This document shows, piece after piece, positions 1-64,000 of a stretch of 64,000 bases of DNA; position 1 is the first letter of the stretch, and every line of letters starts with the position of its first letter. A program made the position numbers and the translations under genes. The notes under the pieces were generated by a model. The model made no database searches. It saw nothing but the letters and a program-made list of their open reading frames with translations, and had not been told where the DNA came from. Source of the stretch: an uncultured Elusimicrobia bacterium (GTDB taxonomy: Bacteria > Elusimicrobiota > Elusimicrobia > 2-01-FULL-59-12). The DNA is taken from assembly GCA_963702895.1 (NCBI GenBank), contig OY969767.1, forward strand, positions 1,454,315 to 1,518,314, written 5' to 3'.

Positions 1-892
1 AAAGGTGTTTCCCAAAGTGATGGAAGGTGTCCTGCGCCTGAGGCGTCAGAGTCCACTCCCCCATCTCCGAATAGGACGCGGTCGGCAAATAGACGCGACC
101 GTGCGGCACATGCGCCTTGAGGTAATCCGAAATACGCGTGGTGAGGACCCAGTCCTTGTTGCTCTCAAGGACCGTGAGAAATTTCTCCAGCCATCCTTGC
201 TCATACACGTGGGCATAGGTGTCCGGCCAAAGGCCAAACTTTTCGCCATCATCAAACATGACGAGGGCTTTATGCCCGGACGGTGAGACATGCTGCCGCA
301 AGAGGTTGAGGGTCTCGGCGGGTTCCTTGAAGGGGATGGCGTAACGCAGGTCCTGACGGATGGGCAGGACCAGGACTGTCGAGCCCTGTTCCTCGCTCAT
401 GAAAGCCCCGCACATTTCCTCGAGGGACAGACCCGTGGAAAGGAAGTGGGTGTCATCCACCAAGGTATAGTCCACCTCGTTGTCCGCGAGCGTCTTCACC
501 AAGTGGGGCTCCCAGACGCGTTCGGCAAGCCACATGCCGCGGGGCTTGGTCTTGAATCGGGCCCGAATATAGCGAGAGAGTTTCTGAATTTGTCCTGACT
601 TGTCGAGCTCCGGCAGTGCCGGGAGGATCGGCTCGTAGAACCCCCCCGTCAGGATTTCCAATCGTCCCTCTTTGACCTGCGCGGCGACGCGGTCGATATA
701 GTCCGGGTGGTGCTTTTCCAGCCACTCCCACAGAATGCCCGTTGTGTGGAGGTTCCAGTGAATCGCGGGATGACGTTCCATCGCCTCAAGGAAAGGGAGG
801 TAGGCGTGGGTATAGGCCTTCTCAAAAACAAAATCAAAATTACCGATGGGCTGATGATTATGAACACCGAGGATGAAATGCACTTTGTTCAT
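1..892 (-). CDS. GH57 4-alpha-glucanotransferase/alpha-amylase (DUF1926-type), runs off window start
   Basis: Manual minus-strand translation MNKVHFILGVHNHQPIGNF...GGFYEPIL...GMWLAERVWEP...DDGEKFGLWP shows the GH57 conserved regions; ATGA overlap with the upstream PTS IIB stop. Confidence 0.9.
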   Translation of the reverse strand, partial: MNKVHFILGVHNHQPIGNFDFVFEKAYTHAYLPFLEAMERHPAIHWNLHTTGILWEWLEKHHPDYIDRVAAQVKEGRLEILTGGFYEPILPALPELDKSGQIQKLSRYIRARFKTKPRGMWLAERVWEPHLVKTLADNEVDYTLVDDTHFLSTGLSLEEMCGAFMSEEQGSTVLVLPIRQDLRYAIPFKEPAETLNLLRQHVSPSGHKALVMFDDGEKFGLWPDTYAHVYEQGWLEKFLTVLESNKDWVLTTRISDYLKAHVPHGRVYLPTASYSEMGEWTLTPQAQDTFHHFGKHL

Positions 893-1407
893 TGGGGCTG
901 TTCCCGGAGCGCTTCACGCTCTTCTTGCCAGCGCTGGAGATATCCCACCATATTCACCGGCTCATCGAGGGGAAGCGCCCGGGCCTCCAGGAGCACCCCC
1001 TTGGCCGTCAACGCTTTCAGGGCCCGCACATCGGCGTCATCGAGGCTAATCCCTTTTAGGATCTGGACGCGGCCTTGCCGAAAGTGCAGGCCGCCAAGGT
1101 TCACCGAGCTGATCGGCGCACCGAACTCGTAGAGGGAGAGGGCTTCGTCGGGCGTGGAGACAAGGACCAGCACGCGCTCGCTCTTCCAGGAATCATTTTT
1201 CCATAGGCGCGCCGTCTCCTCCAAGTTCAGGCAGGAGAGTCCCACGCCATGCGGTACGGCCAGCTGATAGAGGGCCTTCTGGGTATCATCGGCCCCCACC
1301 TCGTCGGAGGCCACGACGACATGCTGGACGCGAAAGCTCTTCACCCAGCCTTCGACCACCTGGCCATGCACCAGACGGTCATCGATGCGTAAAAGTTCAA
1401 CTCCCAT
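889..1407 (-). CDS. PTS mannose/sorbose-family EIIB component
   Basis: RIDDRLVHGQV motif, VNLGGL. Confidence 0.92.
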   Translation of the reverse strand: MGVELLRIDDRLVHGQVVEGWVKSFRVQHVVVASDEVGADDTQKALYQLAVPHGVGLSCLNLEETARLWKNDSWKSERVLVLVSTPDEALSLYEFGAPISSVNLGGLHFRQGRVQILKGISLDDADVRALKALTAKGVLLEARALPLDEPVNMVGYLQRWQEEREALREQPQ

Positions 1408-1814
1408 CAGCTCAGCCTCTTCAGTAAGAGGTCCTTGGCGGACACGATCGCGCGCCGGCCATCCTCCGCAACTTTGGCGGCAAGCGCCTTCAAATCCATT
1501 TTGTGCCGATTATTAATACCGGAGAGCAGCATGTAAAGGTTGACGCCGGTGAGGACTTCGGCGGGACGGTCCTTGGTTTTCAAGAGGGCGGTATTGCAGG
1601 GGGTGCCGCCCAGCATGTCCACGAGAATCAGGGCACCTTCCGGGGCATGGAGTTTCTCAAGCGTCTCGAGCAGCATCTGCCCGACGTCCTGCGGGCCCAT
1701 GTCCGGTGTGACCGCAAGGGCGACCAGGCCCTCCTGTCGGCCCGCGATATCCTGCACCGTTCGAAGGAGTTCGTGGCCCAATTGGCCATGGGTCAGGACA
1801 ATGATCGAAATCAT
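1407..1814 (-). CDS. PTS mannose/fructose-family EIIA component
   Basis: IIVLTHG and DMLGGTPCN motifs; start re-set to ATG 1814, which overlaps the rapZ stop. Confidence 0.92.
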   Translation of the reverse strand: MISIIVLTHGQLGHELLRTVQDIAGRQEGLVALAVTPDMGPQDVGQMLLETLEKLHAPEGALILVDMLGGTPCNTALLKTKDRPAEVLTGVNLYMLLSGINNRHKMDLKALAAKVAEDGRRAIVSAKDLLLKRLS

Positions 1815-2677
1815 CGTTCCATGTCCCGGTGAAGGACGCGGACTTTGCAACCACGCCTGGCCAGATAGGCCGAGAGGGCTTCGGTCATCACGACAGACCG
1901 GTGGCGCCCTCCCGTGCAACCGATCGCGATGGTCAGGTAACTTTTCCCTTCCTTCACATAGTGGGGCATGGACGAAGAGACCAGCTCAAAGAACATTTTT
2001 GAAAAACGCTGGGCCTGTGTGGTGGCCATCACGAATTGGCGAACGGAGGGTTCACGTCCGGTTTTATGACGCAGGTGCTGGATATAGTTCGGGTTCGGCA
2101 TAAAGCGCACGTCCCAGACCAGGTCCGCGTCCACCGGAAGGCCATACTTGTACCCAAAGGAGACCAGGCTCACCTGAATTTCGGAGCGCGAGTTCCGACG
2201 GCTATCAAAGAGATCCAAGATCCGCTGCTTCAGCTCCGCCAGCGTCAGATTGCTTGTATCGATGATTTTGTGCGCGAGTTCCTTGATCTTGAGCAGTTGC
2301 CTGCGTTCCTCGCGAATCCCCAACGAAACGCTTTTCCCCAAGGGATGACGCCGTCGCGTTTCGGAGAAACGGCGAAGCAGGGCTTTATCATCGGCGTCCA
2401 GAAAAACAATACGGCAATCCACACCCTGTCGTTTAAGCTTTTGGATCGTTTCGAGGAAATCTTGGAGGAACCCCCCCTCGCGCACATCGATGCCCAGCGC
2501 GACGCGCTGCAGACGTTTCCCGGATTCGGAACATAACTTGGCCATCTTGGGCAAGAGCGCAACCGGCAGATTATCCACACAGAAAAACCCCATGTCCTCT
2601 AAGCAGTTGAGGGTCTGGGACTTGCCCGCCCCCGACATGCCGGTCACGATCCAAAAGAGGACTTGATCTATTCTCAT
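1811..2677 (-). CDS. rapZ: RNase adapter RapZ (YvcJ family)
   Basis: TGMSGAGKS, DNLP, SFGYKYG, GCTGGRHRSV motifs. Confidence 0.95.
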   Translation of the reverse strand: MRIDQVLFWIVTGMSGAGKSQTLNCLEDMGFFCVDNLPVALLPKMAKLCSESGKRLQRVALGIDVREGGFLQDFLETIQKLKRQGVDCRIVFLDADDKALLRRFSETRRRHPLGKSVSLGIREERRQLLKIKELAHKIIDTSNLTLAELKQRILDLFDSRRNSRSEIQVSLVSFGYKYGLPVDADLVWDVRFMPNPNYIQHLRHKTGREPSVRQFVMATTQAQRFSKMFFELVSSSMPHYVKEGKSYLTIAIGCTGGRHRSVVMTEALSAYLARRGCKVRVLHRDMER

Positions 2678-2680
2678 CGG

Positions 2681-3649
2681 TTATCTGGCCTTCGCTTTCT
2701 TGGCCGCCGAGGTTTTCCTCGCCATGAGCGAAATGAGCTTGTTGCTAAAGTCTTTGGCGGCAAATTCCCCACGGTACTTGAGACGCTCATTGAGCGTCGC
2801 GACTTCCACGAGCACCGCGAGGTTTCTTCCCTGACGAACAGGCATCACGACCTCGGGGACACGGACACTTAAGATCGAGGTCGTCCTCTCGGAAAGGCCA
2901 ACGCGATCATACTCGACGGTTTGTTTCCATTCCTCCATGCGGATGACGAGCTCGATGCGCGTTTTATCGAGGACGCTGCCGACTCCAAAGATCTTCTGGA
3001 CATCGATAATGCCGACGCCCCGAAGCTCCATGTGATGACGGATGAGCTCCGCACCCGTCCCGAAAAGCACACCCCCCAAGCGGTGTTTGACCTCGACCAC
3101 ATCATCGGCGACGAGCATATGGCCGCGCTTGAGGAGTTCCAGGGCGCATTCCGATTTTCCAATCCCCGAGTCCCCCACCAAAAGGACGCCCAGCCCGTAG
3201 ACATTCATGAGCACACCATGAATGGTGGTGGTCGGCGCCAGTTTTTCTTCCATGTAGACCGTCAGCTCACCAATGAGGTGCGCGGTCGTGAGCGCCGAAC
3301 GCAGGAGCGGCACGTGCATGTCGTTGGCCAAATCGATGAGCTCACGGTGCGGCTTGATCCCTCGCGTGATCACCAGGCAGGGGAGTTTTTTGTCAAACGA
3401 AAAGACTTTCGCGATGGCCTCCTTGCGCTTGGCGCTGGCGAACGTTGAAAGATAGGTGTGCTCACCCAACCCCATGATTTGGACCCTTTCAGAAGGGAAG
3501 TAATCGAGGTAGCCCGACAGCGCCAGGCCTGGGCGGTTGATCTCCGAAACCGTGATCTCCCGGCGCAACCCCTTGGAGCCGCCCAGGAGCGTCAACTGCA
3601 GATCTCCTTCTTTGTCGCGCAACAGATCAGCAACGAGCAGGGATTTCAT
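2681..3649 (-). CDS. hprK: HPr kinase/phosphorylase
   Basis: NRPGLAL, GDSGIGKSECALEL, LVADD, GRNLA motifs. Confidence 0.96.
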   Translation of the reverse strand: MKSLLVADLLRDKEGDLQLTLLGGSKGLRREITVSEINRPGLALSGYLDYFPSERVQIMGLGEHTYLSTFASAKRKEAIAKVFSFDKKLPCLVITRGIKPHRELIDLANDMHVPLLRSALTTAHLIGELTVYMEEKLAPTTTIHGVLMNVYGLGVLLVGDSGIGKSECALELLKRGHMLVADDVVEVKHRLGGVLFGTGAELIRHHMELRGVGIIDVQKIFGVGSVLDKTRIELVIRMEEWKQTVEYDRVGLSERTTSILSVRVPEVVMPVRQGRNLAVLVEVATLNERLKYRGEFAAKDFSNKLISLMARKTSAAKKAKAR

Positions 3650-4132
3650 TTATAGTTGGTCCTCTTCTCGAATGAGTTTTAGGATATCCGGAACCGTGCG
3701 GGCCTCACGCAGCGCTTGCCTGAAAAACTTGTCCTTGAGGAGCCTGGAGATGCGCGCGAGCGCTTTCAGATGAAGCACAGCCGCATCCGGCGGCGCGACC
3801 AGGACGAACACGATATGGACGGGCTCGCCATCGAGCGCGTCAAACTGGACCCCCCGACGCGAAACACCGAAAGCGGCGGCCACGTGGGTGGCCTGATCCG
3901 ACTTGGCGTGTGGAATCGCAATACCTTGTCCAATGCCTGTGGAACCCAATTTTTCCCGCTCGATCAGCACGTCGACGGTCGTGGCAGCATCTTTGACCTT
4001 GCCCTCATTTTTGAGGAGTGCGATCAGCTCCTCCAGGACGCCGCGTTTACTGGTTGCCGAGAGCTCCGGGATAATAGCGCTGGGGCTTAGAATGTCCATA
4101 ATCTTTATTTTTTCATCTTGATTGGTTGGCAT
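3650..4132 (-). CDS. ptsN: PTS EIIA (Ntr/fructose-type)
   Basis: REKLGSTGIGQGIAIPHA; position after hpf. Confidence 0.85.
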   Translation of the reverse strand: MPTNQDEKIKIMDILSPSAIIPELSATSKRGVLEELIALLKNEGKVKDAATTVDVLIEREKLGSTGIGQGIAIPHAKSDQATHVAAAFGVSRRGVQFDALDGEPVHIVFVLVAPPDAAVLHLKALARISRLLKDKFFRQALREARTVPDILKLIREEDQL

Positions 4133-4153
4133 AGGGCCTCCTCAGGTTTCCCA

Positions 4154-4699
4154 TCATGAAATCGATTCGACAACACCGTAGGTTCGATCGGGTTTGCGAT
4201 AGAGAACGGTGACCCTCTGGCTGTCACGGTTCAGAAAAATCCAGTGGGCGCTGTCCGCCGCTTCCATGGCCGAAATCGCCTCGTTTAAGCTGAGCGCTGT
4301 GAGCTTCATCTGGCGCGCACTCGAAACACGATGGTCCGTGGGCTCCGGGGCAACGAGCGTGGCCGCCTTTTCCCACGATTTCGAGCGCGGGGAGCGACGC
4401 GGGTTGATCGCTCGGCGTTCACGATGACGCTCTTTGTAACGCCGGAGCTGTTCATCCAGATTGTCCGAAGCCAGATCGATCGCCGCGTAGAGATCGACAG
4501 ACTCCTCTTTGGCAGCGAAGGTGTAGCCGGCGGCATGGAGGATGATTTCGGCCCGATGACGCTGCTTGGCCACTTCCAGGACGACCTGGGCCCAGATCAG
4601 ATGATCATTAAAGCGACGCGCTTTTTCAAGTTTTTTTTCGACGTAATCCTTGATCGCAGGCGTCAGTTTGATGTGCCGAGCCGAAATATTGACTTGCAT
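4154..4699 (-). CDS. hpf: Ribosome hibernation promoting factor (long HPF/RaiA)
   Basis: MQVNISARHIKLTPAIKDYVEKK, DLYAAID, C-terminal S30AE domain. Confidence 0.92.
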   Translation of the reverse strand: MQVNISARHIKLTPAIKDYVEKKLEKARRFNDHLIWAQVVLEVAKQRHRAEIILHAAGYTFAAKEESVDLYAAIDLASDNLDEQLRRYKERHRERRAINPRRSPRSKSWEKAATLVAPEPTDHRVSSARQMKLTALSLNEAISAMEAADSAHWIFLNRDSQRVTVLYRKPDRTYGVVESIS

Positions 4700-4708
4700 A
4701 AACGCCTC

Positions 4709-5428
4709 CTATAAACTGAATTTATCGCCAAGATAAAAGCGCCTGGCGTCGGGATGAGAGAGCACTTCATGGGCGCTCCCCTCGACACGGACCTGACCCT
4801 CATGCAAAATGTAGGCGCGGTCCACGATCTCCAGAGTCTCCCGGACGTTATGGTCCGTGATGAGCACTCCGATCCCGCGCGACTTGAGATTGACCACCAC
4901 GCTCTGGAGATCCGCGACCGCCAAAGGATCAATCCCAACAAACGGCTCATCCAGCAAGAGATATTTGGGGTCCGTCACCAGGGCACGCGCCACCTCGCAT
5001 CGTCGTTTTTCCCCGCCCGAGAGGGTCTGCGCCATCTGGGAACGCAATTTCTCGAGGCCGAGCTCCGCGAGCAAACCGTTGATTTTTTCCCCCTTCTCCT
5101 GCCCGGGGAAGTCGCGCATTTGAAGGACGGCCATTAAATTCTCCTCAACGCTCAGACGCCGAAAGATCGAAGGCTCCTGCGCCAGGTATCCGATCCCGAG
5201 GCGCGCGCGCTCATACATCGGCTTGCGCGTGATGTTTTCCGTATTGAGCAGGATCGATCCGGCGTCAGGCCTGACCAAACCCATCACCATCTGAAAACAG
5301 GTGGTCTTGCCCGCACCATTGGGTCCCAGGAGGCCCACCACTTCTCCCGGTCGCACATACACTTCGACGCCACGCACCACCTTGCGGCGACCATACGACT
5401 TTTCAAGACCTTGGGCGACCAGGTTCAT
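4709..5428 (-). CDS. lptB: LPS export ABC transporter ATPase LptB
   Basis: GPNGAGKTT, LSGGEKRR, DEPFVGIDP, ITDHNVRETL. Confidence 0.96.
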   Translation of the reverse strand: MNLVAQGLEKSYGRRKVVRGVEVYVRPGEVVGLLGPNGAGKTTCFQMVMGLVRPDAGSILLNTENITRKPMYERARLGIGYLAQEPSIFRRLSVEENLMAVLQMRDFPGQEKGEKINGLLAELGLEKLRSQMAQTLSGGEKRRCEVARALVTDPKYLLLDEPFVGIDPLAVADLQSVVVNLKSRGIGVLITDHNVRETLEIVDRAYILHEGQVRVEGSAHEVLSHPDARRFYLGDKFSL

Positions 5429-5916
5429 GAGGAGCCCGGCACCACATGACCACGGACCTGGCCGGTGAGCCGCGCCTTACCCGGGGTCTTCGTATCAATC
5501 CAACCGCGATCCGCACGAAACTGTGCCTGACCCGAAACGCTATGAAGATAAACAGCCACCTGAGTTTTGCCCCAGAGCTCCACCGTGTCTTTCGACGGAT
5601 AATAGACCGCCTCTTCGCTCTCGATGCGGACCTTTTCCTTCTTGGGGGAAACCCAGCTGCCCACCACATGCCCCTGCGCCTCGACCCGCCCATCGGCTTT
5701 GACGCGGACCATCCGGTCGGATCTCACTTCATAGGGGCCCTGCGTCAGCACCACATGGCCTCGAAAGATGGTGAGCGCGCCGTTGTTTTGGAGCTCAAGC
5801 TCATCACTGGTGATGGTCGCGGGCGTCTCCGGCCCCTTCGCGAACGTCAGCCCTGCTGTGCCCAAAACCACCAGGGCCCTGATGAAGAACCGCTGCACCG
5901 ATGCCCTTGCGTTCAT
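5425..5916 (-). CDS. lptA: LptA/OstA-family LPS transport protein
   Basis: Signal peptide, ITSDELE..FRGHVVLTQG beta-jellyroll pattern, between lptC and lptB. Confidence 0.75.
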   Translation of the reverse strand: MNARASVQRFFIRALVVLGTAGLTFAKGPETPATITSDELELQNNGALTIFRGHVVLTQGPYEVRSDRMVRVKADGRVEAQGHVVGSWVSPKKEKVRIESEEAVYYPSKDTVELWGKTQVAVYLHSVSGQAQFRADRGWIDTKTPGKARLTGQVRGHVVPGSS

Positions 5917-6452
5917 GGTTGAAGGCCCTTCTTAAATCGCACTTTTTGACGCCCGATTTTAACACGTTGGAGCTCGGGATCGGTCTCCAGCCCAATGCCT
6001 TCTGTGATGGAATCCTGTTTCTCAAGCCGCACGGGGTCTTCCGAGCGAATTTTGCGAGTTTCCGGATCATAGCGCATCCGCTCCGTGGTGAGTGTGGAAG
6101 AATCCGAGCTCACCACGCTGACGCCCCCCCAGGCTTCCACCACGTGGGTCTCGGTTTGAACTTTGCCGGAAGGCGCGCTCATCTGCGAGGACACACGTCC
6201 TTCTTGATAAAAAAGGACGATGGGCTTCTCAAGCTCCGCGTACTTCTGTTCATCATAAATGCGCGCTTCGATCGAACGAAGCGTCATCGTTTTGACGCTG
6301 TGGCGCAAATCGTTCATCTCAAAGTCTTTGAGAATCTGTGTGGGCGATGGCGAAACCACGGGCGTCGTGAGGGCCTCTTGAGCAGCCCGCCTGCACGCGA
6401 GGAAGGCGGGACATGCGCCGAGCAAAAGGATCACCAGCGCGGCCCTGCTCAA
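5913..6452 (-). CDS. lptC: LPS export periplasmic protein LptC
   Basis: LTTERMRYD...IRSEDPVRL...GIGLETD pattern; synteny after kdsD. Confidence 0.85.
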   Translation of the reverse strand: MSRAALVILLLGACPAFLACRRAAQEALTTPVVSPSPTQILKDFEMNDLRHSVKTMTLRSIEARIYDEQKYAELEKPIVLFYQEGRVSSQMSAPSGKVQTETHVVEAWGGVSVVSSDSSTLTTERMRYDPETRKIRSEDPVRLEKQDSITEGIGLETDPELQRVKIGRQKVRFKKGLQP

Positions 6453-7444
6453 AGAATACCCTCCGCCAGAAGATCCCGCTCATCGAGGACCCCGATGGGC
6501 CTCCCCTTCGCGTCAACGACCGGGAGATTATCGCAGCGATAGCGGCGTAACAGTTCCGCGGCTTCGCCGACCCGTGTATCCGGAGAGACCCGATGAGGCT
6601 TTTGCGTCATCACGCGCTTGACCCATTGTTGCAGAATGAGCGGCTGCCTGGGAGCAAGTCGCCTGAAATCGCCATCCGTAAAATAGCCGGTTAAGCGTCC
6701 CGAAGCGTCGACGACACTCGTGGCGCCGAGTCGGGTCCGGGTCATGACCTCCAGGGCCCGGCGGACGGAGTGGTCCTCGCGTACCACGGGATTCTCCCGT
6801 CCCTTATGCATCACATCCTTGACCGTCCAGAGGAGGCGCTTGCCCAACACGCCGCCGGGATGAAGCCTGGCGAAATCTTCGGCCTGAAAACCACGCGCGT
6901 CCATGAGCGCCATCGCCAGGGCATCCCCCAGCGCGAGCATCGCCGTCGTCGAGGTCGTCGGCGTGAGATTGTAGCGGCAGGCCTCTCGACGAACCGTCAC
7001 CGGCAGAAAGACTGTGGACGCTCGAGCCAGGCGCGAATGAGGCCGCCCGGTCAGGCCAATCAAGGGGACCTGCATCGCATGGATGGAGGGCAGCAAGCGC
7101 TTGAGCTCTTCGGTCTCTCCGGAGTAGGAAAGCGCCAGCACCACGTCCAGCGGTGTGATCATGCCTAAATCACCATGCATCCCTTCGGAAGGATGCACAA
7201 AGATGGCCGGCGTTCCCGTCGAAGCAAGGGTCGCGCTGATCTTTCGGCCGATGAGGCCGGATTTGCCGACACCCAGCACCACGACACGTCCACGGCACTG
7301 TTTGAGGAGCCGGATCGCTTGGGCAAAGCGCGCGTCCACATGCCGCAGCTGCGCGCGCACGGTATCGGCCTCCAAACGAAGCACGTCTTTGACGCGCTTG
7401 ATCAGGACAGAGTCTTGAATGTCCGATTTAGGATTTTTGGGCAT
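6449..7444 (-). CDS. kdsD: Arabinose-5-phosphate isomerase KdsD (SIS + 2 CBS)
   Basis: GVGKSG, HGDLGM, SYSGETEE, PTTSTT, HPGG. Confidence 0.95.
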   Translation of the reverse strand: MPKNPKSDIQDSVLIKRVKDVLRLEADTVRAQLRHVDARFAQAIRLLKQCRGRVVVLGVGKSGLIGRKISATLASTGTPAIFVHPSEGMHGDLGMITPLDVVLALSYSGETEELKRLLPSIHAMQVPLIGLTGRPHSRLARASTVFLPVTVRREACRYNLTPTTSTTAMLALGDALAMALMDARGFQAEDFARLHPGGVLGKRLLWTVKDVMHKGRENPVVREDHSVRRALEVMTRTRLGATSVVDASGRLTGYFTDGDFRRLAPRQPLILQQWVKRVMTQKPHRVSPDTRVGEAAELLRRYRCDNLPVVDAKGRPIGVLDERDLLAEGIL

Positions 7445-7681
7445 GGCTCGGGCTCTTCGGATGCAACCAGGGCGTCACCTCCGGTGGCAAGGCGCGCACA
7501 TAGGGTTTCAAAAGGAACTTCGCCACAAAGAAAAAGACGATGATCAAGGCATAGACCATCCCAAGGGTGCGAGCGTGCCAGCGCCACGTGGGTTGCCATA
7601 ACGGCGGCAGCTTTAAGTTCATGCCGCATTTTCGGCAGGCGTTGGCGATGTCTTTATTGTCAGTTTGGCATTGAGGACATT

Positions 7682-7685
<4 letters not shown>
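7428..7685 (-). CDS. Small zinc-ribbon membrane protein
   Basis: CPQC..CRKCG followed by one TM helix; overlaps both neighbours. Confidence 0.75.
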
Positions 7686-10917
<3,232 letters not shown>

Positions 10918-10925
<8 letters not shown>

Positions 10926-11910
10926 GGGTCTTCACAGCCTTGGCGAGTTCTTCCACACTCACACTGGCTGTCCCCAGCTTGCCCACGACAAGACCCGCGG
11001 CATGATTGGCGAGCTCCGCCGCTTCACGCAGGGTGGCACCCGCGGCCAGCGCCAGCGTGAGCGTGCTGATCACGGTATCCCCAGCTCCCGTCACATCAAA
11101 GACCTCCCGCGCTCGGGCGGGGATATGATAGACGGGCTTGCCCTTTTCAAAGAGACTCATGCCATGCTCCCCGCGCGTCACGAGGACTGAGCGGGCCTGG
11201 ATCATGCGCCGGAGCGTGTTGCCTAAATTCTCCACATCCTTCAGATCGCGCAGGGCGCGCACGCCAGCGCTTTCCATCGCCTCCTGAGTATTGGGCGTGA
11301 CGCAGCTCACGCGCTGATAGAGTTTGAAGTTCTCCACTTTCGGATCGACCGTAATGGGAATATGGAGCTTGTGGGCCAAAGGGATGAGCCGCTTGATCAG
11401 GGAAGGCGTGACGACGCCCTTGTCATAGTCGGAAAGAATCACGGCCTGGACCTGGGGAAGAAGCCGCTCGACATGGGAAATGATTTCCTCGCGCAAGTGA
11501 TCGGAAAACTCTCCGCGAACTTCGCGGTCTACCCGCACCACCTGCTGGTGCTGCGCTATGACGCGCGTTTTGACGATCGTGGGTCGCTCCGGTGTGCAAA
11601 TCGCCGATTCAGTCCGGATGGGCCACCGCTCGAAAAGCGAGAGAAGCCGATCGGCGGCGGTGTCTGCGCCCAGGAGCCCCACGACATGGACTTCCGCGCC
11701 CAAAGAAGCGAGGTTCACGGCGACATTGCCGGCCCCTCCCGGCATCTCGGTTTCACGGGTCACCTGGACCACGGGCACGGGCGCCTCCGGGGAGATTCTG
11801 GACACGGACCCCCAGACAAAATGGTCCAGCATCAAATCCCCGATCACAAGAGTTTTGAGGTGCTTAAAACGATCCAGGATTTTAATGATTTTACGTCGGG
11901 GGTCGAGCAC
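10918..11910 (-). CDS. rfaE1: D-glycero-beta-D-manno-heptose-7-phosphate kinase (HldE kinase domain/HldA)
   Basis: RISPEAPVPV, GGAGNVA, SDYDKG, DVTGAGDT. Confidence 0.93.
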
Positions 11911-11927
11911 GCAGAATCTTACAAAAT

Positions 11928-12839
11928 CTATCTGGCTCTGTCACTTGTAGCCTCCACGGACGGACCGCTTTCCTTCCCCCGCTGATACCGGGTGAGCTCA
12001 GCCGAGACGTGACCGATAAAGACTTCCGAGCGCATGCGGACGGGCATCCGGTGCGCGTCATCGGTCAACCAAACCTGGATCTTCTTTCCCTTGCTGATAA
12101 AGATGCCCGGACCTCGCAGCATCGGTTCCACGAGCAAACAGTCGAACTTTCCAGCAGGCACTTTGACTTTTTCGCGTTTGAGGACCCGCACCTCCAGAGG
12201 ATAGACCTTCTCACCATTGTGAACGTCAAAGGTATAACTTTGACCTATCTCCAGCAGGAGCGTCCGAACGTAATATAAGCTCCCGAACGAATCGAGGGCA
12301 TGGGCGGGGAGATCCCCCTCTTTCTCTTCATAGCTGTCTTTATCGACCCGATAGGACCTTGTTTTCCATCGGTGATTCACTTGATCAAGGAGGCTTGTCT
12401 CTTCGATTTGAAATTTCCCTTCGCGGATGCGCTTTTCATAACGCACCGTCACAAGCGCATCCTGATCGAGCCACAAATCATTCTTATCCTTAACCTTGTA
12501 AAAAGCACTCACCACACCCCCCGATCGGGCAGTGGAGAGGATGTGATAGGTGGGGCGCCCCTCGAGCGTCACGATTTCAGGGATGGACAAACTGGCGTAA
12601 CCCCCCACGATCACGCCCCATTTGAGCACAAATTGAAGATCTTCACCTTGCGCGAAAGCCGTATGGGGGACAGACCGCCAGGCGGAAGAAGACGCGGCAA
12701 CCGTGGAAGTTTCGACAGACGCGGTGGACATACTGACCCCAGGCTCTTGCGCGCTGACCGAGGAAATCGAAAGACCCCCCAGCAGACACCCACAAAGCCC
12801 CACGAAGCGGAAGCCCTGTATCCTCATGCTCAAGCCCAT
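11928..12839 (-). CDS. DUF3108-family exported protein
   Basis: GEDLQF..KWG, E.VKVPAGKFDC, VWLTDDAHRMPV pattern; signal peptide; start 12839 or 12827. Confidence 0.8.
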   Translation of the reverse strand: MGLSMRIQGFRFVGLCGCLLGGLSISSVSAQEPGVSMSTASVETSTVAASSSAWRSVPHTAFAQGEDLQFVLKWGVIVGGYASLSIPEIVTLEGRPTYHILSTARSGGVVSAFYKVKDKNDLWLDQDALVTVRYEKRIREGKFQIEETSLLDQVNHRWKTRSYRVDKDSYEEKEGDLPAHALDSFGSLYYVRTLLLEIGQSYTFDVHNGEKVYPLEVRVLKREKVKVPAGKFDCLLVEPMLRGPGIFISKGKKIQVWLTDDAHRMPVRMRSEVFIGHVSAELTRYQRGKESGPSVEATSDRAR

Positions 12840-13381
12840 AAGCCGGATTTCCAATAGAGATAAACGAGCAAGGCCAGGCCTCCCGCAAGGCACTCATATT
12901 CCCGGTTCCGCATGTAGAGTTCCCAACTAAAGCGCTGCTCGCCCAGCCCCCGGACCCGACCACGAAACGGTAAAAACGCTGGGACCTGTCGGGAATAGGA
13001 CGCGTAAGCGTCACCTAAAGAAAAGAATAATTCTTTTTCTTCAGCCAGTGTTTTAGCGCGATACAGGACCCCAAACCCTACCAGAAACGCCAGCCATAGG
13101 CCGCCCACAGAGAAGCTCGGGGGCCATTGCCAGAGCATAAGACTGAAGCCCGTCCCGATCAGAAAACTACCCACGTAGAGGGGGTTGCGGATCCAGGCGT
13201 AAGGACCTCCCACCGCAACGCGCTTTCCTTTCAAAAGGTAGCCCGCCGCCCAGGAACGCAAGAGACAGCCTGACAGAATCAGAGCCAAAGCCACGCCGAT
13301 GGGTGTACGGACATCGGGGCGAGCGACCACGAGATACCAAGCGGCGAAAAGAAAGCCCAGGGGAACCCTCCACCGGGTCAT
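12830..13381 (-). CDS. Isoprenylcysteine carboxyl methyltransferase (ICMT/PEMT)-family membrane protein
   Basis: GPYAWIRNPLYVG, EEKEL..Y..Y...VP. Confidence 0.88.
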   Translation of the reverse strand: MTRWRVPLGFLFAAWYLVVARPDVRTPIGVALALILSGCLLRSWAAGYLLKGKRVAVGGPYAWIRNPLYVGSFLIGTGFSLMLWQWPPSFSVGGLWLAFLVGFGVLYRAKTLAEEKELFFSLGDAYASYSRQVPAFLPFRGRVRGLGEQRFSWELYMRNREYECLAGGLALLVYLYWKSGLWA

Positions 13382-13384
13382 GGG

Positions 13385-13666
13385 TCAGCGGGAAGGCGCC
13401 GCGCGCTGCTGAAAGCGCGGGTCGTTGTACATCTTAAATTGACGATACACCTTGGGCTTCCACGCTCCTCGCGTCCAGGCGTCCCGGAGCGCGTCCAGCT
13501 CTGCCACCAGATCATCGCGTTGCCGCTTCATAATGGAAAGCCTCTCTCGGCTGAGCAGGCGGAGATCGTCTGCCAAGTCCTGGCGGTCGATCTGTTCCTG
13601 GATGTGATAGATCTTCAGCTCTGCGATGCATAGCTTGTCAATGAGACTGCCCATGGTTTCAGCCAT
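13385..13666 (-). CDS. DUF4254-like protein (resembles C-terminal part)
   Basis: ETMGSLIDKL.I..LKIYH...QR.DL, YRQFKMYNDP. Confidence 0.8.
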   Translation of the reverse strand: MAETMGSLIDKLCIAELKIYHIQEQIDRQDLADDLRLLSRERLSIMKRQRDDLVAELDALRDAWTRGAWKPKVYRQFKMYNDPRFQQRAAPSR

Positions 13667-13669
13667 CCT

Positions 13670-13882
13670 TCAGCTCCTCGGCTGCGCTTGGATGAAGCAT
13701 TCGTCAATCTTCTCAATCAGGTCATTGCGGGTTTGATTGAGTTGATCAATGCGCCGTTTGGCCTGGGCCACGGCGTGATCATCCGGGAGGCGGGCCTTGT
13801 CTTCCTCATGCCAAAGGTCGACGTGGGTCGCTGCCAGTTGGCTAATGAAAGCACCCAGGCGATTGGAGGTTTTTTCACTCAT
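13670..13882 (-). CDS. DUF4254-like protein (resembles N-terminal part)
   Basis: LWHEEDKAR...KRRIDQLNQTRNDLIEKID. Confidence 0.8.
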   Translation of the reverse strand: MSEKTSNRLGAFISQLAATHVDLWHEEDKARLPDDHAVAQAKRRIDQLNQTRNDLIEKIDECFIQAQPRS

Positions 13883-14457
13883 CGTTTCAGTCCTTTCCTC
13901 ATTTTGATGATCCAGTCTGCCGCGCGGGCGAAAGTCGCCGCCTGATGATCCGGTTGGACGCCCTTGTTATGGGAGGCGAAGTGACGTCCATAGCCCGTCA
14001 AGACGAGAACACCCGCGCCCCCCGTCCGTTGTCCCAAGCGAACATCGCTCCACCGGTCCCCGACACTGATACACCCCTTCCAAGACGTCTGGAAATCACG
14101 AGCCGCACGGCGCGCCATACCCAACCGAGGTTTCCGGCAACGACATCGGTCTTTGGGCTGGTGCGGACACCAGTATAACCCATCCACAGGAGCCTTGTTC
14201 TTCTTGAGCAAGTCCAGAAACCGCTTATTGACCGCATGCATCTGTCGGAGGGTGATGAAGCCGCGCGCAACGCCCGACTGGTTCGTGACGACCGCTATCT
14301 TAAACCCCGCGCGCCTCAGCCTGCGAAGCGCACGTGGCACACCGGACAAGAGCCGAACGCGGCGTGGGTCCGAAGGGTAATCCGCCTCTTCCACGAGCGT
14401 ACCATCACGGTCCAGGAGGAGCAACGGAGCGCCCTTCTTACGCGGGCTCGTTTTCAT
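13879..14457 (-). CDS. gmhB: Heptose-1,7-bisphosphate phosphatase GmhB (HAD IIIA)
   Basis: DRDGTL, TNQSG, CPH..C.CRKP, VGD..SD. Confidence 0.93.
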   Translation of the reverse strand: MKTSPRKKGAPLLLLDRDGTLVEEADYPSDPRRVRLLSGVPRALRRLRRAGFKIAVVTNQSGVARGFITLRQMHAVNKRFLDLLKKNKAPVDGLYWCPHQPKDRCRCRKPRLGMARRAARDFQTSWKGCISVGDRWSDVRLGQRTGGAGVLVLTGYGRHFASHNKGVQPDHQAATFARAADWIIKMRKGLKR

Positions 14458-15688
14458 GTCCTGCCAGGGCCTTGGCCAGGCCGATCACAAAATAGAACAT
14501 CATCATCACCACCACCGCGTTATAGGAGGTTTCTGTCACTCCGCCGAGAAAAAAACCAAGCATGGCCAGCCCCGCGCCTCGATAGAGCAGGACGTCGTAA
14601 GCATGGCGGCTTCGCCGAAAGGCGTCCCACAACTCTTTGACGAGCGCCGCAAAAAAAGCGAGGAACATGAAGAGCCCGAGCCCCCCCCGTTCGGCCATAA
14701 TGTTCACATAATTACTGTGCAGATGTCCCCAGGGCCCGGTGCGGCGATCCGCCTCGTCTTGGAAAGGCGGCGACACTTTTTTCACATTGCCCGGCCCCAC
14801 CCCGAAGAAAGGGTTTGATTGGAACAGCGAATAACCCGCCTTCCACATGTTGAGGCGATCACGATTGGAGTGGTGGGTGCTGTCCGTGATGCTGGCGGCA
14901 CGCTTGTGCAGCGTCGGGACAGAAAGAAAAACGAGCGCAAAGATGCCGCCCAAGAGGACCAAGAGCATGGAACGTTTTCGACGCGATGTCAGGATCGCCA
15001 CGATCACCATGACCGCGGCGGCAAGCCAGGGTCCTCGGCTCTGAGAGACAAGCAGCGCGCCCCCCACACTTGCTAGATAGACAAACCAGAGGAGAAGCCG
15101 CCGGCCGCTGGAGGAGAGCAGAAAACAGATCCCAAAAGCCCAGTGAAAAAGGAGGCACTCCGCGTACGTCAGTGGGTGGCTGCGGGTGCCGATCACGCGA
15201 CCGTTGACCATGGAAAGATGATCCAGAATGGGCCTGGGCCATTGCGCGATGGCGCTGGGCAGGGTGTAAAAGACCCCTCCTGATTTGTCTGACTGATTCA
15301 CACCGGTCGCAAATTGGATCAGGCCCCAGACGGCCACCAGCGCGCCAGCGGCCATAAAGATATGAAGCAATTTCTCATTTTGCCGACGAGAGACGGTCAC
15401 GGAGGCGATCAAGAGGGCGATCACCAGATAGAAATCTGTTTTCCATATCTCGCCGAGACTGCGTCGAACGTCCACCCCCGCAAAGGCTGAGACCACACTC
15501 ACCCCCAGATAGAGAAGAAAGACTTTTTCTGCCAGTCCCCACCGGGGCGGCCAGCGCAGAAGGGTCGCCCTGCCCCCCAGGAGCCAGACGGCCAACAAAG
15601 GGAAAAAAACAAGATTGGTGGCCGCAATCGAAATCGGGGTGACGAAGGCCAAAGCGTTCATGCCGTAAATGAAGATCTGTTCAAACAC
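14438..15688 (-). CDS. O-antigen ligase (WaaL/Wzy_C) family protein
   Basis: Multi-TM, SQSRG, R..MW..G...FFGVGPGN, HLHS.Y...AERG. Confidence 0.88.
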   Translation of the reverse strand: MFEQIFIYGMNALAFVTPISIAATNLVFFPLLAVWLLGGRATLLRWPPRWGLAEKVFLLYLGVSVVSAFAGVDVRRSLGEIWKTDFYLVIALLIASVTVSRRQNEKLLHIFMAAGALVAVWGLIQFATGVNQSDKSGGVFYTLPSAIAQWPRPILDHLSMVNGRVIGTRSHPLTYAECLLFHWAFGICFLLSSSGRRLLLWFVYLASVGGALLVSQSRGPWLAAAVMVIVAILTSRRKRSMLLVLLGGIFALVFLSVPTLHKRAASITDSTHHSNRDRLNMWKAGYSLFQSNPFFGVGPGNVKKVSPPFQDEADRRTGPWGHLHSNYVNIMAERGGLGLFMFLAFFAALVKELWDAFRRSRHAYDVLLYRGAGLAMLGFFLGGVTETSYNAVVVMMMFYFVIGLAKALAGHENEPA

Positions 15689-16824
15689 CGGAGAGTTTCC
15701 TCACCAGAACAATCAGTTTTTTCCAGTGTTCCTCGCCTTCCGTGAAGACGAGGTCCATGCGCAACGCGAAGGCTGGCAGCAGGAGACTCCCGCCGGTGCC
15801 CCAGCGCATGGCGTCTTTTTCGGTCATGACAATCCACTCCGCCTCCCGTCGATTCTTGGCGACCCATGCGCGTATATCCTCCGTACGGCCGGAATGGTCC
15901 GCCAAGCTCAGCGAAGCCACCACCTTGGCGCCGAGCTCTCGAAGCATATGCTCAAAGGCCTGCGGGTTGCCGATCGCCGAAACCGCCATGATTCGTTTGC
16001 CCCGCAGGTGCGACAAGGGGAGGATGGTCTGATGCTGCAACGCCGTCAAGAAGCGAGGTTGATGCTGACTCTCGAGCAGCACGGACGAAGGCTGCATGTG
16101 ACTCGTCACTTCCGCTCGGAGGACCGCCAGCCGATCGGGACCAATGAGGCCTGTTCGTGTTAAAACAACAGCATCCGCACGGCGAAGGGCCTGCGGCGGC
16201 TCACGGAGCAGTCCCGCGGGCAAAAGTCTTCCTCCACCCCAAGGATCGGTCACGTCCACGACCACAATGTTGATATCTTTCTGGAGGCGGTGATGCTGGA
16301 AACCATCATCCATCACAAAACAGTCGATCGAATGATTCTTAAGAATACTGATTCCCCACCTTGTAGCGGTCTGCTCCCACCCCGACACAGGCCCCTGGCA
16401 GGCGGTGTGAGAGCTCCATGGCTTCATCGCCAGCTTCCGCAACACCCGCCAGCATATGCTCCGCGTCCCGCACAACCACCAGGTCCCGCTTTTTCTTTTC
16501 GCGCTTATAGCCGCGTAGAAGAACGGCCGGCTTGAGGCCCGCCGCAAGAAGATCGTTCGTAAGCCTGATGACGAGTGGTGTCTTGCCAGTGCCGCCTACG
16601 GTAATATTACCAACACAAATCGTGGGGAGCGGCAGCCGTTTGACATGGAAGAGGCCATGCCGATAAGCAAGCTCCCGACCTTTGACACCCACCCCATAGC
16701 CCCAGCTGCCAAGGCGAGCAAAGCGCCTCACAGACTCCGACAGGAGGTCTTGTCGATGGCCACGCAAAACTTCCTCCCACCAGGGCAGGTTGTGACGCCG
16801 TCTTTCTTTCGCTGTGATTTCCAT
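15681..16824 (-). pseudogene. lpxK: Tetraacyldisaccharide 4'-kinase LpxK, split by one extra base at about 16354-16357 (possibly a sequencing error)
   Basis: N-half (VGNITVGGTGKTP, GDEA, GADR) and C-half (DDGFQH, LLPAGLLRE, AIGNP, TEKD) lie in different frames; removing one G from GTGGGGAATC restores V-G-I-S-I-L. Confidence 0.9.
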
Positions 16825-16829
16825 GGAAC

Positions 16830-17840
16830 TCAGGCCCCTACCCCAGCCTGCCTCACCAGTTGCTCCGCTTCCTGAAAAACCGACTGCGGCGTGAGGGCCG
16901 CCATACATTCATGCCCAAATGAACATTCATTAAGATTGCAACCGAGGCACTGAAGACCTGGTGCTGAAAGTGCCCGATGTTTCGGGCCACCGGGATTCCA
17001 GGCGACGGGGTCGGTTGGCCCGTAAAGCGTGACCGTGGGAGTCCCCACGGCCACTGCCATGTGCATGGGACCATTATCGTTGGTCACCACCAGGCGGCAA
17101 TGCTCAAGCAAAGCAGCCATTTCCCTGAGCGTCGTTCTGGGGATCATCTGACTACCAGGACACTCCCGGGCGATGTCTAGCACATAGTCTTCCTCCCCAG
17201 GTCCCCAAAACAGCCACACCGGCGCTTGTTGGGCCGCGTACATCCCGGCAAGAACTCGAAAAGAAGAACTGGACCAACGCCTCGATGGTCTTCGATGGGT
17301 CGGGATCAGGCCCACGATATGGCGAGAACCCGGGGGCTGTTTCAAAATACCCGCGGCCCAGCGCCGCTCAGAATCCGTAAGAAAGAATGTTCGCTCCCCT
17401 GCTCCAGCGACAAGCGGGAAAAGAGACCTGAGAAGGCTCATCTTGCCTTCGGTGGCAGAGACCCCCTGGCCAGGGCGCCGGACCGTCCGGTCCAGAAGGT
17501 GTCCCCAGAACGTGACCTTGTAGCCTGCCCGCACCCCGGCGTTGCTAAACAAGCCACAAAGAATCGAACGCGGAGAACTTTGGAAATCAAAAATAAGATC
17601 GTATCGCGCACGCCGCAGCTCGCGACAGGTGTTCCAGGGTGACGAACGGTGATAGACGCGCACCGCATGGAGAAAAGGGTTGTTCTCAAGAAGAGGTGCA
17701 AAGGGCGGGTCCACCAGGAAGTCAATCGAAGCTTCAGGAAAGGCCTTCTTGAGGGCGGACAAGACAGGCGTCGTCACCAGGACATCTCCCGCCCGCTTGA
17801 GCTGAATCACCAGGATGTTCTTCGGATCAGTCATCGTCAC
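16830..17840 (-). CDS. GT9 LPS heptosyltransferase-family protein
   Basis: ILVIQLKRAGDV, NDNGPMHMAVAVGTPTV.LYGPT. Confidence 0.92.
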   Translation of the reverse strand: MTMTDPKNILVIQLKRAGDVLVTTPVLSALKKAFPEASIDFLVDPPFAPLLENNPFLHAVRVYHRSSPWNTCRELRRARYDLIFDFQSSPRSILCGLFSNAGVRAGYKVTFWGHLLDRTVRRPGQGVSATEGKMSLLRSLFPLVAGAGERTFFLTDSERRWAAGILKQPPGSRHIVGLIPTHRRPSRRWSSSSFRVLAGMYAAQQAPVWLFWGPGEEDYVLDIARECPGSQMIPRTTLREMAALLEHCRLVVTNDNGPMHMAVAVGTPTVTLYGPTDPVAWNPGGPKHRALSAPGLQCLGCNLNECSFGHECMAALTPQSVFQEAEQLVRQAGVGA

Positions 17841-18036
17841 GTGTCAAGGCCATGCCCTGCCCCTCCCTCAAGAAAAACTCACCCCTCCAAAAGCCTTGTT
17901 GAAATGCTTCGGACTGACCGATCGATTCAGATTGATCCATAATTCGCATACATTTGTTTACATGACTATTTTTTACTTGCGTGCCACACGTTCCGGGGCT
18001 AGAGTTGGCGCGTCCCCCAGCAGGGGACCCAAAACC

Positions 18037-18219
18037 ATGAAACCTCATAAGAAAAAGAAGCCCCAAGATGAGCTCAACACCGAGGACGATGGTCGAGTTA
18101 TCCCGTTCGAAGCTCTGGCGGAACTCACTTCCAGCGATGTCATTGCCCAGGTTAAACGCGGAATGAGCGCCATTGAACCCATCGATCTCGAGGACGAGTT
18201 CAAAGAAGACGCCGCCTGA
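18037..18219 (+). CDS. Small hypothetical protein (60 aa, basic N-terminus, acidic body)
   Basis: Only ORF filling the gap between two GT9 genes; AGGGGA upstream; MKPHKKKK...EDEFKEDAA. Confidence 0.55.
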   Translation: MKPHKKKKPQDELNTEDDGRVIPFEALAELTSSDVIAQVKRGMSAIEPIDLEDEFKEDAA

Positions 18220-19228
18220 TCGCTTTCCGTCCGGCTTCCAGGACTTCGTCCACGGACACCACGGATAGATCCTCTCTTATTGATCCATCTTCCCCAACGC
18301 TGGGTCCCACGAGCACCCGATGCGTCATGTCCTGCTCCACATAAGCAGGGTAGGGCCCCCAACGCCTGGGATGGCATGTGGGCAGCGTGGAATAGACCGA
18401 GACGGTAGGCGTTCCCACGGCAACCGCCAAATGCAAGGGTCCGGTGGAGTTGCTCACCAAGAGATCCGCCCAGCTGTAGAGCGCGGCAAGCTCCCGAAGG
18501 CTCACGCTTCCAGCGGCCATAAAGACCGGGATCCTGTGCATTTGGTCAATCATGATGGATTGATAGTTTTCGCCCGGTCCCCCGGTCACGATCACTTGTG
18601 CGCCTTGTTCCTGAAGCGCGTCCCCCAACTTCATAAAATGCTGGAGCGGCCAGCGGGCGGAGGATCCTCCGGACCCAGGGTGCAGCATGACGATGGGCCT
18701 CTCGAGAGAAACACGGTGAGATTCAAGGGTCTTCCGGGCGGTTTCTTTTTCGATCGGCGTGAGTTCGAAGCGTGTCGGAACGCGCCGAAAGGGCACGCCG
18801 AGGGGCCCTAACAAATCGAGGTTAAAGTCCGCCTCGTGCTTTTGTCCCTGCGACCGGTGCTGCCAAAGACGGCGGTTGAAGAAAAGCGAATACCATTTGC
18901 TGGCCGGTCCGATCCGCAGAGGAACACCCGCCCACCAGATGGCCCAGCTGACACGCCACCGCGGATAGGCGACAATGGCAGCATCAAAGTGACGCGAACG
19001 GATACGCCGCGCAAGCTCATGGGCGGAGCCCCCATCGTCCAGCAGGACTTCGTCCACATCGGGGTTATGCTCGAGGAGTGGGGCGGCATAAGGACGCACG
19101 AGCCATGAGATTTTGGCCTCCGGGGAGGCCGCGCGGAGAGCCCGGGAAACGGGTGTCGTCAGAAGGACGTCCCCGAGCCGGTCGGTGCGCGCGATGAGAA
19201 TATTCTTGGCTGGAAGACGAGTCTGCAT
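18200..19228 (-). CDS. GT9 LPS heptosyltransferase-family protein
   Basis: ILIARTDRLGDV, HPGSGGS, NSTGPLHLAVAVG. Confidence 0.92.
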   Translation of the reverse strand: MQTRLPAKNILIARTDRLGDVLLTTPVSRALRAASPEAKISWLVRPYAAPLLEHNPDVDEVLLDDGGSAHELARRIRSRHFDAAIVAYPRWRVSWAIWWAGVPLRIGPASKWYSLFFNRRLWQHRSQGQKHEADFNLDLLGPLGVPFRRVPTRFELTPIEKETARKTLESHRVSLERPIVMLHPGSGGSSARWPLQHFMKLGDALQEQGAQVIVTGGPGENYQSIMIDQMHRIPVFMAAGSVSLRELAALYSWADLLVSNSTGPLHLAVAVGTPTVSVYSTLPTCHPRRWGPYPAYVEQDMTHRVLVGPSVGEDGSIREDLSVVSVDEVLEAGRKAIRRRLL

Positions 19229-19233
19229 CGCGG

Positions 19234-19986
19234 CTACGCCCCACCCTTTTCCATTTCCTTGAGCTTGATCGACCTCAGCCACGCCGCGTGAGCCGAGAGC
19301 GCCGCATAAGTCAGCCCCGCGTGACCATCGAGCCAGGCCCCATGGAGGACAATACGGTTCAAGAGTTCCCACCCCGGCCGCAAATGCTGCCAGAAGGAGA
19401 ATCGCTTTCCTTCCTTCCATCTTTGGCGGGCAGCCAGTGCCGTGTAGACCGGGATTTTCTGGAGGTAGTCATCGAGTGAGGCATAGGAAAAATGATCGAG
19501 ATGTCCTCTCAGACGGCCGGTCTTGCCGGAGACGACGACCCGCTCATGGACTTCGCGAGGCTCGTATCGCCCTTGGTTCCTCCGAAAAAACCGCAGCACC
19601 CAGTCATGCCCGACACCACCGAACCGAAGACGCTGGCCGAGAAAATACAGATGGCGTTTGAGATAGTAGCCATCAAGCCCCCGGGATGGGCGGGCTGCCT
19701 GCCTGAGGGCCTCGGCCAGATCCGGGCTCACACGCTCGTCCGCATCAATGGAAAGAACCCATTCGCCAAGACATTGGTCCAGGGCAAACTGCTTTTGAGA
19801 GCCATAGCCCATCATCTTTCTCGAAAAGACCTTCGCCCCCCGCTCCTTCGCCAGCGCCACGGTGCGATCGGAGGATTCATCATCGACCACCACGAGTTCA
19901 TCGGCCAGCCCCTTGAGGCTGTCCAGACACCCTGGAAGGTCCCGCTCTTCGTTCTTCGTGATGATATACGCGCTGATTGGAGTCAC
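19234..19986 (-). CDS. GT2 glycosyltransferase (KdtX/WaaE-like)
   Basis: IITKNEE..L..CL, VDDES.D.T, IDADE, VHE. Confidence 0.92.
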   Translation of the reverse strand: MTPISAYIITKNEERDLPGCLDSLKGLADELVVVDDESSDRTVALAKERGAKVFSRKMMGYGSQKQFALDQCLGEWVLSIDADERVSPDLAEALRQAARPSRGLDGYYLKRHLYFLGQRLRFGGVGHDWVLRFFRRNQGRYEPREVHERVVVSGKTGRLRGHLDHFSYASLDDYLQKIPVYTALAARQRWKEGKRFSFWQHLRPGWELLNRIVLHGAWLDGHAGLTYAALSAHAAWLRSIKLKEMEKGGA

Positions 19987-20033
19987 CTTCGCCTTCCTTT
20001 CATGGGACCGGACTCGACGGAAATTATATTAGA

Positions 20034-21086
20034 TCAGAGACTGGACAGGGCTTCCTGATAGATGCGAAGCGTTCTCTCGACAAAGTGTTCCATCGAAAAA
20101 TGTCGTTTGACGCGCGACCAAGCGGAGTCCCCCATGGATCTCGCTTTCGCCGGCTCATGCAGGAGCCGCGCGATGGCGGAGGCCAGAGCCGGCGCGTCTT
20201 CTGGATCGACCAGATACCCCGTGACGCCCTCTTGAACGATTTCAGGGAGGCAGCCCACCCGGGTGGCTACCACGGGACGGCCGGCCGCCATCCATTCCAG
20301 CGCGACGCGCGAAACCGCTTCGCTTCCAGTCGAAGGAATAACGCCTATCGTACAATCCGACATGCAGGCATCGACCTCGCGCTGGAAACCGAGGAATTCA
20401 ACCTGAGGATCAACCCGCAATCGTTGGGCGATCTTCTGCAGATCGCGCAGCTTAATATTTTCTTCCTGGCCTGCCACCAGGAGGCGCAATCCGGGATAGG
20501 TGCCTCTCAAGAGGGAGAGCGCCTCGATGAGATAGCGGTGGCCTTTCACAGGATCCAGCCGCGCGACGATGCCGAGCTTAGGCTCCTTGGGAAATTCTTT
20601 GGGCATGGCGCGAGAGAGTTCGACGCCCTGATAGACGGTCAAAACCTTTTTCGGCTGGATCTCCAAATCGCGGATCAACGAATCTCGAATATAGCCTGCG
20701 GCACTGATCACGCGCTGCGTTCGGTGATAGAGCAGTTGTCGGCCGGGCCGTTTTCGAATGGCCCGGGCATCCGAACGCGTCCGCACCACCGCCACCGGTT
20801 GCCCCAGGGCCGCGGCGACCGCAAGACTGTGGGTGCTCCCTGTATGAGCGTTCAGAACTTGGATGCCATGATCGGACACAAACCGCCTGAGCGCCGTGAG
20901 ATTTCTGAGCTTGATCATCGGCAGGGTTTTGAGGCCCAGGCGATGCGCTTTATGCCAGGGTTTCTCCCCGGGAAGGGCCGAGACAAACACTTGGTGTCCC
21001 TTCTTTTTCTGTCCCTGGGCAAGAACGAGCGCGTAATGCGCCAGTCCCGAGTCCCAGGGAACATCGATGAGATGCATGATTTTCAT
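20034..21086 (-). CDS. GT4 glycosyltransferase
   Basis: ARLDPVKGH, PS..SE...RVALEWMAAGRPVVAT.VG. Confidence 0.92.
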   Translation of the reverse strand: MKIMHLIDVPWDSGLAHYALVLAQGQKKKGHQVFVSALPGEKPWHKAHRLGLKTLPMIKLRNLTALRRFVSDHGIQVLNAHTGSTHSLAVAAALGQPVAVVRTRSDARAIRKRPGRQLLYHRTQRVISAAGYIRDSLIRDLEIQPKKVLTVYQGVELSRAMPKEFPKEPKLGIVARLDPVKGHRYLIEALSLLRGTYPGLRLLVAGQEENIKLRDLQKIAQRLRVDPQVEFLGFQREVDACMSDCTIGVIPSTGSEAVSRVALEWMAAGRPVVATRVGCLPEIVQEGVTGYLVDPEDAPALASAIARLLHEPAKARSMGDSAWSRVKRHFSMEHFVERTLRIYQEALSSL

Positions 21087-22582
21087 CGCGGTCCTGTCAG
21101 GGGAGAGGCAAGGGCTTTCGACCATTGGGTCTTGAGGGCCTGAAAAACCTCCTCTGGCGTGATCTGTTTCATGCAATCAAAATGCCCCAGAGGACAGCGC
21201 TGGGCGCCATGAAGACTGCACGGACGGCAGGGAAGGTCCTTTTCGATGACGATATGGCCGGACCCATAAGGGAAGAACCCCAGTTCTTTGGTCGTGGGAC
21301 CAAAAACAGCGACGGTGGGCACGCGCGCCGCCACGGCCACATGCATGGGCCCTGAATCGTTGGTGAGAAACGCCTGACACCGTGCAATCACAGCGATCAG
21401 CTCCTTGAGAGAGGTCTTTCCAACCCAGTTGAGCGGCTTTTGATGCATCATGGAAAGGACACGTTCCATGATCTGCCCGTCCTTGGGGCCACCGACAAAG
21501 ACCACCTTAGCCCCCAGCTCTTCGATAAGGCGGTCCGCCACCGCCGCAAAGCCTTCGGCAAGCCAGCGCTTCGTCGCCCAGACCGATCCCGCGTGGATGC
21601 CAACGAGCGAATCGAACGGCCGCACGGCACTTTCGTTCAGGCGTTTGGAGACCCGCTCTGCCGCCTCAGGCTCTGCCTTGATCCAAAGGTCGCTGCCCGT
21701 GTGCTCCACGCCGAATGCTTTTAAGAGCGCGAGATTCCTTTCGACATCATGGACACCCCAGCGAAAAGGCACGACATCCGTAAGGAGAAACCTCCCCTGA
21801 CTGGCAGAAAATCCCACGCGCCGGGGGATGACCGCAAGCCATGCGATCAGGGCGCTCGTCAGAGAGCGGTGCGGAATGATCGCCAGATCAAAGTGACGCG
21901 CCCTGAGCTGCTGGATGAGCCTCCATTTGGCAAACCACGAACGCTCTTTTCCACGCTTGTCCAGGAGGATGATCTCGGAAAGCGCCCGGCAGGATGTGAA
22001 GACATCTTTCACTTCTGGCGTGCATAAAAGCACAAGACCGCTCTGCGGGAATTGCTCGTGAAGGGCCTCGAGCAAAGGGGTCGTTAAGACCGCATCGCCC
22101 AGGAAGGCCGTCTGGATAATGAGGATCTGGCCCGGCGGGGCAGAAAGTGTCACAGCGGAGCCGCCCTCCAACTTGTGAAGGGCGTCCATGTAGCGTTCGA
22201 GGGTATGTTCTTTCAGGGATTGGCTGTCCCAACGCCAGCGCACAAACAGGCGCCGCGCCAGAGCCGCCTTGCGATAGCGGGCGACGCGCGTTGCGCCCGA
22301 GAACATCGTCACCAGGCGCGACCGGAAATTGGCATGGAGGTCAAGCACGCCATCAAAACCCGCTTTCCGTATCCTCTGACAGAGGCCGAGGAGCGGTTCT
22401 TTTTCTCGGAACGTGATGATCTCGTTGAGGGAGGTTTCTTCCCGCAGCAGCTCCGCATAAGCCTCTTTCACCAGCATGGCGATAAAGGCCTGGGGATAGC
22501 TCGCGCGGAGCCGTTTGAGGACCGGCACCGTCAGGACGATATCACCCAGAGAAGAGAGCCGGATGACAAGGATCTTACGCAT
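21083..22582 (-). CDS. waaF: LPS heptosyltransferase II-like GT9 with duplicated N-terminal domain
   Basis: Two N-domain starts (ILVIRLSSLGDIV; ILIIQTAFLGDAV) followed by one C-domain (TKRW, NDSGPMHVA, FGPT). Confidence 0.85.
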   Translation of the reverse strand: MRKILVIRLSSLGDIVLTVPVLKRLRASYPQAFIAMLVKEAYAELLREETSLNEIITFREKEPLLGLCQRIRKAGFDGVLDLHANFRSRLVTMFSGATRVARYRKAALARRLFVRWRWDSQSLKEHTLERYMDALHKLEGGSAVTLSAPPGQILIIQTAFLGDAVLTTPLLEALHEQFPQSGLVLLCTPEVKDVFTSCRALSEIILLDKRGKERSWFAKWRLIQQLRARHFDLAIIPHRSLTSALIAWLAVIPRRVGFSASQGRFLLTDVVPFRWGVHDVERNLALLKAFGVEHTGSDLWIKAEPEAAERVSKRLNESAVRPFDSLVGIHAGSVWATKRWLAEGFAAVADRLIEELGAKVVFVGGPKDGQIMERVLSMMHQKPLNWVGKTSLKELIAVIARCQAFLTNDSGPMHVAVAARVPTVAVFGPTTKELGFFPYGSGHIVIEKDLPCRPCSLHGAQRCPLGHFDCMKQITPEEVFQALKTQWSKALASPLTGPR

Positions 22583-23837
22583 GGCTGAGGTCCTTGAGAA
22601 GGGCGAGGGTCTTCCGGGTCGCGCCTTGACGACTCATCACAGCCAGCCGGGCCTGCTGCCCCATCTTCTGGCGCTTGGCCGCATTCTCAAGAAGATCCGC
22701 GAGGCACCGCTCGAGTTCGGTGAGCGTCACCTGTGCGCCTCCCCCCTGCTGGACGAGGACTTCCGCGATGCCATGGAAATTTTCCATCGAGGGGCCAAAC
22801 ACAACGGGGACCCCGAGCGCGGCTGGCTCAATGGGATTCTGTCCACCCTTGGGAACGAAACTGCCGCCAATCACCGCGATATCGGCCATCCGGTAAGCGT
22901 CCAGCAGCTCTCCCATGGTGTCCCAAAGGACACAGGGACCTGAAACACCCTGCTGCGTTTTCCTGATGGGATGAAGGCCCTGCGCGATGAACAGGTTCTC
23001 AATTTCCTGGATACGCTCAAGATGACGCGGCGCCCAAATGATCTGAAGGTTCGAAAAACGTGCCCCAAGACTGGTCATGACAGGCAAGAGCTCGCGTTCT
23101 TCGCCATGCCGCGAGCTGCCAATCACAAGGACCGGTCCCTTCAGGGATGCCGCTGACGATGCTGGGAGAGGCACCGGGAGAGGCAAGTCATATTTCAAGT
23201 TGCCGGTGACGTGAATCTTTCGTTGAGGGATCCCTAAATCAGCAAAGCGTGAGGCGTCTTCGTGCTGACGTACGGCCACCAGGTCAAAGTTCTCCCAGAG
23301 CGCTGGGAGCCAGGACCGAAAGCGCAGGTAGGATCGATAGGAATGCGCCGAAATGCGCCCATTGATCAAGGCGACACGGGCTCCTGAGCGACGCGCCTCA
23401 CGCAGCAGGTTGGGCCAGAACTCCGACTCCACCGAGATCAAGAGCTTCGGTTGGACGACGCGAAAGACCCGACGCACGACCCAAGGCAGGTCCACAGGGG
23501 CCGCCGTGACCATCGCCGCAATGTTCCGCTCCGTTGCCCAGGCCAGCGCTTCAGGGGTCACCAGCGTAAGAAAAATCTTCACACCCGCCTTCGTAGGGGC
23601 TTCCCGCAGAAACACTTCGATCGCTTTCACTTCACCCAGGGAGACCGCATGCACCCACCACCAGGGACCGCTGGACAGTCGTGCGGACTGCTCGAGTGTC
23701 AGACGCCCCCACCGTTCTGGCCAGCGCTCGACACCCCGGGCAAAGCGCTTGCGCCAGCGGAGCATCACACCCAGGACGATAAAGGGGAGGCTGACCAGGA
23801 CAAGCCCGTTATAGAGCTTATACACCCAGCGCCGCAT
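22575..23837 (-). CDS. waaA: KDO transferase
   Basis: WVHAVSLGE, ESEFWPN, NGRIS, GNLKYD, APRH, GGQNPIEPA. Confidence 0.95.
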   Translation of the reverse strand: MRRWVYKLYNGLVLVSLPFIVLGVMLRWRKRFARGVERWPERWGRLTLEQSARLSSGPWWWVHAVSLGEVKAIEVFLREAPTKAGVKIFLTLVTPEALAWATERNIAAMVTAAPVDLPWVVRRVFRVVQPKLLISVESEFWPNLLREARRSGARVALINGRISAHSYRSYLRFRSWLPALWENFDLVAVRQHEDASRFADLGIPQRKIHVTGNLKYDLPLPVPLPASSAASLKGPVLVIGSSRHGEERELLPVMTSLGARFSNLQIIWAPRHLERIQEIENLFIAQGLHPIRKTQQGVSGPCVLWDTMGELLDAYRMADIAVIGGSFVPKGGQNPIEPAALGVPVVFGPSMENFHGIAEVLVQQGGGAQVTLTELERCLADLLENAAKRQKMGQQARLAVMSRQGATRKTLALLKDLSHA

Positions 23838-24484
23838 CAGCAGCTCTCCGCTCCCACGAACCGGTCAGCTTCGCGGGTGACATCATCAAGTGCCGCTTTT
23901 AACACTCGGGCTTTGTCCGATAGATTATCCGCTGGCAGAACGTTCAAAGGGTCTCCATAGACCATCGCAATGTGGTTGAACGGTTGGGGCACGACAAACT
24001 CATCCCAGCTTTTCTTAAAGATCCAGCGTCGTTTGGCCCCATAAGCGACGGGCACGATCGGGGCGCCTGTTTTTTGTGCCAGATAAAGCACCCCCGGCTG
24101 AACGGACCGGAGGGGTCCCCGTGGTCCATCGGGTGTAAATCCGATGCGCTCACCCTTTTCGACAAGAGATTTTAATTCCAACACCGCCTCGGCACCGCCT
24201 TGGGAGCTCGAGCCTCGGACCGTCTCAAGGCCGAAGGCCTTGCAGACGCCCGCGATGAGCTCGCCGTCTTTGCTGTGGGACACCAGCGGTCGGATCCGGT
24301 CGTGGGCATGCAGATAAGCCAGAAAAACCTGGCGCCCGTGCCAAAACGCATAGATGAAACCTCGTCTTTGCCTTTCGAGGTCTTCCCGAACAGAACGATG
24401 GATGAAGGTAATGCGCGACGTGAGTCCTACAAAGCGTAAATAGGAACTCGCTAAAGAAGCTAACAGAGAGGTCTTAAACCGCAA
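23837..24484 (-). CDS. DUF374 lysophospholipid acyltransferase-family protein
   Basis: FWHG, S.SKDGE, VRGSS, TPDGPRGP; TTG start inferred. Confidence 0.88.
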   Translation of the reverse strand: MRFKTSLLASLASSYLRFVGLTSRITFIHRSVREDLERQRRGFIYAFWHGRQVFLAYLHAHDRIRPLVSHSKDGELIAGVCKAFGLETVRGSSSQGGAEAVLELKSLVEKGERIGFTPDGPRGPLRSVQPGVLYLAQKTGAPIVPVAYGAKRRWIFKKSWDEFVVPQPFNHIAMVYGDPLNVLPADNLSDKARVLKAALDDVTREADRFVGAESC

Positions 24485-25082
24485 CTTTTTCCACGCGTCC
24501 TGGATTTTCGGCGCGCCGCGAAGAACCCTTGCCCACGGGCGTCCAAAAACTGAAGCAGACACGGGAATGAGGCGGAAGAACGGGCGGGGTCGCCCCCAGG
24601 TCAATGCCGATGCGCGAAAGGCCCAGGAGAGAGGCCAGCGAAGAGACAAGGGCCTCGTCCGTCACGAGCTCGGGCGGTGACATCTCGCAATCTTCCTCCT
24701 TCGCCTGTTCCGCGATGAGACGCATCGCAAATTGCTGAGCCTGAGCGAGTGCCTCGTGAAGAAGCGCGGACAGGAGTGCCTCGCGCTGGGTGTCCAGCGA
24801 AGAGGCCTGACGTTCCACTTCCAGTGCGGGCCCGATGGAAACGGCCGCCAGCGACATGGCCACCGCTTCCTTGGGAAGGCTTATGGACGTGGTCTTCTCA
24901 GCGATCCGGCGAGTGAGCGTGGTATAGACAGCGGCCGGTCGCACCCATTGGACCGATGTCTTGATGAGGCCCTCGATGGCGAGCTCAAGATCAGGAGACC
25001 CCTCCATGCCCTTTTCTTTCTTGAGCCAACGGGCCATCTCACGGGCGCGCAGAGAAACACGGAAGTTCTTAATCTTGGTCAT
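24474..25082 (-). CDS. Hypothetical protein, distant methionine-synthase activation-domain-like
   Basis: P.AVY and AVSIGPALE patterns; ATGA-coupled to secF. Confidence 0.55.
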   Translation of the reverse strand: MTKIKNFRVSLRAREMARWLKKEKGMEGSPDLELAIEGLIKTSVQWVRPAAVYTTLTRRIAEKTTSISLPKEAVAMSLAAVSIGPALEVERQASSLDTQREALLSALLHEALAQAQQFAMRLIAEQAKEEDCEMSPPELVTDEALVSSLASLLGLSRIGIDLGATPPVLPPHSRVCFSFWTPVGKGSSRRAENPGRVEKVAV

Positions 25083-26017
25083 CGCGTCACAGGGGTTTTC
25101 GCCTGCCCCGGCATGACCGAGGACCGGGAGCGGCGCGCGTGCCATTCGTAAATGATCGGCGCTGCGACAAAGATCGTGGAGTAGGACCCCACGAAGACGC
25201 CGTAGAGCATCGCGAAGGAGAAATCGTGGATGACATCGCCGCCAAAGAAGAAGAGCACCACGAGCGTCAGCGCAACGGTCATGGAGGTCATGATCGTTCG
25301 GGAAAGCGTTTCATTGATGCTCCGGTTGATCAAGTCGCCGAGAGATTCTTTCTTCGAAAGTCGGAGGTTTTCCCGCATGCGGTCATAAATGACGATCGTA
25401 TCGTTCATGGAATAGCCGGCCAGCGTCAAGATGCCAGCGACCACCGTGACCGTGATTTCCTTATTGAGGATGGAGAAGATGCCCACCACGGAAAGAACGT
25501 CATGGACCACCGCGATGATGCTGCAGACGCCCCATAAAGTCGATCGAAAACGAAACCCTACATAGATAATGATCAGGACCGCCGCCCAAAGGATCGCGGA
25601 AAGCGCCTGGTCGCCAAGCGCACGCCCGACCGCTGGGCCCACAAAATCCTGGCGCTCGATAATGGGGTCAGAACCGGGCAGCTTCTCGAGGATCGTGCTT
25701 TTAAATTCCGCCGCAAGTTCGTCGAGAGACAAAGACCCTTGGGGGACACGCAGAATAAACGCTGGACGTCCTGTAATGGCCTGGATCTCGACATCCGAAC
25801 GTCCTTGGCTGGCAAGGGCCTCGCGCAAATCCTTCATCGGGACCTCTTGCTTAAGAGCGACCTGCACCAGTTGACCGCCCGTAAAATCGATGCCCAATTT
25901 TGGCCCGCCTTTCATCGTGAGCGAAACAAGCCCTGCCCCGACCAGCACGGTCGAGAAGGCGTAGGCCCAGTAGCGGTATCCGATAAAGTCAAAGTGCGTC
26001 TTTTTAAAAAGCTGCAT
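25079..26017 (-). CDS. secF: Protein translocase subunit SecF
   Basis: GIDFTGG, VGP.VG, HDV, GYSMNDTIVIYDRMRE. Confidence 0.96.
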   Translation of the reverse strand: MQLFKKTHFDFIGYRYWAYAFSTVLVGAGLVSLTMKGGPKLGIDFTGGQLVQVALKQEVPMKDLREALASQGRSDVEIQAITGRPAFILRVPQGSLSLDELAAEFKSTILEKLPGSDPIIERQDFVGPAVGRALGDQALSAILWAAVLIIIYVGFRFRSTLWGVCSIIAVVHDVLSVVGIFSILNKEITVTVVAGILTLAGYSMNDTIVIYDRMRENLRLSKKESLGDLINRSINETLSRTIMTSMTVALTLVVLFFFGGDVIHDFSFAMLYGVFVGSYSTIFVAAPIIYEWHARRSRSSVMPGQAKTPVTR

Positions 26018-26028
26018 GGTGGTCCCCT

Positions 26029-27498
26029 TTAAAAGTTAAGCGTCGTGACTTCCCGGTCTTCCATCCAGAAGTCATAGATCATGTGCGTCACAAAGACAGC
26101 CGTGAAGAGGGAGATCATGACGCCCCAAAAGAGCGTCACAGCAAAGCCTTTCACAGGGCCGGTACCGAACTGGAAAAGAAGCCCGGAAGTGATCAGCGTC
26201 GTCACGTGGCCATCGAAAATCGCGGCCCAGGCGTGTTTATAGCCCAAGTCAATGGCCAGACGGACGGATTTGCCTAACTGAAGCTCCTCACGAACGCGCT
26301 CAAGGATGAGGACGTTGGCGTCCACCGCCATCGCGAGCGACAGGATGGTCCCGGCCACACCCGGCAGCGTCAAAGTCGCATGCAGAGAAGCCAGGACACC
26401 GAAAATAAAGAGCATGTTGATGATCATGGCGAGGTTCGCGATCAGCCCTGATACGTTGTAATAGACCGCCATTAAGAGCATGACGAGAAAGATGCCGATC
26501 AAGGAGGACCTGACGCCTGCCTTAATGGAGTCTTCTCCCAGCGTTGGACCCACCGTGCGTTCTTCGATCACCTTCACAGGAGCAGGAAGCGCGCCCGCTT
26601 TAAGGACCGTGGCCAGAAGCTTCGCGTCTTCCGCGGTGAAGTTCCCCTCTATCACAGCATGTCCATCCGGAATCGCCGAGCGAATCACCGGCGCGGATTG
26701 GATCTGGTTGTCAAGGACGATCGCCAGCTGCTTGTTCACGTTGGCTTCTGTGACAAGGCCAAAGAGCTTGGCGCCTTCCGTATTGAATTCAATCGAAACG
26801 CTGGGATAACCGGTGACGAGCTGATCGGATCCGCCGCCAAAGGTGATCTTGGCGTCCACGAGCATCGCTCCTGTGAGCTCCGCGGAGGACTTGACGACGA
26901 GATAGCTTCCCGCCAGGCGTTCCGTGTCCTTTCGCTGCGGCAGAATCTGCCATCCGGCAGGCATCGTTTTGGCGAGGTCGGCGGGAATTTTCCCAGACTG
27001 CTGAAGCTCGAAATACTGATCCAGACTCATCTTCTTGTCGAGCAGGGCCTTGCTGAGCGTGGCCATGAGACCGGCGTCATCCACCAGACGAAACTCAAGC
27101 AAAGCGGTCTTGCCAATCAGTTCCTTCGCCCGCCCGGAATCCTTGATGCCTGGAAGCTGTACGACGATCCAGCGGTCACCCTGGCGCGCGATCAGGGGCT
27201 CGGCAACACCAAATTGGTCAACGCGGTTCCGGATGATCTCAATCGCCCGCTCAAGCGCATCGGCGATTTTGGCTTCCGGCGGGAGCTTCGACCGATCCAG
27301 CTCCAACACCAGGTGCGTACCACCCTTCAGATCAAGACCGAGATTGAGAATCTTTTTCAGGATGGGATCACGCTCTTTCTCGCGTTCAGAACGTTCCTCC
27401 GCAGACATGCGGTACCACTTGACCGTGGGCAAGAGGAAATAGCCTGTCAGGCCGACCAGGGCTAACGTCAAATAAAGAACGACGCGAGACCTGCTCAT
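26029..27498 (-). CDS. secD: Protein translocase subunit SecD
   Basis: LGLDLKGG, RNRVDQFGVAEP, GPTLG, AVDANVLILER. Confidence 0.97.
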   Translation of the reverse strand: MSRSRVVLYLTLALVGLTGYFLLPTVKWYRMSAEERSEREKERDPILKKILNLGLDLKGGTHLVLELDRSKLPPEAKIADALERAIEIIRNRVDQFGVAEPLIARQGDRWIVVQLPGIKDSGRAKELIGKTALLEFRLVDDAGLMATLSKALLDKKMSLDQYFELQQSGKIPADLAKTMPAGWQILPQRKDTERLAGSYLVVKSSAELTGAMLVDAKITFGGGSDQLVTGYPSVSIEFNTEGAKLFGLVTEANVNKQLAIVLDNQIQSAPVIRSAIPDGHAVIEGNFTAEDAKLLATVLKAGALPAPVKVIEERTVGPTLGEDSIKAGVRSSLIGIFLVMLLMAVYYNVSGLIANLAMIINMLFIFGVLASLHATLTLPGVAGTILSLAMAVDANVLILERVREELQLGKSVRLAIDLGYKHAWAAIFDGHVTTLITSGLLFQFGTGPVKGFAVTLFWGVMISLFTAVFVTHMIYDFWMEDREVTTLNF

Positions 27499-27836
27499 AC
27501 GTGGGTTGTGCTCGTTGGGCTGGAAGGCTCGTGCAAGACCTTGCTGATCGCAGACTGGGTGACATCCACACGCACGTTATCAGCGATTTTGATCTGGACA
27601 ATTCCGCTCCGCACGGAGGTCACCGTTCCCAGAATCCCACCTTGGGTCAGGACCTTATCGCCCGCTTTAAGGTTCTCCATCATGCGACGGTGCTCTTTGG
27701 CCTGTTTTTGCTGCGGGCGAATAATGAGAAAGTAGAGGATGCCGATCACGACCAGCATCGGGACAAAGCTAATGACAGAATTTCCTGCTGGGGCCGCTTG
27801 GCTCCCTTTGGGTGGGACGCTGACTTGAGAACCCAT
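27495..27836 (-). CDS. yajC: Preprotein translocase subunit YajC
   Basis: YFLIIRPQQK, L.AGDKV.T.GGI.G. Confidence 0.95.
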   Translation of the reverse strand: MGSQVSVPPKGSQAAPAGNSVISFVPMLVVIGILYFLIIRPQQKQAKEHRRMMENLKAGDKVLTQGGILGTVTSVRSGIVQIKIADNVRVDVTQSAISKVLHEPSSPTSTTHV

Positions 27837-27840
27837 ATGT

Positions 27841-29124
27841 TTACTCTCCTTGGCTTCCGTAGACTTCGAGAAACTTTCTCTTTTCTTCCTTGAAGTTACC
27901 GTCGATAAGAGATTGGCGAATTTTTCGCATCAATTTTAATAGAAAGGCCACGTTATGTAAAGACGCAAGGCGAAGGGCCGAGAGCTCTCCAGACCGGAAC
28001 AAATGATGCAGGTAAGCGCGCGTGTAGCGACTGCAAAGATCGCAGTCGCACGCAGGATCAACAGGTCGGAAATCCTCACGGTAGGGCGCGTTTTTGAGGT
28101 TCAGTTTTCCCTGGGAAGTGAATAGCTGCCCGTTACGACCGTTCCTGGTCGGTAACACGCAATCAAATTGGTCGATCCCCAGGTCGACCGCTTCCCATAA
28201 ATCTTCCGGGGTCCCCACCCCCATCAGGTAGCGGGGCTTGTCCTGAGGCAAGAGATCCGTGGAGAGCGCGATCATCTCATGCATCGCGGCCTGGGGCTCG
28301 CCGACCGAAAGGCCTCCGATCGCGTAACCCGGGAAATCGAGGTCCACCAGTTCCCGGGCGCTCTGCCTGCGGAGTTCGGGATAGATGGAACCCTGGGTGA
28401 TGGCCCACAATTGGGGTGGTGTTACTCCTTCCCCCCTTGTGGGGGAAGGCAAGGGATGGGGGGATCGTCCACCCCCACCCTCACCCTCCCCCATCCAGGG
28501 GGAGGGGCACTTTTTCATAGCGTCCTGGCAGCGCTTCGCCCAGCGCGTCGTGATCTCCAGAGCCCGGCGCGCGTGATCTTCCGCGCAAGGGTAAGGCGGA
28601 CATTCATCGAAACACATGAGGATATCGGAACCGATCGCCAGTTGGATCTCCACGGCTTTCTCCGGGCTTAAAAAATGGAGCGACCCGTCCAGATGAGACC
28701 GGAACTCGACGCCTTCTTCCGAAATGCGCCTGAGCTGTTCCATGCTAAAAACTTGATAGCCCCCCGAATCCGTCAGAATCGCGCGGTCCCAACTCATAAA
28801 TTTATGGAGTCCACCCGCTTTGGCGATCACCTCCACGCCGGGGCGCAGATACAGATGGTAGGTATTGGCGAGGATCAACTGGGATTGAAGTCTTTCAAGG
28901 TCCTGGGATAGGAGCGTTTTGACGGACCCCTGTGTGCCGACGGGGGCGAAGACCGGCGTATCGACCACGCCATGCCGGGTCATCAATCGGCCAACCCGCG
29001 CCTTGGAACCCGCGCACCGTGCCACGACCTCAAAACACCTGTCACCCCGGCGGAAGCCGGGGTCTATCATGATGGATCCCCCGCTTAAGACCGCGGGGGA
29101 TGACGATTTTTGCGTTTCTGTCAT
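27841..29124 (-). CDS. tgt: tRNA-guanine transglycosylase carrying two in-frame palindromic inserts
   Basis: PVGT, LANTYHL, TDSGG, QG, GGLSVGE, FDCVLPTR, CDCDLC, HN. Confidence 0.97.
   Translation of the reverse strand: MTETQKSSSPAVLSGGSIMIDPGFRRGDRCFEVVARCAGSKARVGRLMTRHGVVDTPVFAPVGTQGSVKTLLSQDLERLQSQLILANTYHLYLRPGVEVIAKAGGLHKFMSWDRAILTDSGGYQVFSMEQLRRISEEGVEFRSHLDGSLHFLSPEKAVEIQLAIGSDILMCFDECPPYPCAEDHARRALEITTRWAKRCQDAMKKCPSPWMGEGEGGGGRSPHPLPSPTRGEGVTPPQLWAITQGSIYPELRRQSARELVDLDFPGYAIGGLSVGEPQAAMHEMIALSTDLLPQDKPRYLMGVGTPEDLWEAVDLGIDQFDCVLPTRNGRNGQLFTSQGKLNLKNAPYREDFRPVDPACDCDLCSRYTRAYLHHLFRSGELSALRLASLHNVAFLLKLMRKIRQSLIDGNFKEEKRKFLEVYGSQGE
28425..28507. repeat. C/G-rich double-hairpin palindrome in-frame inside tgt
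   Basis: ccttcccccc-ttgt-gggggaagg ... ccctccccc-atcca-gggggaggg; encodes PSPWMGEGEGGGGRSPHPLPSPTRGEG. Confidence 0.85.
29041..29104. repeat. REP-like doublet (GTCAC/GTCAT ends) in the tgt N-terminus; empty form
   Basis: gtcaccccggc-ggaa-gccggggtctatcatgatggatcccccgc...gcgggggatgac; homologous to copies at 33284, 40574, 51657, 55886. Confidence 0.9.
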
Positions 29125-30221
29125 AGAATCAGCATCGCGTCACCATAAGAGTAAAAGCGATAGCCCCGTTGGATGGCGACTTCGTAAGCGGGGCGCAGCG
29201 AGAATGGCGGTATCGGAGTATCGGAGTTTCGGGGTATCGGTGTTACATCAGCTCTAACCCCGATACTCCGGTACCCCGTTACTCCGGTACGGTCACTGTA
29301 GAAGGCGCACGCCAAGAGCAGGGGCGTCGAACCGGGGAGGTGAAAGTTCGTGATCAGGGCATCGACGGCCTTAAAGCGGTAGCCGGGATAGATATAAAGC
29401 TTGGCCTCGCCCCGGCCGGAAGAAAAGGTCCCCGACGCGTCGCAGATCGTTTCCAACGTCCGCGTCACGGTTGTGCCAACCGCGATCAGGCGTCGGCCTT
29501 CCTGCTTCGCCCGATTCAAGGCCTTTGCCGTGTCGGCGCTCACTTCATACATTTCGGAAAGCATCGGGTGTTCTTCGATGGTTTTCGTTCGAACAGGACG
29601 AAACGTCCCCCAACCCACATGTAAAACCAGCGAGGTCGTCTCGATCCCTCTGGACGTGAGACGCCTTAAAAGATCCTCCGTGAAGTGGAAACCCGCTGTT
29701 GGGGCCGCGACAGCCCCCTCCGTCCTGGCATAGACCGTTTGATAGCGCTCGACATCCGCAAGATTGACAGAGTTGCGCTTGATATAAGGAGGCAGCGGCA
29801 TTTCCCCATGGCGATCCAGATAGCTCCGGATATGATTGCTTGAAAACATCAGCCGCCATTCCCCTTCCGCCAAACGCTCAGACATCTCGGCACGCAGGCC
29901 CTCCGGAAACTGGAGGGTCGTCTTTTGTGTCGCGCCTCGCACAAGCGCCTTCCAGGAGGCATCCTCTTGGGCCAACAGCAGGACCTCCACTTTGCCGCCG
30001 GAAACCTTCGTTCCTCTTAATCGGGCTGGGAAGACTTTCGTGGCGTTGGTCACGAGCAGGTCGCCTGGCCGAAGATGTTCGTCCAGTCCAAAAAAATAGT
30101 CGTGGTTGAGGGTTCCCTGGTTCCGGTCCAGGACCATGAGGCGTGAATGATCGCGCGGCGAAACAGGAGCTTGCGCGATTGTGCCTGCCGGTACATCGTA
30201 ATGAAAGTCCTGTAATTTCAC
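29121..30221 (-). CDS. queA: S-adenosylmethionine:tRNA ribosyltransferase-isomerase with in-frame repeat insert
   Basis: IAQ.P...RD.SRL, PLPPYI, YQTVYA, AAPTAG, HVG.GTF, TNFHLP, YSYGDAM. Confidence 0.97.
   Translation of the reverse strand: MKLQDFHYDVPAGTIAQAPVSPRDHSRLMVLDRNQGTLNHDYFFGLDEHLRPGDLLVTNATKVFPARLRGTKVSGGKVEVLLLAQEDASWKALVRGATQKTTLQFPEGLRAEMSERLAEGEWRLMFSSNHIRSYLDRHGEMPLPPYIKRNSVNLADVERYQTVYARTEGAVAAPTAGFHFTEDLLRRLTSRGIETTSLVLHVGWGTFRPVRTKTIEEHPMLSEMYEVSADTAKALNRAKQEGRRLIAVGTTVTRTLETICDASGTFSSGRGEAKLYIYPGYRFKAVDALITNFHLPGSTPLLLACAFYSDRTGVTGYRSIGVRADVTPIPRNSDTPIPPFSLRPAYEVAIQRGYRFYSYGDAMLIL
29210..29290. repeat. Inverted arrays of 8-bp tandem repeats in-frame inside queA
   Basis: gtatcgga gtatcgga gtttcggg gtatcggt ... 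accccgat actccggt accccgtt actccggt. Confidence 0.88.
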
Positions 30222-31402
30222 AGGGCGACCACTTTCGCTTGAGGATAATAAACCTTAAGAATTTCTTTATATTTATGTCCCTCCAGGGCACGGCCCCTGG
30301 CGCCCCACTGACACAGACCGACACCATGGCCCCATCCGAGCCCTTCGAAGGTCACGGATTTCTTATCTGCTTTGAGCTCCGTGATGAGGGTGCTTCGCAG
30401 GGCCTCAGGCCCCACCGCCAGGCGGAAACGGTTTCCAGCCAGATGGATTTCTCCCTTCGAGGTCTTCAACAGCACGGTCTGCGCCCTGCCAGAAGGGGAC
30501 TGTTGGAGGATATCGACAGACCTGATGGATTGAACTCGTACGCCGGCCCGCCGCAATCGTTCACGCAGGGCAGAATAGCTGAGGGTCAAGTCCCATTGAT
30601 GCCTGGGGTAAGCTGCGCAGTAGGTGTGATCGAGCGTGACGTCATAGATGGCCTCTTGGGAATCGATGTTCCAGACATTCTCAGGTCGCTCGGTACGGCC
30701 GCCACAAGCCGCATGAAAAAACGCACGGACGGGCCTGCCTGTGGGATCGACCAAAATGCGGCCCTCGGTCTCCAGTACCGCGCGGTTGGTTTCTGATGAT
30801 TCGACATCCTGACCGCCATAGACCTGGTCCATGACGGTCGAAGACACATCAAAGCGTTCGCGCATGCGAACCCTTTTGTTGGCCATGGCATAAGAGCGGG
30901 AGACGACCGCCTGCGCTTTAAGAGCTTCGATGGGCCAGCTCGGATGGACCTCCTTGGGCAGAACACCAAACAAGTATTCCGCGATCTGCAGATATTCCAC
31001 GACGTCATAGCGGCCACGGCCCAAAGGATGAAACAGAAGCACCCCTCGGTATCGTTGGCCGTTCACGGTGAGACTATCCTTGGGCCTGTCGGGCATCACG
31101 AGCACATCTCCTTTGAAACGGTGCGTCCCGATCATCAGCGTCGAACCCGAAGCCCTGACTTTGAGCGAGCTACGACTTGTGCGGATGCGATCGTTCTTGA
31201 GAAGACCGTAATGAAACGTTCCTGGGCAGGAAAGCCGGCTGGGATGTTGGGTGGATAAGATTCTGACTCGAATATGGTCCGAAGACGCTGGAAGTCGTAG
31301 TATCGCCGTTGCCGTTTCTGCCGTAAAACCGGTGGCACCCCCTGACAAAAGGAGAAAGGATAGACAAGACGTCAGGAAAACCCTGAAAACCCTGAAAACC
31401 AT
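30218..31402 (-). CDS. SpoIID/LytB domain lytic transglycosylase
   Basis: YRG.L, YL.GV.PKE, EALKAQAV.SRSYA, DQVYGG, G.GWGHGVGLCQWGA; TAATG coupling to upstream gene. Confidence 0.93.
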   Translation of the reverse strand: MVFRVFRVFLTSCLSFLLLSGGATGFTAETATAILRLPASSDHIRVRILSTQHPSRLSCPGTFHYGLLKNDRIRTSRSSLKVRASGSTLMIGTHRFKGDVLVMPDRPKDSLTVNGQRYRGVLLFHPLGRGRYDVVEYLQIAEYLFGVLPKEVHPSWPIEALKAQAVVSRSYAMANKRVRMRERFDVSSTVMDQVYGGQDVESSETNRAVLETEGRILVDPTGRPVRAFFHAACGGRTERPENVWNIDSQEAIYDVTLDHTYCAAYPRHQWDLTLSYSALRERLRRAGVRVQSIRSVDILQQSPSGRAQTVLLKTSKGEIHLAGNRFRLAVGPEALRSTLITELKADKKSVTFEGLGWGHGVGLCQWGARGRALEGHKYKEILKVYYPQAKVVAL

Positions 31403-31623
31403 TAGTGTTTCCCCAGAAACCTTGAAAGCAGCGACAGGAGGATGCTGATCACCAAACACGTCGTGACAGGAAAGTAGATTGTGAAATGATCGCGCTTGAT
31501 GGCGATATCGCCTGGCAGCTTCCCGAAAAAGGGGACCTTGCCAGCGACGGAAAGGAAAATCCCCAGAACGACGGTGGCTAAACCGAAATAGATCAGCACT
31601 TTCCCGAGAGCCTGCGGTGTCAT
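31402..31623 (-). CDS. DUF2905 small membrane protein
   Basis: GKLPGDI.IKR..FTIYFP.TTC. Confidence 0.9.
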   Translation of the reverse strand: MTPQALGKVLIYFGLATVVLGIFLSVAGKVPFFGKLPGDIAIKRDHFTIYFPVTTCLVISILLSLLSRFLGKH

Positions 31624-31632
31624 GAGAGGACT

Positions 31633-32661
31633 TTAAAACAGCTGGTCCTGGGTTGTTTTCGGTGCCGGTTTTCCAAGATGCCTGTAAGCATGATCGGTCG
31701 CCAGTCGCCCACGCGGCGTCCGTGACAGAAATCCGCACTGGATCAGGAAGGGCTCATAGACATCGGTGAGCGTATCGACATCTTCGGAGAGGGCGACCGC
31801 GAGCGTCTCGATGCCAACCGGCCCTCCTCCAAATTTTTCAATGAGGGTACTGAGAAGTCGACGGTCCATGGTATCGAGACCGCGATCATCCACATCCAAC
31901 TGCCGGAGGCCGTCCGCCGCCACCGCCAGAGAAAGCGTTCTGCCGGCGGAGGTGTCCGCAAAATCGCGGAGGCGCCTGAGCAAGCGGTTGGCAATGCGTG
32001 GCGTCCCGCGGCTGCGCCGTGCGATCTCCCGGAGACCCCCCTGGTCAGCGCTCACTTTCAAAATGACACTCGACCTTTGAAGAATTTGCAGGAGCTCCTC
32101 CTCCGTATAGAACTCAAGATGGGCCGTGATGCCAAAGCGGTCGCGCAAAGGGCTCGTTAAAAGCCCAGCCCGTGTGGTCGCCCCCACGAGCGTAAAACGC
32201 GGCACGGGGAGATTGATGGTCTTAGCGCTTGGGCCTTCGCCAATAATGACATCCAGCTTAAAATCCTCCATGACGGAGTAGAGTGTTTCCTCCACGACAT
32301 GATTGAGGCGGTGGATTTCATCGATGAAGAAGACATCGCCCTCCTGAAGGCTTGTGAGGATGGCCGCGAGGTCCCCTTTGCGCTCCAGGACGGGCCCGGA
32401 GGTGACGCGCAGCCCACAACGCATCTCATGCGCGATGATCCCGGCCAGCGTCGTCTTGCCGAGACCCGGTGGAGAATAGAAGAGGCAGTGATCGAGAGGC
32501 TCTTTGCGCTGGGAAGCGGCCTCAATAAAGACACGGAGATTTTTCTTCATGCGCTCTTGACCCACAAACTCCGCCAGCGTCTGGGGACGCAGGGACTGCT
32601 CGATCGGCTCTTCTTCGGCGACGGCCTGGGGAGTCAGGGATGGCGTTTGGGTTGTACTCAT
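31633..32661 (-). CDS. ruvB: Holliday junction helicase RuvB
   Basis: [32 protein letters not shown]. Confidence 0.98.
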
Positions 32662-33266
32662 GAAAGCTGTTTGAGGGCCTCTTTGACCAGTTCGGCCGTG
32701 CTGGTCTGTGAACGCGAGTGCGACGGTAAGCGATCCAAGGCGGCTCTGGCCTCCGGCTCGCGATAGCCCAAGCTCACGAGCGCCGCGATCGCTTCACTGG
32801 CACCCGTCGCCTCAAGGGAGCCCGACCACTTCTCTCGTCCGGCCACGCGTAAAGCGGCGATACGGTCCTTGAGGGCCGCAATGATCTTGTTGGACGTCTT
32901 CGGGGTAAAACCAAAGAGGCTGGTGAGGGTCCTGGTGTCTCCTCCGAGCACCGCTCTGCGAAAATCGGGGGCTGATTTCGCAATTTTATCCAAATAATCG
33001 AGCGCTTTCTTGGATCCGGTGCCGGGTATTTCACGCAGCAAGAGGTAGATTTCTTTTTCCTCCAGGGACAGAAAACCATAGAGCGTGACAGCGCCGCCAT
33101 ACATCGCCATCGCTTCCACAATAAAAAGTTGGATCTCTTCGCCCACCGAAGGCAATCGGTCGTAGGCTGAGAGCGTTACGAACACCTCATAGCCGATGCC
33201 GTGCACATCCAGCAGGGCCTGGCCAGGCGATTTATGCAGCAGAGAACCCCGTAGACTGCCGATCAT
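32658..33266 (-). CDS. ruvA: Holliday junction DNA-binding protein RuvA
   Basis: MIGSLRG, GIGYEV, LYGF, ALVSLGY. Confidence 0.95.
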
Positions 33267-33919
33267 ACAACCGCCTTTAGGCCGTCATCCCGGCGGCTCG
33301 TAAGCCGGGATCCATCATGATAGACCCCGGGTCTCCAAACGTCAGGCGACCCGGCCCGCCGGACGTGTGGAGGGCCGGCTTTCGCCGGGGTGACGTCGTT
33401 AAGTAAGGCACGATTTGTCTGGAGATGGCAGAGCGCGATCGCCAACGCATCGGCCGCATCATCAGGCTTGGGCAGCTCCTTGAGACGGAATTGGCGCTGG
33501 ACCATCGACTGCATCTGAAGCTTCGAAGCCGATCCGAAACCGGTCATCGCCATCTTCACCGCGCGGGGGTTGTATTCCAGGACAGGAAGTCCAGCCTCCG
33601 CCGCCACAAGCACGATCACGCCGCGGGCCTGAGCGGTGGCCGCGATGCTCACAGCAAATTTCGCGAAAAAGAGTTCTTCGATGGCCAGCACCTCCGGCTT
33701 GTGGGTCTGGATGAGGCTCGCCAGTTCTTGTTTGATCTGAAGAAGACGTTCCGGCAGGGCGGTCGAGGAGGGCGTCACAATCGCGCCAAAATCGATGAGA
33801 GCGATCCCCTTCGGTGCTTTTTCAAGCACGCCCCAGCCGGTGGTGGCCAGTCCCGGGTCGACACCCAGCACTCGACAACTTGACGCGGGGAAACTGGGAC
33901 GTGGAGAACTGTCGATCAT
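33263..33919 (-). CDS. ruvC: Crossover junction endodeoxyribonuclease RuvC with repeat-derived N- and C-terminal extensions
   Basis: VLGVDPG..TGWG, IEELFF, QARG, TGFG.A.K.Q, DDAADALAIA; ATG 33919 preceded by GGAGA. Confidence 0.95.
   Translation of the reverse strand: MIDSSPRPSFPASSCRVLGVDPGLATTGWGVLEKAPKGIALIDFGAIVTPSSTALPERLLQIKQELASLIQTHKPEVLAIEELFFAKFAVSIAATAQARGVIVLVAAEAGLPVLEYNPRAVKMAMTGFGSASKLQMQSMVQRQFRLKELPKPDDAADALAIALCHLQTNRALLNDVTPAKAGPPHVRRAGSPDVWRPGVYHDGSRLTSRRDDGLKAVV
33284..33394. repeat. REP-like doublet with nested 48-bp hairpin dimer, translated as the RuvC C-terminal tail
   Basis: Reverse complement matches 29041-29104 except for an extra ccctccacacgtccggcgggccgggtcgcctgacgtttggagacccgg; 111 bp. 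Confidence 0.9.
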
Positions 33920-33954
33920 TTCTCCGTGTCCCCGCATCACCGCGTCACCGCGCC
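33882..33954. repeat. Inverted arrays of 8-bp tandem repeats at the yebC-ruvC junction
   Basis: gacgcggg gaaactgg gacgtgga gaa ... tccgtgtc cccgcatc accgcgtc accgcgcc. Confidence 0.8.
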
Positions 33955-33959
33955 GGTGG

Positions 33960-34715
33960 TCACTTCGAGGCTGCGCTTTCAATGACGTCCTTGGGGATAT
34001 CAAAATTTGCGTACACGTTCTTGACGTCGTCGTGATCTTCCAGATCGTTCATGAGAGACATCATCTGCTGCGCCGGGGACCCGGTAAGTTTGACATAGGT
34101 CTTCGGCAAAAGGGTCACCTCTGCCGAAAGCGTGGGGACCTTCGCTGCCGCAAACGCCTTTTTCACAGACTCAAAATCCGCGGGCTGCGTGATGACCTCA
34201 AAGATATCGGGGTCTTCCGACTGAATGTCCTCTGCCCCGGCGTCGAGCGCCAGCGTCATGAGCTGATCTTCGGTGGCATTGGATTTCTCCACGGTCAGGA
34301 TCCCTTTCGAGGAAAACATCCAGCCCACCGAGCCCGTCTCGCCCAGGTTGCCGCCGTGTTGAGAAAAAAGGCGGCGGATTTCGCCCGCGGTGCGGTTTTT
34401 ATTGTCCGTCGTCACCTCAATCATGAGCGCCACACCGCTCGGGCCATAGCCCTCATAAACAAGCTCTTCGTAGGTTGCCCCTGGCAATTCGCCTGTGCCC
34501 CGCTGGATGGCCTTCTTGATATTGTCGGCCGGCATGTTCGCCTCCCGAGCATCATCCATGGCCTTGCGAAGTCGGGGGTTCGACTCCGGGCTTCCCCCGC
34601 CGATTTTGGCAGCAATCACGATTTCGCGGATAATCTTCGTAAAAAGCTTGCCCCGCTTAGCGTCGGCCAAGCCCTTCTTATGCTTAATTCCTGCCCAACG
34701 TGAATGTCCTGACAC
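33960..34715 (-). CDS. yebC: YebC/PmpR family protein
   Basis: SGHSRWAGIKHKK, YEGYGP.G, DNKNRT; GTG start behind a GGAGGAGGA SD. Confidence 0.96.
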   Translation of the reverse strand: MSGHSRWAGIKHKKGLADAKRGKLFTKIIREIVIAAKIGGGSPESNPRLRKAMDDAREANMPADNIKKAIQRGTGELPGATYEELVYEGYGPSGVALMIEVTTDNKNRTAGEIRRLFSQHGGNLGETGSVGWMFSSKGILTVEKSNATEDQLMTLALDAGAEDIQSEDPDIFEVITQPADFESVKKAFAAAKVPTLSAEVTLLPKTYVKLTGSPAQQMMSLMNDLEDHDDVKNVYANFDIPKDVIESAASK

Positions 34716-34735
34716 GGGTCCTCCTCCAATGGGGG

Positions 34736-34754
34736 GCCCCGCTTTCGCGGGGAT
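34736..34754. repeat. Single REP-like hairpin in the yebC 5' leader
   Basis: ccccgc-tttc-gcggggat, same stem-loop as the REP arms at 55784 and 56095. Confidence 0.65.
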
Positions 34755-34787
34755 GGAGCTGTTTCCTGTAAGCTTTTTGCCGGTCAC

Positions 34788-34796
34788 ATTTTAACA
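34788..34796 (-). promoter_or_regulatory. Putative extended -10 promoter (TGTTAAAAT) at the head of the yebC-ruv-que-sec run
   Basis: TGn+TAAAAT about 73 bp upstream of yebC; identical 9-mer at 43181-43189. Confidence 0.5.
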
Positions 34797-34907
34797 GATT
34801 CGTGCCCTCTTCCTCGATGGATCTGGGCAACAGCTTGACTGTTCTGCGTCCGAACGTGACGGAATCAGGTGATGCGGCGTTCTTCCGCCGAAGGTTAGAG
34901 CAGCCCC

Positions 34908-36902
34908 TCAGGGCCTTGCGGATCCACGAGAGGCCTTGGCATTCTGAGACACCACCGCTAAGTTTTTCTTCGCCAAGTCAAAGCTGGGATCAAGGTGAAG
35001 CGCTTTTTGATAGGCCTGGATCGCTTGGTCCCACGCCTCAATTTGCGTGTAATAGTAACCCAGGTTATTCCACATGTCACGGTCGGCCGGAAAGACCCGG
35101 ACTCCCTGCAAATAGAGCGCTTCCACATCCCCCTTGTGCTGCTCAAAATGTCTGAAATAGAGGCCGGCAAGCGCGTTGTAGGCGGTCTGGGAGAGCGGGT
35201 TAATCGCGAGGCAGATTCTGTAATAGTGGATGGCCTCCTCATCACGGCCGGCCTGCATCAGCAGGGTGGCGCGGTTAAAGTAAATCTCATCGTAACCGGC
35301 ATTGGCATCCAGGGCCCGCTGGTACATGTGGAGCGCCTTTTCCTTGTCCCCCATGCGCGCGTAGACATTGGCCAATTCGTAATTATTGTTCACCTCCAGG
35401 GGATGCCAACGGTACGCTCGCTCAAGGGAGCGCGCTGCCCCGGGCAGGTCGATGCCGCCCTTGGAGAGTTTAAAGCCGTGAAAAAAATGGATTTCCCCCC
35501 TCCACAACGCGAACGAGCGTGCCATGAGACTCATGAGTCCCAGCACGGCCAGGAGCACGAGCGCTTTGCGCCACAGAGGCGCAAGATTCACACGATGGAC
35601 CTTGAGGTTTTCGGGGTCAAGCGCCATCACGGAGCCCACCCACCACCAGAAAAAAAAGGCGGGCACGGCAAAATGGACCGATACATTCAGGAGATTATCG
35701 ACCAGCATCCCGGCGACCCCGCCGAGCATGCCCCAGCACATCGGCTTCCATCCGCCTGAGAGGCGCCGCGCGATCGCAGCGCCCTGGCGAAAGAAAAGGA
35801 CCCACATCCAAAGGACCACGCCGAATCCGATCGAGCCGATCTGCGACCAGTATTCAAGAATCTCGTTATGGGCGTTATTGGCGTGCGTGCGCGCCGCTAA
35901 GTTTTTCAGAAAGAGGATAGGCCCCTGGTAAAAAGGATAGAAGAGCTCAAAGCACCCCCACCCTTTCCCCAACCAGGGGTGGTCCTGGACCATACCGAAG
36001 GCGGCGATCCAGATCAGGAACCTCTGATAGACAGAACCATAGGCCTCGTGTGTAGCTCGTTTGACCTCCATCAAACGAGCAATGACGACCGGCTTATAAC
36101 TGTCCGCGCTTTGCGGCCAGGCAAGGACAATCAGCCCCATCACCACAAGGAGCGCTTTGGACCCCCGGGCGGACTTGGGGTCCGTTCGGTGCACGGCCCA
36201 CGCGAGCACGAGCAACCCCACCAAGAGCCCCATCCAAGAGGAACGGGTCATGGTCGCCAGGATCGCGCCAAGACAAACCGGAATGGCAAGAAAGAGCAGG
36301 GCGCGCGGAAATCTTGTCACCTTAAAAAGATAATCCGCCACCATCACCGGCATCACCACAACCAGAAACGACGACATAAAGTTGGGGTTGCCAAAAGTCG
36401 AGACGGGCCTGTTGCCGTAAGGGTTGAGCTGCCTGGGCCAAATCAGTTCCACGCCAAAGAACTGCGCGATTCCATAAGCGGCCGCGAGGGTCGCGACGAC
36501 ATACGTGATCCAAAGCAGCGCCCGGACGAGCGAGGCCTCACGCGCGCGCAAAGCAGCCGCATAAACTAAAAAGGTGTTCACGAGGAGGAAAATCATGGAT
36601 TTGGACCCCTCGCTGTAGATCGATGAGAGAAAGGCGGGATGGGCCGCCATCGACAGGAGCCAACTGCTGAGCGACACCAGGCCCAGGCCCAGGAACGGCA
36701 CATCCAAGGGTGAGCTCACCCAGGCCAGTTCGTTATTGCGCAGGGACGCCACAAGCCAAACACACCAACAGGCGGGAACGAACACATTGAGCAGGGCGAT
36801 CTGGGTGTAATAGGGATTGCGCGTCAGGTCTGTGAAAAAAAGAAGAGGGCAGACCCCGAAGAGAAGGAAAAGGAGACTACGGACGGATCGGGGGGTTGCC
36901 AT
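34908..36902 (-). CDS. O-antigen ligase-like (Wzy_C) membrane protein with C-terminal TPRs
   Basis: STFGNPNF, TRSSW, R..IW...G.GWG.F, AHNEILE, TPR helices. Confidence 0.88.
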   Translation of the reverse strand: MATPRSVRSLLFLLFGVCPLLFFTDLTRNPYYTQIALLNVFVPACWCVWLVASLRNNELAWVSSPLDVPFLGLGLVSLSSWLLSMAAHPAFLSSIYSEGSKSMIFLLVNTFLVYAAALRAREASLVRALLWITYVVATLAAAYGIAQFFGVELIWPRQLNPYGNRPVSTFGNPNFMSSFLVVVMPVMVADYLFKVTRFPRALLFLAIPVCLGAILATMTRSSWMGLLVGLLVLAWAVHRTDPKSARGSKALLVVMGLIVLAWPQSADSYKPVVIARLMEVKRATHEAYGSVYQRFLIWIAAFGMVQDHPWLGKGWGCFELFYPFYQGPILFLKNLAARTHANNAHNEILEYWSQIGSIGFGVVLWMWVLFFRQGAAIARRLSGGWKPMCWGMLGGVAGMLVDNLLNVSVHFAVPAFFFWWWVGSVMALDPENLKVHRVNLAPLWRKALVLLAVLGLMSLMARSFALWRGEIHFFHGFKLSKGGIDLPGAARSLERAYRWHPLEVNNNYELANVYARMGDKEKALHMYQRALDANAGYDEIYFNRATLLMQAGRDEEAIHYYRICLAINPLSQTAYNALAGLYFRHFEQHKGDVEALYLQGVRVFPADRDMWNNLGYYYTQIEAWDQAIQAYQKALHLDPSFDLAKKNLAVVSQNAKASRGSARP

Positions 36903-39552
36903 GGAAGAGCCGCTGGACATCCGGATCCTGCGGGGCGAGCCGCTGAACTTTTTGCCAGGTGCGCCCGGCTTCGGCCTCTTGCCCCAGCCGTTGCTGGACT
37001 GCGGCGAGGTTTTTCAGGACGCGCACGTTGTCCGGCGCGACCCAAAGACTCAACCGATACGCCCGCGAGGCCCCAGCCCCATTGCCCCTGACGAAGCGGA
37101 CGTTGCCCAAGTTTTCGAACATCTCCGCGTTGAAATGCCGGTGCGAGCCGTCCCAGCGTTCACGCAACACATCATTCTCGCGTGCCCGGCATTTCCAAGC
37201 ATAGAGGGATTCGAGATAGAGCTGCTCGGCAGTCTCCTGACGCTGGGCGACTTCCGTTGCCCGGCCGCGCATCTGGGCGATCTCCGCGAGTTGAAGTTGG
37301 ACCCAGGCGGCCCGCGCGTAGTTCGGTTCGAACACGGGGTCAATGGCATGATATTTCGAAAAATACAGGAGCGACTGCTTCCAGGAGGCCTCGGCCTGCT
37401 GAAGCGCTGCCTCCGCCTCTGCCATACGGCCCTGTCCGCGGAGCGTGTCGAACTGTTGGCGCTCGCCCTGTCCTTTCTTTAAGTACACAAGTCCCGCCTG
37501 GTGATGGGTCTGCACATAATTGGGAGCGATGGACCAGACGCGGCCGTATTCGTGCATGGCACGCTCAACGTCGCCGGGGCCCCAGCGGTCGGTGTACACA
37601 TTGCCCATGAAGTAGTAAGCCATGATGTAATTGGGATTAAGGGCCACAACCTTCGCGTAATTCTCGAGGGCCTCCGGCCATTTGCCCTGTTTGGAGAAGT
37701 AGATGCCCCGATTGTGATAGACGTCTGCCATAAAGTATCCCCAGAAATGCTGAAGCGGCCAGAACATCACCAGGAGCAAGACGAGATGCCCATACACATG
37801 ACGCAGAGACAGTCCCACACGCACGAGCATCCACCAGAATCCCGCGACGGTTGTCAGCACCGCGACCCAAGCGATCAACCAGAGGAGCTGCTCGCCCATC
37901 GATCCAGCCATGGGCCGCTGCGCTTCGTTAAACTGTGTCAAGACCATCCAAGTCACATAGCCAAAACCGGCCAGACATAAGCCTCGACCGATCTGGAGAA
38001 GCCAAGGCGGATGCGCTGGATTCAACAGGTCTTCGGGAGGAATCGGGCCCTGCGCCTCAGAAACCGGCATCGGATCATGCACGACCATAGCGCCGATGAG
38101 TCCCGCGAGCAGCCACAAAAAGATGCCCGATGACACAAAACGCAAACTCACATCCACGGAATTGTGCATGAGCATGCCCCAAAAGGCGGCCAGGACCCCC
38201 AGCATGTAATAGGAACGCGGATCTTGGGAAATCTTTCTTTTTCCCGACACCGGGTCGCGAATGGTAAGGCCAGCGGTGAAGCGCCCGAGCGCTCGGACGC
38301 CGAGGACAGAGAAGGTGGCGATCATCCAAAGGAAAAGACCGAAGCCAACGATACCCTCGTCCTGCAGCACTTCCCAGTATTCGTTCTCCGCGTGATCGGT
38401 TTCGGTGTTGTGTTTGCCTTCGATATGGAAGATCTGAACACGCCGGACAGCGGGGTAGAGAATGCGGAAACTTCCGATCCCATTGCCCCAGATGGGATTC
38501 CACTGCGCCATTTCCCAGGTGGAGACCCAGGTGGCCACGCGGAACCGGACCGAGGTGATGCGGCGCCTCGAAGAAAGCCCAACGGCGACCACACCGAAGA
38601 GGAGAATCAAGACGGCAGACCACAAAAGCTGCTTGCGGACTTTCTCGGACTTGAACTGAGAGAAATAGAAGACGACGAGCATGAGGAAGGAAAGCACGGC
38701 AACGGTGTAGCCAATCCACGACCCTTTGGATTCCGCCACAACGACGCAGAAGGTGATGAGGAAGAATAACAATCCGAGAAAAGAGAACCGGATCAGCGCA
38801 AACAACGCGAACGCGCACAAGAGCAGGGTGAAGAAGACGGCATTCCAGCTGGACAGGTTTGCCAACGCCAGGAATTCTCGGTGGTGCCAAAGAAGAATCG
38901 ACACAGCGCCTGCCGACAAGATGAAGAATATGAGAGAAATGGGCTTTTCGGGGTTGCGTTTCAGCAAGAGGGCCAGCGTAATGGGCGTCAGGATGACCAG
39001 GAAGTTGCCAAAGAAGTTAGGGTTGCCGAAGGTGGAGAAGATTTTGCCACCAAAGGCTTGGCGCCACACAAATGGATCGAGACCGGGCTGTGGCAAGGGA
39101 AAGAAGAAGATGTCGAGATACTGAATGAGCCCGTAGAGGGTGGCGATGGAGACGGCGATGAGGAGATAGAGGATGAGGCGTCGCAAGCGCTCAACCGTTG
39201 AGAATTCCCGAAGCGCGATCAGCGCAAAATGCACGTAAAAAACCCGGCGCAGGGTTTCCTCGAGGCCGCCGCCGGGGTAGGCGCAATGCGTAAACGCGAG
39301 AAGCCCCGAGGCGAGGCACGCCAAAAAGGGGATGGCGACAAGCGCGTAGCGCTCCCACTGTCCTTTCCAGTCACTGAGGAGGCGCACGGACCAGAAGCCG
39401 ATGAGAACGACGCCGCCCATCTGCACGATCGTGATTTTGACCTGCGCGGAATCGTAGGTGTGCAGATAAAAGGCAATGGAAGTCAGCAGGTAGAGAAAGG
39501 GCAGCGCGTAGGACAAAGCCCGGCTGCTGAGGCGCGCCGTTAAGCGATCCAC
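36877..39552 (-). CDS. Large O-antigen ligase-like (Wzy_C) membrane protein with TPRs
   Basis: STFGNPNFF, SKGSW, WG.G.GSF, HAENEY, TPR repeats; GTG start inferred to avoid overlapping the divergent gene. Confidence 0.85.
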   Translation of the reverse strand: MDRLTARLSSRALSYALPFLYLLTSIAFYLHTYDSAQVKITIVQMGGVVLIGFWSVRLLSDWKGQWERYALVAIPFLACLASGLLAFTHCAYPGGGLEETLRRVFYVHFALIALREFSTVERLRRLILYLLIAVSIATLYGLIQYLDIFFFPLPQPGLDPFVWRQAFGGKIFSTFGNPNFFGNFLVILTPITLALLLKRNPEKPISLIFFILSAGAVSILLWHHREFLALANLSSWNAVFFTLLLCAFALFALIRFSFLGLLFFLITFCVVVAESKGSWIGYTVAVLSFLMLVVFYFSQFKSEKVRKQLLWSAVLILLFGVVAVGLSSRRRITSVRFRVATWVSTWEMAQWNPIWGNGIGSFRILYPAVRRVQIFHIEGKHNTETDHAENEYWEVLQDEGIVGFGLFLWMIATFSVLGVRALGRFTAGLTIRDPVSGKRKISQDPRSYYMLGVLAAFWGMLMHNSVDVSLRFVSSGIFLWLLAGLIGAMVVHDPMPVSEAQGPIPPEDLLNPAHPPWLLQIGRGLCLAGFGYVTWMVLTQFNEAQRPMAGSMGEQLLWLIAWVAVLTTVAGFWWMLVRVGLSLRHVYGHLVLLLVMFWPLQHFWGYFMADVYHNRGIYFSKQGKWPEALENYAKVVALNPNYIMAYYFMGNVYTDRWGPGDVERAMHEYGRVWSIAPNYVQTHHQAGLVYLKKGQGERQQFDTLRGQGRMAEAEAALQQAEASWKQSLLYFSKYHAIDPVFEPNYARAAWVQLQLAEIAQMRGRATEVAQRQETAEQLYLESLYAWKCRARENDVLRERWDGSHRHFNAEMFENLGNVRFVRGNGAGASRAYRLSLWVAPDNVRVLKNLAAVQQRLGQEAEAGRTWQKVQRLAPQDPDVQRLFHGNPPIRP

Positions 39553-39609
39553 GGTATCACCCAGGATGAAGAAATTGACTCTCGAGAGACCATTTGATCT
39601 GATTAGCGT

Positions 39610-40551
39610 ATGTACTATAGAAATAAAATCGGATCTCTTCAAAAGATATTCGGCACAAGCGACCTCGAACTCCAAGAACACGCTCTGCGCGTAGGCGCCC
39701 AAACGTTCCCGATCCACCAGGACGTCATCGATTTACTCTCCTCGCGTCACGGGCCACACTTTGCCGAAGACATTCAGTTTACTTTTGGCGAAGAATGGAA
39801 AGCACATGGCGAGGTGCGGCCCGAACACGCGCAAGAATTCGCCCAATATTTTGACCTGGTTGACTTGCCGTCGCTCCAAAACAAGCGCGTCTGCGATCTG
39901 GGGTGCGGCAGCGGCCGCTGGAGCACCTTTTTAAAAGACCGCTGCCGCGAACTGGTCCTCATCGATTTTTCAGAGGGCATCTATGTCGCCCGCAAGAACC
40001 TCCAAGGCGCGGACCACTGTATTTTTATCAGAGCCGATCTCACACAGCTTCCCCTTGCAGACGATTTCGCAGACTTTTTGTTTTGCCTGGGGGTCTTGCA
40101 CCATCTGCCTGTACCGTGTCTGGAGGCGACGCGCGCGCTCCGGCGCTTGGCCCCCAAACAATTGATCTTCCTCTATTATGCCTTGGACAACCGGCCCTTC
40201 TATTTTCGCGTCCTCTTGGCCATCGTCACAGCCGTCCGAATGGCCCTGGCGCGCGTGCGCCTTCCCTTTCTGCGAAAAGTGTTTTCTCTTTTCGGGGCGG
40301 TGTTCCTCTACCTTCCGCTCATCCTGATGGGACACCTTCTGGACTGGGTGGGCCTCGGACAGGCGGTACCTCTCTATGAGTTTTATAAAGGGAAAAGCCT
40401 GGGAAGGATTCAGCAGGACGTGTATGACCGTTTTTTTACGCGTATTGAGCAGAGGGTCTCAAAAGCCCAAATCCTTGAGCTTAAGAAGGACTATGCCCAG
40501 GTCCTGGTGTCCGAGAAACTCCCTTACTGGCATTTTCTTCTGGTGAGGTAG
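39610..40551 (+). CDS. Class I SAM-dependent methyltransferase
   Basis: VCDLGCGSGRW, ADL..LP..DD..D, GVLHH. Confidence 0.9.
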   Translation: MYYRNKIGSLQKIFGTSDLELQEHALRVGAQTFPIHQDVIDLLSSRHGPHFAEDIQFTFGEEWKAHGEVRPEHAQEFAQYFDLVDLPSLQNKRVCDLGCGSGRWSTFLKDRCRELVLIDFSEGIYVARKNLQGADHCIFIRADLTQLPLADDFADFLFCLGVLHHLPVPCLEATRALRRLAPKQLIFLYYALDNRPFYFRVLLAIVTAVRMALARVRLPFLRKVFSLFGAVFLYLPLILMGHLLDWVGLGQAVPLYEFYKGKSLGRIQQDVYDRFFTRIEQRVSKAQILELKKDYAQVLVSEKLPYWHFLLVR

Positions 40552-40573
40552 GCAAGACGCCAATCTTTAAGAC

Positions 40574-40788
40574 GTTACCCCGGCGAAAGCCGGCCCTCCA
40601 CACATCCGGCGGGCCGTCCGCCCTGCCGTGTGGCGGACGCGGTCTATCATGTTACGACGTAAATGATGGATCCGACACACTACAGTCGGACGCCTGTTGT
40701 GTGGCGTCCCGGCTTTCGCCGGGATGACGGACTAAAAAGTGCACGATGCTCAGACGATAGGATAAACTCAAGTGAAGATTCCCGGTTA
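40574..40788. repeat. Composite REP-like element with two nested hairpin inserts and a shared right tail
   Basis: gttaccccggcgaaagccgg[47 bp]ggtctatcat...atgatgga[36 bp]tcccggctttcgccgggatgac, then a tail homologous to 56017-56080. Confidence 0.85.
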
Positions 40789-41760
40789 ATCGAGACGCGC
40801 TTTGAAGCGCCAGCCGATCGTGACACGGTGGGTCGTTCCGAGGTCGCCGAGAGGGATGAATGCGTAGTCTAAGGAAAGCTGTTTCTGGCGAAGCCCCACG
40901 CCTGCGCTAAAATCGGAAAGCCCCCCCAAGTCGGGCCGCGAGAAAGCATAACGATAACCCAGGCGGAAGGAGAAGAAGCGCCGCGGGTTGACCTCGATGC
41001 CGGCATCAATTTCTCCTTCCATGTCCATCCGTTTGACGTAATCCAAGGCCAGCAGCCACTGCGCGAAGGGTTGCCCGGAGATGCCTGCCCGAAAGGTCCA
41101 CGGCAGCTTGACGGAGGCTTCCGAGAAGCGTGACGCAAAACCAAGATTCAATAAGGAAGCACCCAGATTCCAAGCATGCTCATCTTGGAGTTGATACATG
41201 ATCCCGGCATCAACGGCCCCGGCGTTGGAGGACGCGTCCGCGAGCGATTCACGGATAAACTTGACGGTCCCCCCCACTTGAAGGTCGTCGGCGACAGGGC
41301 CTGCGCCGGAAAGGCCCAGGGACAGGTCATACGTGGATAAATCACCCGTTTCGCTAAAGCCTTCCCCTGTGTCGAGGCCCGTCGCGACCGTGCGAGTGAT
41401 CTGTCCGACCCGCAGGTAGTTCGCAGAAAGGCCCCAGCTGAGCGTCTTGTCACGGCCCGCTTGACCCAAGAGCACCGCCTCTTGAACCGTGTCTTCAACA
41501 TAGCTCAGGTGCTGGAAAGAAATTTGAGAAGCGATCATCGTGGCGAGACCCGCTGGGTTGTAGGGGAGCCCCTGGACATCATTCGGGACGGATGTAAAGG
41601 CTTGGCCCATGGCGGTGGAGCGCGCGCCAACGGGGATATTAAGGAACGCGAAACTGGACGTTCCGCTCGTCTGATCGGCTGGCAAAGAAGGGGTGACCAC
41701 GGCGAGGCAGGCGGCCACGCCACAGGCCAAACGGAAACGGGACCTCATGAAGGGAAACAA
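40786..41760 (-). CDS. PorV/PorQ (UPF0164)-family outer-membrane beta-barrel
   Basis: FLNIPVGARSTAMG.AF, YNPAGL, LDYAF.P.GDLG.THR. Confidence 0.88.
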   Translation of the reverse strand: MFPFMRSRFRLACGVAACLAVVTPSLPADQTSGTSSFAFLNIPVGARSTAMGQAFTSVPNDVQGLPYNPAGLATMIASQISFQHLSYVEDTVQEAVLLGQAGRDKTLSWGLSANYLRVGQITRTVATGLDTGEGFSETGDLSTYDLSLGLSGAGPVADDLQVGGTVKFIRESLADASSNAGAVDAGIMYQLQDEHAWNLGASLLNLGFASRFSEASVKLPWTFRAGISGQPFAQWLLALDYVKRMDMEGEIDAGIEVNPRRFFSFRLGYRYAFSRPDLGGLSDFSAGVGLRQKQLSLDYAFIPLGDLGTTHRVTIGWRFKARLD

Positions 41761-41914
41761 CCCATGCGCGGTTTATGTATATCAGGGGGGATGGCGCGCG
41801 GTCAATACAAAACTGACCTTAAAAAGAAAGGAATTTTCGAGCAAAAGAGCATCGCCAAACGGTGCAAAGCGAGGGTGCGGATGGTGTGTGGGGCCTATGA
41901 CGCTCGAAGGGTTC

Positions 41915-42442
41915 TCAAAAGGCCCCCCATTTCTGTTTGCCGGGGATCCAGTAGCTCGGGCAGATAAAACGTAAGGCGCGCGCGAATTTCTGAGCCCGCT
42001 CGAGAGAGGCCTCTCGTTTTGCGACGGCTCCCGCGAGGTCCTTCGAGAAGAGTTGGTGGAGATACTCTTCAGCCGCCTGCTTCCGTTCCGCTTCCGTCTT
42101 GAATTGCTTCCGAATGGCCGCGAGCTCCCCGACATCAAGCCAAACGCCTCCACAGGCGGGGCAATCATCGATCTCAATTTCTTGCCGCACCGTAAAATAA
42201 TGCCGGAAAAGCGTCTGATCCTGACATCGGGGACACAGCCGTTTGAGATTATGGTTTACGGGGATACGGTCGTGTGGGCTCATGTTCAGCAAAGGCTCAC
42301 CAAGAGATTCATGTGCTTCATCCACTTTCTTGAGTTCAAAGTTGTCCAACCAAATACCTCCACATCTTTGATCACAGATATCGACCGCTAAATCGGCTTG
42401 CTGCATCTCTTTTAGCACTCCATCACATGCGGGACATTTCAT
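41915..42442 (-). CDS. Tandem zf-TFIIB zinc-ribbon protein
   Basis: Two CP.C...D.C..CGG.WLD..EL units. Confidence 0.88.
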   Translation of the reverse strand: MKCPACDGVLKEMQQADLAVDICDQRCGGIWLDNFELKKVDEAHESLGEPLLNMSPHDRIPVNHNLKRLCPRCQDQTLFRHYFTVRQEIEIDDCPACGGVWLDVGELAAIRKQFKTEAERKQAAEEYLHQLFSKDLAGAVAKREASLERAQKFARALRFICPSYWIPGKQKWGAF

Positions 42443-42480
42443 GAGCGTGCCTCCTTGTTAGTTTCAAACTGAACGACCTG

Positions 42481-42560
42481 CTAGCCGGGAAACTGCCGTT
42501 GCCGTCAGCCGGCCCTCCACACATCCGGCGCCCGCCACACGTCTAGCGAGGCCTCGCCGG
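42481..42560. repeat. Truncated composite element (left end plus hairpin units)
   Basis: ctagccgggaaactgccgttgccgtca resembles 55863 ctaaccggaaaactgtagttgccgtca; followed by gccggccctccacacatccggcg. Confidence 0.7.
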
Positions 42561-42564
42561 ATCA

Positions 42565-42927
42565 TCAGAAAATCCGGACACGGCGCTTGTGAAAATCAAT
42601 CGTGAGCCGGCGCTCTTCCAATAAGCGTGTCCCAATCAAAATATCTTTTGCATGCGAAGCGACGGTATCGACTTCCTGGGTTCTCCCAAACCATCGAATT
42701 CGTCCGACAAATACTTTTTCTCGAACCACATCGCCGGTCGCAATCTCGTACGACTCATATCCGATCCAACGCCAACCCAATCGTTGAATCAGAGATTCAG
42801 GCAGACTTAACGTGCCGTTGAATCCTGTGTCGATGACGGCGGAGTGAGATTGAGAACGATTCGTGGAAAACAGAAGGAAGATTCGGACGACGGGCTCACC
42901 ACGGGAATTAACATGCCCTTTGAGCAT
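42565..42927 (-). CDS. Clan AA (retropepsin-like) aspartic protease
   Basis: AVIDTGFNG.L.LP, ILIGT.LL. Confidence 0.9.
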   Translation of the reverse strand: MLKGHVNSRGEPVVRIFLLFSTNRSQSHSAVIDTGFNGTLSLPESLIQRLGWRWIGYESYEIATGDVVREKVFVGRIRWFGRTQEVDTVASHAKDILIGTRLLEERRLTIDFHKRRVRIF

Positions 42928-43170
42928 CTACCCGTGTCGGCGCAATTTATGAACGGCAGGATAGCCGATCCGGAAAAAGTCAAATACTTTGTTTGGAAAT
43001 GCCGTCATCGCGTGCCGGGCGGCTTCCAGGACATCCTTTCCCAAAAAGTACTGTCCAGAATCGGGCTCGACAGCGACAACCTGTCCTTTATGATCGGCGA
43101 GCAGGCGCCGTTCCACTTGGCGGAAGAGTTTAGAGGCTTTTCGAAATTTCTGGAGTTCTTTTTTGCTCAC
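42928..43170 (-). CDS. DUF5678-like small protein
   Basis: H.GQVVAVEPDSGQYFLG.D..EA...FP...F..FRIG; adjacent to the protease. Confidence 0.75.
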   Translation of the reverse strand: MSKKELQKFRKASKLFRQVERRLLADHKGQVVAVEPDSGQYFLGKDVLEAARHAMTAFPNKVFDFFRIGYPAVHKLRRHG

Positions 43171-43367
43171 GGTGACTCATATTTTAACATACTCTTGCGT
43201 CGCTTGAGGCGGGGTCACCATCGCCACGCGCTAGCGCTAGGCGATGGCCAACGACACCTTCGCTCAATGGCGAAGGAGGTCGGTCTCGTGACACACAGGG
43301 CCGACGGTACCAGCTGTCCCGTCCCCTATATACGTTCGAAAATCGCTGGCTCACACAACGGACCTGC

Positions 43368-43455
43368 AGCCGGGGATCGGATTTCCCGCCACTACACCGT
43401 TGGCGGGTCCGCCAGAGCTTCGGTGGCGGAGAACCGACGACCACCTGTTTACGAA
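43368..43455 (-). pseudogene. 3' half of a tRNA-Thr(CGT) with a 46-bp insert in the T-loop
   Basis: TTCGTAA-ACAGG-TGGTC-GTCGGTTC[insert 43385-43430]AAATCCGAT-CCCCGGCT aligns with the 3' half of the intact tRNA. Confidence 0.85.
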
Positions 43456-43542
43456 TTCTTTGGGACGCCACTCACGATCATTTGGAATCCAATTGATTAC
43501 AAATATGAAAACCTAAATTCTCGGTTTTCCGCCGCAGCCAGG

Positions 43543-43651
43543 ATTCCAAGATTCTTCCAACATTACTCCAAGATTTGGTCGACGTCATTCCAAGAAAAGC
43601 CTGATCTTGTACTACAAAAGAAATCCAAGATCATCGGATACAGATTCCAAG
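43543..43651. repeat. Helically phased TCCAA(G) direct repeats
   Basis: Starts at 43545, 43556, 43567, 43589, 43624, 43646 (gaps 11, 11, 22, 35, 22). Confidence 0.6.
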
Positions 43652-44197
43652 TTATTGTCGGAGTGTCATCCCGGATTGATCGGCGCGGACAAACATCCCC
43701 ATCACATCCAAATCGGAGACGTTTAAATCTTCATCCTTTGGCGGAAGGGTCTGGGTTCCGAGAGGCCGCGTATAGGACAGAATGTAGTTCAAGAATTCGC
43801 CTGAAGGACTCCGCCATTGTCCTGACCACGTCAGGATTACGAGTTGTCTGTTATTAGCGGAAACAATTTTCCGTTTCCATTTCCACAATGTGACCGGCGG
43901 TTCTTTTGATTTAACTTGGTCTGTCTTAAGCGCCTGCCACCTGTCCCGCGCCAGCGCATTGGACAACTCTGCGATCACATCAGAGGCCGGATAGCTCGCC
44001 TTCACTCTATAAATCACCTGATCAGGTTGCCATCCATTTGGATATTGGCACTCCAAGTACTCGACGTCGGTGGCTCCCTTGACAGCGAAAAGCGATTTCG
44101 GATGATCTTGCGGGTTGGGATGGCATTCCAGAGCGTACGTCAGTTGAATGAGCGCGGTGAGGAGAGCAGCGGCAAGAAGACAGCCGATTCGACTCAT
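43652..44197 (-). CDS. Hypothetical secreted protein
   Basis: GGAGG SD, signal peptide (..TYA-LE), 181 aa, between two tRNA fragments. Confidence 0.75.
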   Translation of the reverse strand: MSRIGCLLAAALLTALIQLTYALECHPNPQDHPKSLFAVKGATDVEYLECQYPNGWQPDQVIYRVKASYPASDVIAELSNALARDRWQALKTDQVKSKEPPVTLWKWKRKIVSANNRQLVILTWSGQWRSPSGEFLNYILSYTRPLGTQTLPPKDEDLNVSDLDVMGMFVRADQSGMTLRQ

Positions 44198-44347
44198 TAT
44201 TCCGGCCTCCTATTCCTAGAAGAGGTATTCCAAGGCCATTGCGTCGTAATTGTCACATCGGTTTCGACATACGTTGCGCTAGCCACGGGAGACGCCTCAA
44301 ATTCTGGGAAATTTTGCTGATAAGCGCCACTTCCCACAAAAAAATTA

Positions 44348-44429
44348 AGCCGGGGAAGGGACTCCCCGCCACTGAGTCTCTGGCGTTCCCGCCAATGCCG
44401 TAGTGGCGGGGAACCCACGACCTTCTCTT
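44348..44429 (-). pseudogene. tRNA 3' fragment (Thr-like) with a 46-bp insert in the T-loop
   Basis: AGAGAAGGTC-GTGGGTTC[insert 44365-44410]GAGTCCCTT-CCCCGGCT. Confidence 0.75.
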
Positions 44430-44509
44430 TCCGCCCCCATCCTAATTTCGTAAACCTCAAAACTCTTTACCGTCTGGGGTCGTCTGATGGTGGTTCCCAT
44501 CGTAAAATA

Positions 44510-44582
44510 AGCCGAGGATCGGACTTGAACCGACAACATCTCCCTTACGAAGGGAGTGCTCTACCAATTGAGCTACCTCGGC
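44510..44582 (-). tRNA. tRNA-Thr(CGT)
   Basis: GCCGAGG TA GCTC AATTGGTA GAGC A CTCCC TTCGTAA GGGAG ATGTT GTCGG TTCAAGT CCGAT CCTCGGC T; complete cloverleaf, CCA not encoded. Confidence 0.97.
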
Positions 44583-44814
44583 GTAAATCGGTCGCTTTAG
44601 TTGCCTTAAATTTGCTCGTAACATCGGTAAACGCTTCATCGATTTTCGAATCGATCCGATCTGCGCTTTTAAAACGCAAATCTTAGACCAACGTGAATAC
44701 ATCCCGTGAGAGTAGGCCATCCAGCCTACGTCACCCACCCAGTTCTCAGTAGCCTTTTGTTAGCGGCAATTTGAACCTATGCCAGCTTGTAAAGCAGGAA
44801 CAGCCATAGTGTAA

Positions 44815-45111
44815 TTATCGCCGAGCAGATTCCCAGCGCTTAGCGGCCAGCGTAAAAGCATGGCGATGTTTTGACCAATCATGCAAGATCGCTGGATCAA
44901 AATCAGCGCCATTGGGCCACACAAGCGTGTGAACTTCGCGGTCAAGGCGAACTCGATTAAAGACCCTTGGATTTTTTAATGGCCCGTAAAGGTCCCCAGC
45001 CAGAACAGGCTGGAAATCAATTGTTCGCTTGCATTGATCATCGAACGATATTTCCAAGGTGTAAGGACCTGCCTTTTTAAACGATCGAATTTTATAAATG
45101 GAATGTTTCAT
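44815..45111 (-). CDS. DUF2442 protein (putative antitoxin, DhiA-type)
   Basis: Y.L.ISFDD....IDF...L.G.LY.PL..P..F, TLVWPNGADFDP..L. Confidence 0.9.
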   Translation of the reverse strand: MKHSIYKIRSFKKAGPYTLEISFDDQCKRTIDFQPVLAGDLYGPLKNPRVFNRVRLDREVHTLVWPNGADFDPAILHDWSKHRHAFTLAAKRWESARR

Positions 45112-45331
45112 AATCGCCTCACTTAAGCGGTTTAATAGGCTCTGGCTTCCGCCCAGCTTGCAATCTCTGCCAGTCCAGCATCAATTCTTTCCTATGAAGT
45201 TCTGCCCATGCCTCGACTAACCGACGCTGTCTTTTTGGGAGAGAGCCGGATATTGTTTCAATCGGATCAATCCCATAAACAGCCACGTGCTCCTGATAAT
45301 AGGCGTGAAAATGTGCTTTATGGTGTCGACC

Positions 45332-46603
45332 CACTGGTGTCCGGTAAAAGTTAGCCGAAGCTTAGCCATAGCTGAGGCTCCATAGTTCGAACTTTTGAAA
45401 GATTCTTTTCGGGCATACGCAATAGATCGATGAGACTGAGCCGGTCGAGAAGGGTATTCTGAACCAACCGGTGCAGCAAGAACAGCGAACGCTGGAATCG
45501 TGTCTGGAACTTGATGTAGGCCAGGAGCAGGAAATAGCACAAGGCCACCCAGATTTGGGTAAAGACGGCATTTTTGGAAGTGCCGAGGAACGTTTTGATT
45601 TTGAGATGCTGCTTGAGCCACTTGAAGAACAGCTCGATCTGCCAACGGGCCTTATAGATTTGGGCAATGGTGAAAGCGGCCAGTTTGAAGTTATTGGTCA
45701 TAAACTGGTAAGTGATGGCGGTGTCGGCATCGTAGTAGCCGATGAGTCGTAAAGGTTTCTTGTATTTCGTCTTGGTGCGTGGGCCTGTAAGCTCAATGGT
45801 GCGATCGTACAACAGGCCGTTTTTTAAGGGAATTTCTTGCTGTCCGGTGATGCGGCAGGTGAGGTTGTCTTTGGCACGGGTGACGAAGAAAGAGCCGAGA
45901 TCGTCGATCTGACGGTACCAGCCGTAATCCATGTAGCCGCGGTCGAAGACATAGATGCTGTCCGGTTCTAAGGGAAAAAGACGTTTGGCGGCATGGTCGA
46001 AGCACTTTCCATCGGTGATGACGGCAAAGGAAGGGATTTGGCCACGCAAGTCCAGTTGGCAATGCAGTTTGATCGCTCCTTTGGCCTGTTTAAAGGTGGC
46101 CCAAGGGAAAAGGTTCAGGCACAGTTCCATGTTCGTGGAATCGAAGCAGGTCACTTTGTGTTTAAAACGGAACTGATGCTTAGGCGCGATGGCTTGGCAC
46201 CGATCCAGCAGGTGATAGAAGAGCTTTTCCATGATGCGCCAGTCGCGCCCAGCGTTAGCGTCAGCCAGGGTAGAACGTTTCACTGGCGGCAGCCCCAAGT
46301 GATAGAGCTTGGGTTGTTGCGTGCCTAAAGCCGTCTGGATGTCACGCAGGCTTGTTTTACCGCTGGCCTGAGCATAGAGGAGTGTCGTGAGCTGGTTCCA
46401 AGTCGAGAATTTTTTAACGTAGGCGTCGCCGCCGAAGCCAGAAACGGCTTGGTCGAACTGATGTCGTGGTAAAAGGAGAAGCAGTTGGTTCATTATGGTG
46501 TTAGAATGCATGAGCGAAATCCTCCCTCGGACAGAATGGTTTGCTTGGTCGCAATCATTCTACCGAACCAGGGGGATTTCGCATTTTTAACCGGACACGA
46601 GTG
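45332..46603 (-). mobile_element. IS4-family insertion sequence, copy 1 (1272 bp)
   Basis: TIRs CACTGGTGTCCGGT / ACCGGACACGAGTG; 9-bp TSD GTGTCGACC (45323-45331, 46604-46612). Confidence 0.95.
45351..46511 (-). CDS. IS4-family DDE transposase (DUF4372 + DDE_Tnp_1)
   Basis: SLRDI, RSTLADAN, DST, KLH, DRGY, YKARWQIELFFK (YREK motif). Confidence 0.95.
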   Translation of the reverse strand: MHSNTIMNQLLLLLPRHQFDQAVSGFGGDAYVKKFSTWNQLTTLLYAQASGKTSLRDIQTALGTQQPKLYHLGLPPVKRSTLADANAGRDWRIMEKLFYHLLDRCQAIAPKHQFRFKHKVTCFDSTNMELCLNLFPWATFKQAKGAIKLHCQLDLRGQIPSFAVITDGKCFDHAAKRLFPLEPDSIYVFDRGYMDYGWYRQIDDLGSFFVTRAKDNLTCRITGQQEIPLKNGLLYDRTIELTGPRTKTKYKKPLRLIGYYDADTAITYQFMTNNFKLAAFTIAQIYKARWQIELFFKWLKQHLKIKTFLGTSKNAVFTQIWVALCYFLLLAYIKFQTRFQRSLFLLHRLVQNTLLDRLSLIDLLRMPEKNLSKVRTMEPQLWLSFG

Positions 46604-46933
46604 GTGTCGACCACCAAACTCCGCGAACATGCGGATAATAATGCCGAAAAAGCGGCTCAGCTCAGGCACGGGAACATTCTACTACTTCGAACAAACCTAG
46701 CTCGGCTAGCATGACGTTTCAAGACACATTGCTTTCGATAAATACTGGACTGACTTCGCTATTCCTCTGAATTTCCAAGGATATCCCGGAATTTCGGTAC
46801 TTTTCGCGAAAACTCGCATTGATTATCAAACACTTTGTTTCGAGCAACGTTTTTCAAAACAGCGGCTCCACCAACCGAGCTAGCCCGGCTAGCAGACCGC
46901 CACCTACACAAATTCATGGAATTATAAATCTTT

Positions 46934-48472
46934 TTAGGAAAGGCCAAAGAACTGACGGATACGCCGGCTCAGGGATTCTTGGGGTTCAGGTGCAGAAGAA
47001 GGAAGACGGCTCGCTCCGCGCGCGGCCGCCTGTGCCAGGAACGCCTGCCGCCGCGTGACGAGCGCCGCGAGCTTGTCGCTGAGTTCAGGTCGCTTGGCCA
47101 TGACCCGCTGGATCGCCGGCTTATCAATTTCCAGGACCTCGAGCGCCGTTTTCGCGATCACCGTGGCGGCCCTCGGGTCGCCCGTCAAGACCGACATCTC
47201 TCCAAAAATGTCACGCGGCCCAAGGGACGCCACGGGCGCCTGAGGGTCTTCTTTGAGCCAGACTTCGACCTGGCCGCTGATGATGGAGTACAGGGTCTGT
47301 CCCGGCGCGCCTTGCTGAAAAATGACTTCGCGTGGCGCAAAAAGACGATAGGTCGTGGATCGGGAGAGCTCTTTGAGCTCCTCGTTGAAGAAGGCCTCGG
47401 CCAGGCTCCAACGCTTGAGCTCGTCTTCGACACGGTCCTGCTCTTTCCGGGAATGCTCCGAGGCGCGCTCAAGCTGCACCGTCCGTATGGGGAAGGGGAT
47501 GGTGATGCCTTCGCGTTTAAAGGCATACCAGACCTTGGTCAAGACCTCATCCTGGATGCGAAAGCGCTGCGCGAAGTCCTCAATCCAATAAAAGAGCCCA
47601 TACACCATGGCGGACTCCCCGTATTCCAGCAAAGGGGCCACCGGAGAGGGAGACCGAACCACGCCGGAGGTCGTCTGCGCGCAATCCCTCAGGATTTCTT
47701 TCACGCGCTCCGGCACCACCGCATAAGAGACCCCAACCTTGAGCATGAGCCTCTTCACCGGGTCCCCGGCCGTATGGTTGACAAACGTGTCCTTCTGCAA
47801 CAGGGTGTTCGGGATATAGACCCGGTGAGATTCCAAAGTCTCGATCGTGGTCCGGGCCCAGTTGATCGTGATCACACGGCCTTCTTTGCCGTCGAAACTA
47901 ATCCAGTCCCCGATCCGGACGATATGGCCCAGACCAACCCCAGCGATAAAGGTCTTGATGGAATCTTGCAGGGCCAACGCGATGGCGGCGGTGGCAATGG
48001 TCGGGATGGCCACCAAGGCCAGGGGATTAAAATGAAGCACATAGCGCAAGATCGGGAGAAAGGCCACGACAAAGATCGAAAACTTGATCACCGTCCGAAG
48101 CGGCGGGGAAATGTAGACGTGCCTGATTTGGACCAGATAGTATTGCAGCAGAAAGACATCCAAGAGCGCCACCACACCCATCGCGGCTGAGACGCACGTC
48201 ACAAAGAGGTATGCCGTAATGACGAAGCTGGGCAAAAGACTCGCCAGCGGCGAGGACAAGAGGAAGGCGAGGCCCGCGAAGAGCAGGAAAGTGCTGAAGA
48301 AATGGAGGGTGTCCCCCCACGAGACTTTGATCCGTCTGCGGTAAAGAAAATACCGGAGTCCCAAATAGAGCGGAAACCCTATCCCCAACACAACCAGCGA
48401 TCCTTGCAAGGCAAAGACGTACTCTGGAACTTCCTTCATTTGCTGGAAGAGGTCTTGAAAGCTGTTGATCAT
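46934..48472 (-). CDS. MscS-family mechanosensitive channel with cNMP-binding domain
   Basis: ALALQD, IGDWI, WARTTI, IPN, IPFP; IFQQG..G..LY.I..G.V, FGEMSVLTG.PR.ATV. Confidence 0.93.
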   Translation of the reverse strand: MINSFQDLFQQMKEVPEYVFALQGSLVVLGIGFPLYLGLRYFLYRRRIKVSWGDTLHFFSTFLLFAGLAFLLSSPLASLLPSFVITAYLFVTCVSAAMGVVALLDVFLLQYYLVQIRHVYISPPLRTVIKFSIFVVAFLPILRYVLHFNPLALVAIPTIATAAIALALQDSIKTFIAGVGLGHIVRIGDWISFDGKEGRVITINWARTTIETLESHRVYIPNTLLQKDTFVNHTAGDPVKRLMLKVGVSYAVVPERVKEILRDCAQTTSGVVRSPSPVAPLLEYGESAMVYGLFYWIEDFAQRFRIQDEVLTKVWYAFKREGITIPFPIRTVQLERASEHSRKEQDRVEDELKRWSLAEAFFNEELKELSRSTTYRLFAPREVIFQQGAPGQTLYSIISGQVEVWLKEDPQAPVASLGPRDIFGEMSVLTGDPRAATVIAKTALEVLEIDKPAIQRVMAKRPELSDKLAALVTRRQAFLAQAAARGASRLPSSAPEPQESLSRRIRQFFGLS

Positions 48473-48489
48473 CTTACGCTCATAAAAAC

Positions 48490-48990
48490 TTAGGGGTGAA
48501 CTTTCGGGCTCAGCTGGAGAACGAGGTCCATTTCATCGTTGACCGACGCCATGGCCAGGCGCGACTCCCGAATGAGCACAAGGCTTGCGTAGAAAAGGCA
48601 TGCCACCGCCAACAGACCCATGGGGATGGGCAGCCACGTCAATCGTCCCACGACCGCGACGACACCCGCCACGACACTCGTCCCGATCAGGCAGCTTAAG
48701 GACATGTAGAGCAGTGTCATCGTTTGCTGGAGGATGCGGGAGCGCTGGGTTAAGCGCTCGAGCTGGACAAACAAAAGTCGGCGCCGTTCTTGATACAAGG
48801 GGTGCGAAGCGGAGCTTTCAGCCCACTGTTGAAATTCCTGGGCAATGCGGTGAGCTTTATCAATCACACGGGACAAACGTTGGGCCGTGGCGCCGATCAA
48901 GGACGCGCAGGCTAGAATCAGCAGAGACGGCGTGATGATCGCCGAAAGCATCGAAAGACTTGTTCCTAAGGGCGTCATGGTATTGCTCAA
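48490..48990 (-). CDS. DUF2721 membrane protein
   Basis: AIITP.LLI.A...L......RL.RVID. Confidence 0.85.
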   Translation of the reverse strand: MSNTMTPLGTSLSMLSAIITPSLLILACASLIGATAQRLSRVIDKAHRIAQEFQQWAESSASHPLYQERRRLLFVQLERLTQRSRILQQTMTLLYMSLSCLIGTSVVAGVVAVVGRLTWLPIPMGLLAVACLFYASLVLIRESRLAMASVNDEMDLVLQLSPKVHP

Positions 48991-49054
48991 ACCTTCATGA
49001 TGGAAAGACTTGTGCTCATGATCGTCGAAGGGCCCATTTTATCATATGGCCTTC

Positions 49055-49522
49055 TTAGGCTCCCCGGTTCAGGCGCCAGAGGACGAAGTTGAGGACGGTG
49101 GCGAAGCCGACCCAGGCGAGGTACGGCAGCATCAGGGCGCCGGCGGCGCGGTCCTCGCGCCAGAACAGCGCGGTGACGGCCAGGATCATCCCCCACAGTG
49201 CCACGATGTCCACGAAGGCGAGATCCGGCCGGTGCAACCCAAAGAAAAGGTAGGACCAGAGGGCGTTGAGCCCGAGTTGGACAATGAAGAAAGCAAGGGC
49301 GGCCCCAGCGCCTGAAAATCCAGCCTTTCGCCACACCAGCCAGGCCGCTGTGGCCATCATCAGATAGAGCGCCGTCCAGACCGGCGCGAAAACACCGCTG
49401 GGTGGGTTCCAGGAGGGTTTGACGAGCGACGCGTACCACTCGCCCGGCATAAACTGCGATCCTATCCAGGCCGCCGCCAAGGTGAGCGCCATCCACCCCA
49501 TCAAACCGGCGACATTGATCAT
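49055..49522 (-). CDS. tspO: TspO/MBR family protein
   Basis: WY..L.KPSWNPP..VF.PVWT.LY, LNALWS..FFG, PYLAWV.FA. Confidence 0.93.
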   Translation of the reverse strand: MINVAGLMGWMALTLAAAWIGSQFMPGEWYASLVKPSWNPPSGVFAPVWTALYLMMATAAWLVWRKAGFSGAGAALAFFIVQLGLNALWSYLFFGLHRPDLAFVDIVALWGMILAVTALFWREDRAAGALMLPYLAWVGFATVLNFVLWRLNRGA

Positions 49523-49535
49523 TCGTTTTGCCTCC

Positions 49536-50387
49536 TTAGTTATAGAGATGTTTGAATGCCGAGATCCTACGCCGCGTGCGATGGCCGTTAAAGGAGTAAA
49601 CCTCGATCTGTGTGCCAAAACCTTCTTTGGCGATGTAGAGGACGATTTCCTTCCAGCCATCCCCGTCGATGTCCAGGCAGCTTAAAAACCGATAGAAGTC
49701 CCTTTGCGCGTAAAGGCGCTGGTGCTCATCGATCGAGCGGGAGGCGGGTTTAAAGGACGTTTGCTGCACGAGTGGATAGTTTTTCCATTTCCCCCCATCA
49801 GCCACTTGAAGAAGCGCCACCGCGTAGACCGCGGAGGGCTGGTCGTCCCGCAGCGCACTGGCGTCCGAATGAGCGCAAAGAAGCCTCGCCTGGGGCCCAG
49901 CCGGAGTCAAGAGAACACGATAAGCCTGCGTCAGATAGGGACGAGGAACGTTCAACTTGCGCTTCTTGAGGTAGGCCGACATCCGGTCGAGGAGTTCTGG
50001 ATCATCCAGAGGCAAAGCGTGCGCGCGGTCCGCGGCCAAAGGAGGTTGTCCGACCACGGCGAGCGCGTAGGGTTCCCCGGCATCCTCACGGTACCAGTGG
50101 CCGATACGGGCCGTCCATTCCACGGCCGTACCGAGAGGGTTCGGCCGATACGGTTCAAGGTTGCTGACCTGAGCGACTTTCCCGGCCATCGTGTAAAGGG
50201 TGAAGACGTCTTCGGGTCCAGGTTGCTCATAAAACTCCTGATACGAAGCCCAGCCTTGAGCGGGCTCATACTTGCCGATCCCCATGGACACCAGGTCCGA
50301 GGTGACAAAAGCAAGAAAATATCGGGTTTCGCCCCACACAGGACAGCAGGTCCAAAGCACACACAGGCCGCCAGCCAGAAACCCCAT
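49536..50387 (-). CDS. Hypothetical exported protein
   Basis: Signal-like N-terminus; C-terminal DIDGDGWKEIV FG-GAP-like motif. Confidence 0.65.
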   Translation of the reverse strand: MGFLAGGLCVLWTCCPVWGETRYFLAFVTSDLVSMGIGKYEPAQGWASYQEFYEQPGPEDVFTLYTMAGKVAQVSNLEPYRPNPLGTAVEWTARIGHWYREDAGEPYALAVVGQPPLAADRAHALPLDDPELLDRMSAYLKKRKLNVPRPYLTQAYRVLLTPAGPQARLLCAHSDASALRDDQPSAVYAVALLQVADGGKWKNYPLVQQTSFKPASRSIDEHQRLYAQRDFYRFLSCLDIDGDGWKEIVLYIAKEGFGTQIEVYSFNGHRTRRRISAFKHLYN

Positions 50388-50440
50388 CCCACACCGGCTG
50401 CCCGTTTTACTTCGCAGGGGACACCTCCCAGAGCTTCGTT

Positions 50441-51625
50441 TCAGAAAAGGATCTTCAGGAGCTTCGCGATCAACTGGTCAAGCGGTATCACAAAAAGGAC
50501 AAGCGGCACGAGTGGCAACAGCGCGGCCGCAGCCGTCTCCAGCACGGCGTCCCGGTCGAAAGGGACGACACGCATCCGGTCCACGATCGCATAACTGTTC
50601 GCCAGATCCGCAAGCGATTGGATGTCGGCAGAACCCAAGAGCACCTCAGAAGAGCCTGTATTCTTCTCGTTCCATTTCCGGTCGAAGTCGGACACGTAAC
50701 GGTTCGACAGGGTCCCGTATTCAATTTCCCCCTTCACCTTGGCTCTCCAAAGGGAGGGCATAAACGCGCATAGGGGCCCGAGCGCTATCAGCATCAAAAT
50801 GACAACAAGCACAATCATTTCGAACTTGAAGGAGACGAGACTCGCGCCCTCATAAAGGATCTTACCGGCGACCACACCAGAGAGAATGGAGCTCAGCGCA
50901 AAGAGGACCGGCGAAAAAGCGGTCGCTGTACGCGAGAGGAAGGAGAGGCCTGCCGCATGATCGGGATGGGTCGGAATAAGCTTCAAGGGAAGGCGATTCA
51001 TCCGCCATAGCAAAGAGGTCCACAGGCCCCAGCGGTAAAACCAGCGTAAGAGAATAAACTGAAAGAGCGGCATGCTGACCCAGGAGTACCAGGCACCCGC
51101 AGCCGTCATCTGCGAGCCTTGATCGGTAAACCGGGCGTACCAGGTCGAGGTTTTGAGTGCAATCTCTTGAGAGATCAGGTGGGTCACAGCGAAGACTGTG
51201 ACGATAAGCCCCACCTCGATGGCCGTCGAGTTGCGCCAGCGCAAGACCGAAGCGAGCAAGGATTGAAATCGTGGCAGAGCCTCTGGCAGCACGATCTCCC
51301 GGCCCACAAACTGCTGCAAAGCAGGCTCAAGACGCCTTTGGATGACGCGCTCGGCCAAAATTAGGAGAGGCAGCGCAACGAGAAAACGCGCTTGTGTAGC
51401 CAGGTCATACACAAACGGGACCGGGACGCCCTCAAGGGCTGTGCCCGCCATAACGGACAATAGGAACGGAGGCAGCCACGCGAAGAGCGTGATGACCGTG
51501 ACCCTGCGCCCCAGCAGGTCGAGCGGACCGCTCCCCAGCCGGAGGCGCAGGAGAAGTTGATAAATCGGTCCGCCTGCAGTGAGCGAAAAATCAAGCGGAG
51601 TGCCGGGACGATATTTTTCAGACAT
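50441..51625 (-). CDS. Hypothetical multi-pass membrane protein
   Basis: Several TM helices; FSLTAGGP, THPD.AAGL.FL, DIQSLADL motifs; GAGGGGG SD before ATG 51625. Confidence 0.8.
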   Translation of the reverse strand: MSEKYRPGTPLDFSLTAGGPIYQLLLRLRLGSGPLDLLGRRVTVITLFAWLPPFLLSVMAGTALEGVPVPFVYDLATQARFLVALPLLILAERVIQRRLEPALQQFVGREIVLPEALPRFQSLLASVLRWRNSTAIEVGLIVTVFAVTHLISQEIALKTSTWYARFTDQGSQMTAAGAWYSWVSMPLFQFILLRWFYRWGLWTSLLWRMNRLPLKLIPTHPDHAAGLSFLSRTATAFSPVLFALSSILSGVVAGKILYEGASLVSFKFEMIVLVVILMLIALGPLCAFMPSLWRAKVKGEIEYGTLSNRYVSDFDRKWNEKNTGSSEVLLGSADIQSLADLANSYAIVDRMRVVPFDRDAVLETAAAALLPLVPLVLFVIPLDQLIAKLLKILF

Positions 51626-51656
51626 TAGAACCCCCTCAGGCCATACGATGAGCAAC

Positions 51657-51817
51657 GTCATCCCCCGCGGACGTTAGCGGGGGAACCATCATTACTTTTT
51701 CGTTCGCTGATAGACCCCGGGTCTCCACAAGTCCAGCGACCCTCCGCCACATCCGACACACGTCAGTCGGATCCGCCCAATGCGTGGAGAGCCGGCTTCC
51801 AACCGCCAAGGGGTGAC
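51657..51817. repeat. REP-like doublet with multiply nested hairpin units
   Basis: gtcatcccccgc..gcgggggaaccatcat...tgatagaccccgg[gtctccac..gacc, ctccgccaca, tccgacacacgtcagtcgga..]gccgg..ggggtgac. Confidence 0.8.
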
Positions 51818-51843
51818 GTCTCTCTCAATTTTGCTGGCTCGTA

Positions 51844-52584
51844 TCATTTCGATGATGACTGGATATCCTTCTCTACCTGCCGATAGGCCTGCTCCGACTC
51901 ACGTGAGACTTTCTCGGACATGTCGCGGACCTCATTGGATAGTTGTTTCCGTTTATCTTTCACCTCTTTATCGATGGGTTTCAGGGATTTGGTCAAGCGA
52001 GTGACTTCCTTCTTCAGTGAATCCATTTCCTTCTTGGCGCTTTTGCTGTTCTGTTTCGAAAGCTCAGCGATCTTGGCGTTGGACGACGCGATGTTCTTTT
52101 CAATGTCCTGGCGCCGCTTCAGGGCGCCGCCGATCTCCTTTTCCCATCGCTCCGTGAACTGCTTGAGGGAAGCGATTTCCTTTTCATGGTAGGTGACCAG
52201 TGCCTGAAGCTGCGGGACAGCTGGCGCGGGTGCGGCGTCTGACACGGCAGGCGTCGCTTCGGATTCCTTCTTGGAAACCGCCGCAGGTGCAGGTGTCGCG
52301 GTCGAAACGCTGACTGCAGGCGCCGCCGCAGCCGCCTCGGCGCTCTTGGCCGGCTCGGCAGCCTTCACGTCGGGCGCTGTTTCTTTCGCCGGCTCTGCGG
52401 CCTTGGTGGGCTCGGCCGCTTTCTCTTCGGCTGCCGCGGGTTTCGCTGGCTCAGCAGCTTTCACATCCGTGACCGCCGCCTTCGCCTCGGTTCCCGTCGG
52501 CTCAGCTTCCTTCTTCTCCTGTGCCCCAACAGCGGACGAGAGGCTCCACACCAGCATCAGCACGAGATAGCGTTTCATGTTCAT
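51844..52584 (-). CDS. Secreted protein with KAAEP-rich low-complexity linker and coiled coil
   Basis: Signal peptide (VGA-QE), repeated KAAEP(A/T)K, heptad-rich C-terminus; GAGGAGG SD. Confidence 0.8.
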   Translation of the reverse strand: MNMKRYLVLMLVWSLSSAVGAQEKKEAEPTGTEAKAAVTDVKAAEPAKPAAAEEKAAEPTKAAEPAKETAPDVKAAEPAKSAEAAAAAPAVSVSTATPAPAAVSKKESEATPAVSDAAPAPAVPQLQALVTYHEKEIASLKQFTERWEKEIGGALKRRQDIEKNIASSNAKIAELSKQNSKSAKKEMDSLKKEVTRLTKSLKPIDKEVKDKRKQLSNEVRDMSEKVSRESEQAYRQVEKDIQSSSK

Positions 52585-52620
52585 CCTCCTCGATTTTACT
52601 TTGTCAATTTCAATGATCTT

Positions 52621-53397
52621 CTAGAACGAGATCACGACACCTGCAACAAATTGATTAAACAGAGTAAACGTATAAACCTCGTCGTTATCGGCGCCGCCTT
52701 CGAGCAGCCTGTAGCCGGCTTTAAGGGAAAAGGTCCGGTTGAGATCATACATTCCCGCAAATAAAACGTCCTCGGCTCGGCCTTGCGGGGCTGCGAGGGC
52801 CTCGCCGTCCATCAAGAGATGGAACTTCTCGAAAGGGGTCCATTGGACGAGGAAACTGAAGAGCGGGACGACACCCGTGTTCTTCTTCTCCGAGACCATG
52901 TTCCCGCTCTGGAGCTTGATCGCCGCATCACGCACCTTGAGCGCGCCACCCAACCCAAACTGCCAACTCCCCGGCGTGTCGAACAGGTAACGGTAGATCA
53001 ATCGATACGAATCAAACCGGAACGTCGCGTCCACCGAGGAACCTTGAGAAAAGGTCGATCCGTTGAAATCGACATCCTGGTCCAGCATCCCATGGGATTC
53101 CACGGTCAAGGGCGCGATCAAGACCCCCAGCCAATGACGCTTGGAGAAGGTGTGGCTGTAACGGATCCGGAACGCCGCCGCATTTTCAGACTCCAGGTCG
53201 TCCGTTAGCGAAAACTCGGTGCCTGTATCCCCCGGAATACGGACGTTGATGTAACCGGGCACGACATAAGCCCCTTCCAGGTCAAAAACGTTCTGAGCCA
53301 GCGCGACTGGCACAAGAACAGAACCGATGAGTCCAGCGGCAAAGGCGGTTCTGGCGATCTCCCGACAAAACCCATCTGGCAAGATCTTGATGCCCAC
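52621..53397 (-). CDS. Outer-membrane beta-barrel protein
   Basis: Signal peptide, alternating beta strands, terminal Phe. Confidence 0.75.
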   Translation of the reverse strand: MGIKILPDGFCREIARTAFAAGLIGSVLVPVALAQNVFDLEGAYVVPGYINVRIPGDTGTEFSLTDDLESENAAAFRIRYSHTFSKRHWLGVLIAPLTVESHGMLDQDVDFNGSTFSQGSSVDATFRFDSYRLIYRYLFDTPGSWQFGLGGALKVRDAAIKLQSGNMVSEKKNTGVVPLFSFLVQWTPFEKFHLLMDGEALAAPQGRAEDVLFAGMYDLNRTFSLKAGYRLLEGGADNDEVYTFTLFNQFVAGVVISF

Positions 53398-54158
53398 GTT
53401 TGAATAAACCGCCTACAGTTTTCGATAGGTTTCAGGAGCTTCAAACAAGGCACCGTCTGTCTTGACTGAGCCCGCTTCGAGAACCTCGTTGAGCATCATG
53501 ACGGTGGGGCCCGTCGCACCGAGGGTTTTCTCCATTTCGATGACCCAGAAGGGACGTTCTGAGCTGGCCAGAGGCTTGCGCTCATCGGATTCGGGAGGTG
53601 CTCCAAGCCCCGCCGCCAGAGAGGCGACAAATTCCGTGATCTCACCCGAGGCTCCGGGAGCCCCTTCCGCTTTCGGTTGCCAGCTCCAGGCGGCAAGCTG
53701 TCGCACGGTCACCCCTTGGATCTGGGCGCGCGCGCCGCGGTAGGCCGCTTGGATCTTCTTGAAGTCTTCTGGGTTGCCGTTCATCTCGAGGAGCTGTTTA
53801 TTGAGCGTCCTCAGCAGCCAGCCGAGCGTCAGCTGCTCGGACCGATGCTGGGTTAAGAGATCCTCGCTGAAGCGCTCCTCCGCTTTCCGAAACTGAACGA
53901 CCGAGGCGGCTTTCTCGGTCACCCACAGTTTTTCGAGCAGCGTCTCGGTCGCGACCACTTGCCCTGTGCCGGCGTTCGAGAAATCCACCTCCACGCGGAT
54001 CGTATAGGACTGGCATGGAAAACCGTTGACTTTCGCCGAGCCCAGCGGGCCTGTGACACGGGGTTCAATTCGTGAGACTTTGAGAGAAGCTGGATCCATG
54101 GAAGCGCCGGACACCGCCGGGCCGCCCTCATCGAAGGACGGTACATAGGGTGCCACAC

Positions 54159-55430
54159 CACTGGTGTCCGGTAAAAGTTAGCCGAAGCTTAGCCATAGCT
54201 GAGGCTCCATAGTTCGAACTTTTGAAAGATTCTTTTCGGGCATACGCAATAGATCGATGAGACTGAGCCGGTCGAGAAGGGTATTCTGAACCAACCGGTG
54301 CAGCAAGAACAGCGAACGCTGGAATCGTGTCTGGAACTTGATGTAGGCCAGGAGCAGGAAATAGCACAAGGCCACCCAGATTTGGGTAAAGACGGCATTT
54401 TTGGAAGTGCCGAGGAACGTTTTGATTTTGAGATGCTGCTTGAGCCACTTGAAGAACAGCTCGATCTGCCAACGGGCCTTATAGATTTGGGCAATGGTGA
54501 AAGCGGCCAGTTTGAAGTTATTGGTCATAAACTGGTAAGTGATGGCGGTGTCGGCATCGTAGTAGCCGATGAGTCGTAAAGGTTTCTTGTATTTCGTCTT
54601 GGTGCGTGGGCCTGTAAGCTCAATGGTGCGATCGTACAACAGGCCGTTTTTTAAGGGAATTTCTTGCTGTCCGGTGATGCGGCAGGTGAGGTTGTCTTTG
54701 GCACGGGTGACGAAGAAAGAGCCGAGATCGTCGATCTGACGGTACCAGCCGTAATCCATGTAGCCGCGGTCGAAGACATAGATGCTGTCCGGTTCTAAGG
54801 GAAAAAGACGTTTGGCGGCATGGTCGAAGCACTTTCCATCGGTGATGACGGCAAAGGAAGGGATTTGGCCACGCAAGTCCAGTTGGCAATGCAGTTTGAT
54901 CGCTCCTTTGGCCTGTTTAAAGGTGGCCCAAGGGAAAAGGTTCAGGCACAGTTCCATGTTCGTGGAATCGAAGCAGGTCACTTTGTGTTTAAAACGGAAC
55001 TGATGCTTAGGCGCGATGGCTTGGCACCGATCCAGCAGGTGATAGAAGAGCTTTTCCATGATGCGCCAGTCGCGCCCAGCGTTAGCGTCAGCCAGGGTAG
55101 AACGTTTCACTGGCGGCAGCCCCAAGTGATAGAGCTTGGGTTGTTGCGTGCCTAAAGCCGTCTGGATGTCACGCAGGCTTGTTTTACCGCTGGCCTGAGC
55201 ATAGAGGAGTGTCGTGAGCTGGTTCCAAGTCGAGAATTTTTTAACGTAGGCGTCGCCGCCGAAGCCAGAAACGGCTTGGTCGAACTGATGTCGTGGTAAA
55301 AGGAGAAGCAGTTGGTTCATTATGGTGTTAGAATGCATGAGCGAAATCCTCCCTCGGACAGAATGGTTTGCTTGGTCGCAATCATTCTACCGAACCAGGG
55401 GGATTTCGCATTTTTAACCGGACACGAGTG
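54159..55430 (-). mobile_element. IS4-family insertion sequence, copy 2 (1272 bp)
   Basis: Same TIRs as copy 1; 9-bp TSD GTGCCACAC (54150-54158, 55431-55439). Confidence 0.95.
54178..55338 (-). CDS. IS4-family DDE transposase
   Basis: Protein identical to 45351-46511. Confidence 0.95.
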   Translation of the reverse strand: MHSNTIMNQLLLLLPRHQFDQAVSGFGGDAYVKKFSTWNQLTTLLYAQASGKTSLRDIQTALGTQQPKLYHLGLPPVKRSTLADANAGRDWRIMEKLFYHLLDRCQAIAPKHQFRFKHKVTCFDSTNMELCLNLFPWATFKQAKGAIKLHCQLDLRGQIPSFAVITDGKCFDHAAKRLFPLEPDSIYVFDRGYMDYGWYRQIDDLGSFFVTRAKDNLTCRITGQQEIPLKNGLLYDRTIELTGPRTKTKYKKPLRLIGYYDADTAITYQFMTNNFKLAAFTIAQIYKARWQIELFFKWLKQHLKIKTFLGTSKNAVFTQIWVALCYFLLLAYIKFQTRFQRSLFLLHRLVQNTLLDRLSLIDLLRMPEKNLSKVRTMEPQLWLSFG

Positions 55431-55783
55431 GTGCCACACTGTAGGTTTTTGCTTGAGAATCCAAGTGGATCTGAACCCCTCTATCCAGCCGATCGATGAT
55501 GGTGGATGTGGCAGGGACCTCCCCGGAAGCCCATCCCTTGACTGTGGTTTTGAGATCGGTGCGCTTCGCCGGATGACTGATCACCACACGGCGCTCGGCA
55601 TCAATCGAAAAACCTGAACTATAGACCGCAACATGGACTTTCGCCTTTGTGGCCGCCTGGCTGAGTCCGGCGAAAAGAATGACAAAACATAACGCCTTAG
55701 CGGCGGTGCTCCGTATTAAGAATTTCATGACGAGTCTCCTTTGTGCGATTCAATACAAATCTGCCCGGCAGATGATCCGCTTC

Positions 55784-56117
55784 GTCATCCCCGCGGAAGC
55801 GGGCCCTCCACACAGCCGGCGGGCCCGTCCGCCGGATTTGTGGAGGACGGGGACCCATGAGACTAACCGGAAAACTGTAGTTGCCGTCACCCCGGCACGT
55901 CGTAAGCCGGCCCTCCAGACTACCGGCGGGCCGTCCGCCCTGCCGTGTGGCGGACGGGGTCTATCATCGACGTATAAAACATGATGGATCCCCCACTTAC
56001 GACCGTGGGGGATGACGGCACTAAAAAGTCCCGACGTCTCAATCGATAAACAACGCCCAACCGAACGTTTCCGGCTGATAGAAACGAGGACGAAATCCCC
56101 GCTTTCGCGAGCATGAC
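55784..56117. repeat. Nested repeat cluster: outer REP pair enclosing a MITE-like unit that contains an inner REP doublet; both left arms carry hairpin dimers
   Basis: Outer gtcatccccgcggaagcggg..(55784) / ..ccccgctttcgcgagcatgac (56117); ctaaccggaaaac..gtttccggctgatag (55863-56080); inner doublet 55886-56016. Confidence 0.85.
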
Positions 56118-56172
56118 AACAGGGTTGCGAGAAAAGCCACCATCACGCTTTATCAAACGACCAACTTCGTGA

Positions 56173-57207
56173 TCAGAGGATGAGATCGATGCTCGATTTG
56201 AGCCCCTTCATTGCCGCCTCGTTAAAATCAAACCATTCCGCGGGTTTGGTCTTGCCGGCAGACATTTTTTGGTGCGCGCGGACCCAGGTGATCGAGATCA
56301 GGCGGAATTGCTTCACCTCCTGGTGGATCTGGCTCTCCAGGCGCTGGAGTTCGCGGTGTGTTTCCCGGTAGGTTTGCCAATCCGGCTCAATCTCCTTCTG
56401 AATTTTGTGCATGATATCGAACTTCCCCATCAGATATTTGACCATCGCCATCAGTTGATCATACGTCGGCTTGCCTTGGGGAATGAGTTTCGGATCGCGA
56501 ATCTGCTGGCTCTTCATGAGGTCCTTGTAGGCGCTATCGTCCTTACGGCCCGTACGGTAGATGTACGAGAGCGCTCTCAAAACGTCATATTTTTCGCGGT
56601 CCAGGGCTCCCTGATAGGCAATGACTTCCGCGTAGCGGGTGTCAATTTTCTTTTCCAACTTTCTGGCCACGACACCGGTAGCGGCGTCAACCTGGTTGAG
56701 CGTCTGATCCATAAACCGACCCATTCCGGTGATGAGAGGCTGGGCGGTCCGCAATGCCTCCAGAAGATGCTTTTGCTTTCGGACATCACGCAGCACCCCC
56801 TCATAATGCCCCGGTGGAAGCTCCAGGGCTTTCTGGATACCGCCCTGGATCTGAGCCAGGTAGTCCGCGTATTGCTGGATCCGCTCCGATTCGCTGCGGC
56901 CCGATTCGGAAATGGTGACGAGCTGGAGGGAGTATCGGACAATACCCTTCAGGACCTTATCCGAGTCATCGGCGGCCTTGAACAGCGCGGATTCTTCCGG
57001 CTCACCCTTGGCAATGAATTCCCTGGTATAGATGGCATTGCCTCGGGTGAACCCGAAATTCGCGTCCTTCATCATGGTCACCGTGGCGTCGGTGAAATAC
57101 CCAATATCCGCTTGCGTGCTGGATGTGAATTTCCCGCCGAAAGTCGCACAACCCGTCATCAATGCGGCCATCAGGACAACGATGAGACACAATGAATTTC
57201 GGCGCAA
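56173..57207 (-). CDS. Hypothetical lipoprotein
   Basis: AAGGAGGA SD then TTG; MRRNSLCLIVVLMAALMTG-C lipobox; alternative start 57300. Confidence 0.78.
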   Translation of the reverse strand: MRRNSLCLIVVLMAALMTGCATFGGKFTSSTQADIGYFTDATVTMMKDANFGFTRGNAIYTREFIAKGEPEESALFKAADDSDKVLKGIVRYSLQLVTISESGRSESERIQQYADYLAQIQGGIQKALELPPGHYEGVLRDVRKQKHLLEALRTAQPLITGMGRFMDQTLNQVDAATGVVARKLEKKIDTRYAEVIAYQGALDREKYDVLRALSYIYRTGRKDDSAYKDLMKSQQIRDPKLIPQGKPTYDQLMAMVKYLMGKFDIMHKIQKEIEPDWQTYRETHRELQRLESQIHQEVKQFRLISITWVRAHQKMSAGKTKPAEWFDFNEAAMKGLKSSIDLIL

Positions 57208-57296
57208 GGAATCCTCCTTGGATGTGAGATAGGGTTTGAGCTCTGAGCGGAGTGTGGTCATGGAATTTCGCACCTCTGACACTTCTGCCTTGACGG

Positions 57297-60011
57297 TCAT
57301 TTGACGCTTCGAAGGACCGCTTGCCGCCCTTTTTTCAAGAATTCTTCCTGCCCGACGGCCCCGTAGACATGAATGGCCTGGGCCACGAGGCCTGTCCAGC
57401 CTGTTTGGTGGCTGGCCCCGATGCCCGCTCCGGTGTCCCCGTGAAAGTATTCATAATAGAGAATCAGATCCTTCCAATGGGGATCTTTCTGGAATTTTTC
57501 GATAGATCCGTGAACAGGACGCCGGCCTTTTTTGTCCCGCAGGAAAATCCCCGCGAGGCGCCGGGCGATTTCCTCGCTCACTTCGTAGAGGGTCATCATC
57601 TTCCCGGAGCCGGTGGGGCATTCCACCTTGAAAGAATCACCATAGAAAAGATACTGCTGCCGGAGCGCGCGAAGGAGGAGCTGGTTCACAGGCATCCAGA
57701 TGGGGCCGCGCCAGTTCGAATTTCCGCCGAACATCCCCGTATTAGAGTCGCCCGGAACATAATCCACGCGGTATTCCTGGCCGTTCACATGGAAAACATA
57801 GGGCTTTTTCTCGTGAACCTTGGAAAGCGCCCGGATTCCGTAAGGGCTTAAGAATTCGTTTTCGTCGAGGAGATAAGACAAGAGTCGCCTCAGTTTCTTC
57901 TCATCCACTACGGTGAGAAGCCTCCGGTCCTGGAAGCCTTTGGCTCCGATCGTGCTGTTGGCTGCTTTGAGTTCCGGGTGGCGAGCCAAGTACGCTTGTA
58001 TTTTCTCCACCGCACGCGGGAATTTGTTTCGGAGCTCAGGTTCCACAAGGGTAGACGCGCAAAGGGGCAGAAACCCCACCATGGACCTGATCCGGAGGCG
58101 CTGGTTCTGGCCGTTCGGCAGGCAGAGCACGTCATAGAAAAACCCGTCTTTCTCGTCCCACATTTTGTCATCACGCTCGCCCGGCTGGTCCATGGCGGCA
58201 GAGATGGAGGCGAAATGTTCCACGAACTTGAGGACCATCGATTCATAGACGGGATCGTGGAGCGCCAACTCCATTGCCAACTCCAGCATGTTCTGCGCGA
58301 AAAGCGCCATCCACGCCGTGCCATCGGCTTGTTCGAGATAACCGCCGGTCGGCAAGGGCGAGCTTCGGTCAAAGACGCCGATGTTGTCCATTCCGAGGAA
58401 CCCGCCTTCAAAGGCGTTTTTCCCATTACGGTCTTTGCGATTGACCCACCACGTAAAGTTCAAGAGCAGCTTGTGGAAAGAATCCTTCAGGAAGGCGATG
58501 TCCCCTTCCCCTTTTTGCGATTTTTCGATGAGGTAGATGAAGAGCGTCGAAAAAGCGTGAACGGGCGGGTTCACGTCCCCAAAATTCCATTCATAAGCTG
58601 GGATTTGACCATTGGGATGGAGGTAAACCTCGCGCAGCATCAGTTTCAGCTGATCTTTGGCGAAGTCAATGTCAACCAGAGCTAAGGCCTGAGTGTGGAA
58701 AGCCAAGTCCCACGCGGCATACCAAGGGTATTCCCATTTGTCCGGCATCGAGATGATGTCGTCGTTGACCATGTGATACCAAGCGCGATTTCGGACCGCC
58801 TGATTGCCCGATTTGTAGGGATCGCTTCCATGTTCCTGGAGCCACTTTTTCACGTCGTAATAAAAATACTGTTTGCTCCAGAGCATTCCGGCGATGGCTT
58901 GCCGGTACACCGCCTTCTGGTCGGCGCTCAAGCCTTTTGGCATAGCCTGGTCATAGAAGGAATCGGCTTCCGCTTGGCGGACGACAAAAGCTTGTTCAAA
59001 GGGGTCGCCAAAGGGCGCAGCGAGGTTGGAGGGAGCGGTCTGTGTGAGACGCAGACGAACGGTCTCCGAGCTTTTCGGCTTGACCTTGAGGAGAAAGTCC
59101 GCCGCGGCCTTTGTCCCTCGCTGCTTAGGATTCACATATTTGGCATCCCCTTTGATCAGAGTGTCGTTGATCGCGTCTTTCACATGGGGGCTCGGATTGG
59201 CTTGGCCGTAGAGCCGGTTGACGTTGGTTTCATTTTCCGTGAACAAAAGAGGAACATCGCCTTCGCTGTAGAGGTAATAATCACCGAGGGCTGAGTGTTC
59301 GGCCATCATGACGCTCGTCCCTTTGGCAGCTGGGATTTTCCTCAGAAGCGGTTTGGGAGCGCCTTTGTCCCACGACCAGGTGTTGCGAAACCACAGATGC
59401 GGCAAGAGGTGCAGAGTGGCTTCCTCCGGCCCGCGGTTGCATGCTGTGATTTTGATCAGGATATCGTCCGGCCCTTCTTTGGCATATTCCACGAATACGT
59501 CCCAGTACCGGTCGTCATCGAAAACGCCCGTATCCAGGAGTTCGTATTCCAGCTCGGTCTTGGACCTTTGGCGGTTGGTGCGGACAAGGTCATCGTAGGG
59601 AAAGGCCTTTTGGGGGTATTTGTATAGGTACTTCATGTACGAATGCGTGGGGGTGCTGTCTAAATAGAAGTAATATTCTTTGACGTCCTCGCCGTGGTTG
59701 CCTTCGGAATTGGTCAGGCCGAAGGCACGTTCTTTGATGATGGGATCTTTTCCGTTCCAGAGGGCGAGCGCAAAACAAAGCCTTTGCTTTTCATCCGAGA
59801 ACCCGGCCAGACCATCTTCTCCCCAATGGTAGGCCCGCGAGCGCGCGTGATCATGCGGAAAATAGTCCCAAGCGTTGCCGTCCGCGCTGTAATCTTCGCG
59901 CACCGTGCCCCACTGGCGCTCGCTCAAGTAAGGGCCCCACTTCTTCCAAGAGACACCTTCCCTGGATTCGGCCAGACGCTTCTGTTCAGCGTTCTTGGTT
60001 GTCGATATCAT
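57297..60011 (-). CDS. GH63/MGH1-like glucosidase
   Basis: WGPYLSERQWGTVREDYS, SMPDKWEYPWYAAWD, YEWNFGDVNPP, EYFHGD.G.G.GASHQTGW. Confidence 0.93.
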   Translation of the reverse strand: MISTTKNAEQKRLAESREGVSWKKWGPYLSERQWGTVREDYSADGNAWDYFPHDHARSRAYHWGEDGLAGFSDEKQRLCFALALWNGKDPIIKERAFGLTNSEGNHGEDVKEYYFYLDSTPTHSYMKYLYKYPQKAFPYDDLVRTNRQRSKTELEYELLDTGVFDDDRYWDVFVEYAKEGPDDILIKITACNRGPEEATLHLLPHLWFRNTWSWDKGAPKPLLRKIPAAKGTSVMMAEHSALGDYYLYSEGDVPLLFTENETNVNRLYGQANPSPHVKDAINDTLIKGDAKYVNPKQRGTKAAADFLLKVKPKSSETVRLRLTQTAPSNLAAPFGDPFEQAFVVRQAEADSFYDQAMPKGLSADQKAVYRQAIAGMLWSKQYFYYDVKKWLQEHGSDPYKSGNQAVRNRAWYHMVNDDIISMPDKWEYPWYAAWDLAFHTQALALVDIDFAKDQLKLMLREVYLHPNGQIPAYEWNFGDVNPPVHAFSTLFIYLIEKSQKGEGDIAFLKDSFHKLLLNFTWWVNRKDRNGKNAFEGGFLGMDNIGVFDRSSPLPTGGYLEQADGTAWMALFAQNMLELAMELALHDPVYESMVLKFVEHFASISAAMDQPGERDDKMWDEKDGFFYDVLCLPNGQNQRLRIRSMVGFLPLCASTLVEPELRNKFPRAVEKIQAYLARHPELKAANSTIGAKGFQDRRLLTVVDEKKLRRLLSYLLDENEFLSPYGIRALSKVHEKKPYVFHVNGQEYRVDYVPGDSNTGMFGGNSNWRGPIWMPVNQLLLRALRQQYLFYGDSFKVECPTGSGKMMTLYEVSEEIARRLAGIFLRDKKGRRPVHGSIEKFQKDPHWKDLILYYEYFHGDTGAGIGASHQTGWTGLVAQAIHVYGAVGQEEFLKKGRQAVLRSVK

Positions 60012-60103
60012 GAATAGTCCTCCACGATCGGAAACGAAATGCCCCCACGATCAAACCCGCGCACGGCCAGACCCAATGATAGCTTTTCAAGGCTTCTTGT
60101 TCG

Positions 60104-61231
60104 TCACGCCGCGGCGGCGAGGCTCTTCCGGAGCAGAGACAAGGCCGCCAGCAAAAGGAAACTGCCGATCACAAATTCCGCCAGGAAGCTTGGCCACACC
60201 ACGTCCAACCCCGCGCCCCGGAAAAGGATGGCCTGGGCGAACCGTACAAAGTGCGTGGTGGGCGCGGCCTGCATGATGATCTGGATGAATTGCGGCATGC
60301 TTTGATACGGGGTGTTGCCGCCCGAAAGCATCTGCAAAGGCAAGATGACGAGGATCATGAGCAGGCCCATCTGCGGCATGGTGCGCGCCAGAGTCCCGAT
60401 CAGGATGCCCAGCGACGTCACAGAATACAGATGGAGCGCCACCCCCGCCAAAAAGAGCGGGATCGACCCCGCCATCGGCATGGCCAGAGACCCCTGCACA
60501 ATCCCTTGAACCGATAAGGCCGTTGCCACCAGGACCACCAAACCGTTCGACCAGATCTTGGCCATCATGATTTCGAAGGGGGCGAGCGGCATCACGAGCA
60601 GATGCTCGAGCGTGCCGTGTTCGCGCTCGCGGATGAGGGCCGCCCCGGTCAAGATCATGGCGAGCATCGTGATCTGGTTGACGAGCTGCACAATGGCCCC
60701 GAACCACATCGTCGCCTGCGTCGGGTTAAATTTGTAGCGCGTGACGAGCTTCACCGGCGGGGAGAGGTCAACCCGGTGCCCGCCCGCAAGATACGCGCGC
60801 ACTTCGTCCATCACGATGGTTTGGGTGTAGCTCGCCCCCAGAAACGCCTGGCTCATGCGCGTGGCGTCAATATTGAGCTGAGCCTTCGGCTGTTTGCCGG
60901 CCACCACGTCCCGCGCGAAATTGGGCGGGATGTCCAGAATAAAGGTGTACGTCCCGGCGTCCAGCGCCGGATCCATCTCCCAGGGCTCAATGAGCACGGC
61001 CGGCTTGAAGCGCGGCGGGAAAAAAGCCAGTTCGATCTGACGCGACAGGGGAGAGCGGTCCTGGTCAAGGATGGCGATGGGGGCGTTCACCACATCTCCG
61101 GCGATGGCTTTCGAACCGTTGATCACCGCGAGGCTGAAGGCGTACACGATAAAGATGACCATGACCGGATCGCGCCAGAGGCTCAGGAGCTCTTTAATGC
61201 CCAGGTGAAAGATGTTGGCAACGCGCTTCAT
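60104..61231 (-). CDS. yhhJ: ABC-2 transporter permease (YhhJ-like)
   Basis: [34 protein letters not shown]; ATGA-coupled to rbbA. Confidence 0.9.
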
Positions 61232-63996
61232 GATTCCTGCTTGTTCAAAAGAAACCACGAGATGGCCGTCAACACCGGGATCGACACCGCCAGGGCCAGA
61301 AACGGCTGGGTGAGATCCTGAAATCCAAGGGCCTTGTTGAACACCCCTTGGGAGATCGTGATGAAGTGGGCCGTGGGATAGACTTTGCCGATCAAGGCCG
61401 GCGTACCCTCGAGGGCCGACACCGGCTGCGTGAGTCCCGAGAACATGGTGGCCGGCAGGATCGTCGCGATGGCCGTGCCGAAGATGGCGGCGATCTGGGT
61501 TGTGGTAAAGGCCGACATCACAAAGCCGAGGCTCGTTGTGCAAAGGATGTACAGGAAGCCGCCGGCGAGAAGCGCGAGCACGCTTCCTTTGAGCGGAACC
61601 TGGAAGATCGTCACCGCCATGACAATGAGCAGGACCAGGTTGATCATGGCCACGCTCACGTAGGGCACCTGCTTGCCGAGAATAAATTCCAGCCGCGTCG
61701 TCGGGGTCGCGTAGAAATTGGTGATGGAGCCCAGTTCTTTCTCCCGCACGACGCCCAGCGCCATGAGCATCGCCGGGATGAGCACCAGGATAATGGGGAT
61801 GGTCGGCGGCACCAGGGCATAGATGCTCTTAAAGTCCTGGTTGTAGCGGTAGCGCATCTCGAGAAGCGGCTTCACGCCGACCGCGGGCGCCTCGATACGG
61901 GGCGAGATCGATCGGGCGACGAAATCGTTGTGCAAGCCCTGGATGTAGCCGGCCACGCTCTGGGCGCGGGAAGGCATGGCCCCATCCACCCAGGCGGCGA
62001 CTTCCGTCTTCCCCCCGCGCGCGACGTCCTTGCCGTAGTTCGGCGGGATTTCCACAACGAGGTCGAGCTTTCCCTTACGCATCTGACGTTCCAGATCCGT
62101 TGGATCCAAAACCGGCGGCTTCTGGACGAAGTAGGCGGATCCCGCGAGATTGTCTGTGTATTGCAGGCTGGCAGGGCTCTGATCGTTGTCGAGCATGGAG
62201 AAAGCGATGTTCTCCACGTCAAAGTTGATGCCAAACCCCAGGACCAACATGAGCAGGACGGACCCGCCCAGTGCGAAGGTCAAGCGGATGGGGTCGCGTT
62301 TGAGCTCCAGCGCCTCCCGGTAGGCATACCCAAAAAGACGCCGCCAGCTGAAACCCTTGTCTTGCGCGTGCGCGGATGCGGCCGGAGGCGCCGCGGAGGC
62401 TTGGGCCGGCGCGGCCGCAGGAGCGGCGGGAGCCGCGGGCGGTGCGGCCGCGGCGGCGGCTTTTTCAAGATAGGAAATAAACGCTTCCTCCAGGTTCTTC
62501 GAACCGCTTGTCGTCACGAGCCTCGCCGGCGCGTCGCTCGCCAGGACTTTTCCCGAGTGCATGAGCGATATGCGGTCGCACCACCCCGCCTCGTTCATGA
62601 AATGGGTTGAGACAAAGATCGTCACCTGTTCCTTCCGGGACAGATGGATCAGGAGTTCCCAGAAGGATTCCCGCGCCACCGGGTCCACGCCGGAGGTAGG
62701 CTCGTCCAAAATGAGGAGTTCCGGTTTGTGGATCATGGCCACGGCGAGCGAGAGCCGCTGGCGCGTGCCCAAGGGCAGGCTTTCGGCCAGGTCATCGATG
62801 TAGTTCTTCAGGTCAAACTGCTTGATGAGCTCCTGCACGCGGGGCTCGATTTGGCCCTTGGGCAGCTCAAAGATCCGGGCGTGGAGCATCAGGTTCTGCC
62901 GCACCGTGAGCTCGGAATAGAGTGAAAAGGCCTGCGACATGAACCCGATGCGCTTGCGCGTCGCCAGGTCTTTGCCGGTCACCTTTTCGCCAAACATATA
63001 CGCGGTGCCGTCGGTCGAAGGCAGGAGGCCCGTGAGCATCTTCATGGTGGTCGTCTTGCCGCAGCCGTTTGACCCCAAAAATCCGAAAATTTCCCCCTTG
63101 GGTATTTTGAAGCTGACGTGGTCGACCGCCGTGAAGTCGCCAAAACGCCGGGTGAGCCCTTCGGCCTGAATGGCCGGGGTCCCTTCCATGGCCACGTCCC
63201 GCGGCGGGACGACGAGCGCCTTATGCCCTTGCCGTTTGGCCTCCGGAAGAAGACGAATGAACGCCGCGTCGAGGTTGTCCGCCCCCACCCGGGATTTCAG
63301 CTCCGCGGGCGTGCCTTCGGCGAGCACTTTGCCGTCGTCCATGGCCACGAGCCAGTCAAAACCGTCCGCCTCGTCCATGTAGGCGGTCGACACCAGAACG
63401 CTCATCTGCGGGCGCTGCACGCGGATGCGACGGATCAGTTCCCAGAACTGGCGGCGGGAGAGCGGGTCCACGCCCGTCGTCGGCTCATCCAGGATCAAAA
63501 GGTCCGGGTCATGAATCAGGGAACAGCACAGGCCCAGTTTCTGCTTCATCCCGCCGGAGAGTTTCCCCGCCGGGCGCTGCTTGAAGGGGAGCATGCCGGT
63601 GCTGGCGAGCAGATCGTCAATGCGGCGCTCGCGCTCTTCCTTGTCTTGCCCAAAGAGCCGGCCGAAGAAATCCATGTTCTCGGAAACAGAAAGCGTCATG
63701 TAGAGATTTTTGCCCAAACCCTGCGGCATGTAGGCGATCCGTGGGCAGGCGTCGTTACGGTGTTTGAGCTGGGCCATGTCGCCGCCTAAAACCTCGACGC
63801 GGCCTGTTTGTATCTTCCGGACGCCGGACAGGATGGACATGAGGCTGGATTTTCCGACGCCGTCGGGTCCGAGCAGACCGACCATGCAATCGGCCGGTAG
63901 ACTCAGGTTGATGGCGTCCAGGGCGAGCTTGCGGCCGTAGCGCTGCGAAAGGCCTTCGACGCGCGCGACGACCTTACGGGGCGGGGCTGGATTCAT
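61228..63996 (-). CDS. rbbA: Ribosome-associated ATPase/ABC transporter RbbA (2 ATPase domains + permease)
   Basis: [41 protein letters not shown]. Confidence 0.93.
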
Positions 63997-64000
63997 GGGC

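What the first reader, a model, noticed from the sequence alone, without database searches (positions are those of the whole stretch)
27841..33954. Three unrelated palindrome types lie in-frame within tgt, queA and ruvC
Seen: five insertions in about 6 kb with every ORF still open: tgt internal (28425-28507), tgt N-terminus (29041-29104), queA C-terminal region (29210-29290), ruvC C-terminus (33284-33394) and ruvC N-terminus (33882-33954). Established: coding-region palindromes are known from Rickettsia RPEs. Inference: repeat insertion is actively creating new peptide segments here, concentrated in non-essential genes of a coupled operon where only in-frame events avoid polarity.
Basis: partly seen in the sequence, partly recalled or inferred. 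Interest (0 to 1): 0.72.

Follow-up and report, generated by a model that had tools for sequence, protein, structure and literature searches.

The report
Palindromic repeats translated inside housekeeping genes
Five small hairpin-forming DNA repeats of three known kinds sit inside or at the ends of the tgt, queA and ruvC genes without breaking them, one local example of a habit this genome shows in dozens of housekeeping genes and that is already known from Rickettsia and other bacteria.

Summary
All five elements exist at the stated coordinates, fold far better than shuffles, and leave every ORF open.

**What they are**
- Two (tgt 5' end, ruvC 3' end) are head-to-head dimers of one CGTC-tagged REP family, about 194 loci genome-wide.
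- The queA insert is a foldback whose arms are 4-5 tandem 8-base units. It has 66 loci and is specific to this genome.
- The ruvC 5' element is a second 8-base-unit type.
- The tgt internal insert is a double BoxC/triplex-motif element.

**Evidence for insertion**
- Orthologues in congeners lack these segments.
- Solved Tgt and QueA structures have 6 and 4 residues where this genome has 30 and 33.
- AlphaFold gives pLDDT below 50 exactly there.
- The same loops and gene junctions hold different dispersed repeats in relatives.

**Genome-wide**
- 49 repeat loci lie inside called genes.
- 25 of 40 tested interrupt or are flanked by Pfam domains, in genes such as dnaE, leuS, uvrA, clpB and metH. 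The "non-essential genes/polarity" inference is therefore not supported.

**Open and prior work**
- Translation of the two 5' copies is uncertain.
- This is a new member of a known kind (intragenic REPs, RPE-like).
- Earlier notes of this scan reported the same phenomenon elsewhere in this genome.

The parts
27841..29124 (-). tgt (queuine tRNA-ribosyltransferase), 427 codons; its ATG overlaps the queA stop
   Evidence: ORF. Pfam TGT E 5.6e-154. Zn-site Cys/His and TDSGG are invariant in the 12-sequence alignment.
28425..28507 (-). Double BoxC / triplex-motif (TM) palindrome, translated as Tgt residues about 206-233
   Evidence: The published TMECO consensus matches 28472-28506 (minus strand) with 1 mismatch; 0 of 100 shuffles gave any match. 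There are 6 loci genome-wide. Where solved TGT chains have 6 residues, this protein has 30. pLDDT is below 50 at 208-233.
29041..29105 (.). Head-to-head dimer of CGTC-tagged REPs (two 8-9 bp hairpins around an ATCATGAT core), occupying tgt codons 7-28
   Evidence: Family alignment. Relatives' Tgt begins at query residue about 28-31. A metagenome contig skips 29035-29120 and has 17 other bases there. pLDDT is below 50 at 1-28.
29121..30221 (-). queA (S-adenosylmethionine:tRNA ribosyltransferase-isomerase), 366 codons
   Evidence: ORF. Pfam Queuosine_synth E 9e-117, in 2 stretches.
29200..29290 (.). Foldback with arms of about 4 tandem 8-base units (GTATCGGA-like), translated as QueA residues about 311-340
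   Evidence: Fold z-score -5.6. 66 loci, 60 with convergent arms, arms mostly 4-5 units. Absent from same-genus G003 and G002 orthologues. PDB 1vky has 4 residues where this protein has 33. pLDDT is below 50 at 313-333.
32658..33266 (-). ruvA; its ATG overlaps the stop of the extended ruvC frame
   Evidence: ORF; sequence.
33263..33982 (-). ruvC, read from the conserved TTG that lies inside the yebC 3' end (the frame is open up to 34003)
   Evidence: Pfam RuvC covers residues 45-193 of the 246-residue ORF. In G003 and G007 the only canonical start in the open frame upstream of the conserved core is this TTG (read from the alignment).
33283..33394 (.). CGTC-REP head-to-head dimer with a nested hairpin module in its left stem, read through as the RuvC C-terminal tail (residues about 204-241 of 246)
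   Evidence: Family alignment with 45 copies. Relatives' RuvC matches end at about residue 201. The tail peptide matches 32 other places in this genome.
33882..33954 (.). Second type of 8-base-unit foldback (GGTGACGC-like units) between the yebC stop and the RuvC core. It is in frame and stop-free if the TTG start is used.
   Evidence: Fold z-score -2.9. Weak family of 9 loci. Absent in G003, G002, G007 and G010. A related element sits at the same place in G005 and an unrelated palindrome in G008.
33960..34787 (-). yebC/TACO1-family gene upstream in the same operon; the likely true start is GTG at 34715
   Evidence: Pfam; sequence.

Best explanation
The five elements are copies of small, non-coding, hairpin-forming dispersed repeats. 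They normally live between genes and have landed in places where the protein tolerates extra residues.

**Shown**
- (a) CGTC-tagged REP dimers mainly fill short spacers between co-directional genes. In this operon neighbouring genes overlap (ATGA), so a junction-seeking copy necessarily ends up in the first codons of tgt or the last codons of ruvC.
- (b) The BoxC/TM element and the 8-base-unit foldback sit in surface loops of Tgt and QueA. These loops are short in solved structures and predicted disordered here.
- (c) The same loops and junctions carry different dispersed repeats in related genomes.

**Inferred**
- Insertion or gene conversion happens broadly. Selection then removes every copy that shifts the frame, brings a stop or hits a folded core.
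- What remains looks 'in-frame' and clusters in permissive loops, linkers and termini.
- The inserts are translated as floppy, functionally neutral segments.
- No dedicated transposase is evident, as reported for CGTC REPs. How the repeats spread remains unknown.
For: **Families and their habits**
- Iterated nhmmer found 194 REP loci, 66 8-base-unit loci, 6 BoxC loci and 9 of the second 8-base type.
- REP loci inside called genes: 22 of 194, against 156 expected at random. For the 8-base family: 19 of 66, against 52 expected.
- 36 REP loci abut co-directional genes within 40 nt on both sides.

**CGTC-REP features**
- In a 30-copy alignment built without reference to the tag, the left end is CGTC in 26 copies and TGTC in 3. 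The right end is GACG in 20 and GACA in 8.
- 51 of 56 adjacent unit pairs have their tags outward.

**Absence from orthologues**
- Shown: - One metagenome contig shows the tgt 5' site without the REP dimer.

**Structure**
- Tgt residues 204-233 correspond to 6 residues in PDB chains. QueA residues 311-343 correspond to 4 residues.
- pLDDT is below 50 at Tgt 1-28 and 208-233 and at QueA 313-333, within otherwise confident folds (pTM 0.79 and 0.80).

**Generality**
- 25 of 40 tested host pieces have the repeat inside or between Pfam domains.

**Recurrence at the same sites**
- The Tgt loop in G002 holds a 117-nt palindrome with 15 further matches in G002. The loop in G003 holds a 66-nt 8-base-unit foldback with 5 further matches in G003.
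- The QueA loop in G004 holds a 99-nt palindrome with about 6 other loci in G004.
- The ruvC 5' element of G005 has 8 further matches in G005.
- The G007 ruvC tail carries a CGTC-REP dimer.

**Precedent**
- Intragenic CGTC and GTAG REPs have been reported in DNA repair and replication genes, tRNA synthetases and tRNA modification genes, with no transposase found for CGTC REPs (PMC3733652).
Against: - No protein or RNA data: no RNA run was listed, and translation of any insert is untested.
- For tgt_N an ATG inside the REP core could be the real start. For ruvC_N there are in-frame ATG and GTG codons downstream. The paper on tagged REPs warns that many N-terminal REPs are not coding.
- In-gene copies fold as stably as intergenic ones (median MFE per nt -0.562 against -0.556, p 0.66). 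This fits young neutral inserts, but equally fits selection for the hairpin.
- Gene calls come from my own simple caller, which truncates 5' ends.
- 8 of 17 tested hosts of the 8-base-unit family have no Pfam match, so their status is open.
- No target-site duplications or clean excision footprints were seen. The flanks of the unoccupied tgt site also differ.
Confidence: 0.8

Rival explanations
1. Only three of the five are coding. The tgt 5' and ruvC 5' elements are untranslated leaders, with translation starting downstream: at the ATG in the REP core for tgt, and at an ATG or GTG before the RuvC core. The hairpins would then act, if at all, on the mRNA.
For: In-frame downstream starts exist. 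A G-rich stretch precedes the ATG in the REP core. The literature says most 5'-terminal REPs are probably not coding. AlphaFold sees no structure in Tgt 1-28.
Against: The ancestral starts are retained: the tgt ATG overlapping the queA stop, and the ruvC TTG inside yebC. The inserts are frame-preserving and stop-free in G000. At the ruvC site the same holds in G005 and G008, which would be a coincidence if they were untranslated.
Confidence: 0.35
2. The sites were occupied once, in the ancestor of the family. The lineage-specific sequences reflect gene conversion or replacement by each genome's own repeats, not repeated fresh insertions. On this reading 'active creation of new peptides' is overstated.
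For: The Tgt loop carries repeat-like sequence in 5 of the 6 family genomes whose loops I folded (G003, G002, G007, G008, G005); the sixth, G006, has only a short loop. G002 and G007, from different genera, share one subfamily there at 89% over 46 nt. REP copies are nested inside other REP stems.
Against: The queA insert family gave no match in the three congeners and appeared in only 1 of 30 relatives. Congeners have a short queA loop. An unoccupied tgt 5' site exists in a close metagenomic relative.
Confidence: 0.3
3. The inserts are retained because they do something. For example, the mRNA hairpins might tune decay or translational coupling in the operon, or the DNA cruciforms or peptide loops might be used by the nucleic-acid enzymes that carry them.
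For: In-gene copies keep full hairpin stability. Many hosts act on DNA or tRNA, both here and in other phyla.
Against: The families are strongly depleted from genes. The hosts are functionally diverse. The inserts are predicted disordered. Different unrelated repeats occupy the same sites in relatives. I did not test enrichment statistically.
Confidence: 0.1
4. Assembly artefact or decaying pseudogenes.
For: Repeats can mislead assemblers. The only exact-match public contigs may come from the source sample itself.
Against: Frames are intact. Catalytic and Zn-binding residues are invariant. Exact contigs cover the ruvC 3' copy (33221-33509). The same pattern occurs in independent relatives' assemblies.
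Confidence: 0.03

Closest known systems
CGTC-tagged REPs and intragenic REPs (Di Nocera, De Gregorio, Rocco 2013, PMC3733652; I read the abstract, passages and all of section 15)
   Same: CGTC/TGTC tag; 8-bp stem starting with A; GAAA-type 4-nt loops. Head-to-head dimers predominate. Mostly located between co-directional genes. No dedicated transposase. Some copies lie inside genes for DNA repair and replication, tRNA synthetases and tRNA modification enzymes, encoding 20-30 residues.
   Different: Not reported from this phylum: the paper lists 5 phyla for CGTC repeats, and 'Elusimicrobia' occurs 0 times in its text. About 60% of units here have 8-10 nt loops rather than 4-5. Many dimers carry nested hairpin modules. 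I did not test sequence relatedness to the paper's four CGTC families.
Rickettsia palindromic elements (Ogata et al. 2000; seen only as cited in the review PMC10969869 and in PMC3733652)
   Same: Palindromic repeats inserted in frame in many unrelated housekeeping genes, judged compatible with the protein fold.
   Different: RPE-1 is about 150 bp and encodes a conserved peptide in one frame. Here three unrelated kinds coexist, are mostly intergenic, and occur in a free-living-sized 2.7-Mb genome.
BoxC / PIT / intrastrand triplex motif TMECO (Holder et al. 2015, PMC4666352; passages read)
   Same: The three-block C/G-tract consensus matches with 1 mismatch. Palindromic double forms exist. The motif is widespread across bacteria.
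   Different: In E. coli K-12 the 23 copies are 'always intergenic'. Here 4 of 6 loci lie inside called genes (tgt, leuS editing domain, a histidine kinase, one untested).
G-rich heptamer repeats (GGGAATC) in Xanthomonas and Nostoc, often as convergent pairs (Rehm et al. 2015, PMC4692102; passages read)
   Same: Tandem short units with a preference for about four units. 70-75 convergent pairs per genome can form stem-loops. Mostly intergenic, with 7-11% overlapping ORFs.
   Different: The unit here is 8 nt and not uniformly G4-capable. Almost all loci (60 of 66) are convergent pairs. The unit sequence is specific to this genome.
REPIN-RAYT systems (Bertels and Rainey 2011; search listing and abstract start only)
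   Same: Two inverted REPs forming a larger hairpin, in hundreds of copies.
   Different: GTAG tag absent. No RAYT found: only one 23.3-bit Y1_Tnp fragment in an 84-codon ORF.

Membership tests
CGTC-tagged REP superfamily | Unpaired CGTC (or TGTC) tetranucleotide at one end of a short stem-loop | tested here: met
   In the 30-copy nhmmer-derived alignment the left end is CGTC in 26 copies and TGTC in 3. The right end is GACG in 20 and GACA in 8.
CGTC-tagged REP superfamily | Stem of 8-9 bp, loop of 4-5 nt | tested here: inconclusive
   The stem is 8 bp. The loop is 4 nt in 88 of 216 pattern-defined units (GAAA in 53) but 8-10 nt in 128. That pattern required the tag and stem, so only the loop counts are informative.
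CGTC-tagged REP superfamily | Head-to-head dimers (tags outside) predominate | tested here: met
   Of 56 adjacent unit pairs within 150 nt, 51 have tags outward, 3 inward and 2 are tandem.
CGTC-tagged REP superfamily | Mostly intergenic between co-directional or convergent genes, with a minority intragenic | tested here: met
   155 of 194 loci are intergenic, 17 partial and 22 inside genes, against 156 expected inside at random. 36 loci abut co-directional genes.
CGTC-tagged REP superfamily | No dedicated transposase flanked by the repeats | tested here: met
   PF01797 in the own genome gave one match of 23.3 bits in an 84-codon ORF. Other transposase families were not searched.
REPIN-RAYT system | GTAG-tagged REPs plus a single-copy RAYT gene flanked by them | tested here: not met
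   The tag is CGTC, not GTAG. No full RAYT was found.
BoxC / TM (TMECO) | Three consecutive C/G-tract blocks fitting the published consensus with 3-6 nt and 3 nt loops | tested here: met
   28472-28506 (minus strand) matches with 1 mismatch; 0 of 100 shuffles gave a match. The other arm is a variant in inverse orientation (read).
BoxC / TM (TMECO) | Forms an intrastrand triplex | not testable with these tools
   Only hairpin folding was computed.
Rickettsia palindromic elements | In-frame palindromic inserts in many functional genes, absent from orthologues | tested here: met
   This shows it works like an RPE. Sequence kinship to RPEs was not tested.
G-rich heptamer SSR (GGGNATC type) | 7-nt unit with a G3+ tract, about 4 units | tested here: not met
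   The unit is 8 nt. The commonest units are GTATCGGA (165), GTAACGGG (88) and GTAACGGA (73). Arms are mostly 4-5 units: 100 of 175 runs.

The most novel reading that the evidence does not exclude
Certain protein loops and gene junctions act as heritable 'landing pads'. Once a palindrome sits there, other unrelated palindrome families insert into it or replace it, as with the nested modules seen inside REP stems. Over time a turnover of selfish hairpins would then keep rewriting the same disordered segments of housekeeping enzymes across a whole bacterial family, preferentially in enzymes that handle DNA and tRNA. That would make palindrome turnover a steady source of new linker and loop sequence, not just a set of one-off accidents.
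Probability: 0.25. Interest if true: 0.55.

Novelty: new member of a known kind. Interest (0 to 1): 0.35.

Why it matters
It adds a compact, well-documented case outside Rickettsia and Proteobacteria. Three different classes of small palindromic repeat are read through as protein in essential enzymes, and unrelated repeats reuse the same permissive sites in related genomes.

Practical consequences:
- Annotators should expect 20-40 residue repeat-encoded, disordered inserts and terminal extensions in this lineage.
- Start codons near REP copies need care.
- Repeat-derived peptides can create spurious protein similarities. For example, the RuvC tail matched 32 other places in this genome.

Tried and rejected
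- **RAYT search:** gave only a 23.3-bit fragment, so the REPIN-RAYT reading was dropped.
- **Rfam at E up to 1 over 27000-35000:** gave only sub-threshold miRNA/snoRNA-like hairpin matches, all far below their gathering scores. There is no known RNA family here.
- **Public runs:** no RNA holder was listed. Two DNA holders each held a share of 0.06. When laid, most pieces were relatives' conserved parts or other REP copies. One run's exact contigs may be the source sample.
- **Strict IUPAC REP pattern:** found only 1 of the window's copies, so it was too narrow.
- **First gene caller:** it missed real genes and was replaced. The replacement truncates 5' ends, so it classed the tgt 5' and ruvC 5' copies as intergenic, and 5'-terminal events are under-counted genome-wide.
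- **Earlier notes by sequence:** the look-up returned nothing.
- **Split genes that would suggest bypassing or splicing of the elements:** the abutting-gene list showed ordinary operon spacers. I did not test the flanking ORFs for shared families.
- **Not Pfam-tested:** five 'inside' events (one BoxC, four of the second 8-base type).
- **Literature on this phylum:** one search listed no paper holding 'Elusimicrobia' among the 10 shown. This is weak evidence of absence from print.
Full report
**Setting.** The window is G000:C1:1454315-1518314 of a single-contig 2.72-Mb genome with about 58% G+C. Earlier notes of this scan call the organism an uncultivated Elusimicrobiota bacterium; I did not test that. 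The region is one minus-strand operon: yebC, ruvC, ruvA, ruvB, a small membrane ORF, a SpoIID-domain gene, queA, tgt, yajC, secD. Neighbouring genes overlap by a few bases. The queA stop overlaps the tgt start, and the ruvC stop overlaps the ruvA start, both as ATGA.

**Observation.**
- Each folds into a long hairpin or double hairpin well beyond shuffled controls. Z-scores ran from -2.9 to -5.6, and 0-2 of 200 shuffles folded as well.
- blastn-short against the genome gave 98 hits (tgt 5'), 121 (ruvC 3'), 90 (queA), 3 (tgt internal) and 1 (ruvC 5').
- Iterated nhmmer with merging gave 194 loci for the first family, 66 for the queA type, 6 for the tgt-internal type and 9 weak relatives of the ruvC 5' element.

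**Identity of the elements.**

*Family 1: the tgt 5' and ruvC 3' copies.* These belong together.
- A unit is CGTC, then an 8-bp stem beginning A[C/T]CCC, then a loop (GAAA is the commonest), then the return stem.
- Two units face each other with the tags outside, around an ATCATGAT-like core.
- In an alignment of 30 copies found without reference to the tag, the left end is CGTC in 26 and TGTC in 3. The right end is the complement in 28.
- Of 56 adjacent unit pairs, 51 have their tags outward.
- This is the CGTC-tagged REP superfamily with predominant head-to-head dimers, as described by Di Nocera et al. 2013 (PMC3733652). That paper also states that CGTC REPs lack a dedicated transposase. Accordingly, a Y1_Tnp search of this genome gave only a 23.3-bit fragment in an 84-codon ORF.
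- The ruvC copy and many others carry an extra hairpin module nested inside the left stem. A few carry a further module inside that one.

*Family 2: the queA element.*
- It has two arms of about four tandem 8-base units in inverse orientation around a short loop.
- 60 of 66 loci have convergent arms, and arms are mostly 4-5 units (100 of 175 runs). The commonest unit is GTATCGGA.
- The nearest described thing is the GGGAATC heptamer repeat of Xanthomonas. It prefers four units and often occurs as convergent pairs (PMC4692102).
- The ruvC 5' element has the same architecture with a different unit (read).

*Family 3: the tgt-internal element.*
- It matches the published BoxC/triplex-motif consensus with one mismatch at 28472-28506, with no match in 100 shuffles.
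- It is a double, inverted form of the motif.

**Are they insertions?**
- *Tgt orthologues.* In 11 relatives the match begins at query residue about 28-31. Many matches split around residues 203-237.
- *Tgt against solved structures.* Residues 204-233 correspond to 6 residues of the chain.
- *QueA.* Same-genus G003 and G002 go straight from the conserved AFY-G motif to the C-terminal helix. PDB 1vky has 4 residues where this protein has 33.
- *RuvC.* Relatives cover residues 39-201 only. The tail (202-246) instead matches 32 other places in this genome.
- *AlphaFold models.* Built on 12-sequence alignments, they give confident folds (pTM 0.79 and 0.80). pLDDT falls below 50 at Tgt 1-28 and 208-233 and at QueA 313-333, with no secondary structure there. 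Other low-confidence stretches (Tgt 66-69 and 123-129; QueA 145-174) are unrelated to the repeats.
- *Metagenome contig.* One contig (run X2, record 11) matches 28948-29034 with 2 differences and 29121-29216 with 10. It skips the 86 bases holding the REP dimer and has 17 other bases there, still in frame. This is a single low-depth contig.

**Start and stop questions.**
- *tgt.* The ATG overlapping the queA stop is the ancestral start, as in the relatives. The REP dimer lies after codon 6 and adds 23 codons in frame. An ATG inside the REP core is an alternative start.
- *ruvC start.* In G003 and G007 the only canonical start in the open frame upstream of the conserved core is a TTG inside the yebC 3' end, preceded by AAGGA (read). 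G000 keeps it at 33982-33980.
- *ruvC 5' inserts.* From that start, the inserts are frame-preserving and stop-free in G000 (+26 codons), G005 (+25) and G008 (+44). This hints that the upstream start is used but does not prove it, because downstream ATG and GTG codons exist.
- *ruvC 3' copy.* This is not 'in frame' in any meaningful sense. The frame simply runs on through the element to a TGA that overlaps the ruvA ATG.

**Genome-wide picture.** I used my own Markov gene caller: 2114 genes, 86% coding. It trims 5' ends.
- The REP family lies inside genes at 22 of 194 loci, against 156 expected at random.
- The 8-base family lies inside genes at 19 of 66, against 52 expected.
- BoxC lies inside genes at 4 of 6, and the second 8-base type at 4 of 9.

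I took 40 of the 49 inside events through Pfam as pieces of at most 650 residues. The 9 left out were the 3 of this finding, one covered by another piece, and 5 untested. Results:
- *REP family.* 17 of 21 interrupt a domain or are flanked by domains on both sides. The hosts are hemC, mnmE, dnaE (HHH_6), a class-I tRNA synthetase, mqnA, an mqnC-like gene, a miaB-like gene, uvrA, polX (thumb), clpB, metH (twice), a pyruvate:ferredoxin-type oxidoreductase (twice), an acyltransferase/AMP-ligase, an FAD_binding_2 enzyme and an FAD-oxidase/CCG protein. Three are C-terminal tails and one is one-sided.
- *8-base family.* 7 of 17 are bracketed by or interrupt domains: a second miaB/rimO-like gene, an addB-like nuclease, ydjM, queG, an aminotransferase, glmM and a giant beta-helix protein. 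One is one-sided, one is N-terminal and 8 have no Pfam match.
- *BoxC.* 1 of 2 lies in the leuS editing domain.

Essential genes are therefore hit. By the same count, the densest 7-kb stretch is in the menaquinone genes (4 events), not here (3).

REPs typically fill the spacer between co-directional genes: 36 loci abut both neighbours within 40 nt. That explains why, in an operon without spacers, copies sit in terminal codons. In-gene copies fold as stably as intergenic ones (p 0.66 and 0.89).

**Relatives.**
- The REP family occurs in 9 of 10 other genomes of the family and only sporadically beyond it.
- The queA-type unit gave no match in the three congeners and only two weak matches in one other genome.
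- The same sites are occupied by other repeats elsewhere:
  - The Tgt loop of G002 is a 117-nt near-perfect palindrome with 15 further matches in G002, and matches in G007 (including its own tgt loop) and G008.
  - The Tgt loop of G003 is a 66-nt foldback of GGCGGATC-like units with 5 further matches in G003.
  - The QueA loop of G004 is a 99-nt C/G-tract palindrome with about 6 other loci in G004 and none in G000 or G003.
  - The ruvC 5' element of G005 has 8 further matches in G005.
  - The G007 ruvC tail ends in a CGTC-REP dimer.
  - A second QueA loop carries inserts in G002, G005, G006, G008 and G018.
- Either these sites are re-hit independently or they are old and get overwritten. Both readings point to permissive sites filtered by selection.

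**Comparison with what is known.**
- Di Nocera et al. already list intragenic GTAG and CGTC REPs encoding 20-30 residues in uvrA, uvrB, dnaE, recBCD, tRNA synthetases and pseudouridine synthases. They equate R. conorii RPE-4 and RPE-6 with CGTC families.
- A 2024 review describes in-frame MITE and RPE fusions.
- BoxC/TM elements were reported as always intergenic in E. coli K-12, so their in-gene position here is a modest extension.
- Earlier notes of this scan reached similar conclusions for metH, addA and giant genes of the same genome.
- I therefore file this as a new member of a known kind. The useful additions are three classes together in one operon, reuse of the same sites across genera, and a lineage not covered by the REP survey.

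Noticed in passing
window 34737-34752 (minus strand), upstream of yebC: A REP-like hairpin with a GAAA loop but no CGTC tag sits just upstream of a GGAGGAGGA Shine-Dalgarno sequence and a GTG at 34715. The longest-ORF start at 34787 therefore probably over-extends YebC by 24 repeat-encoded residues.
   Followed up: partly
window 40574-40728, 51657-51816, 55784-55860, 55886-56016: Four further CGTC-REP loci in the window, all intergenic by my gene calls.
   Followed up: no
G000:C1:970500-975623: Densest cluster of in-gene repeats in the genome. Two mqnC/CofH-like radical-SAM genes and mqnA carry three REP copies and one 8-base-unit foldback. This includes a 51-residue insert that splits the MqnA domain.
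   Followed up: partly
G000:C1 260074, 612790, 679841, 821600: In four genes the called ATG start is the ATG within the REP's terminal GATGACG (the complement of the CGTC tag), so the repeat end may supply start codons. This could also be an artefact of my start-codon choice.
   Followed up: no
G000:C1:707328-709280: A histidine-kinase ORF (HAMP, HisKA) ends 63 nt after a BoxC element, and no ATPase domain was found in the tested piece. The gene may be truncated or frameshifted at the repeat.
   Followed up: no
G000:C1:750022-788685, 1857619-1883220, 2386879-2406345: Open frames of 12,887, 8,533 and 6,488 codons by my caller, each holding 8-base-unit foldbacks. Earlier scan notes describe giant multi-enzyme genes in this genome.
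   Followed up: no
L021, L016, L020, L024, L025 (QueA of G002, G008, G005, G006, G018): A second QueA loop, after the LLL motif near residue 85, carries 10-25 residue Pro/Ser/Gly/Glu-rich inserts in five relatives but not in G000.
   Followed up: no
window 30218-31738: The 506-codon SpoIID-domain ORF has its Pfam match only at residues 242-330. My caller starts it at 31135, so the first 200 or so codons, which overlap a 73-codon membrane ORF at 31402-31623, are probably not part of the gene.
   Followed up: no

Follow-up and report, generated by a model that had tools for sequence, protein, structure and literature searches.

Hairpin dimers with a short duplicated core occupy fixed points of REP arms, tRNA T-loops and one another in an Elusimicrobia genome

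The multiplication of REP-like and smaller repeats is an old open question, and we know of no enzyme for the CGTC-type REPs. These REPs are described as having a stem of 8-9 bp, a loop of 4-5 nt and a 3-nt tail near CCA (Di Nocera et al. 2013, PMC3733652). The accessible part of that source names five phyla for them, Elusimicrobiota not being among these, and the word 'nested' occurs 0 times in it. Here, we analyzed a REP with this tag in an uncultured Elusimicrobia bacterium. The window is a stretch of 64,000 nt, to which the positions below refer, and the genome-wide counts are those of one 2.72-Mb contig. The repeat is a CGTC-tagged REP doublet, many arms of which hold a hairpin pair of 47-48 nt at a constant position. 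Literature searches found no description of such double-hairpin elements.

In the host REP, the tag CGTC (or TGTC/CCTC) is unpaired at one end, in the form CGTCA(C/T)CCC, and the REP 12-mer CGTCACCCCGGC occurs 106 times. Arm B has the stem ATCCCGGC/GCCGGGAT and the tail CCA; arm A has the stem ACCCCGGC/GCCGGGGT and the tail CTA. The loop is GAAA/GGAA in many copies and 8-10 nt long in many others. The arms mostly form head-to-head doublets, and no copies flank the Y1 genes of relatives. As far as the accessible text of PMC3733652 goes, the described CGTC REPs share with the host REP the tag, head-to-head dimers and the lack of a dedicated transposase gene; an 8-bp stem opening with an A-T pair, a 4-nt GAAA/GGAA loop in many copies and a 3-nt tail (CCA in arm B) agree in part. 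The host REP differs from them in the 8-10-nt loops of many copies and in the CTA end of arm A.

The reference empty site is a doublet at 29041-29105 (..aagccgg^ggtctatcat..), with arm A at 29041-29070 (+) and arm B at about 29068-29105 (-). The initial annotation had placed an empty doublet at 29041-29104, which our analysis confirmed. Folded as single-stranded DNA, it forms two hairpins (-21.4 kcal/mol, z -4.9). Genome-wide, 206 REP arms are empty, 41 are filled at one point (site A) and 10 more at GGA^TCC (site B). The 10 arms filled at site B are of three stem types (6 arms from the haplotype analysis and 4 read from arm and dimer listings). A degenerate REP arm remnant lies at 56095-56117 (-). 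The REP arm is also occupied, at one exact point, by an IS110 family, a larger parasite.

Filled copies had been claimed at 33284, 40574, 55784 and 55886, and all four carry 47-48 extra nucleotides forming two hairpins. The doublet at 33284-33395 consists of an empty B-type arm (33284-33317, +) and an A arm (33318-33395, -), which starts at 33394 on the minus strand and is filled at site A by a type-1b dimer. This dimer adds 48 nt and spans, by ruler, 33327-33377 (-), including both copies of a 3-nt core. In the doublet at 40574-40729, both arms are filled. Its site-A insert is a type-1a dimer at 40591-40640 (+), adding 47 nt. In order, it comprises the core CGG, the unit CCCTCC-ACACATCC-GGCGGG, the centre CCG, the unit TCCGCC-CTGCCGTGT-GGCGGA and the second core copy, here CGC. 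The right arm carries a site-B dimer in GGA^TCC at 40671-40709 (-), adding 36 nt, with the units CGCC..GGCG and (TCC)GAC..GTC(GGA). The single REP arm at 55784-55860 (+), with the stem CCCCGC, is filled at site A by an insert at 55804-55851, the second unit of which is a 1a/1b hybrid. In the doublet at 55886-56017, the A arm is filled by a 1a dimer (47 nt added, 55911-55957) and the B arm is empty.

The inserts are nested. At site A their length rises in steps of 47/48 nt (32 arms), 89-91 nt (8 arms) and 130 nt (1 arm), corresponding to up to three nested dimers, and removal of the inner dimer gives back the next-simpler form. Three levels had been proposed from the window, where the A arm (-) of the doublet at 51656-51818 does carry such a nest, partly deleted. 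Its innermost unit, ATCCGAC-ACACGTCA-GTCGGAT (51751-51772, +), lies inside the loop of a CTCCGCC unit (remnant 51742-51750), which is nested in a 1b-type dimer (51717-51741 and 51773-51791). This unit is the tccgac-acacNNca-gtcgga module that the initial annotation had located here and in the GGA^TCC at 40671-40709, as our analysis also found. An intact homologue is present at genome position C1:2533635, and an intact three-level nest with an insert of 130 nt at C1:81151-81309. At 42501-42560 (+) we found a truncated nest, which retains part of a REP arm, a first unit of type 1a and a dimer of the second level (CCCGCC../CCTCGCC..) that ends at 42560; this remnant matches the form of the 89-nt inserts. 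It and the degenerate T-loop insert at 44348-44422 are additions to the earlier list of window items.

Each dimer consists of two hairpin units, the first with the loop A[C/G]ACnnnn and the second with the loop nnnnGT[G/C]T. The end of the second loop, GT(G/C)T, is the start of the first, A(C/G)AC, seen on the opposite strand. The layout is T-[X loop X']-T'-[Y loop' Y']-T, with GC-rich stems X and Y, each 4-8 bp long. T stands for 1-3 nt of target sequence, of which an empty site has one copy and a filled site two; the T' in the centre is its reverse complement. The dimer measures 34-45 nt plus the duplicated core of 1-3 nt, which is only 0-1 nt in three nest types. The pairing exceeds chance: adjacent hairpin pairs are F-then-R in 52 cases, R-then-F in 3, FF in 4 and RR in 2. 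The dimer pattern has 39 matches in the genome and its reverse has 0; the junction 12-mer GCCGGCCCTCCA occurs 48 times. In 73 of the 76 dimers the stems of both units overlap through a shared centre, and in 55 of the 76 this overlap is 2-3 nt long. In other genomes a positive overlap was found in just 13 of 35 loci by a perfect-pair measure, a shortfall that comes largely from one-mismatch stems. The outer 2-3 nt of the stems are variable (TCCGCC, AGCGCC, CCCGCC, GGCGCC, CCCTCC..) while GCC-ACAC, further in, is conserved. Variation is far greater at the four free loop positions than in the stems, which are mostly perfect, and the second unit of most 1a copies has an invariant 9-nt loop. By reading of the dimer listing, the A(C/G)AC and GT(G/C)T variants agree within 2 dimers and disagree within 8. 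Since they do not covary, each hairpin is constrained separately. The long-hairpin form was rejected as the constrained form on the same grounds; the isolated dimer does fold in this way as single-stranded DNA.

The dimer family is site-specific, and the REP is one of four target types. It also occupies the T-loops of tRNA 3' fragments that directly follow 14 tRNA genes; further copies lie in a second palindromic repeat (at the centre of a heptamer palindrome) or within other dimers. Empty sites with a single T read CGG (arm A), GGA (arm B), CG or CA (T-loops) and CC (second repeat). The initial annotation had proposed insertion into hairpin or palindromic sites; this is supported, with the amendment that the sites are specific ones and not any hairpin. 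The centre tracks the target. TTCG loops have the centre CG and TTCA loops TG, with unchanged stems, and likewise in three other genomes. T is asymmetric at sites A and B, and 0 copies lie there in the opposite orientation; in CG T-loops, dimers occur in both orientations.

The suggested kinship of the REP inserts with the T-loop inserts was upheld by their common F-then-R order, loops and stems (TCCGCC/GGCGGA, AGCGCC/GGCGCT and C/TCCGAC). Within 600 nt of tRNA genes we found 25 of the 76 dimers, by manual count of unique dimers in the proximity listing, vs 1.7 expected. Automatic labelling of the context of the 76 dimers was crude (33/76 'other'), and those were reassigned by eye. In the window, the T-loop of the tRNA-like T-arm/acceptor fragment at 44348-44422 (-) holds a pair of degenerate hairpins; tRNA-Thr(CGT) (44510-44582, -) lies about 90 nt upstream of this fragment. 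The T-loop inserts accompany tandem duplication of the tRNA 3' half, and several of the fragments are followed by T runs. All dimer copies are intergenic or at gene ends. In a scan of the tmRNA and tRNA genes, no functional structured RNA proved to carry an insert: the gene for tmRNA is intact and 48/48 tRNA genes are normal. Among the Rfam models searched against the window, only tRNA-Thr reached the gathering score.

Dimers are restricted to a narrow lineage. They were found in 9 of the 151 genomes of the class, with at least 9 copies only in four genomes, all of one Elusimicrobiota family. Four genomes share the A(C/G)AC motif and a limited repertoire of stems. Across 185,579 species genomes, more than one locus was detected only in three records, all titled Elusimicrobia or Elusimicrobiota, which account for 18 of the 61 loci. 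One match only was obtained in viral contigs and was taken as chance. The REP arm is present in 41 of the 151 genomes of the class. Since empty REPs are far more widespread than dimers, the empty state is the older one.

None of the enzymes examined tracks the dimers. Across the 11 genomes of the family this holds for Y1_Tnp, Resolvase, RVT_1 and IS110. Y1 transposase is present in 10 of the 11, with or without dimers, and the serine recombinase (Resolvase) also in 10 of the 11; IS110 and reverse transcriptase (RVT_1) were not found in two dimer-bearing genomes. The only Y1 match in the genome itself is a truncated ORF of 84 aa, with no intact Y1 transposase, and the flanks of the Y1 genes in relatives contain none of these repeats. 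In the genome we detected no TnpB, and none of its four tyrosine recombinases adjoins the tRNA arrays. The ends of its five multicopy IS families (Mutator, two DDE_Tnp_1 types and two IS110) are not dimer-like. No F...R pair encloses an ORF as a full-length autonomous element would. One candidate parent, C1:1610603-1611470, is in fact an ordinary gene with a separate filled REP doublet on either side.

From their sequence and distribution, we consider the dimers likely to be an ultra-small non-autonomous mobile element that recombines at a short core. The initial annotation had proposed modules inserting into other repeats and into themselves. One family was indeed found, but the mobile unit would be the dimer and not a single module of about 23 nt. 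We infer mobility from the distribution, no single locus having been found both empty and filled; the circle or dumbbell, the single-strandedness and the enzyme are also inferred. The element, joined via its two T copies, would form a circle, which would fold to a dumbbell with a stem of Y'TX paired with X'T'Y and two 8-nt caps. Recombination would be with a target that has an identical short core, probably in the single-stranded state and at sites able to form hairpins, and the element would be moved in trans by a putative enzyme. Its preferred targets lie at two points of the CGTC-type REP arm, at the C56-R57 step of tRNA T-loops, at the centre of the heptamer palindrome and in other dimers, the last giving rise to nests. 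Insertion into the T-loop would be tolerated only in redundant tRNA 3' fragments.

The distribution over host haplotypes argues for recurrent events. The type-1a inserts occupy 15 arms of 13 host haplotypes, 6 of which also occur empty, and the type-1b inserts 17 arms of 10 haplotypes, 7 of which also occur empty. An identical 47-mer is found in 6 arms of 5 host haplotypes at six unlinked loci, including hosts with compensatory stem differences, and a single haplotype occurs empty six times, with 1a twice and with 1b twice. Insert and host are incongruent: for type 1a the mean pairwise distance is 0.185 between hosts vs 0.044 between inserts, the host being more distant in 101 of 105 pairs, and the filled copies do not form one clade. 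Neither of the two conditions that the initial annotation had named as refuting (one clade of filled copies, no real similarity to the tRNA-fragment inserts) holds. Near-identical inserts thus occur in many host haplotypes that also exist empty; therefore, the host lineages were occupied by repeated insertion, not by one event. It is unlikely that each site type was invaded once, long ago, and that REP and dimer then multiplied together as a composite. On this reading, haplotypes that occur both empty and filled would come from REP gene conversion, or from palindrome deletion by replication slippage between short direct repeats, an established process. A composite repeat of about 190 nt (10 copies captured, 4 filled) is compatible with such spread: its filled copies have almost identical inserts, and its poorly resolved tree (4 changes vs a shuffled mean of 3.4) does not reject one origin (AU p 0.233). 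Co-inheritance could also account for a dimer of the CCCTCC type that a related genus carries in its own, diverged REP arms at the homologous point. However, the near-identical 1a inserts extend over hosts with 4-nt vs 9-nt loops and compensatory stems, and conversion would have just about 20 nt of homology per side. Moreover, joint spread with the REP does not explain why dimers also occupy T-loops at 14 tRNA loci, the second repeat and other dimers, and empty REPs are much more widespread than dimers. At orthologous sites in two alignable genomes of the same genus (about 70% identical), the whole REP is absent, with no intermediate states. Among public reads, a single run contained this DNA, with 12% of the words sampled; neither its contigs nor those of two sister runs reach any REP site or show joints there.

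Formation in place without transposition seems improbable. Here, replication errors at hairpin-forming sites, by template switching or snap-back synthesis, would copy T into T' and duplicate T. This would fit with a T' that follows every change of target and is without exception the complement of the local one, and with mostly perfect stems beside much more variable loop positions; the T-loop inserts with tandem tRNA 3'-half duplication also suggest replication slippage. However, the identical 47-mers at six unlinked loci and the invariant 9-nt 1a loop demand copying from a template, and the same motif and few stems recur in four genomes. We regard it as very improbable that the hairpins are selected structural modules, such as terminators or RNA-stability hairpins, alike by convergence. 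Their intergenic or gene-end positions, the T runs after several tRNA fragments and the very stable folding of composites (-52.2 kcal/mol, z -7.45, for the doublet at 40576-40725 as single-stranded DNA) agree with such a role. Convergence cannot yield identical 47-mers, a nucleotide-exact insertion point, a duplicated core and stepwise nesting, and tRNA is the only Rfam family matching the window. The dimers do not match a MITE of a DDE transposon: the outermost stem nucleotides are variable and not conserved at the tips as MITE termini are, the duplication is 1-3 nt and not of fixed length, and no parent IS has the same ends.

As a mobile element, the dimer looks like one of the smallest seen in bacteria, and a moving unit of this length would lie close to the minimum size of mobile DNA. 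More tentatively, and with some doubt, the dimers might represent a new, minimal class of mobile DNA: a self-complementary dumbbell of about 40 nt made solely of two protein-recognition hairpins and a 1-3-nt core that is re-specified per target. It might move as single-stranded DNA via an enzyme outside the usual transposases (possibly host replication or repair) and home to T-loops, REP stems and its own kind, with T-loop insertion coupled to tRNA 3'-half duplication that leaves arrays of decoy fragments. Dozens of empty and filled sites, up to three nested generations, readable cores and the four target types constitute a clean natural experiment; therefore, the mechanism is testable with oligonucleotides and candidate proteins. 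REPs, usually viewed as parasites or domesticated elements, would then be hosts themselves to smaller (dimers) and larger (IS110 family) parasites. T-loop targeting and the tRNA-fragment arrays bear on the survival of tRNA genes under site-specific invaders. In practice, nests break short-read assemblies and can confound the annotation of tRNA pseudogenes and terminators.

Among known systems, the small dispersed repeats (SDR) of Nostoc, 21-27 nt long and grouped into families SDR1-8, were reportedly judged mobile by Elhai and colleagues in 2008 and are said to lie inside other repeats and hairpin contexts, with no enzyme known. They belong to another phylum and differ from the dimers in sequence, and they are not known to form double hairpins, to target T-loops or to have a core matched by a central complement. 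Double-hairpin elements and GC clusters are also known from mitochondria, including those of Allomyces and yeast. According to the accessible part of PMC2800124, mitochondrial double-hairpin elements, GC clusters and repetitive hairpin-forming elements are, like the dimers, short GC-rich single or double hairpins presumed to be mobile; they occupy intergenic positions, places next to tRNA genes and rRNA genes themselves, and have no known enzyme. They differ in being organellar and unrelated in sequence, and that part of the source does not describe nucleotide-exact targets or a core-complementary centre. As described in the accessible part of Bertels & Rainey (2011, PMC3116915), REPIN/RAYT and the dimers share a unit of two inverted hairpins, high copy number and intergenic location. 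The dimers lack a GTAG-type tag, and it is their loop that bears the conserved motif; they also differ in being about half the REPIN size and in having a duplicated core of 1-3 nt. Of the REPIN/RAYT features, the unit of two inverted hairpins is present (F-then-R 52 vs 3); a cognate Y1 gene with the repeats at its flanks is not.

In the single-stranded DNA transposition of IS200/IS605, hairpin ends are recognised by structure, and a short guide within the element selects the target by base pairing. Insertion occurs 3' of the target, both end hairpins lie on one strand, and the target is not duplicated. In this style, the single central T' of the dimer could guide both cleavage sites, and what looks like duplication of T may be a right end carried by the element. 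A purely element-borne core is hard to reconcile with the way the core varies from target to target on constant stems. Unlike in IS200/IS605, the loop motifs of the dimers are on opposite strands (reverse complements), and the Y1 gene of the genome is truncated. In the lack of an intact Y1 and in end hairpins that are not on the same strand, the dimers do not match a minimal element derived from IS200/IS605. In serine recombinases (including the IS607 type) and IS110 bridge recombinases, a circle and its target recombine at an identical 2-nt core that then flanks the insert; an asymmetric core fixes the orientation and a palindromic core allows both. The dimers differ in that the core is 1-3 nt and neither serine recombinase nor IS110 tracks them, and the ends of the IS110 copies in the genome are unrelated to theirs. 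In orientation, the dimers resemble these core-sharing recombinases: it is fixed at an asymmetric T, and both orientations occur in the CG T-loops.

The host genome is one contig (G000:C1) of 2,724,539 bp with 57% G+C. In a genome-wide 12-mer count, its commonest 12-mers came from one repeat, and CGTCACCCCGGC occurred 106 times. From outside to inside, an arm of this REP reads CGTC-A(C/T)CCCGGC-loop-GCCGGG(G/A)T-C(T/C)A-TCAT, and two arms are paired face to face as a doublet, for example at 29041-29105 (coordinates without a prefix are those of the window). The CGTC-tagged REP superfamily possesses a CGTC tag, an 8-bp stem opening with A-T, a 4-nt loop, a 3-nt tail and head-to-head dimers, and has no dedicated transposase (PMC3733652); the arm anatomy found here largely corresponds to this, with loops of 8-10 nt in many copies and a CTA tail in arm A. 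Under a strict pattern, the genome has 206 empty arms whose 7-bp stem is perfectly paired.

The exact REP-arm pattern was strand-skewed, with 80 forward and 54 reverse matches in the whole genome. REP doublets also form the core of composite repeats of about 190 nt that have conserved flanks of their own. At least two such families exist, one with the ends GCTGCCGAAAAA...TTTTTCGGCAGC, and each contains empty members (for example, G000:C1 positions 222548, 671279 and 1082778) and filled members (237599, 424506 and 872655). In the window, the ruvC frame (33263-34003, minus strand) reads through the filled doublet at 33284-33395 and stops at 33263, overlapping the start of ruvA. The RuvC domain occupies residues 45-193 of the 246 in this frame, and the 3′ end of ruvC looks either lengthened or substituted by the REP.

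The initial annotation described 47-48 extra nucleotides in several arms as two hairpins, and its strings and coordinates were all correct on checking. The hairpins lie at GCCGG^GG of arm A (site A) in the copies at 33318-33395 (minus strand), 40574, 55784 and 55886. In the first hairpin (F unit), the loop opens with A(C/G)AC and continues with four free bases. In the second (R unit), four or five free bases precede GT(G/C)T, the F loop motif on the opposite strand. In a structural scan for both loop types, adjacent pairs were F-then-R in 52 cases, R-then-F in 3, F-F in 4 and R-R in 2; the F-R pair is called the dimer here. The dimer pattern matched 39 times in the host genome, against 0 for the same pattern read backwards. 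A looser scan listed 76 dimers and is incomplete, containing, for example, only 24 of the site-A copies.

Genome-wide, 41 filled site-A arms were detected by pattern, and the insert length increased stepwise: 47/48 nt (n = 32), 89-91 nt (n = 8) and 130 nt (n = 1). The 89-91-nt inserts are 47/48-nt dimers enclosing a second dimer of 42 nt at either of two places. In the 130-nt insert (G000:C1:81151-81309), a third dimer of 40 nt lies within the second. The window case at 51656-51818, for which three nesting levels had been proposed, has this same architecture with an internal deletion. Site B is GGA^TCC of arm B, where a 36-nt dimer is present in 10 arms (6 found by pattern and 4 with a CCGGGA stem read from listings, including the window copy at 40671-40709). 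A second kind of double hairpin, GTCCCCC..GGGGGAC with GTCCCTTCC..GGAAGGGAC, also occurs in REP arms (G000:C1 positions 710891, 712732, 663437, 974490, 1610603-1610690 and 1611360-1611470). Some arms carry mixed pairs of a GTCCCCC-type hairpin and a single ACAC-family hairpin, the loop of which is the palindrome AGACGTCT.

Comparison with empty sites showed that insertion adds X-loop-X′-T′-Y-loop′-Y′-T after the target T, where T is a core of 1-3 nt and T′ its complement at the centre of the dimer. Thus GC-CGG-GGTC of arm A becomes GC-CGG-[..]-CCG-[..]-CGG-GGTC. T and centre are GGA and TCC for arm B, CG and CG for TTCG T-loops, CA and TG for TTCA T-loops, and CC and GG for a palindrome of heptamers. 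One stem pair was found with both centres, CG in TTCG loops and TG in TTCA loops. In the looser scan, the stems share the centre in 73 of the 76 dimers (3 nt, n = 34; 2 nt, n = 21), and in three nest types the shared centre is only 0-1 nt. The centre is also complementary to the flank in T-loop inserts of three more genomes of the family (L124, L126, L127 and L142 in G007, L118 in G005 and L138 in G001). A related genus has REP arms with a CCCGCG stem that hold, at the homologous point, a dimer of the CCCTCC type; as read from the sequences, its core is GCG and its centre CGC. When stem overlap in other genomes was measured by perfect pairs only, 13 of 35 loci were positive, 4 were zero and 18 were negative, many of these negatives being stems with one internal mismatch.

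At sites A and B, where T is asymmetric, no dimer of opposite orientation was found by pattern search of the genome. In CG T-loops, dimers occur in both orientations. Behind tRNA-Gly(CCC), two adjoining units carry the same dimer kind in opposite senses, and the AGCGCC unit takes the distal place after tRNA-Gln and tRNA-Glu and the proximal one after tRNA-Thr(GGT). Dimer orientation thus follows the core. Within a dimer, the AGAC and GTCT variants read from the adjacent-hairpin scan are not linked (2 agree and 8 disagree). Therefore, mutual pairing of the two loops is not under selection, and the constraint acts on each hairpin separately. By fold computation, an isolated dimer as single-stranded DNA would form one long hairpin.

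The 76 dimers of the looser scan were sorted by context; the automatic labels were crude, and 33 dimers were re-sorted by eye. REP site A accounts for 24 dimers and site B for 6, T-loops of tRNA 3′ fragments for 23, the inside of other dimers for 10, the site GGACC^TCGG in a second palindromic repeat of CGTCCGA heptamers for 8, tRNA-Ala 5′ fragments for 2 and other places for 3. In the second repeat, runs of the CGTCCGA heptamer stand opposite runs of TCGGACG; it forms 139 clusters in G000:C1 (for example, at 480103, 1640272 and 1680500), and at least eight copies carry the dimer at GGACC^TCGG. A TCCGCC/GGCGGA stem is common to the second unit of type 1a, one of the two dimer kinds at site A, and to units inserted into T-loops of the Phe, Thr and Pro fragments. 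An AGCGCC/GGCGCT stem is present in T-loops and in the second-level nest. The stem CCCGAC is found in T-loops, TCCGAC at site B and ATCCGAC in the innermost nest. Since stems are shared between contexts, the likeness of the REP inserts to the tRNA T-loop inserts, noticed in the initial annotation, is real.

The T-loop dimers sit directly 3′ of intact tRNA genes. In these arrays, the tRNA gene and a short trailer are followed by one to six tandem copies of the gene's own 3′ part, each starting near the variable region, ending a few bases beyond the tRNA end and interrupted by a dimer between T-loop positions 57 and 58. Examples are the arrays of tRNA-Gln (six 82-nt units, G000:C1:2455079-2455471), tRNA-Phe (G000:C1:1598602-1599035), tRNA-Gly-CCC (G000:C1:1909501-1909647) and tRNA-Pro-TGG (G000:C1:1652353-1652730); inside the window, a tRNA 3′ fragment with a T-loop insert lies at 44348-44422. 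By our own count, 25 of the 76 dimers are within 600 nt of a tRNA gene, against 1.7 expected for this zone (2.25% of the genome), and 14 tRNA genes have a dimer just downstream. T-loop insertion goes together with duplication of the tRNA 3′ half. Adjacent units may carry different dimers or opposite orientations, and thus the arrays are not simple amplifications. The tRNA-Glu 3′ fragment after tRNA-Glu(TTC) (G000:C1:1666813-1666880) ends with ..GGGGGCACCA, and the gene itself continues as ..GGGGGCACgc. The fragment seems to carry a CCA absent from the gene, a single case that may be due to chance. A tRNA-like 3′ fragment at G000:C1:2516570-2516860 contains several hairpins of the ACAC type and adjoins a tyrosine-recombinase gene (2516958-2518013, minus strand); it is probably the attachment site of an island.

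A filled arm could descend from a single insertion that spread with its host, or dimers could have entered different hosts repeatedly. The 15 simple inserts of type 1a are found in 13 host haplotypes (tag, stem, loop, stem and tail combined), 6 of which were also found empty. The mean pairwise distance was 0.185 for the host part and 0.044 for the insert, and the host was more distant in 101 of 105 pairs. For type 1b, the other site-A kind, 17 inserts are found in 10 haplotypes, 7 also empty, with distances of 0.152 (host) and 0.094 (insert). An identical 47-mer is shared by six arms of five haplotypes, whose loops are 4 or 9 nt and whose stems have compensatory differences (CCCCGGC, CCCCGGT, CCCCGGA and TCCCGGC). 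A single haplotype occurs in three states, namely empty (six copies), with 1a (two) and with 1b (two), and the site-B dimers are in host arms of three different stems. Incongruence between insert and host, which the initial annotation had named as the sign of repeated insertion, was thus found by haplotypes and pairwise distances. The inserts postdate host diversification and have entered many host lineages. In a composite family of about 190 nt with a doublet core, the host tree was unresolved, and the test did not reject that all filled copies share one origin (AU p 0.233). Therefore, some spread of dimers together with the host also happens. From the initial reading, one family, repeated insertion, self-nesting and T-loop kinship are supported, and mobility itself is what we infer from the distribution.

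Of 151 genomes sampled across the class, 41 contain the exact host REP arm, and these belong to many families. The dimer pattern was detected in 9 of the 151, and at least nine copies were present only in the host genome (39), G005 (38), G001 (18) and G007 (9), which all belong to one family; controls with the reversed pattern gave 0-1 matches. No dimer pattern was found in two genomes of the same genus (73% and 89% complete) or in one 98%-complete family member (G004), and G009 of this family is likewise free of dimers. With a stricter pattern and one genome per species (185,579 species), 61 loci were obtained. Three records titled Elusimicrobia/Elusimicrobiota contributed 18 of them, and the other 43 were single matches in unrelated, mostly high-G+C genomes. 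In this wide scan as well, dimers occupied REP arms and the T-loops that follow tRNA genes; one genome had them in the REP loop, not the stem. Since the host is widespread and the dimers are in one family, the host REP is old, and the dimer parasite is younger and limited to one lineage.

These features agree best with an element that, if joined via its two T copies, would be a small circle, foldable into a dumbbell in which the stem Y′-T-X pairs with X′-T′-Y and the two 8-nt loops form the caps. This circle would recombine with a target bearing the identical short core. In core-sharing recombinases (serine recombinases including IS607-type transposases, and IS110), an asymmetric core fixes the orientation and a palindromic core permits both. 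The likeness lies in the logic of same-core recombination. Single-strand transposition of the IS200/IS605 type relies on base pairing between the target and a short guide carried by the element. The likeness here is the short guide pairing, and the central T′ of the dimer could serve both ends. The core varies with the target while the stems are constant, which leaves room for a target-templated centre. Behaviour as a DDE-type MITE is unlikely, since variation is greatest at the tips of the element and conservation is found further in, at GCC-ACAC.

As for the enzyme, the comparison covered selected protein families. A Y1 transposase is present in 10 of 11 family genomes regardless of dimers and does not track them, and the Y1 genes of relatives are not flanked by these repeats. 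The sole Y1 (IS200-like) transposase of the host genome is a truncated 84-aa ORF (G000:C1:390674-390928; L001 1456-1710) that keeps the region of the HxH-like motif. A serine recombinase, also in 10 of 11 family genomes, does not track the dimers either. Neither IS110 nor reverse transcriptase turned up in two genomes that carry dimers, no TnpB was found in the host genome, none of its tyrosine recombinases is near the tRNA arrays, and a search for longer elements bounded by F and R gave none. An IS with a 386-aa transposase (DUF4372 and DDE_Tnp_1) has seven copies in the genome, two of them in the window at 45351-46511 and 54178-55338 (minus strand), 8827 bp apart. A reverse-transcriptase ORF of 507 aa, which may represent a group II intron, occurs three times (G000:C1:230277-230963, 463860-464546 and 1962540-1963226), each about 3 kb or less from REP or nested-dimer sites.

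Literature searches gave no description of these dimer elements. The duplicated core, the complement of which stands centrally in the dimer, the nucleotide-exact sites in REP stems and the T-loop targeting coupled to tRNA-fragment arrays are features that we did not meet in descriptions. REPs are known targets of IS elements (PMC1525189). Here, an IS110-family element encoding a 350-aa protein with DEDD_Tnp_IS110 and Transposase_20 domains has all five of its copies (G000:C1:90476-91528, 152479-153531, 445382-446434, 504687-505739 and 1715409-1716461) precisely at CGTCACCCC^GGC in REP arm A, whether the arm is empty or dimer-filled. The dimers themselves would belong to a kind already known, very small hairpin repeats behaving as mobile DNA. 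The nearest precedents are the small dispersed repeats of Nostoc and the mitochondrial hairpin and double-hairpin elements (PMC2800124).

What the first reader, a model, noticed from the sequence alone, without database searches (positions are those of the whole stretch)
43368..44429. The same 46-bp hairpin dimer sits at the centre of the T-loop in two dead tRNA fragments, in opposite orientations
Seen: both tRNA 3' fragments are split at GGTTC^RA by 46 bp made of two 23-bp hairpins. Insert 43385-43430 is cccgcca-ctacaccgt-tggcggg tccgcca-gagcttcgg-tggcgga. Insert 44365-44410 is cccgcca-ctgagtctc-tggcgtt cccgcca-atgccgtag-tggcggg. The second matches the reverse complement of the first, including the loops (ccgaagctc~ctgagtctc; acggtgtag~atgccgtag). 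There is no target duplication, and the intact tRNA-Thr nearby is uninterrupted. Inference: two independent, orientation-free insertions at the near-palindromic TTC|RA centre. This points to a tiny non-autonomous element mobilised in trans that persists only in non-functional tRNA copies. No candidate mobiliser is encoded in the window. I cannot confirm novelty without a database search.
Basis: partly seen in the sequence, partly recalled or inferred. Interest (0 to 1): 0.85.

Follow-up and report, generated by a model that had tools for sequence, protein, structure and literature searches.

The report
Hairpin pairs splitting tRNA T-loop copies
The two 46-base inserts belong to a large family of paired-hairpin repeats that sit exactly in the middle of the T-loop of leftover copies of tRNA gene ends, a pattern repeated behind many tRNA genes in this bacterial lineage and not found in the papers searched.

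Summary
Window 43385-43430 and 44365-44410 are 46-bp double hairpins. Each splits a tRNA-Thr-like T-loop at TTC^RA without target duplication, in opposite orientation, downstream of an intact tRNA-Thr(CGT).

They are not an isolated oddity. The genome (uncultured Elusimicrobiota, 2.72 Mb) holds about 45 copies of this type and at least 75 REP/REPIN-like hairpin dimers in all. Of those 75, 24 sit at GTTC^RA (chance 1.7%). Of the 45, 17 lie within 200 bp of a tRNA gene (chance 0.8%).

The split fragments are local duplicates of the neighbouring tRNA's T-arm and acceptor 3' strand, often in tandem arrays. By a matched script, 19 of 48 tRNA genes here have such a downstream copy, against 13 of 34 in another genus and 3 of 39 in a hairpin-poor relative. 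Removing the inserts restores no tRNA.

The hairpin stems covary with Watson-Crick pairs only, which points to a DNA-level constraint. The module occurs in 8 of 10 genomes of the family, rarely elsewhere in the class, and in MAGs labelled Omnitrophota.

No mobiliser was found: the only Y1 gene is truncated, and no Y1 locus is flanked by the repeats.

Verdict: a REP-like element family with a new, very specific T-loop niche. The mechanism is unresolved.

The parts
44510..44582 (-). Intact tRNA-Thr(CGT). Its T-loop TTCAAGT is uninterrupted.
   Evidence: ARAGORN; Rfam tRNA 70 bits, E 1.5e-14.
44411..44427 (-). Fragment 2, 5' side: variable region, T-stem 5' arm GTGGG, and TTC.
   Evidence: Read. 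T-split alignment row win_frag2.
44365..44410 (.). Type-1 hairpin dimer. On the + strand the CTGAG end is on the left and the GTAG end on the right. One inner arm is mutated (TGGCGTT).
   Evidence: (nhmmer E 1.6e-9).
44348..44364 (-). Fragment 2, 3' side: GAGT, T-stem 3' arm CCCTT, acceptor 3' strand CCCCGGC and discriminator T. A T-run follows.
   Evidence: A terminator-like hairpin was flagged here, but no more often than in shuffles.
43652..44197 (-). ORF of 181 aa with a signal-peptide-like N-terminus and no Pfam match. It lies between the two split fragments and may be cargo of an old insertion at the tRNA end.
43431..43455 (-). Fragment 1, 5' side: anticodon-loop remnant TTCGTAA, ACAGG, variable GTGGTC, T-stem 5' arm GTCGG, and TTC.
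   Evidence: alignment row win_frag1.
43385..43430 (.). Type-1 hairpin dimer. On the + strand the CTAC end is on the left and the variant end (CCGA on its own strand) on the right. It is in the opposite orientation to 44365-44410 relative to the tRNA strand.
   Evidence: (nhmmer E 4.8e-10).
43368..43384 (-). Fragment 1, 3' side: AAAT, T-stem 3' arm CCGAT, acceptor 3' strand CCCCGGC and T. Its counterpart in G003 (AAATCCGATCCTCGGCTGCAAG) carries another hairpin type.
40615..40709 (.). Cluster of related hairpins outside any tRNA context, between convergent ORFs. It holds one copy of a 25-27-nt hairpin that recurs across the genome (CGTCCGCC-ACACGGCAG-GGCGGACG) and a type-2 pair (TCCGAC-ACACTACA-GTCGGA and GGACGCC-ACACAACA-GGCGTCC).
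   Evidence: genome 1494929-1495023; ORF layout.

Best explanation
The two inserts are members of a lineage-wide family of REP/REPIN-like palindromic DNA elements. Each element is two inverted hairpins of 22-23 bp. Type 1 is N-CCGCCA-CTAC/CTGAG...-TGGCGG-N twice. Type 2 is stem7-ACACnnnn-stem7' followed by stem7-nnnnGTGT-stem7'. A longer type 3 also exists.

The elements are placed as whole units at a C^R step, without target duplication and in either orientation. Their strongly preferred site is the centre of GGTTC^RA, which is the T-loop. Within tRNA genes and their copies they are found only in partial copies: insertion into a working tRNA gene would destroy it.

The partial copies are short local duplications of the adjacent tRNA's 3' end (T-arm, acceptor 3' strand and a short trailer). 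I propose three further steps.
(a) A trans-acting nuclease/ligase inserts the hairpins as folded single-stranded DNA. It recognises the CCGCC-type hairpins and an extruded stem-loop target. An HUH/Y1-like chemistry is my best guess at about 0.3.
(b) Once a hairpin pair sits in a duplicate's T-loop it breaks the direct repeat. This stabilises the otherwise unstable short duplication, so such modules accumulate and can then amplify in tandem.
(c) Gene and pseudo-copy stay alike through local conversion or repeated regeneration.

Shown: the family, the exact site, the absence of target duplication, the orientation freedom, the link to tRNA 3' duplicates, the DNA-level stem constraint and the distribution. 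Inferred: the enzyme, the single-strand route, and the reason duplicates and hairpins go together.
For: Family size:
- About 45 type-1 loci.
- 153 hairpins with ACAC-led loops. That count is not above chance: a control loop motif (CACA) gave 139 in the same scan.
- 75 perfect-stem REP-like dimers.

Site:
- 24 of 75 dimers lie at GTTC^RA on one strand or the other, against 1.7% of 200,000 random placements.
- A T-arm scan gave 23 clean cases with 44-46-bp inserts, all on the strand of the nearest tRNA, and 21 of 23 lie 3' of it.
- The same GGTTC^AAT step is used in a D-loop copy of tRNA-Gly.

tRNA link: 17 of 45 type-1 dimers lie within 200 bp of a tRNA gene, against 0.8% expected.

The fragments are local duplicates. 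In most of the 23 cases the T-arm and acceptor strand match the neighbouring tRNA. Tandem arrays are seen at Gln(ctg) x5, Phe x3, Pro(tgg) x4 and Gly(ccc) x2.

Matched count of tRNA genes with a downstream copy of their own T-loop 3' half:
- G000: 19 of 48, of which 13 are hairpin-split.
- G007: 13 of 34 examined, of which 12 are split.
- Hairpin-poor G004: 3 of 39 examined, of which 1 is split.

Uninterrupted pseudo-copies exist but are few: Leu(tag) and Arg(gcg) in G000, Phe and Ala(ggc) in G004. So duplication can precede insertion.

Different hairpin types or orientations occupy the same pseudo-T-loop in different genomes:
- tRNA-Met: type 1 in G000, type 1 flipped in G007, type 2 in G005.
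- Fragment 1: type 1 in G000, type 3 in G003.

Stems: 98% of cells are paired and 11 of 19 pairs carry compensatory changes. Across the two hairpin helices only 1 of 224 cells is a G-U pair. The element is symmetric under reverse complement. Both fit a DNA-level constraint rather than an RNA one.

Precedent: some REP dimer families sit inside palindromic targets (PMC3733652, passages read).
Against: - No mobiliser is tied to the repeats. G000 has only an 84-aa truncated Y1 ORF.
- Y1 genes occur equally in families that lack the modules.
- None of the 15 Y1 loci inspected (7, 8) has a CCGCC-type hairpin of this family beside the gene. One module-bearing MAG showed no Y1 match.
- GTAG/CTAC lies inside the loop, not at the hairpin foot as in canonical REPs, and only 33 of 90 ends carry it.
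- The model does not explain why so many tRNA genes acquire a 3' duplicate at all. It also does not explain why the duplicate's left side (2-21 nt upstream of the T-stem) is often copied too.
- It does not explain why the right halves of pseudo-copies follow lineage-specific substitutions of the resident tRNA. This was seen in 3 of 3 informative comparisons between G000 and G007: Met, Glu-ttc and Pro-ggg.
- The same tRNAs carry modules in two genera. 6 of G007's 12 split cases are also split in G000 by script, and 4 more by eye. The stems are kept while the loops drift. This looks like maintenance rather than junk.
- 51 of 75 dimers are not at T-loops, and about 9 type-1 copies sit between octamer repeats at ..C^GG.., so the sequence rule is loose.
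Confidence: 0.55

Rival explanations
1. The split T-arm is the attachment site of small integrative elements. A circular element carries 'T-stem 5' arm - TTC - hairpin dimer - RA - T-stem 3' arm - acceptor strand' as its own site. It recombines at TTC^RA with the tRNA gene's T-loop and supplies a new 3' end to the gene. The old 3' end is left downstream, behind the hairpin dimer. Cargo can be a gene or almost nothing. Re-integration gives tandem arrays.
For: - The intact gene always comes first and the split copies follow on the same strand.
- Arrays have a constant period: 82 bp at Gln(ctg), about 116 bp at Phe, 312 bp at Asn.
- Cargo lies between gene and split copy in some cases. A GIY-YIG ORF sits at tRNA-Asn in both G000 and G007. 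ORF181 plus fragment 2 sits between tRNA-Thr and fragment 1, which in G003 lies only 15 nt from the gene.
- Distal copies look older. The tRNA-Met fragment keeps the T-arm CCAGG/CCTGG, which is still the functional T-arm in G005. The last tRNA-Gly(ccc) copy keeps an encoded CCA.
- The same hairpins at the same step in another phylum suggest a transferable system.
Against: - G000 has only 4 tyrosine recombinases. Two are Xer-like, and none sits next to a tRNA module.
- Units of 75-116 bp are too small to be double-stranded circles.
- Orthologous fragments carry different hairpin types, so hairpin and fragment are not inherited as one piece.
- Hairpin dimers also sit in D-loops and anticodon loops of 5' partial copies upstream of tRNA genes, which this scheme does not produce.
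- Uninterrupted duplicates exist.
- In tRNA-Arg(cct) the left side is not a copy of the gene's T-stem.
Confidence: 0.2
2. The modules are host-useful structures kept by selection downstream of tRNA genes. They could act as a barrier to exonucleases or read-through, as a processing or decoy signal for tRNA 3'-end enzymes, or as binding sites for a nucleoid or recombination protein. On this view the hairpins are domesticated REP-like sequences.
For: - The same tRNAs carry modules in two genera, while flanking intergenic DNA no longer aligns.
- Stems and the ACAC/GTGT or CTAC/GTAG motifs are conserved while loop centres vary.
- Pseudo-copy right halves follow the neighbouring tRNA's own substitutions.
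- The position is always on the transcribed strand, 8-100 nt behind the gene.
- One module even lies in the 16S-23S spacer behind tRNA-Ala(tgc).
Against: - G004 and G009, in the same family, manage with almost none.
- Only about 40% of tRNA genes have one.
- The near absence of G-U pairs in the hairpin stems and the reverse-complement symmetry argue against an RNA-level structure.
- No T-run directly follows the hairpins, and terminator-like hits are no more frequent than in shuffles.
- Many family members lie far from tRNA genes.
Confidence: 0.15
3. The fragments are parts of intron-containing, split or permuted tRNA genes of the archaeal kind, and the 46 bp are introns in the T-loop.
For: Inserts sit in T-, D- and anticodon loops, the places where non-canonical archaeal tRNA introns are found (this comparison is recalled, not tested).
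Against: - Deleting 45 type-1 inserts, and then 69 inserts of all types, leaves the ARAGORN set unchanged at 48 genes.
- Those 48 genes already cover all 20 amino acids.
- The fragments lack 5' halves.
- The host tRNAs are bacterial in type.
Confidence: 0.01
4. The window's two copies stem from one interrupted fragment that was duplicated and then locally inverted, so there is no target preference.
For: The two fragments share the acceptor strand CCCCGGCT and lie 1 kb apart.
Against: - The T-stems and loop halves differ between the two fragments.
- G003 has the counterpart of fragment 1 with another insert type.
- Genome-wide preference for GTTC^RA is about 19-fold over chance.
Confidence: 0.01

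Closest known systems
REP / BIME elements and REPINs with their RAYT (Y1 HUH) transposases in Enterobacteria and Pseudomonas
   Same: - Short GC-rich imperfect palindromes present in tens to hundreds of copies.
- Mostly inverted doublets that can fold either as two hairpins or as one long hairpin.
- Hetero-dimers of variant units, and a GTAG/CTAC tetranucleotide.
- Stems kept by compensatory change while loops vary.
- Lineage-restricted, and long persistence at the same sites.
   Different: - GTAG lies inside the loop next to the outer arm, not at the foot.
- The two units are only 0-2 bp apart.
- No RAYT gene flanked by the repeats was found in 15 loci, and the only Y1 gene in this genome is truncated.
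- The preferred site is the centre of a tRNA T-loop sequence in tRNA pseudo-copies. This was not found for REPs in the papers searched.
REP dimer families that sit inside palindromic targets (A. variabilis GTAG-15, T. roseum GTAG-23, H. neapolitanus CGTC-1; PMC3733652, passages read)
   Same: A hairpin dimer lies at the centre of a small stem-loop-forming target, so the target's two halves flank the dimer.
   Different: There the targets are anonymous palindromes. Here the target is the T-arm of a copy of the adjacent tRNA gene, and the whole module is tied to tRNA 3' ends.
IS200/IS605 family and its miniature derivatives (single-strand 'peel and paste' by Y1 TnpA); from established knowledge
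   Same: Hairpin-bearing ends, insertion next to a short specific sequence without target duplication, and a dependence on folded single-stranded DNA that would fit a loop target.
   Different: Those elements have two like-oriented subterminal hairpins and a fixed orientation relative to the target. Here the hairpins are inverted, abut the ends, and orientation is free. No TnpA or TnpB partner was identified.
tRNA-gene integration by tyrosine integrases with T-loop crossover (P4-like islands); from established knowledge, and PMC9897764 (passages read) for tRNA gene fragments in general
   Same: An intact tRNA is followed on the same strand by a displaced copy of its 3' end, the junction lies in the T-loop, and successive events push older copies outward.
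   Different: Spacers are only 8-100 bp in most cases, there is no integrase beside them, and a hairpin dimer sits exactly at the junction. Partial 5' copies with hairpins in D- or anticodon loops also occur.
Insertion sequences that target REP hairpins (IS1397, ISPpu9/10, IS621 of the IS110 family); recalled, with the ISPpu9 abstract seen in the listing
   Same: Structure-directed insertion into a stem-loop.
   Different: The roles are reversed. Here the palindromic repeat is the guest and a tRNA-derived stem-loop is the host.
Rickettsia palindromic elements (mentioned in PMC3733652)
   Same: Palindromic repeats in Rickettsia; the passages read place RPE-4 and RPE-6 among the CGTC-type REP families. 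That they insert into structured or coding genes is recalled, not read.
   Different: RPEs are longer and tolerated inside functional genes (recalled). The present elements were never found inside a functional tRNA.

Membership tests
REP / REPIN | Short imperfect palindrome repeated many times in one genome | tested here: met
   About 45 type-1 dimers and 75 perfect-stem dimers. 153 ACAC-loop hairpins were also counted, but a control motif gave 139. The reversed-pattern control gave 0.
REP / REPIN | Conserved GTAG (or CGTC) tetranucleotide at the 5' foot of the hairpin | tested here: not met
   CTAC/GTAG is present at 33 of 90 type-1 ends, but it lies inside the loop adjoining the outer arm. 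The other ends are CTGA (20), CTAA (9), TCAC (6) and rarer ones. Type 2 has ACAC/GTGT instead.
REP / REPIN | Inverted doublets able to form one long hairpin | tested here: met
   The dimer architecture is seen in all listed loci. Insert 44365-44410 folds as a single long hairpin and insert 43385-43430 as two hairpins.
REP / REPIN | Cognate RAYT gene, usually single copy and flanked by the repeats | tested here: not met
   G000 has one truncated 84-aa Y1 ORF. None of the 15 Y1 loci from G000, relatives and Omnitrophota-labelled MAGs has a CCGCC-type hairpin of the family nearby. Y1 counts do not follow module presence.
REP / REPIN | Extragenic location | not tested
   No gene calls were made genome-wide. 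The window copies and the cluster at 40615-40709 lie between ORFs.
REP / REPIN | Vertical, lineage-restricted inheritance | tested here: inconclusive
   The type-1 pattern occurs in 8 of 10 genomes of the family and 0 of 20 others. The module model hits 8 of 10 in the family, 3 of 12 and 1 of 6 in two other families, and 0 of 122 elsewhere in the class. However, the same hairpins at the same T-loop step occur in MAGs labelled Omnitrophota.
IS200/IS605-type miniature element | Insertion beside a fixed short sequence without target duplication | tested here: met
   There is no duplicated base at TTC^RA in the 23 clean T-arm cases. Outside T-loops the rule loosens to C^R.
IS200/IS605-type miniature element | Two like-oriented subterminal hairpins, and a fixed orientation relative to the target strand | tested here: not met
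   The hairpins are inverted and terminal. The CTAC end lies on either side of the T-loop (by hand).
Integrase att remnant at a tRNA gene | Direct repeat of the tRNA 3' end downstream of the intact gene, on the same strand | tested here: met
   19 of 48 tRNA genes in G000. All 23 clean modules are on the tRNA's strand.
Integrase att remnant at a tRNA gene | Integrase gene and island between the repeats | tested here: not met
   Most spacers are 8-100 nt. The genome has 4 tyrosine recombinases. The only integrase-like one beside a dimer cluster (2517030-2517503) is 15 kb from any tRNA.
Intron-containing or split tRNA genes | Removing the insert restores a complete tRNA | tested here: not met
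   48 genes are predicted both before and after deleting 45 and then 69 inserts.
Any Rfam RNA family | Covariance-model match at the fragments | tested here: not met
   Only the intact tRNA-Thr passes. The two other rows (E 2.4 and 2.8) are chance-level and lie elsewhere.

The most novel reading that the evidence does not exclude
The split T-arm module (tRNA 3'-end copy plus hairpin dimer at TTC^RA) is the footprint of an undescribed recombination system. This system reads the universal T-arm as a folded DNA stem-loop and couples hairpin insertion to duplication or replacement of the tRNA gene's 3' end. It is shared horizontally between Elusimicrobiota and Omnitrophota and run by an enzyme that is neither a known RAYT nor a tyrosine integrase. 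Alternatively, the modules are domesticated by the host as a tRNA-gene accessory.
Probability: 0.3. Interest if true: 0.9.

Novelty: new variant of a known kind. Interest (0 to 1): 0.72.

Why it matters
How REP-like repeats choose their sites and spread is poorly understood. Here a REP-like family shows an exact, easily scored landing site: one phosphodiester bond in a sequence that every genome has.

There are dozens of independent filled sites, a few empty sites, tandem arrays, and a natural near-null relative. This makes target choice, single-strand folding and the link between palindromes and local duplication directly testable.

It also matters for annotation. About 40% of the tRNA genes in these genomes are followed by pseudo-3' ends that can confuse tRNA, att-site and island predictors.

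If the module reflects a new T-arm-directed recombination activity, it would add a third way to exploit tRNA genes, besides integrases and homing endonucleases.

Tried and rejected
- Rfam scan of 42500-45500: nothing but the tRNA.
- tRNA intron or split-gene reading: rejected by the in-silico curing.
- RAYT as mobiliser: no flanking repeats, and the gene is truncated in G000.
- Tyrosine integrase: too few, and none adjacent.
- GIY-YIG. Six of 9 small ORFs hug tRNA genes, and one lies between tRNA-Asn and its split copy in two genera. But GIY-YIG counts over 31 genomes do not follow module presence, and none was found in the G004 tRNA flanks.
- IS110-family transposase 1.3 kb from a repeated dimer copy, and other ORFs next to repeated copies: no consistent neighbour.
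- Eight-base target duplication suggested by flanking octamers: rejected. The octamers are pre-existing arrays found all over the genome.
- Orthologous empty site for the window locus: the flanks do not align even within the genus.
- The search for related loci with the MscS-like protein: uninformative.
- Expression: no RNA holder was listed. The one DNA run gave three short contigs that do not reach either insert. This says nothing either way.
- Terminator scan: 2 hits against 2.2 in shuffles.
- The sense/antisense labels printed by the script are wrong for 3 rows because of a boundary slip. Orientations were read by hand instead.
- The count 'at least 25 of 48 tRNA genes with a hairpin-bearing pseudo-3' copy' is by eye. 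The scripted, stricter figure is 19 of 48 with a copy, of which 13 are split.
- Supplementary files of PMC3733652, which list the REP families per genome, were not consulted.
Full report
**1. The observation**

On the minus strand both hosts read as tRNA 3' parts.

Fragment 1 (43368-43455) runs from an anticodon-loop remnant (TTCGTAA) through the T-arm GTCGG-TTC|AAAT-CCGAT to the acceptor strand CCCCGGC-T. Fragment 2 (44348-44427) runs from the variable region through GTGGG-TTC|GAGT-CCCTT to the same acceptor strand. No base is repeated at either junction.

The intact tRNA-Thr(CGT) at 44510-44582(-) is the only tRNA that ARAGORN and Rfam find in the region.

Insert 2 equals the reverse complement of insert 1 at 37 of 46 positions, against 30 of 46 in direct orientation. 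Each insert is 30-32 of 46 self-complementary. Both fold far better than shuffles as single-stranded DNA.

**2. What the inserts are**

The window lies in a single 2.72-Mb contig of 57% G+C. RecA relatives carry titles of uncultured Elusimicrobia/Elusimicrobiota.

A profile built from the dimers finds 45 loci at E <= 1e-3. The consensus is N-CCGCCA-loop-TGGCGG-N, N-CCGCCA-loop-TGGCGG-N. The outer arm is CCGCCA in 73 of 90 ends.

Read from each end on its own strand, the loop begins with CTAC in 33 ends, CTGA in 20 and CTAA in 9. The commonest pairing is one CTAC end with one CTGA end (13 of 45). Only one dimer is CTAC at both ends. The unit is therefore a hetero-dimer with a definable polarity.

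A second type of 44 bp has 7-bp stems of varied sequence, with loops ACACnnnn and nnnnGTGT. A third, longer type also occurs.

A scan for perfect-stem double hairpins lists 113, of which 75 are of this CGCC/CGAC kind. Single hairpins with ACAC-led loops number 153, but a control loop motif (CACA) gave 139, so that count alone is not above chance. One cluster lies in the window at 40615-40709, between convergent ORFs.

In size, copy number, inverted-doublet design, hetero-dimers and the GTAG/CTAC motif, this is the anatomy of REP/BIME/REPIN elements as described in PMC3733652 (passages read).

**3. Where they sit**

Seventeen of the 45 type-1 dimers lie within 200 bp of a tRNA or tmRNA gene, where random placement gives 0.8%.

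Of the 75 dimers, 24 are flanked by GTTC on one side and RA on the other, on one strand or the other. This holds for 1.7% of 200,000 random placements given the same boundary slack.

A direct scan looked for 'five bases, TTC, 36-55 bases holding two hairpins, RAnY, the complement of the five bases'. It gives 40 hits, against 13-27 for five control loop motifs. Twenty-three of the 40 are clean 44-46-bp G+C-rich dimers. All 23 lie on the strand of the nearest tRNA gene, 21 lie 3' of it, and they sit 8-1072 nt away.

The same step is used in a D-loop copy of tRNA-Gly (GGTTC^AATGG). Other dimers sit in anticodon loops (CTTC^GGA, TTT^CAA) and D-arms of 5' partial copies upstream of tRNA-Arg, -Glu and -Leu.

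About nine type-1 dimers lie instead between two units of octamer tandem arrays (..AAC^GG....ATC^GG..). These arrays are a separate and very abundant feature of this genome, with 335 TRF rows of period 8 or 16. The apparent 8-bp direct repeats at those sites are therefore not target duplications.

**4. The hosts are local duplicates of the neighbouring tRNA's 3' end**

In most of the 23 cases the T-arm and acceptor strand match those of the adjacent gene. Gln(ctg), Phe, Asn and Gly(tcc) are identical. Pro(cgg), Pro(ggg), Glu(ttc), Thr(ggt) and the first Gly(ccc) copy are identical in their 3' half or differ by about one base. Val(cac), Met, Leu(caa) and one Pro(tgg) unit differ more.

Several form tandem arrays in which the first, functional copy is empty and all the later copies are filled. 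There are five 82-bp units behind tRNA-Gln(ctg), three units of about 116 bp behind tRNA-Phe, four behind tRNA-Pro(tgg) and two behind tRNA-Gly(ccc).

A script asked, for every tRNA gene, whether the 14 nt after its T-loop TTC recur within 600 nt downstream with at most 2 mismatches. The results were:
- G000: 19 of 48 (13 split by hairpins after a TTC, 2 uninterrupted, 4 other).
- G007, another genus: 13 of the 34 tRNAs examined out of 42 found (12 split, none uninterrupted, 1 other).
- G004, same family but nearly free of the hairpins: 3 of the 39 examined out of 44 found (1 split, 2 uninterrupted).

By eye, more diverged modules bring G000 to at least 25 of 48.

Perfect uninterrupted T-arms outside tRNA genes number only 2. 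Duplicates and hairpins therefore go together. The few empty duplicates show that duplication can come first.

Many pseudo-copies start in the D-loop and have a GTCGCC...GGCGAC hairpin in place of the anticodon arm.

**5. Not introns**

Deleting the 45 type-1 inserts, and then 69 inserts of all types, leaves ARAGORN's set at 48 genes. These cover all 20 amino acids.

**6. DNA-level constraint**

The evidence comes from an alignment of 16 type-2 modules from G000.
- The T-stem and the two hairpins are paired in 98% of cells.
- Eleven of 19 pairs show changes on both sides. Sliding the partners by 1-3 columns drops pairing to 36-47%.
- In the two hairpins only one of 224 cells is a G-U pair.

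Strict Watson-Crick compensation and reverse-complement symmetry are what a palindrome needs if both strands must fold, or if a dimeric protein binds it. They are not typical of an RNA structure.

**7. Distribution**

The exact type-1 pattern occurs in 8 of 10 other genomes of the family and in 0 of 20 genomes of 12 other families.

A covariance model of the type-2 module was searched over 151 genomes of the class.
- It hits 8 of 10 genomes in the family, with up to at least 35 hits per genome.
- It hits 3 of 12 and 1 of 6 genomes in two other families, and 0 of 122 elsewhere.
- I verified one out-of-family hit as a true module behind tRNA-Ala(ggc) (G050). The hits in G038, G076 and G123 were not reproduced by my script.

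In relatives the modules again lie 9-93 nt behind tRNA genes on the same strand, and they match those genes.

A pattern scan of one genome per species across all prokaryotes gave 33 stretches. About half are chance matches in G+C-rich genomes. The true modules lie in Elusimicrobia MAGs and, unexpectedly, in MAGs labelled Candidatus Omnitrophota. There, CCGCCA hairpin dimers split GGTTC^AAATCC 11-20 nt behind tRNA-Glu(ctc) or tRNA-Arg, once as two 75-bp tandem units. Bin labels of MAGs can be wrong, and I did not check them.

**8. Turnover and persistence**

At the same pseudo-T-loop, different genomes carry different guests.
- Behind tRNA-Met: type 1 in G000, type 1 in the other orientation in G007, type 2 in G005.
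- The counterpart of window fragment 1 in G003 lies 15 nt behind tRNA-Thr(CGT) and holds a type-3 insert. This also shows that about 1 kb (fragment 2 plus ORF181) was added between gene and fragment 1 in G000.

On the other hand, the same tRNAs carry modules in G000 and G007. Six of G007's 12 split cases are also split in G000 by script, and 4 more by eye. For tRNA-Pro(cgg) the hairpin stems are shared among three genera while the loops differ.

The right halves of pseudo-copies follow lineage-specific substitutions of the resident tRNA in all three informative comparisons: Met, Glu-ttc and Pro-ggg. By contrast, the tRNA-Met pseudo-copy keeps a T-arm (CCAGG/CCTGG) that is still the functional one in G005.

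**9. Search for a mobiliser**

- **Y1 (PF01797).** G000 has one 84-aa truncated ORF with degenerate motifs. Intact genes of 148-329 aa are present in most relatives, including families without modules. None of the 15 Y1 loci examined has a hairpin of this family nearby.
- **Tyrosine recombinases.** There are four, and none sits at a tRNA module.
- **Small GIY-YIG ORFs.** Six of 9 lie within about 100 nt of tRNA genes, and one lies between tRNA-Asn and its split copy in two genera. Their numbers do not follow module presence across 31 genomes.
- **The window's IS4-like transposase (45351-46511) and an IS110-family gene near a repeated dimer copy.** Neither shows a consistent link.

**10. Reading**

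The best-supported account has the following parts.
- A REP/REPIN-like family is placed as whole hairpin units at a C^R step, preferentially in the loop of a T-arm-like stem-loop.
- The absence of duplication and the free orientation fit single-strand, HUH-type chemistry.
- Real tRNA genes cannot tolerate insertion, so within tRNA sequences only partial copies keep the hairpins.
- A hairpin pair in the duplicate breaks the direct repeat and may thereby preserve it. This would explain why duplicates pile up only where the hairpins are abundant.

The enzyme, the single-strand route and the stabilising effect are inferences.

The main rival is that the module is the attachment site of miniature integrative elements that renew the tRNA's 3' end. 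It explains the order of copies, the arrays and the cargo better. It fits poorly with swapped hairpin types at orthologous fragments, with 5' partial copies, and with the lack of a recombinase.

A host function is suggested by conservation and by the co-variation with the gene. It is opposed by the near-null relatives and by the DNA-type covariation.

**11. Literature**

Six full-text searches found no description of palindromic repeats at tRNA T-loops or of tRNA 3' pseudo-copies carrying them.
- PMC3733652 (passages) gives the REP framework and the precedent of REP dimers inside palindromic targets.
- PMC9897764 (passages) attributes prokaryotic tRNA fragments to integrating elements and CRISPR spacers.
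- PMC2330249 (abstract in the listing) shows a GIY-YIG homing endonuclease in a phage tRNA cluster.

Subscription journals and supplements were not searched.

**12. Limits**

- No RNA or population data bear on the locus.
- Relatives are MAGs of 73-98% completeness.
- Kin are not independent.
- The counts for G004 and G007 cover only the tRNA loci I fetched.
- Some counts are by eye, as marked.

Noticed in passing
window 29257-29290 and 33924-33952; genome-wide in G000: Octamer tandem arrays (GTAACGGA, GTATCGGG, CGGCGAAC, GACGCGGG and others) occur usually as an array followed by its inverted counterpart, forming long imperfect palindromes. TRF lists 335 rows of period 8 or 16. Some arrays have up to 27 units.
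   Followed up: partly
G000 genome 205875-206090, 580617-580811, 1652975-1653118, 1700967-1701170, 1813193-1381 and 1813505-1813693 (outside the window); also L140, L147, L148: Small GIY-YIG ORFs (80-110 aa) lie immediately beside tRNA genes. One, with an internal stop, sits between tRNA-Ile and tRNA-Ala in the rRNA spacer. Two sit between tRNA-Asn and its split 3' copies. The tRNA-Asn arrangement recurs in G007.
   Followed up: partly
window 43652-44197 (-): ORF of 181 aa with a signal-peptide-like start and no Pfam family. It is enclosed by the two split tRNA fragments and is absent between tRNA-Thr and the fragment-1 counterpart in G003.
   Followed up: partly
window 45351-46511 (-): IS4-like DDE transposase (DDE_Tnp_1 plus DUF4372) about 770 bp upstream of tRNA-Thr, with a DUF2442 ORF at 44815-45111 between them.
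   Followed up: no
G000 genome 1652353-1652460, 2184260-2184330, 580945-580980, 2042440-2042500; G004 L177: Pseudo-tRNA copies that begin in the D-loop have the anticodon arm replaced by a GTCGCC...GGCGAC (or TCCGCC...GGCGGA) hairpin. Some of them have an uninterrupted T-arm.
   Followed up: partly
G000 genome about 813560-813700 and 817450-817600; G003 L016 about 1590-1690: A third, longer double-hairpin type (56-66 nt) occupies the same TTC^RA step of pseudo-T-loops behind tRNA-Leu(cag), tRNA-Ala(cgc) and, in G003, tRNA-Thr(CGT).
   Followed up: partly
G000 genome 1171100-1171700: Five tandem units of 120 bp lie behind tRNA-Val(gac). Each ends with the tRNA's last 15 nt or so and holds inverted octamer arrays, but no T-stem 5' arm and no hairpin dimer.
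   Followed up: no
G000 genome 390719-390889 (L001): Truncated, degenerate Y1 (IS200/RAYT-like) ORF of 84 aa, the only PF01797 match in the genome.
   Followed up: yes
G000 genome 445382-446434 (L235): An IS110-family transposase lies 1.3 kb from one of three repeated copies of a type-1 dimer that share long flanks (447758, 1133643, 1939466). The dimer may be part of, or a target of, a larger repeat.
   Followed up: partly
G000 genome 15447, 17209, 460999, 1722874, 2295032, 2582868: Six copies of one type-2 dimer with identical flanks (cggcgacc ... ggcccgcc), so they are part of a longer dispersed repeat. The first two lie 1.76 kb apart around an RNase_H_2-like ORF.
   Followed up: partly
L187, L189, L203, L224, L230-L232 (MAGs labelled Candidatus Omnitrophota): CCGCCA hairpin dimers with shorter loops lie at GGTTC^AAATCC behind tRNA-Glu(ctc) and tRNA-Arg genes. 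As with tRNA-Met in G000, one pseudo-copy keeps a T-arm that differs from the resident gene's.
   Followed up: partly
G000 genome 1700700-1700840: A long (CCAT)n/(CTAT)n tetranucleotide microsatellite lies directly behind tRNA-Ala(ggc).
   Followed up: no
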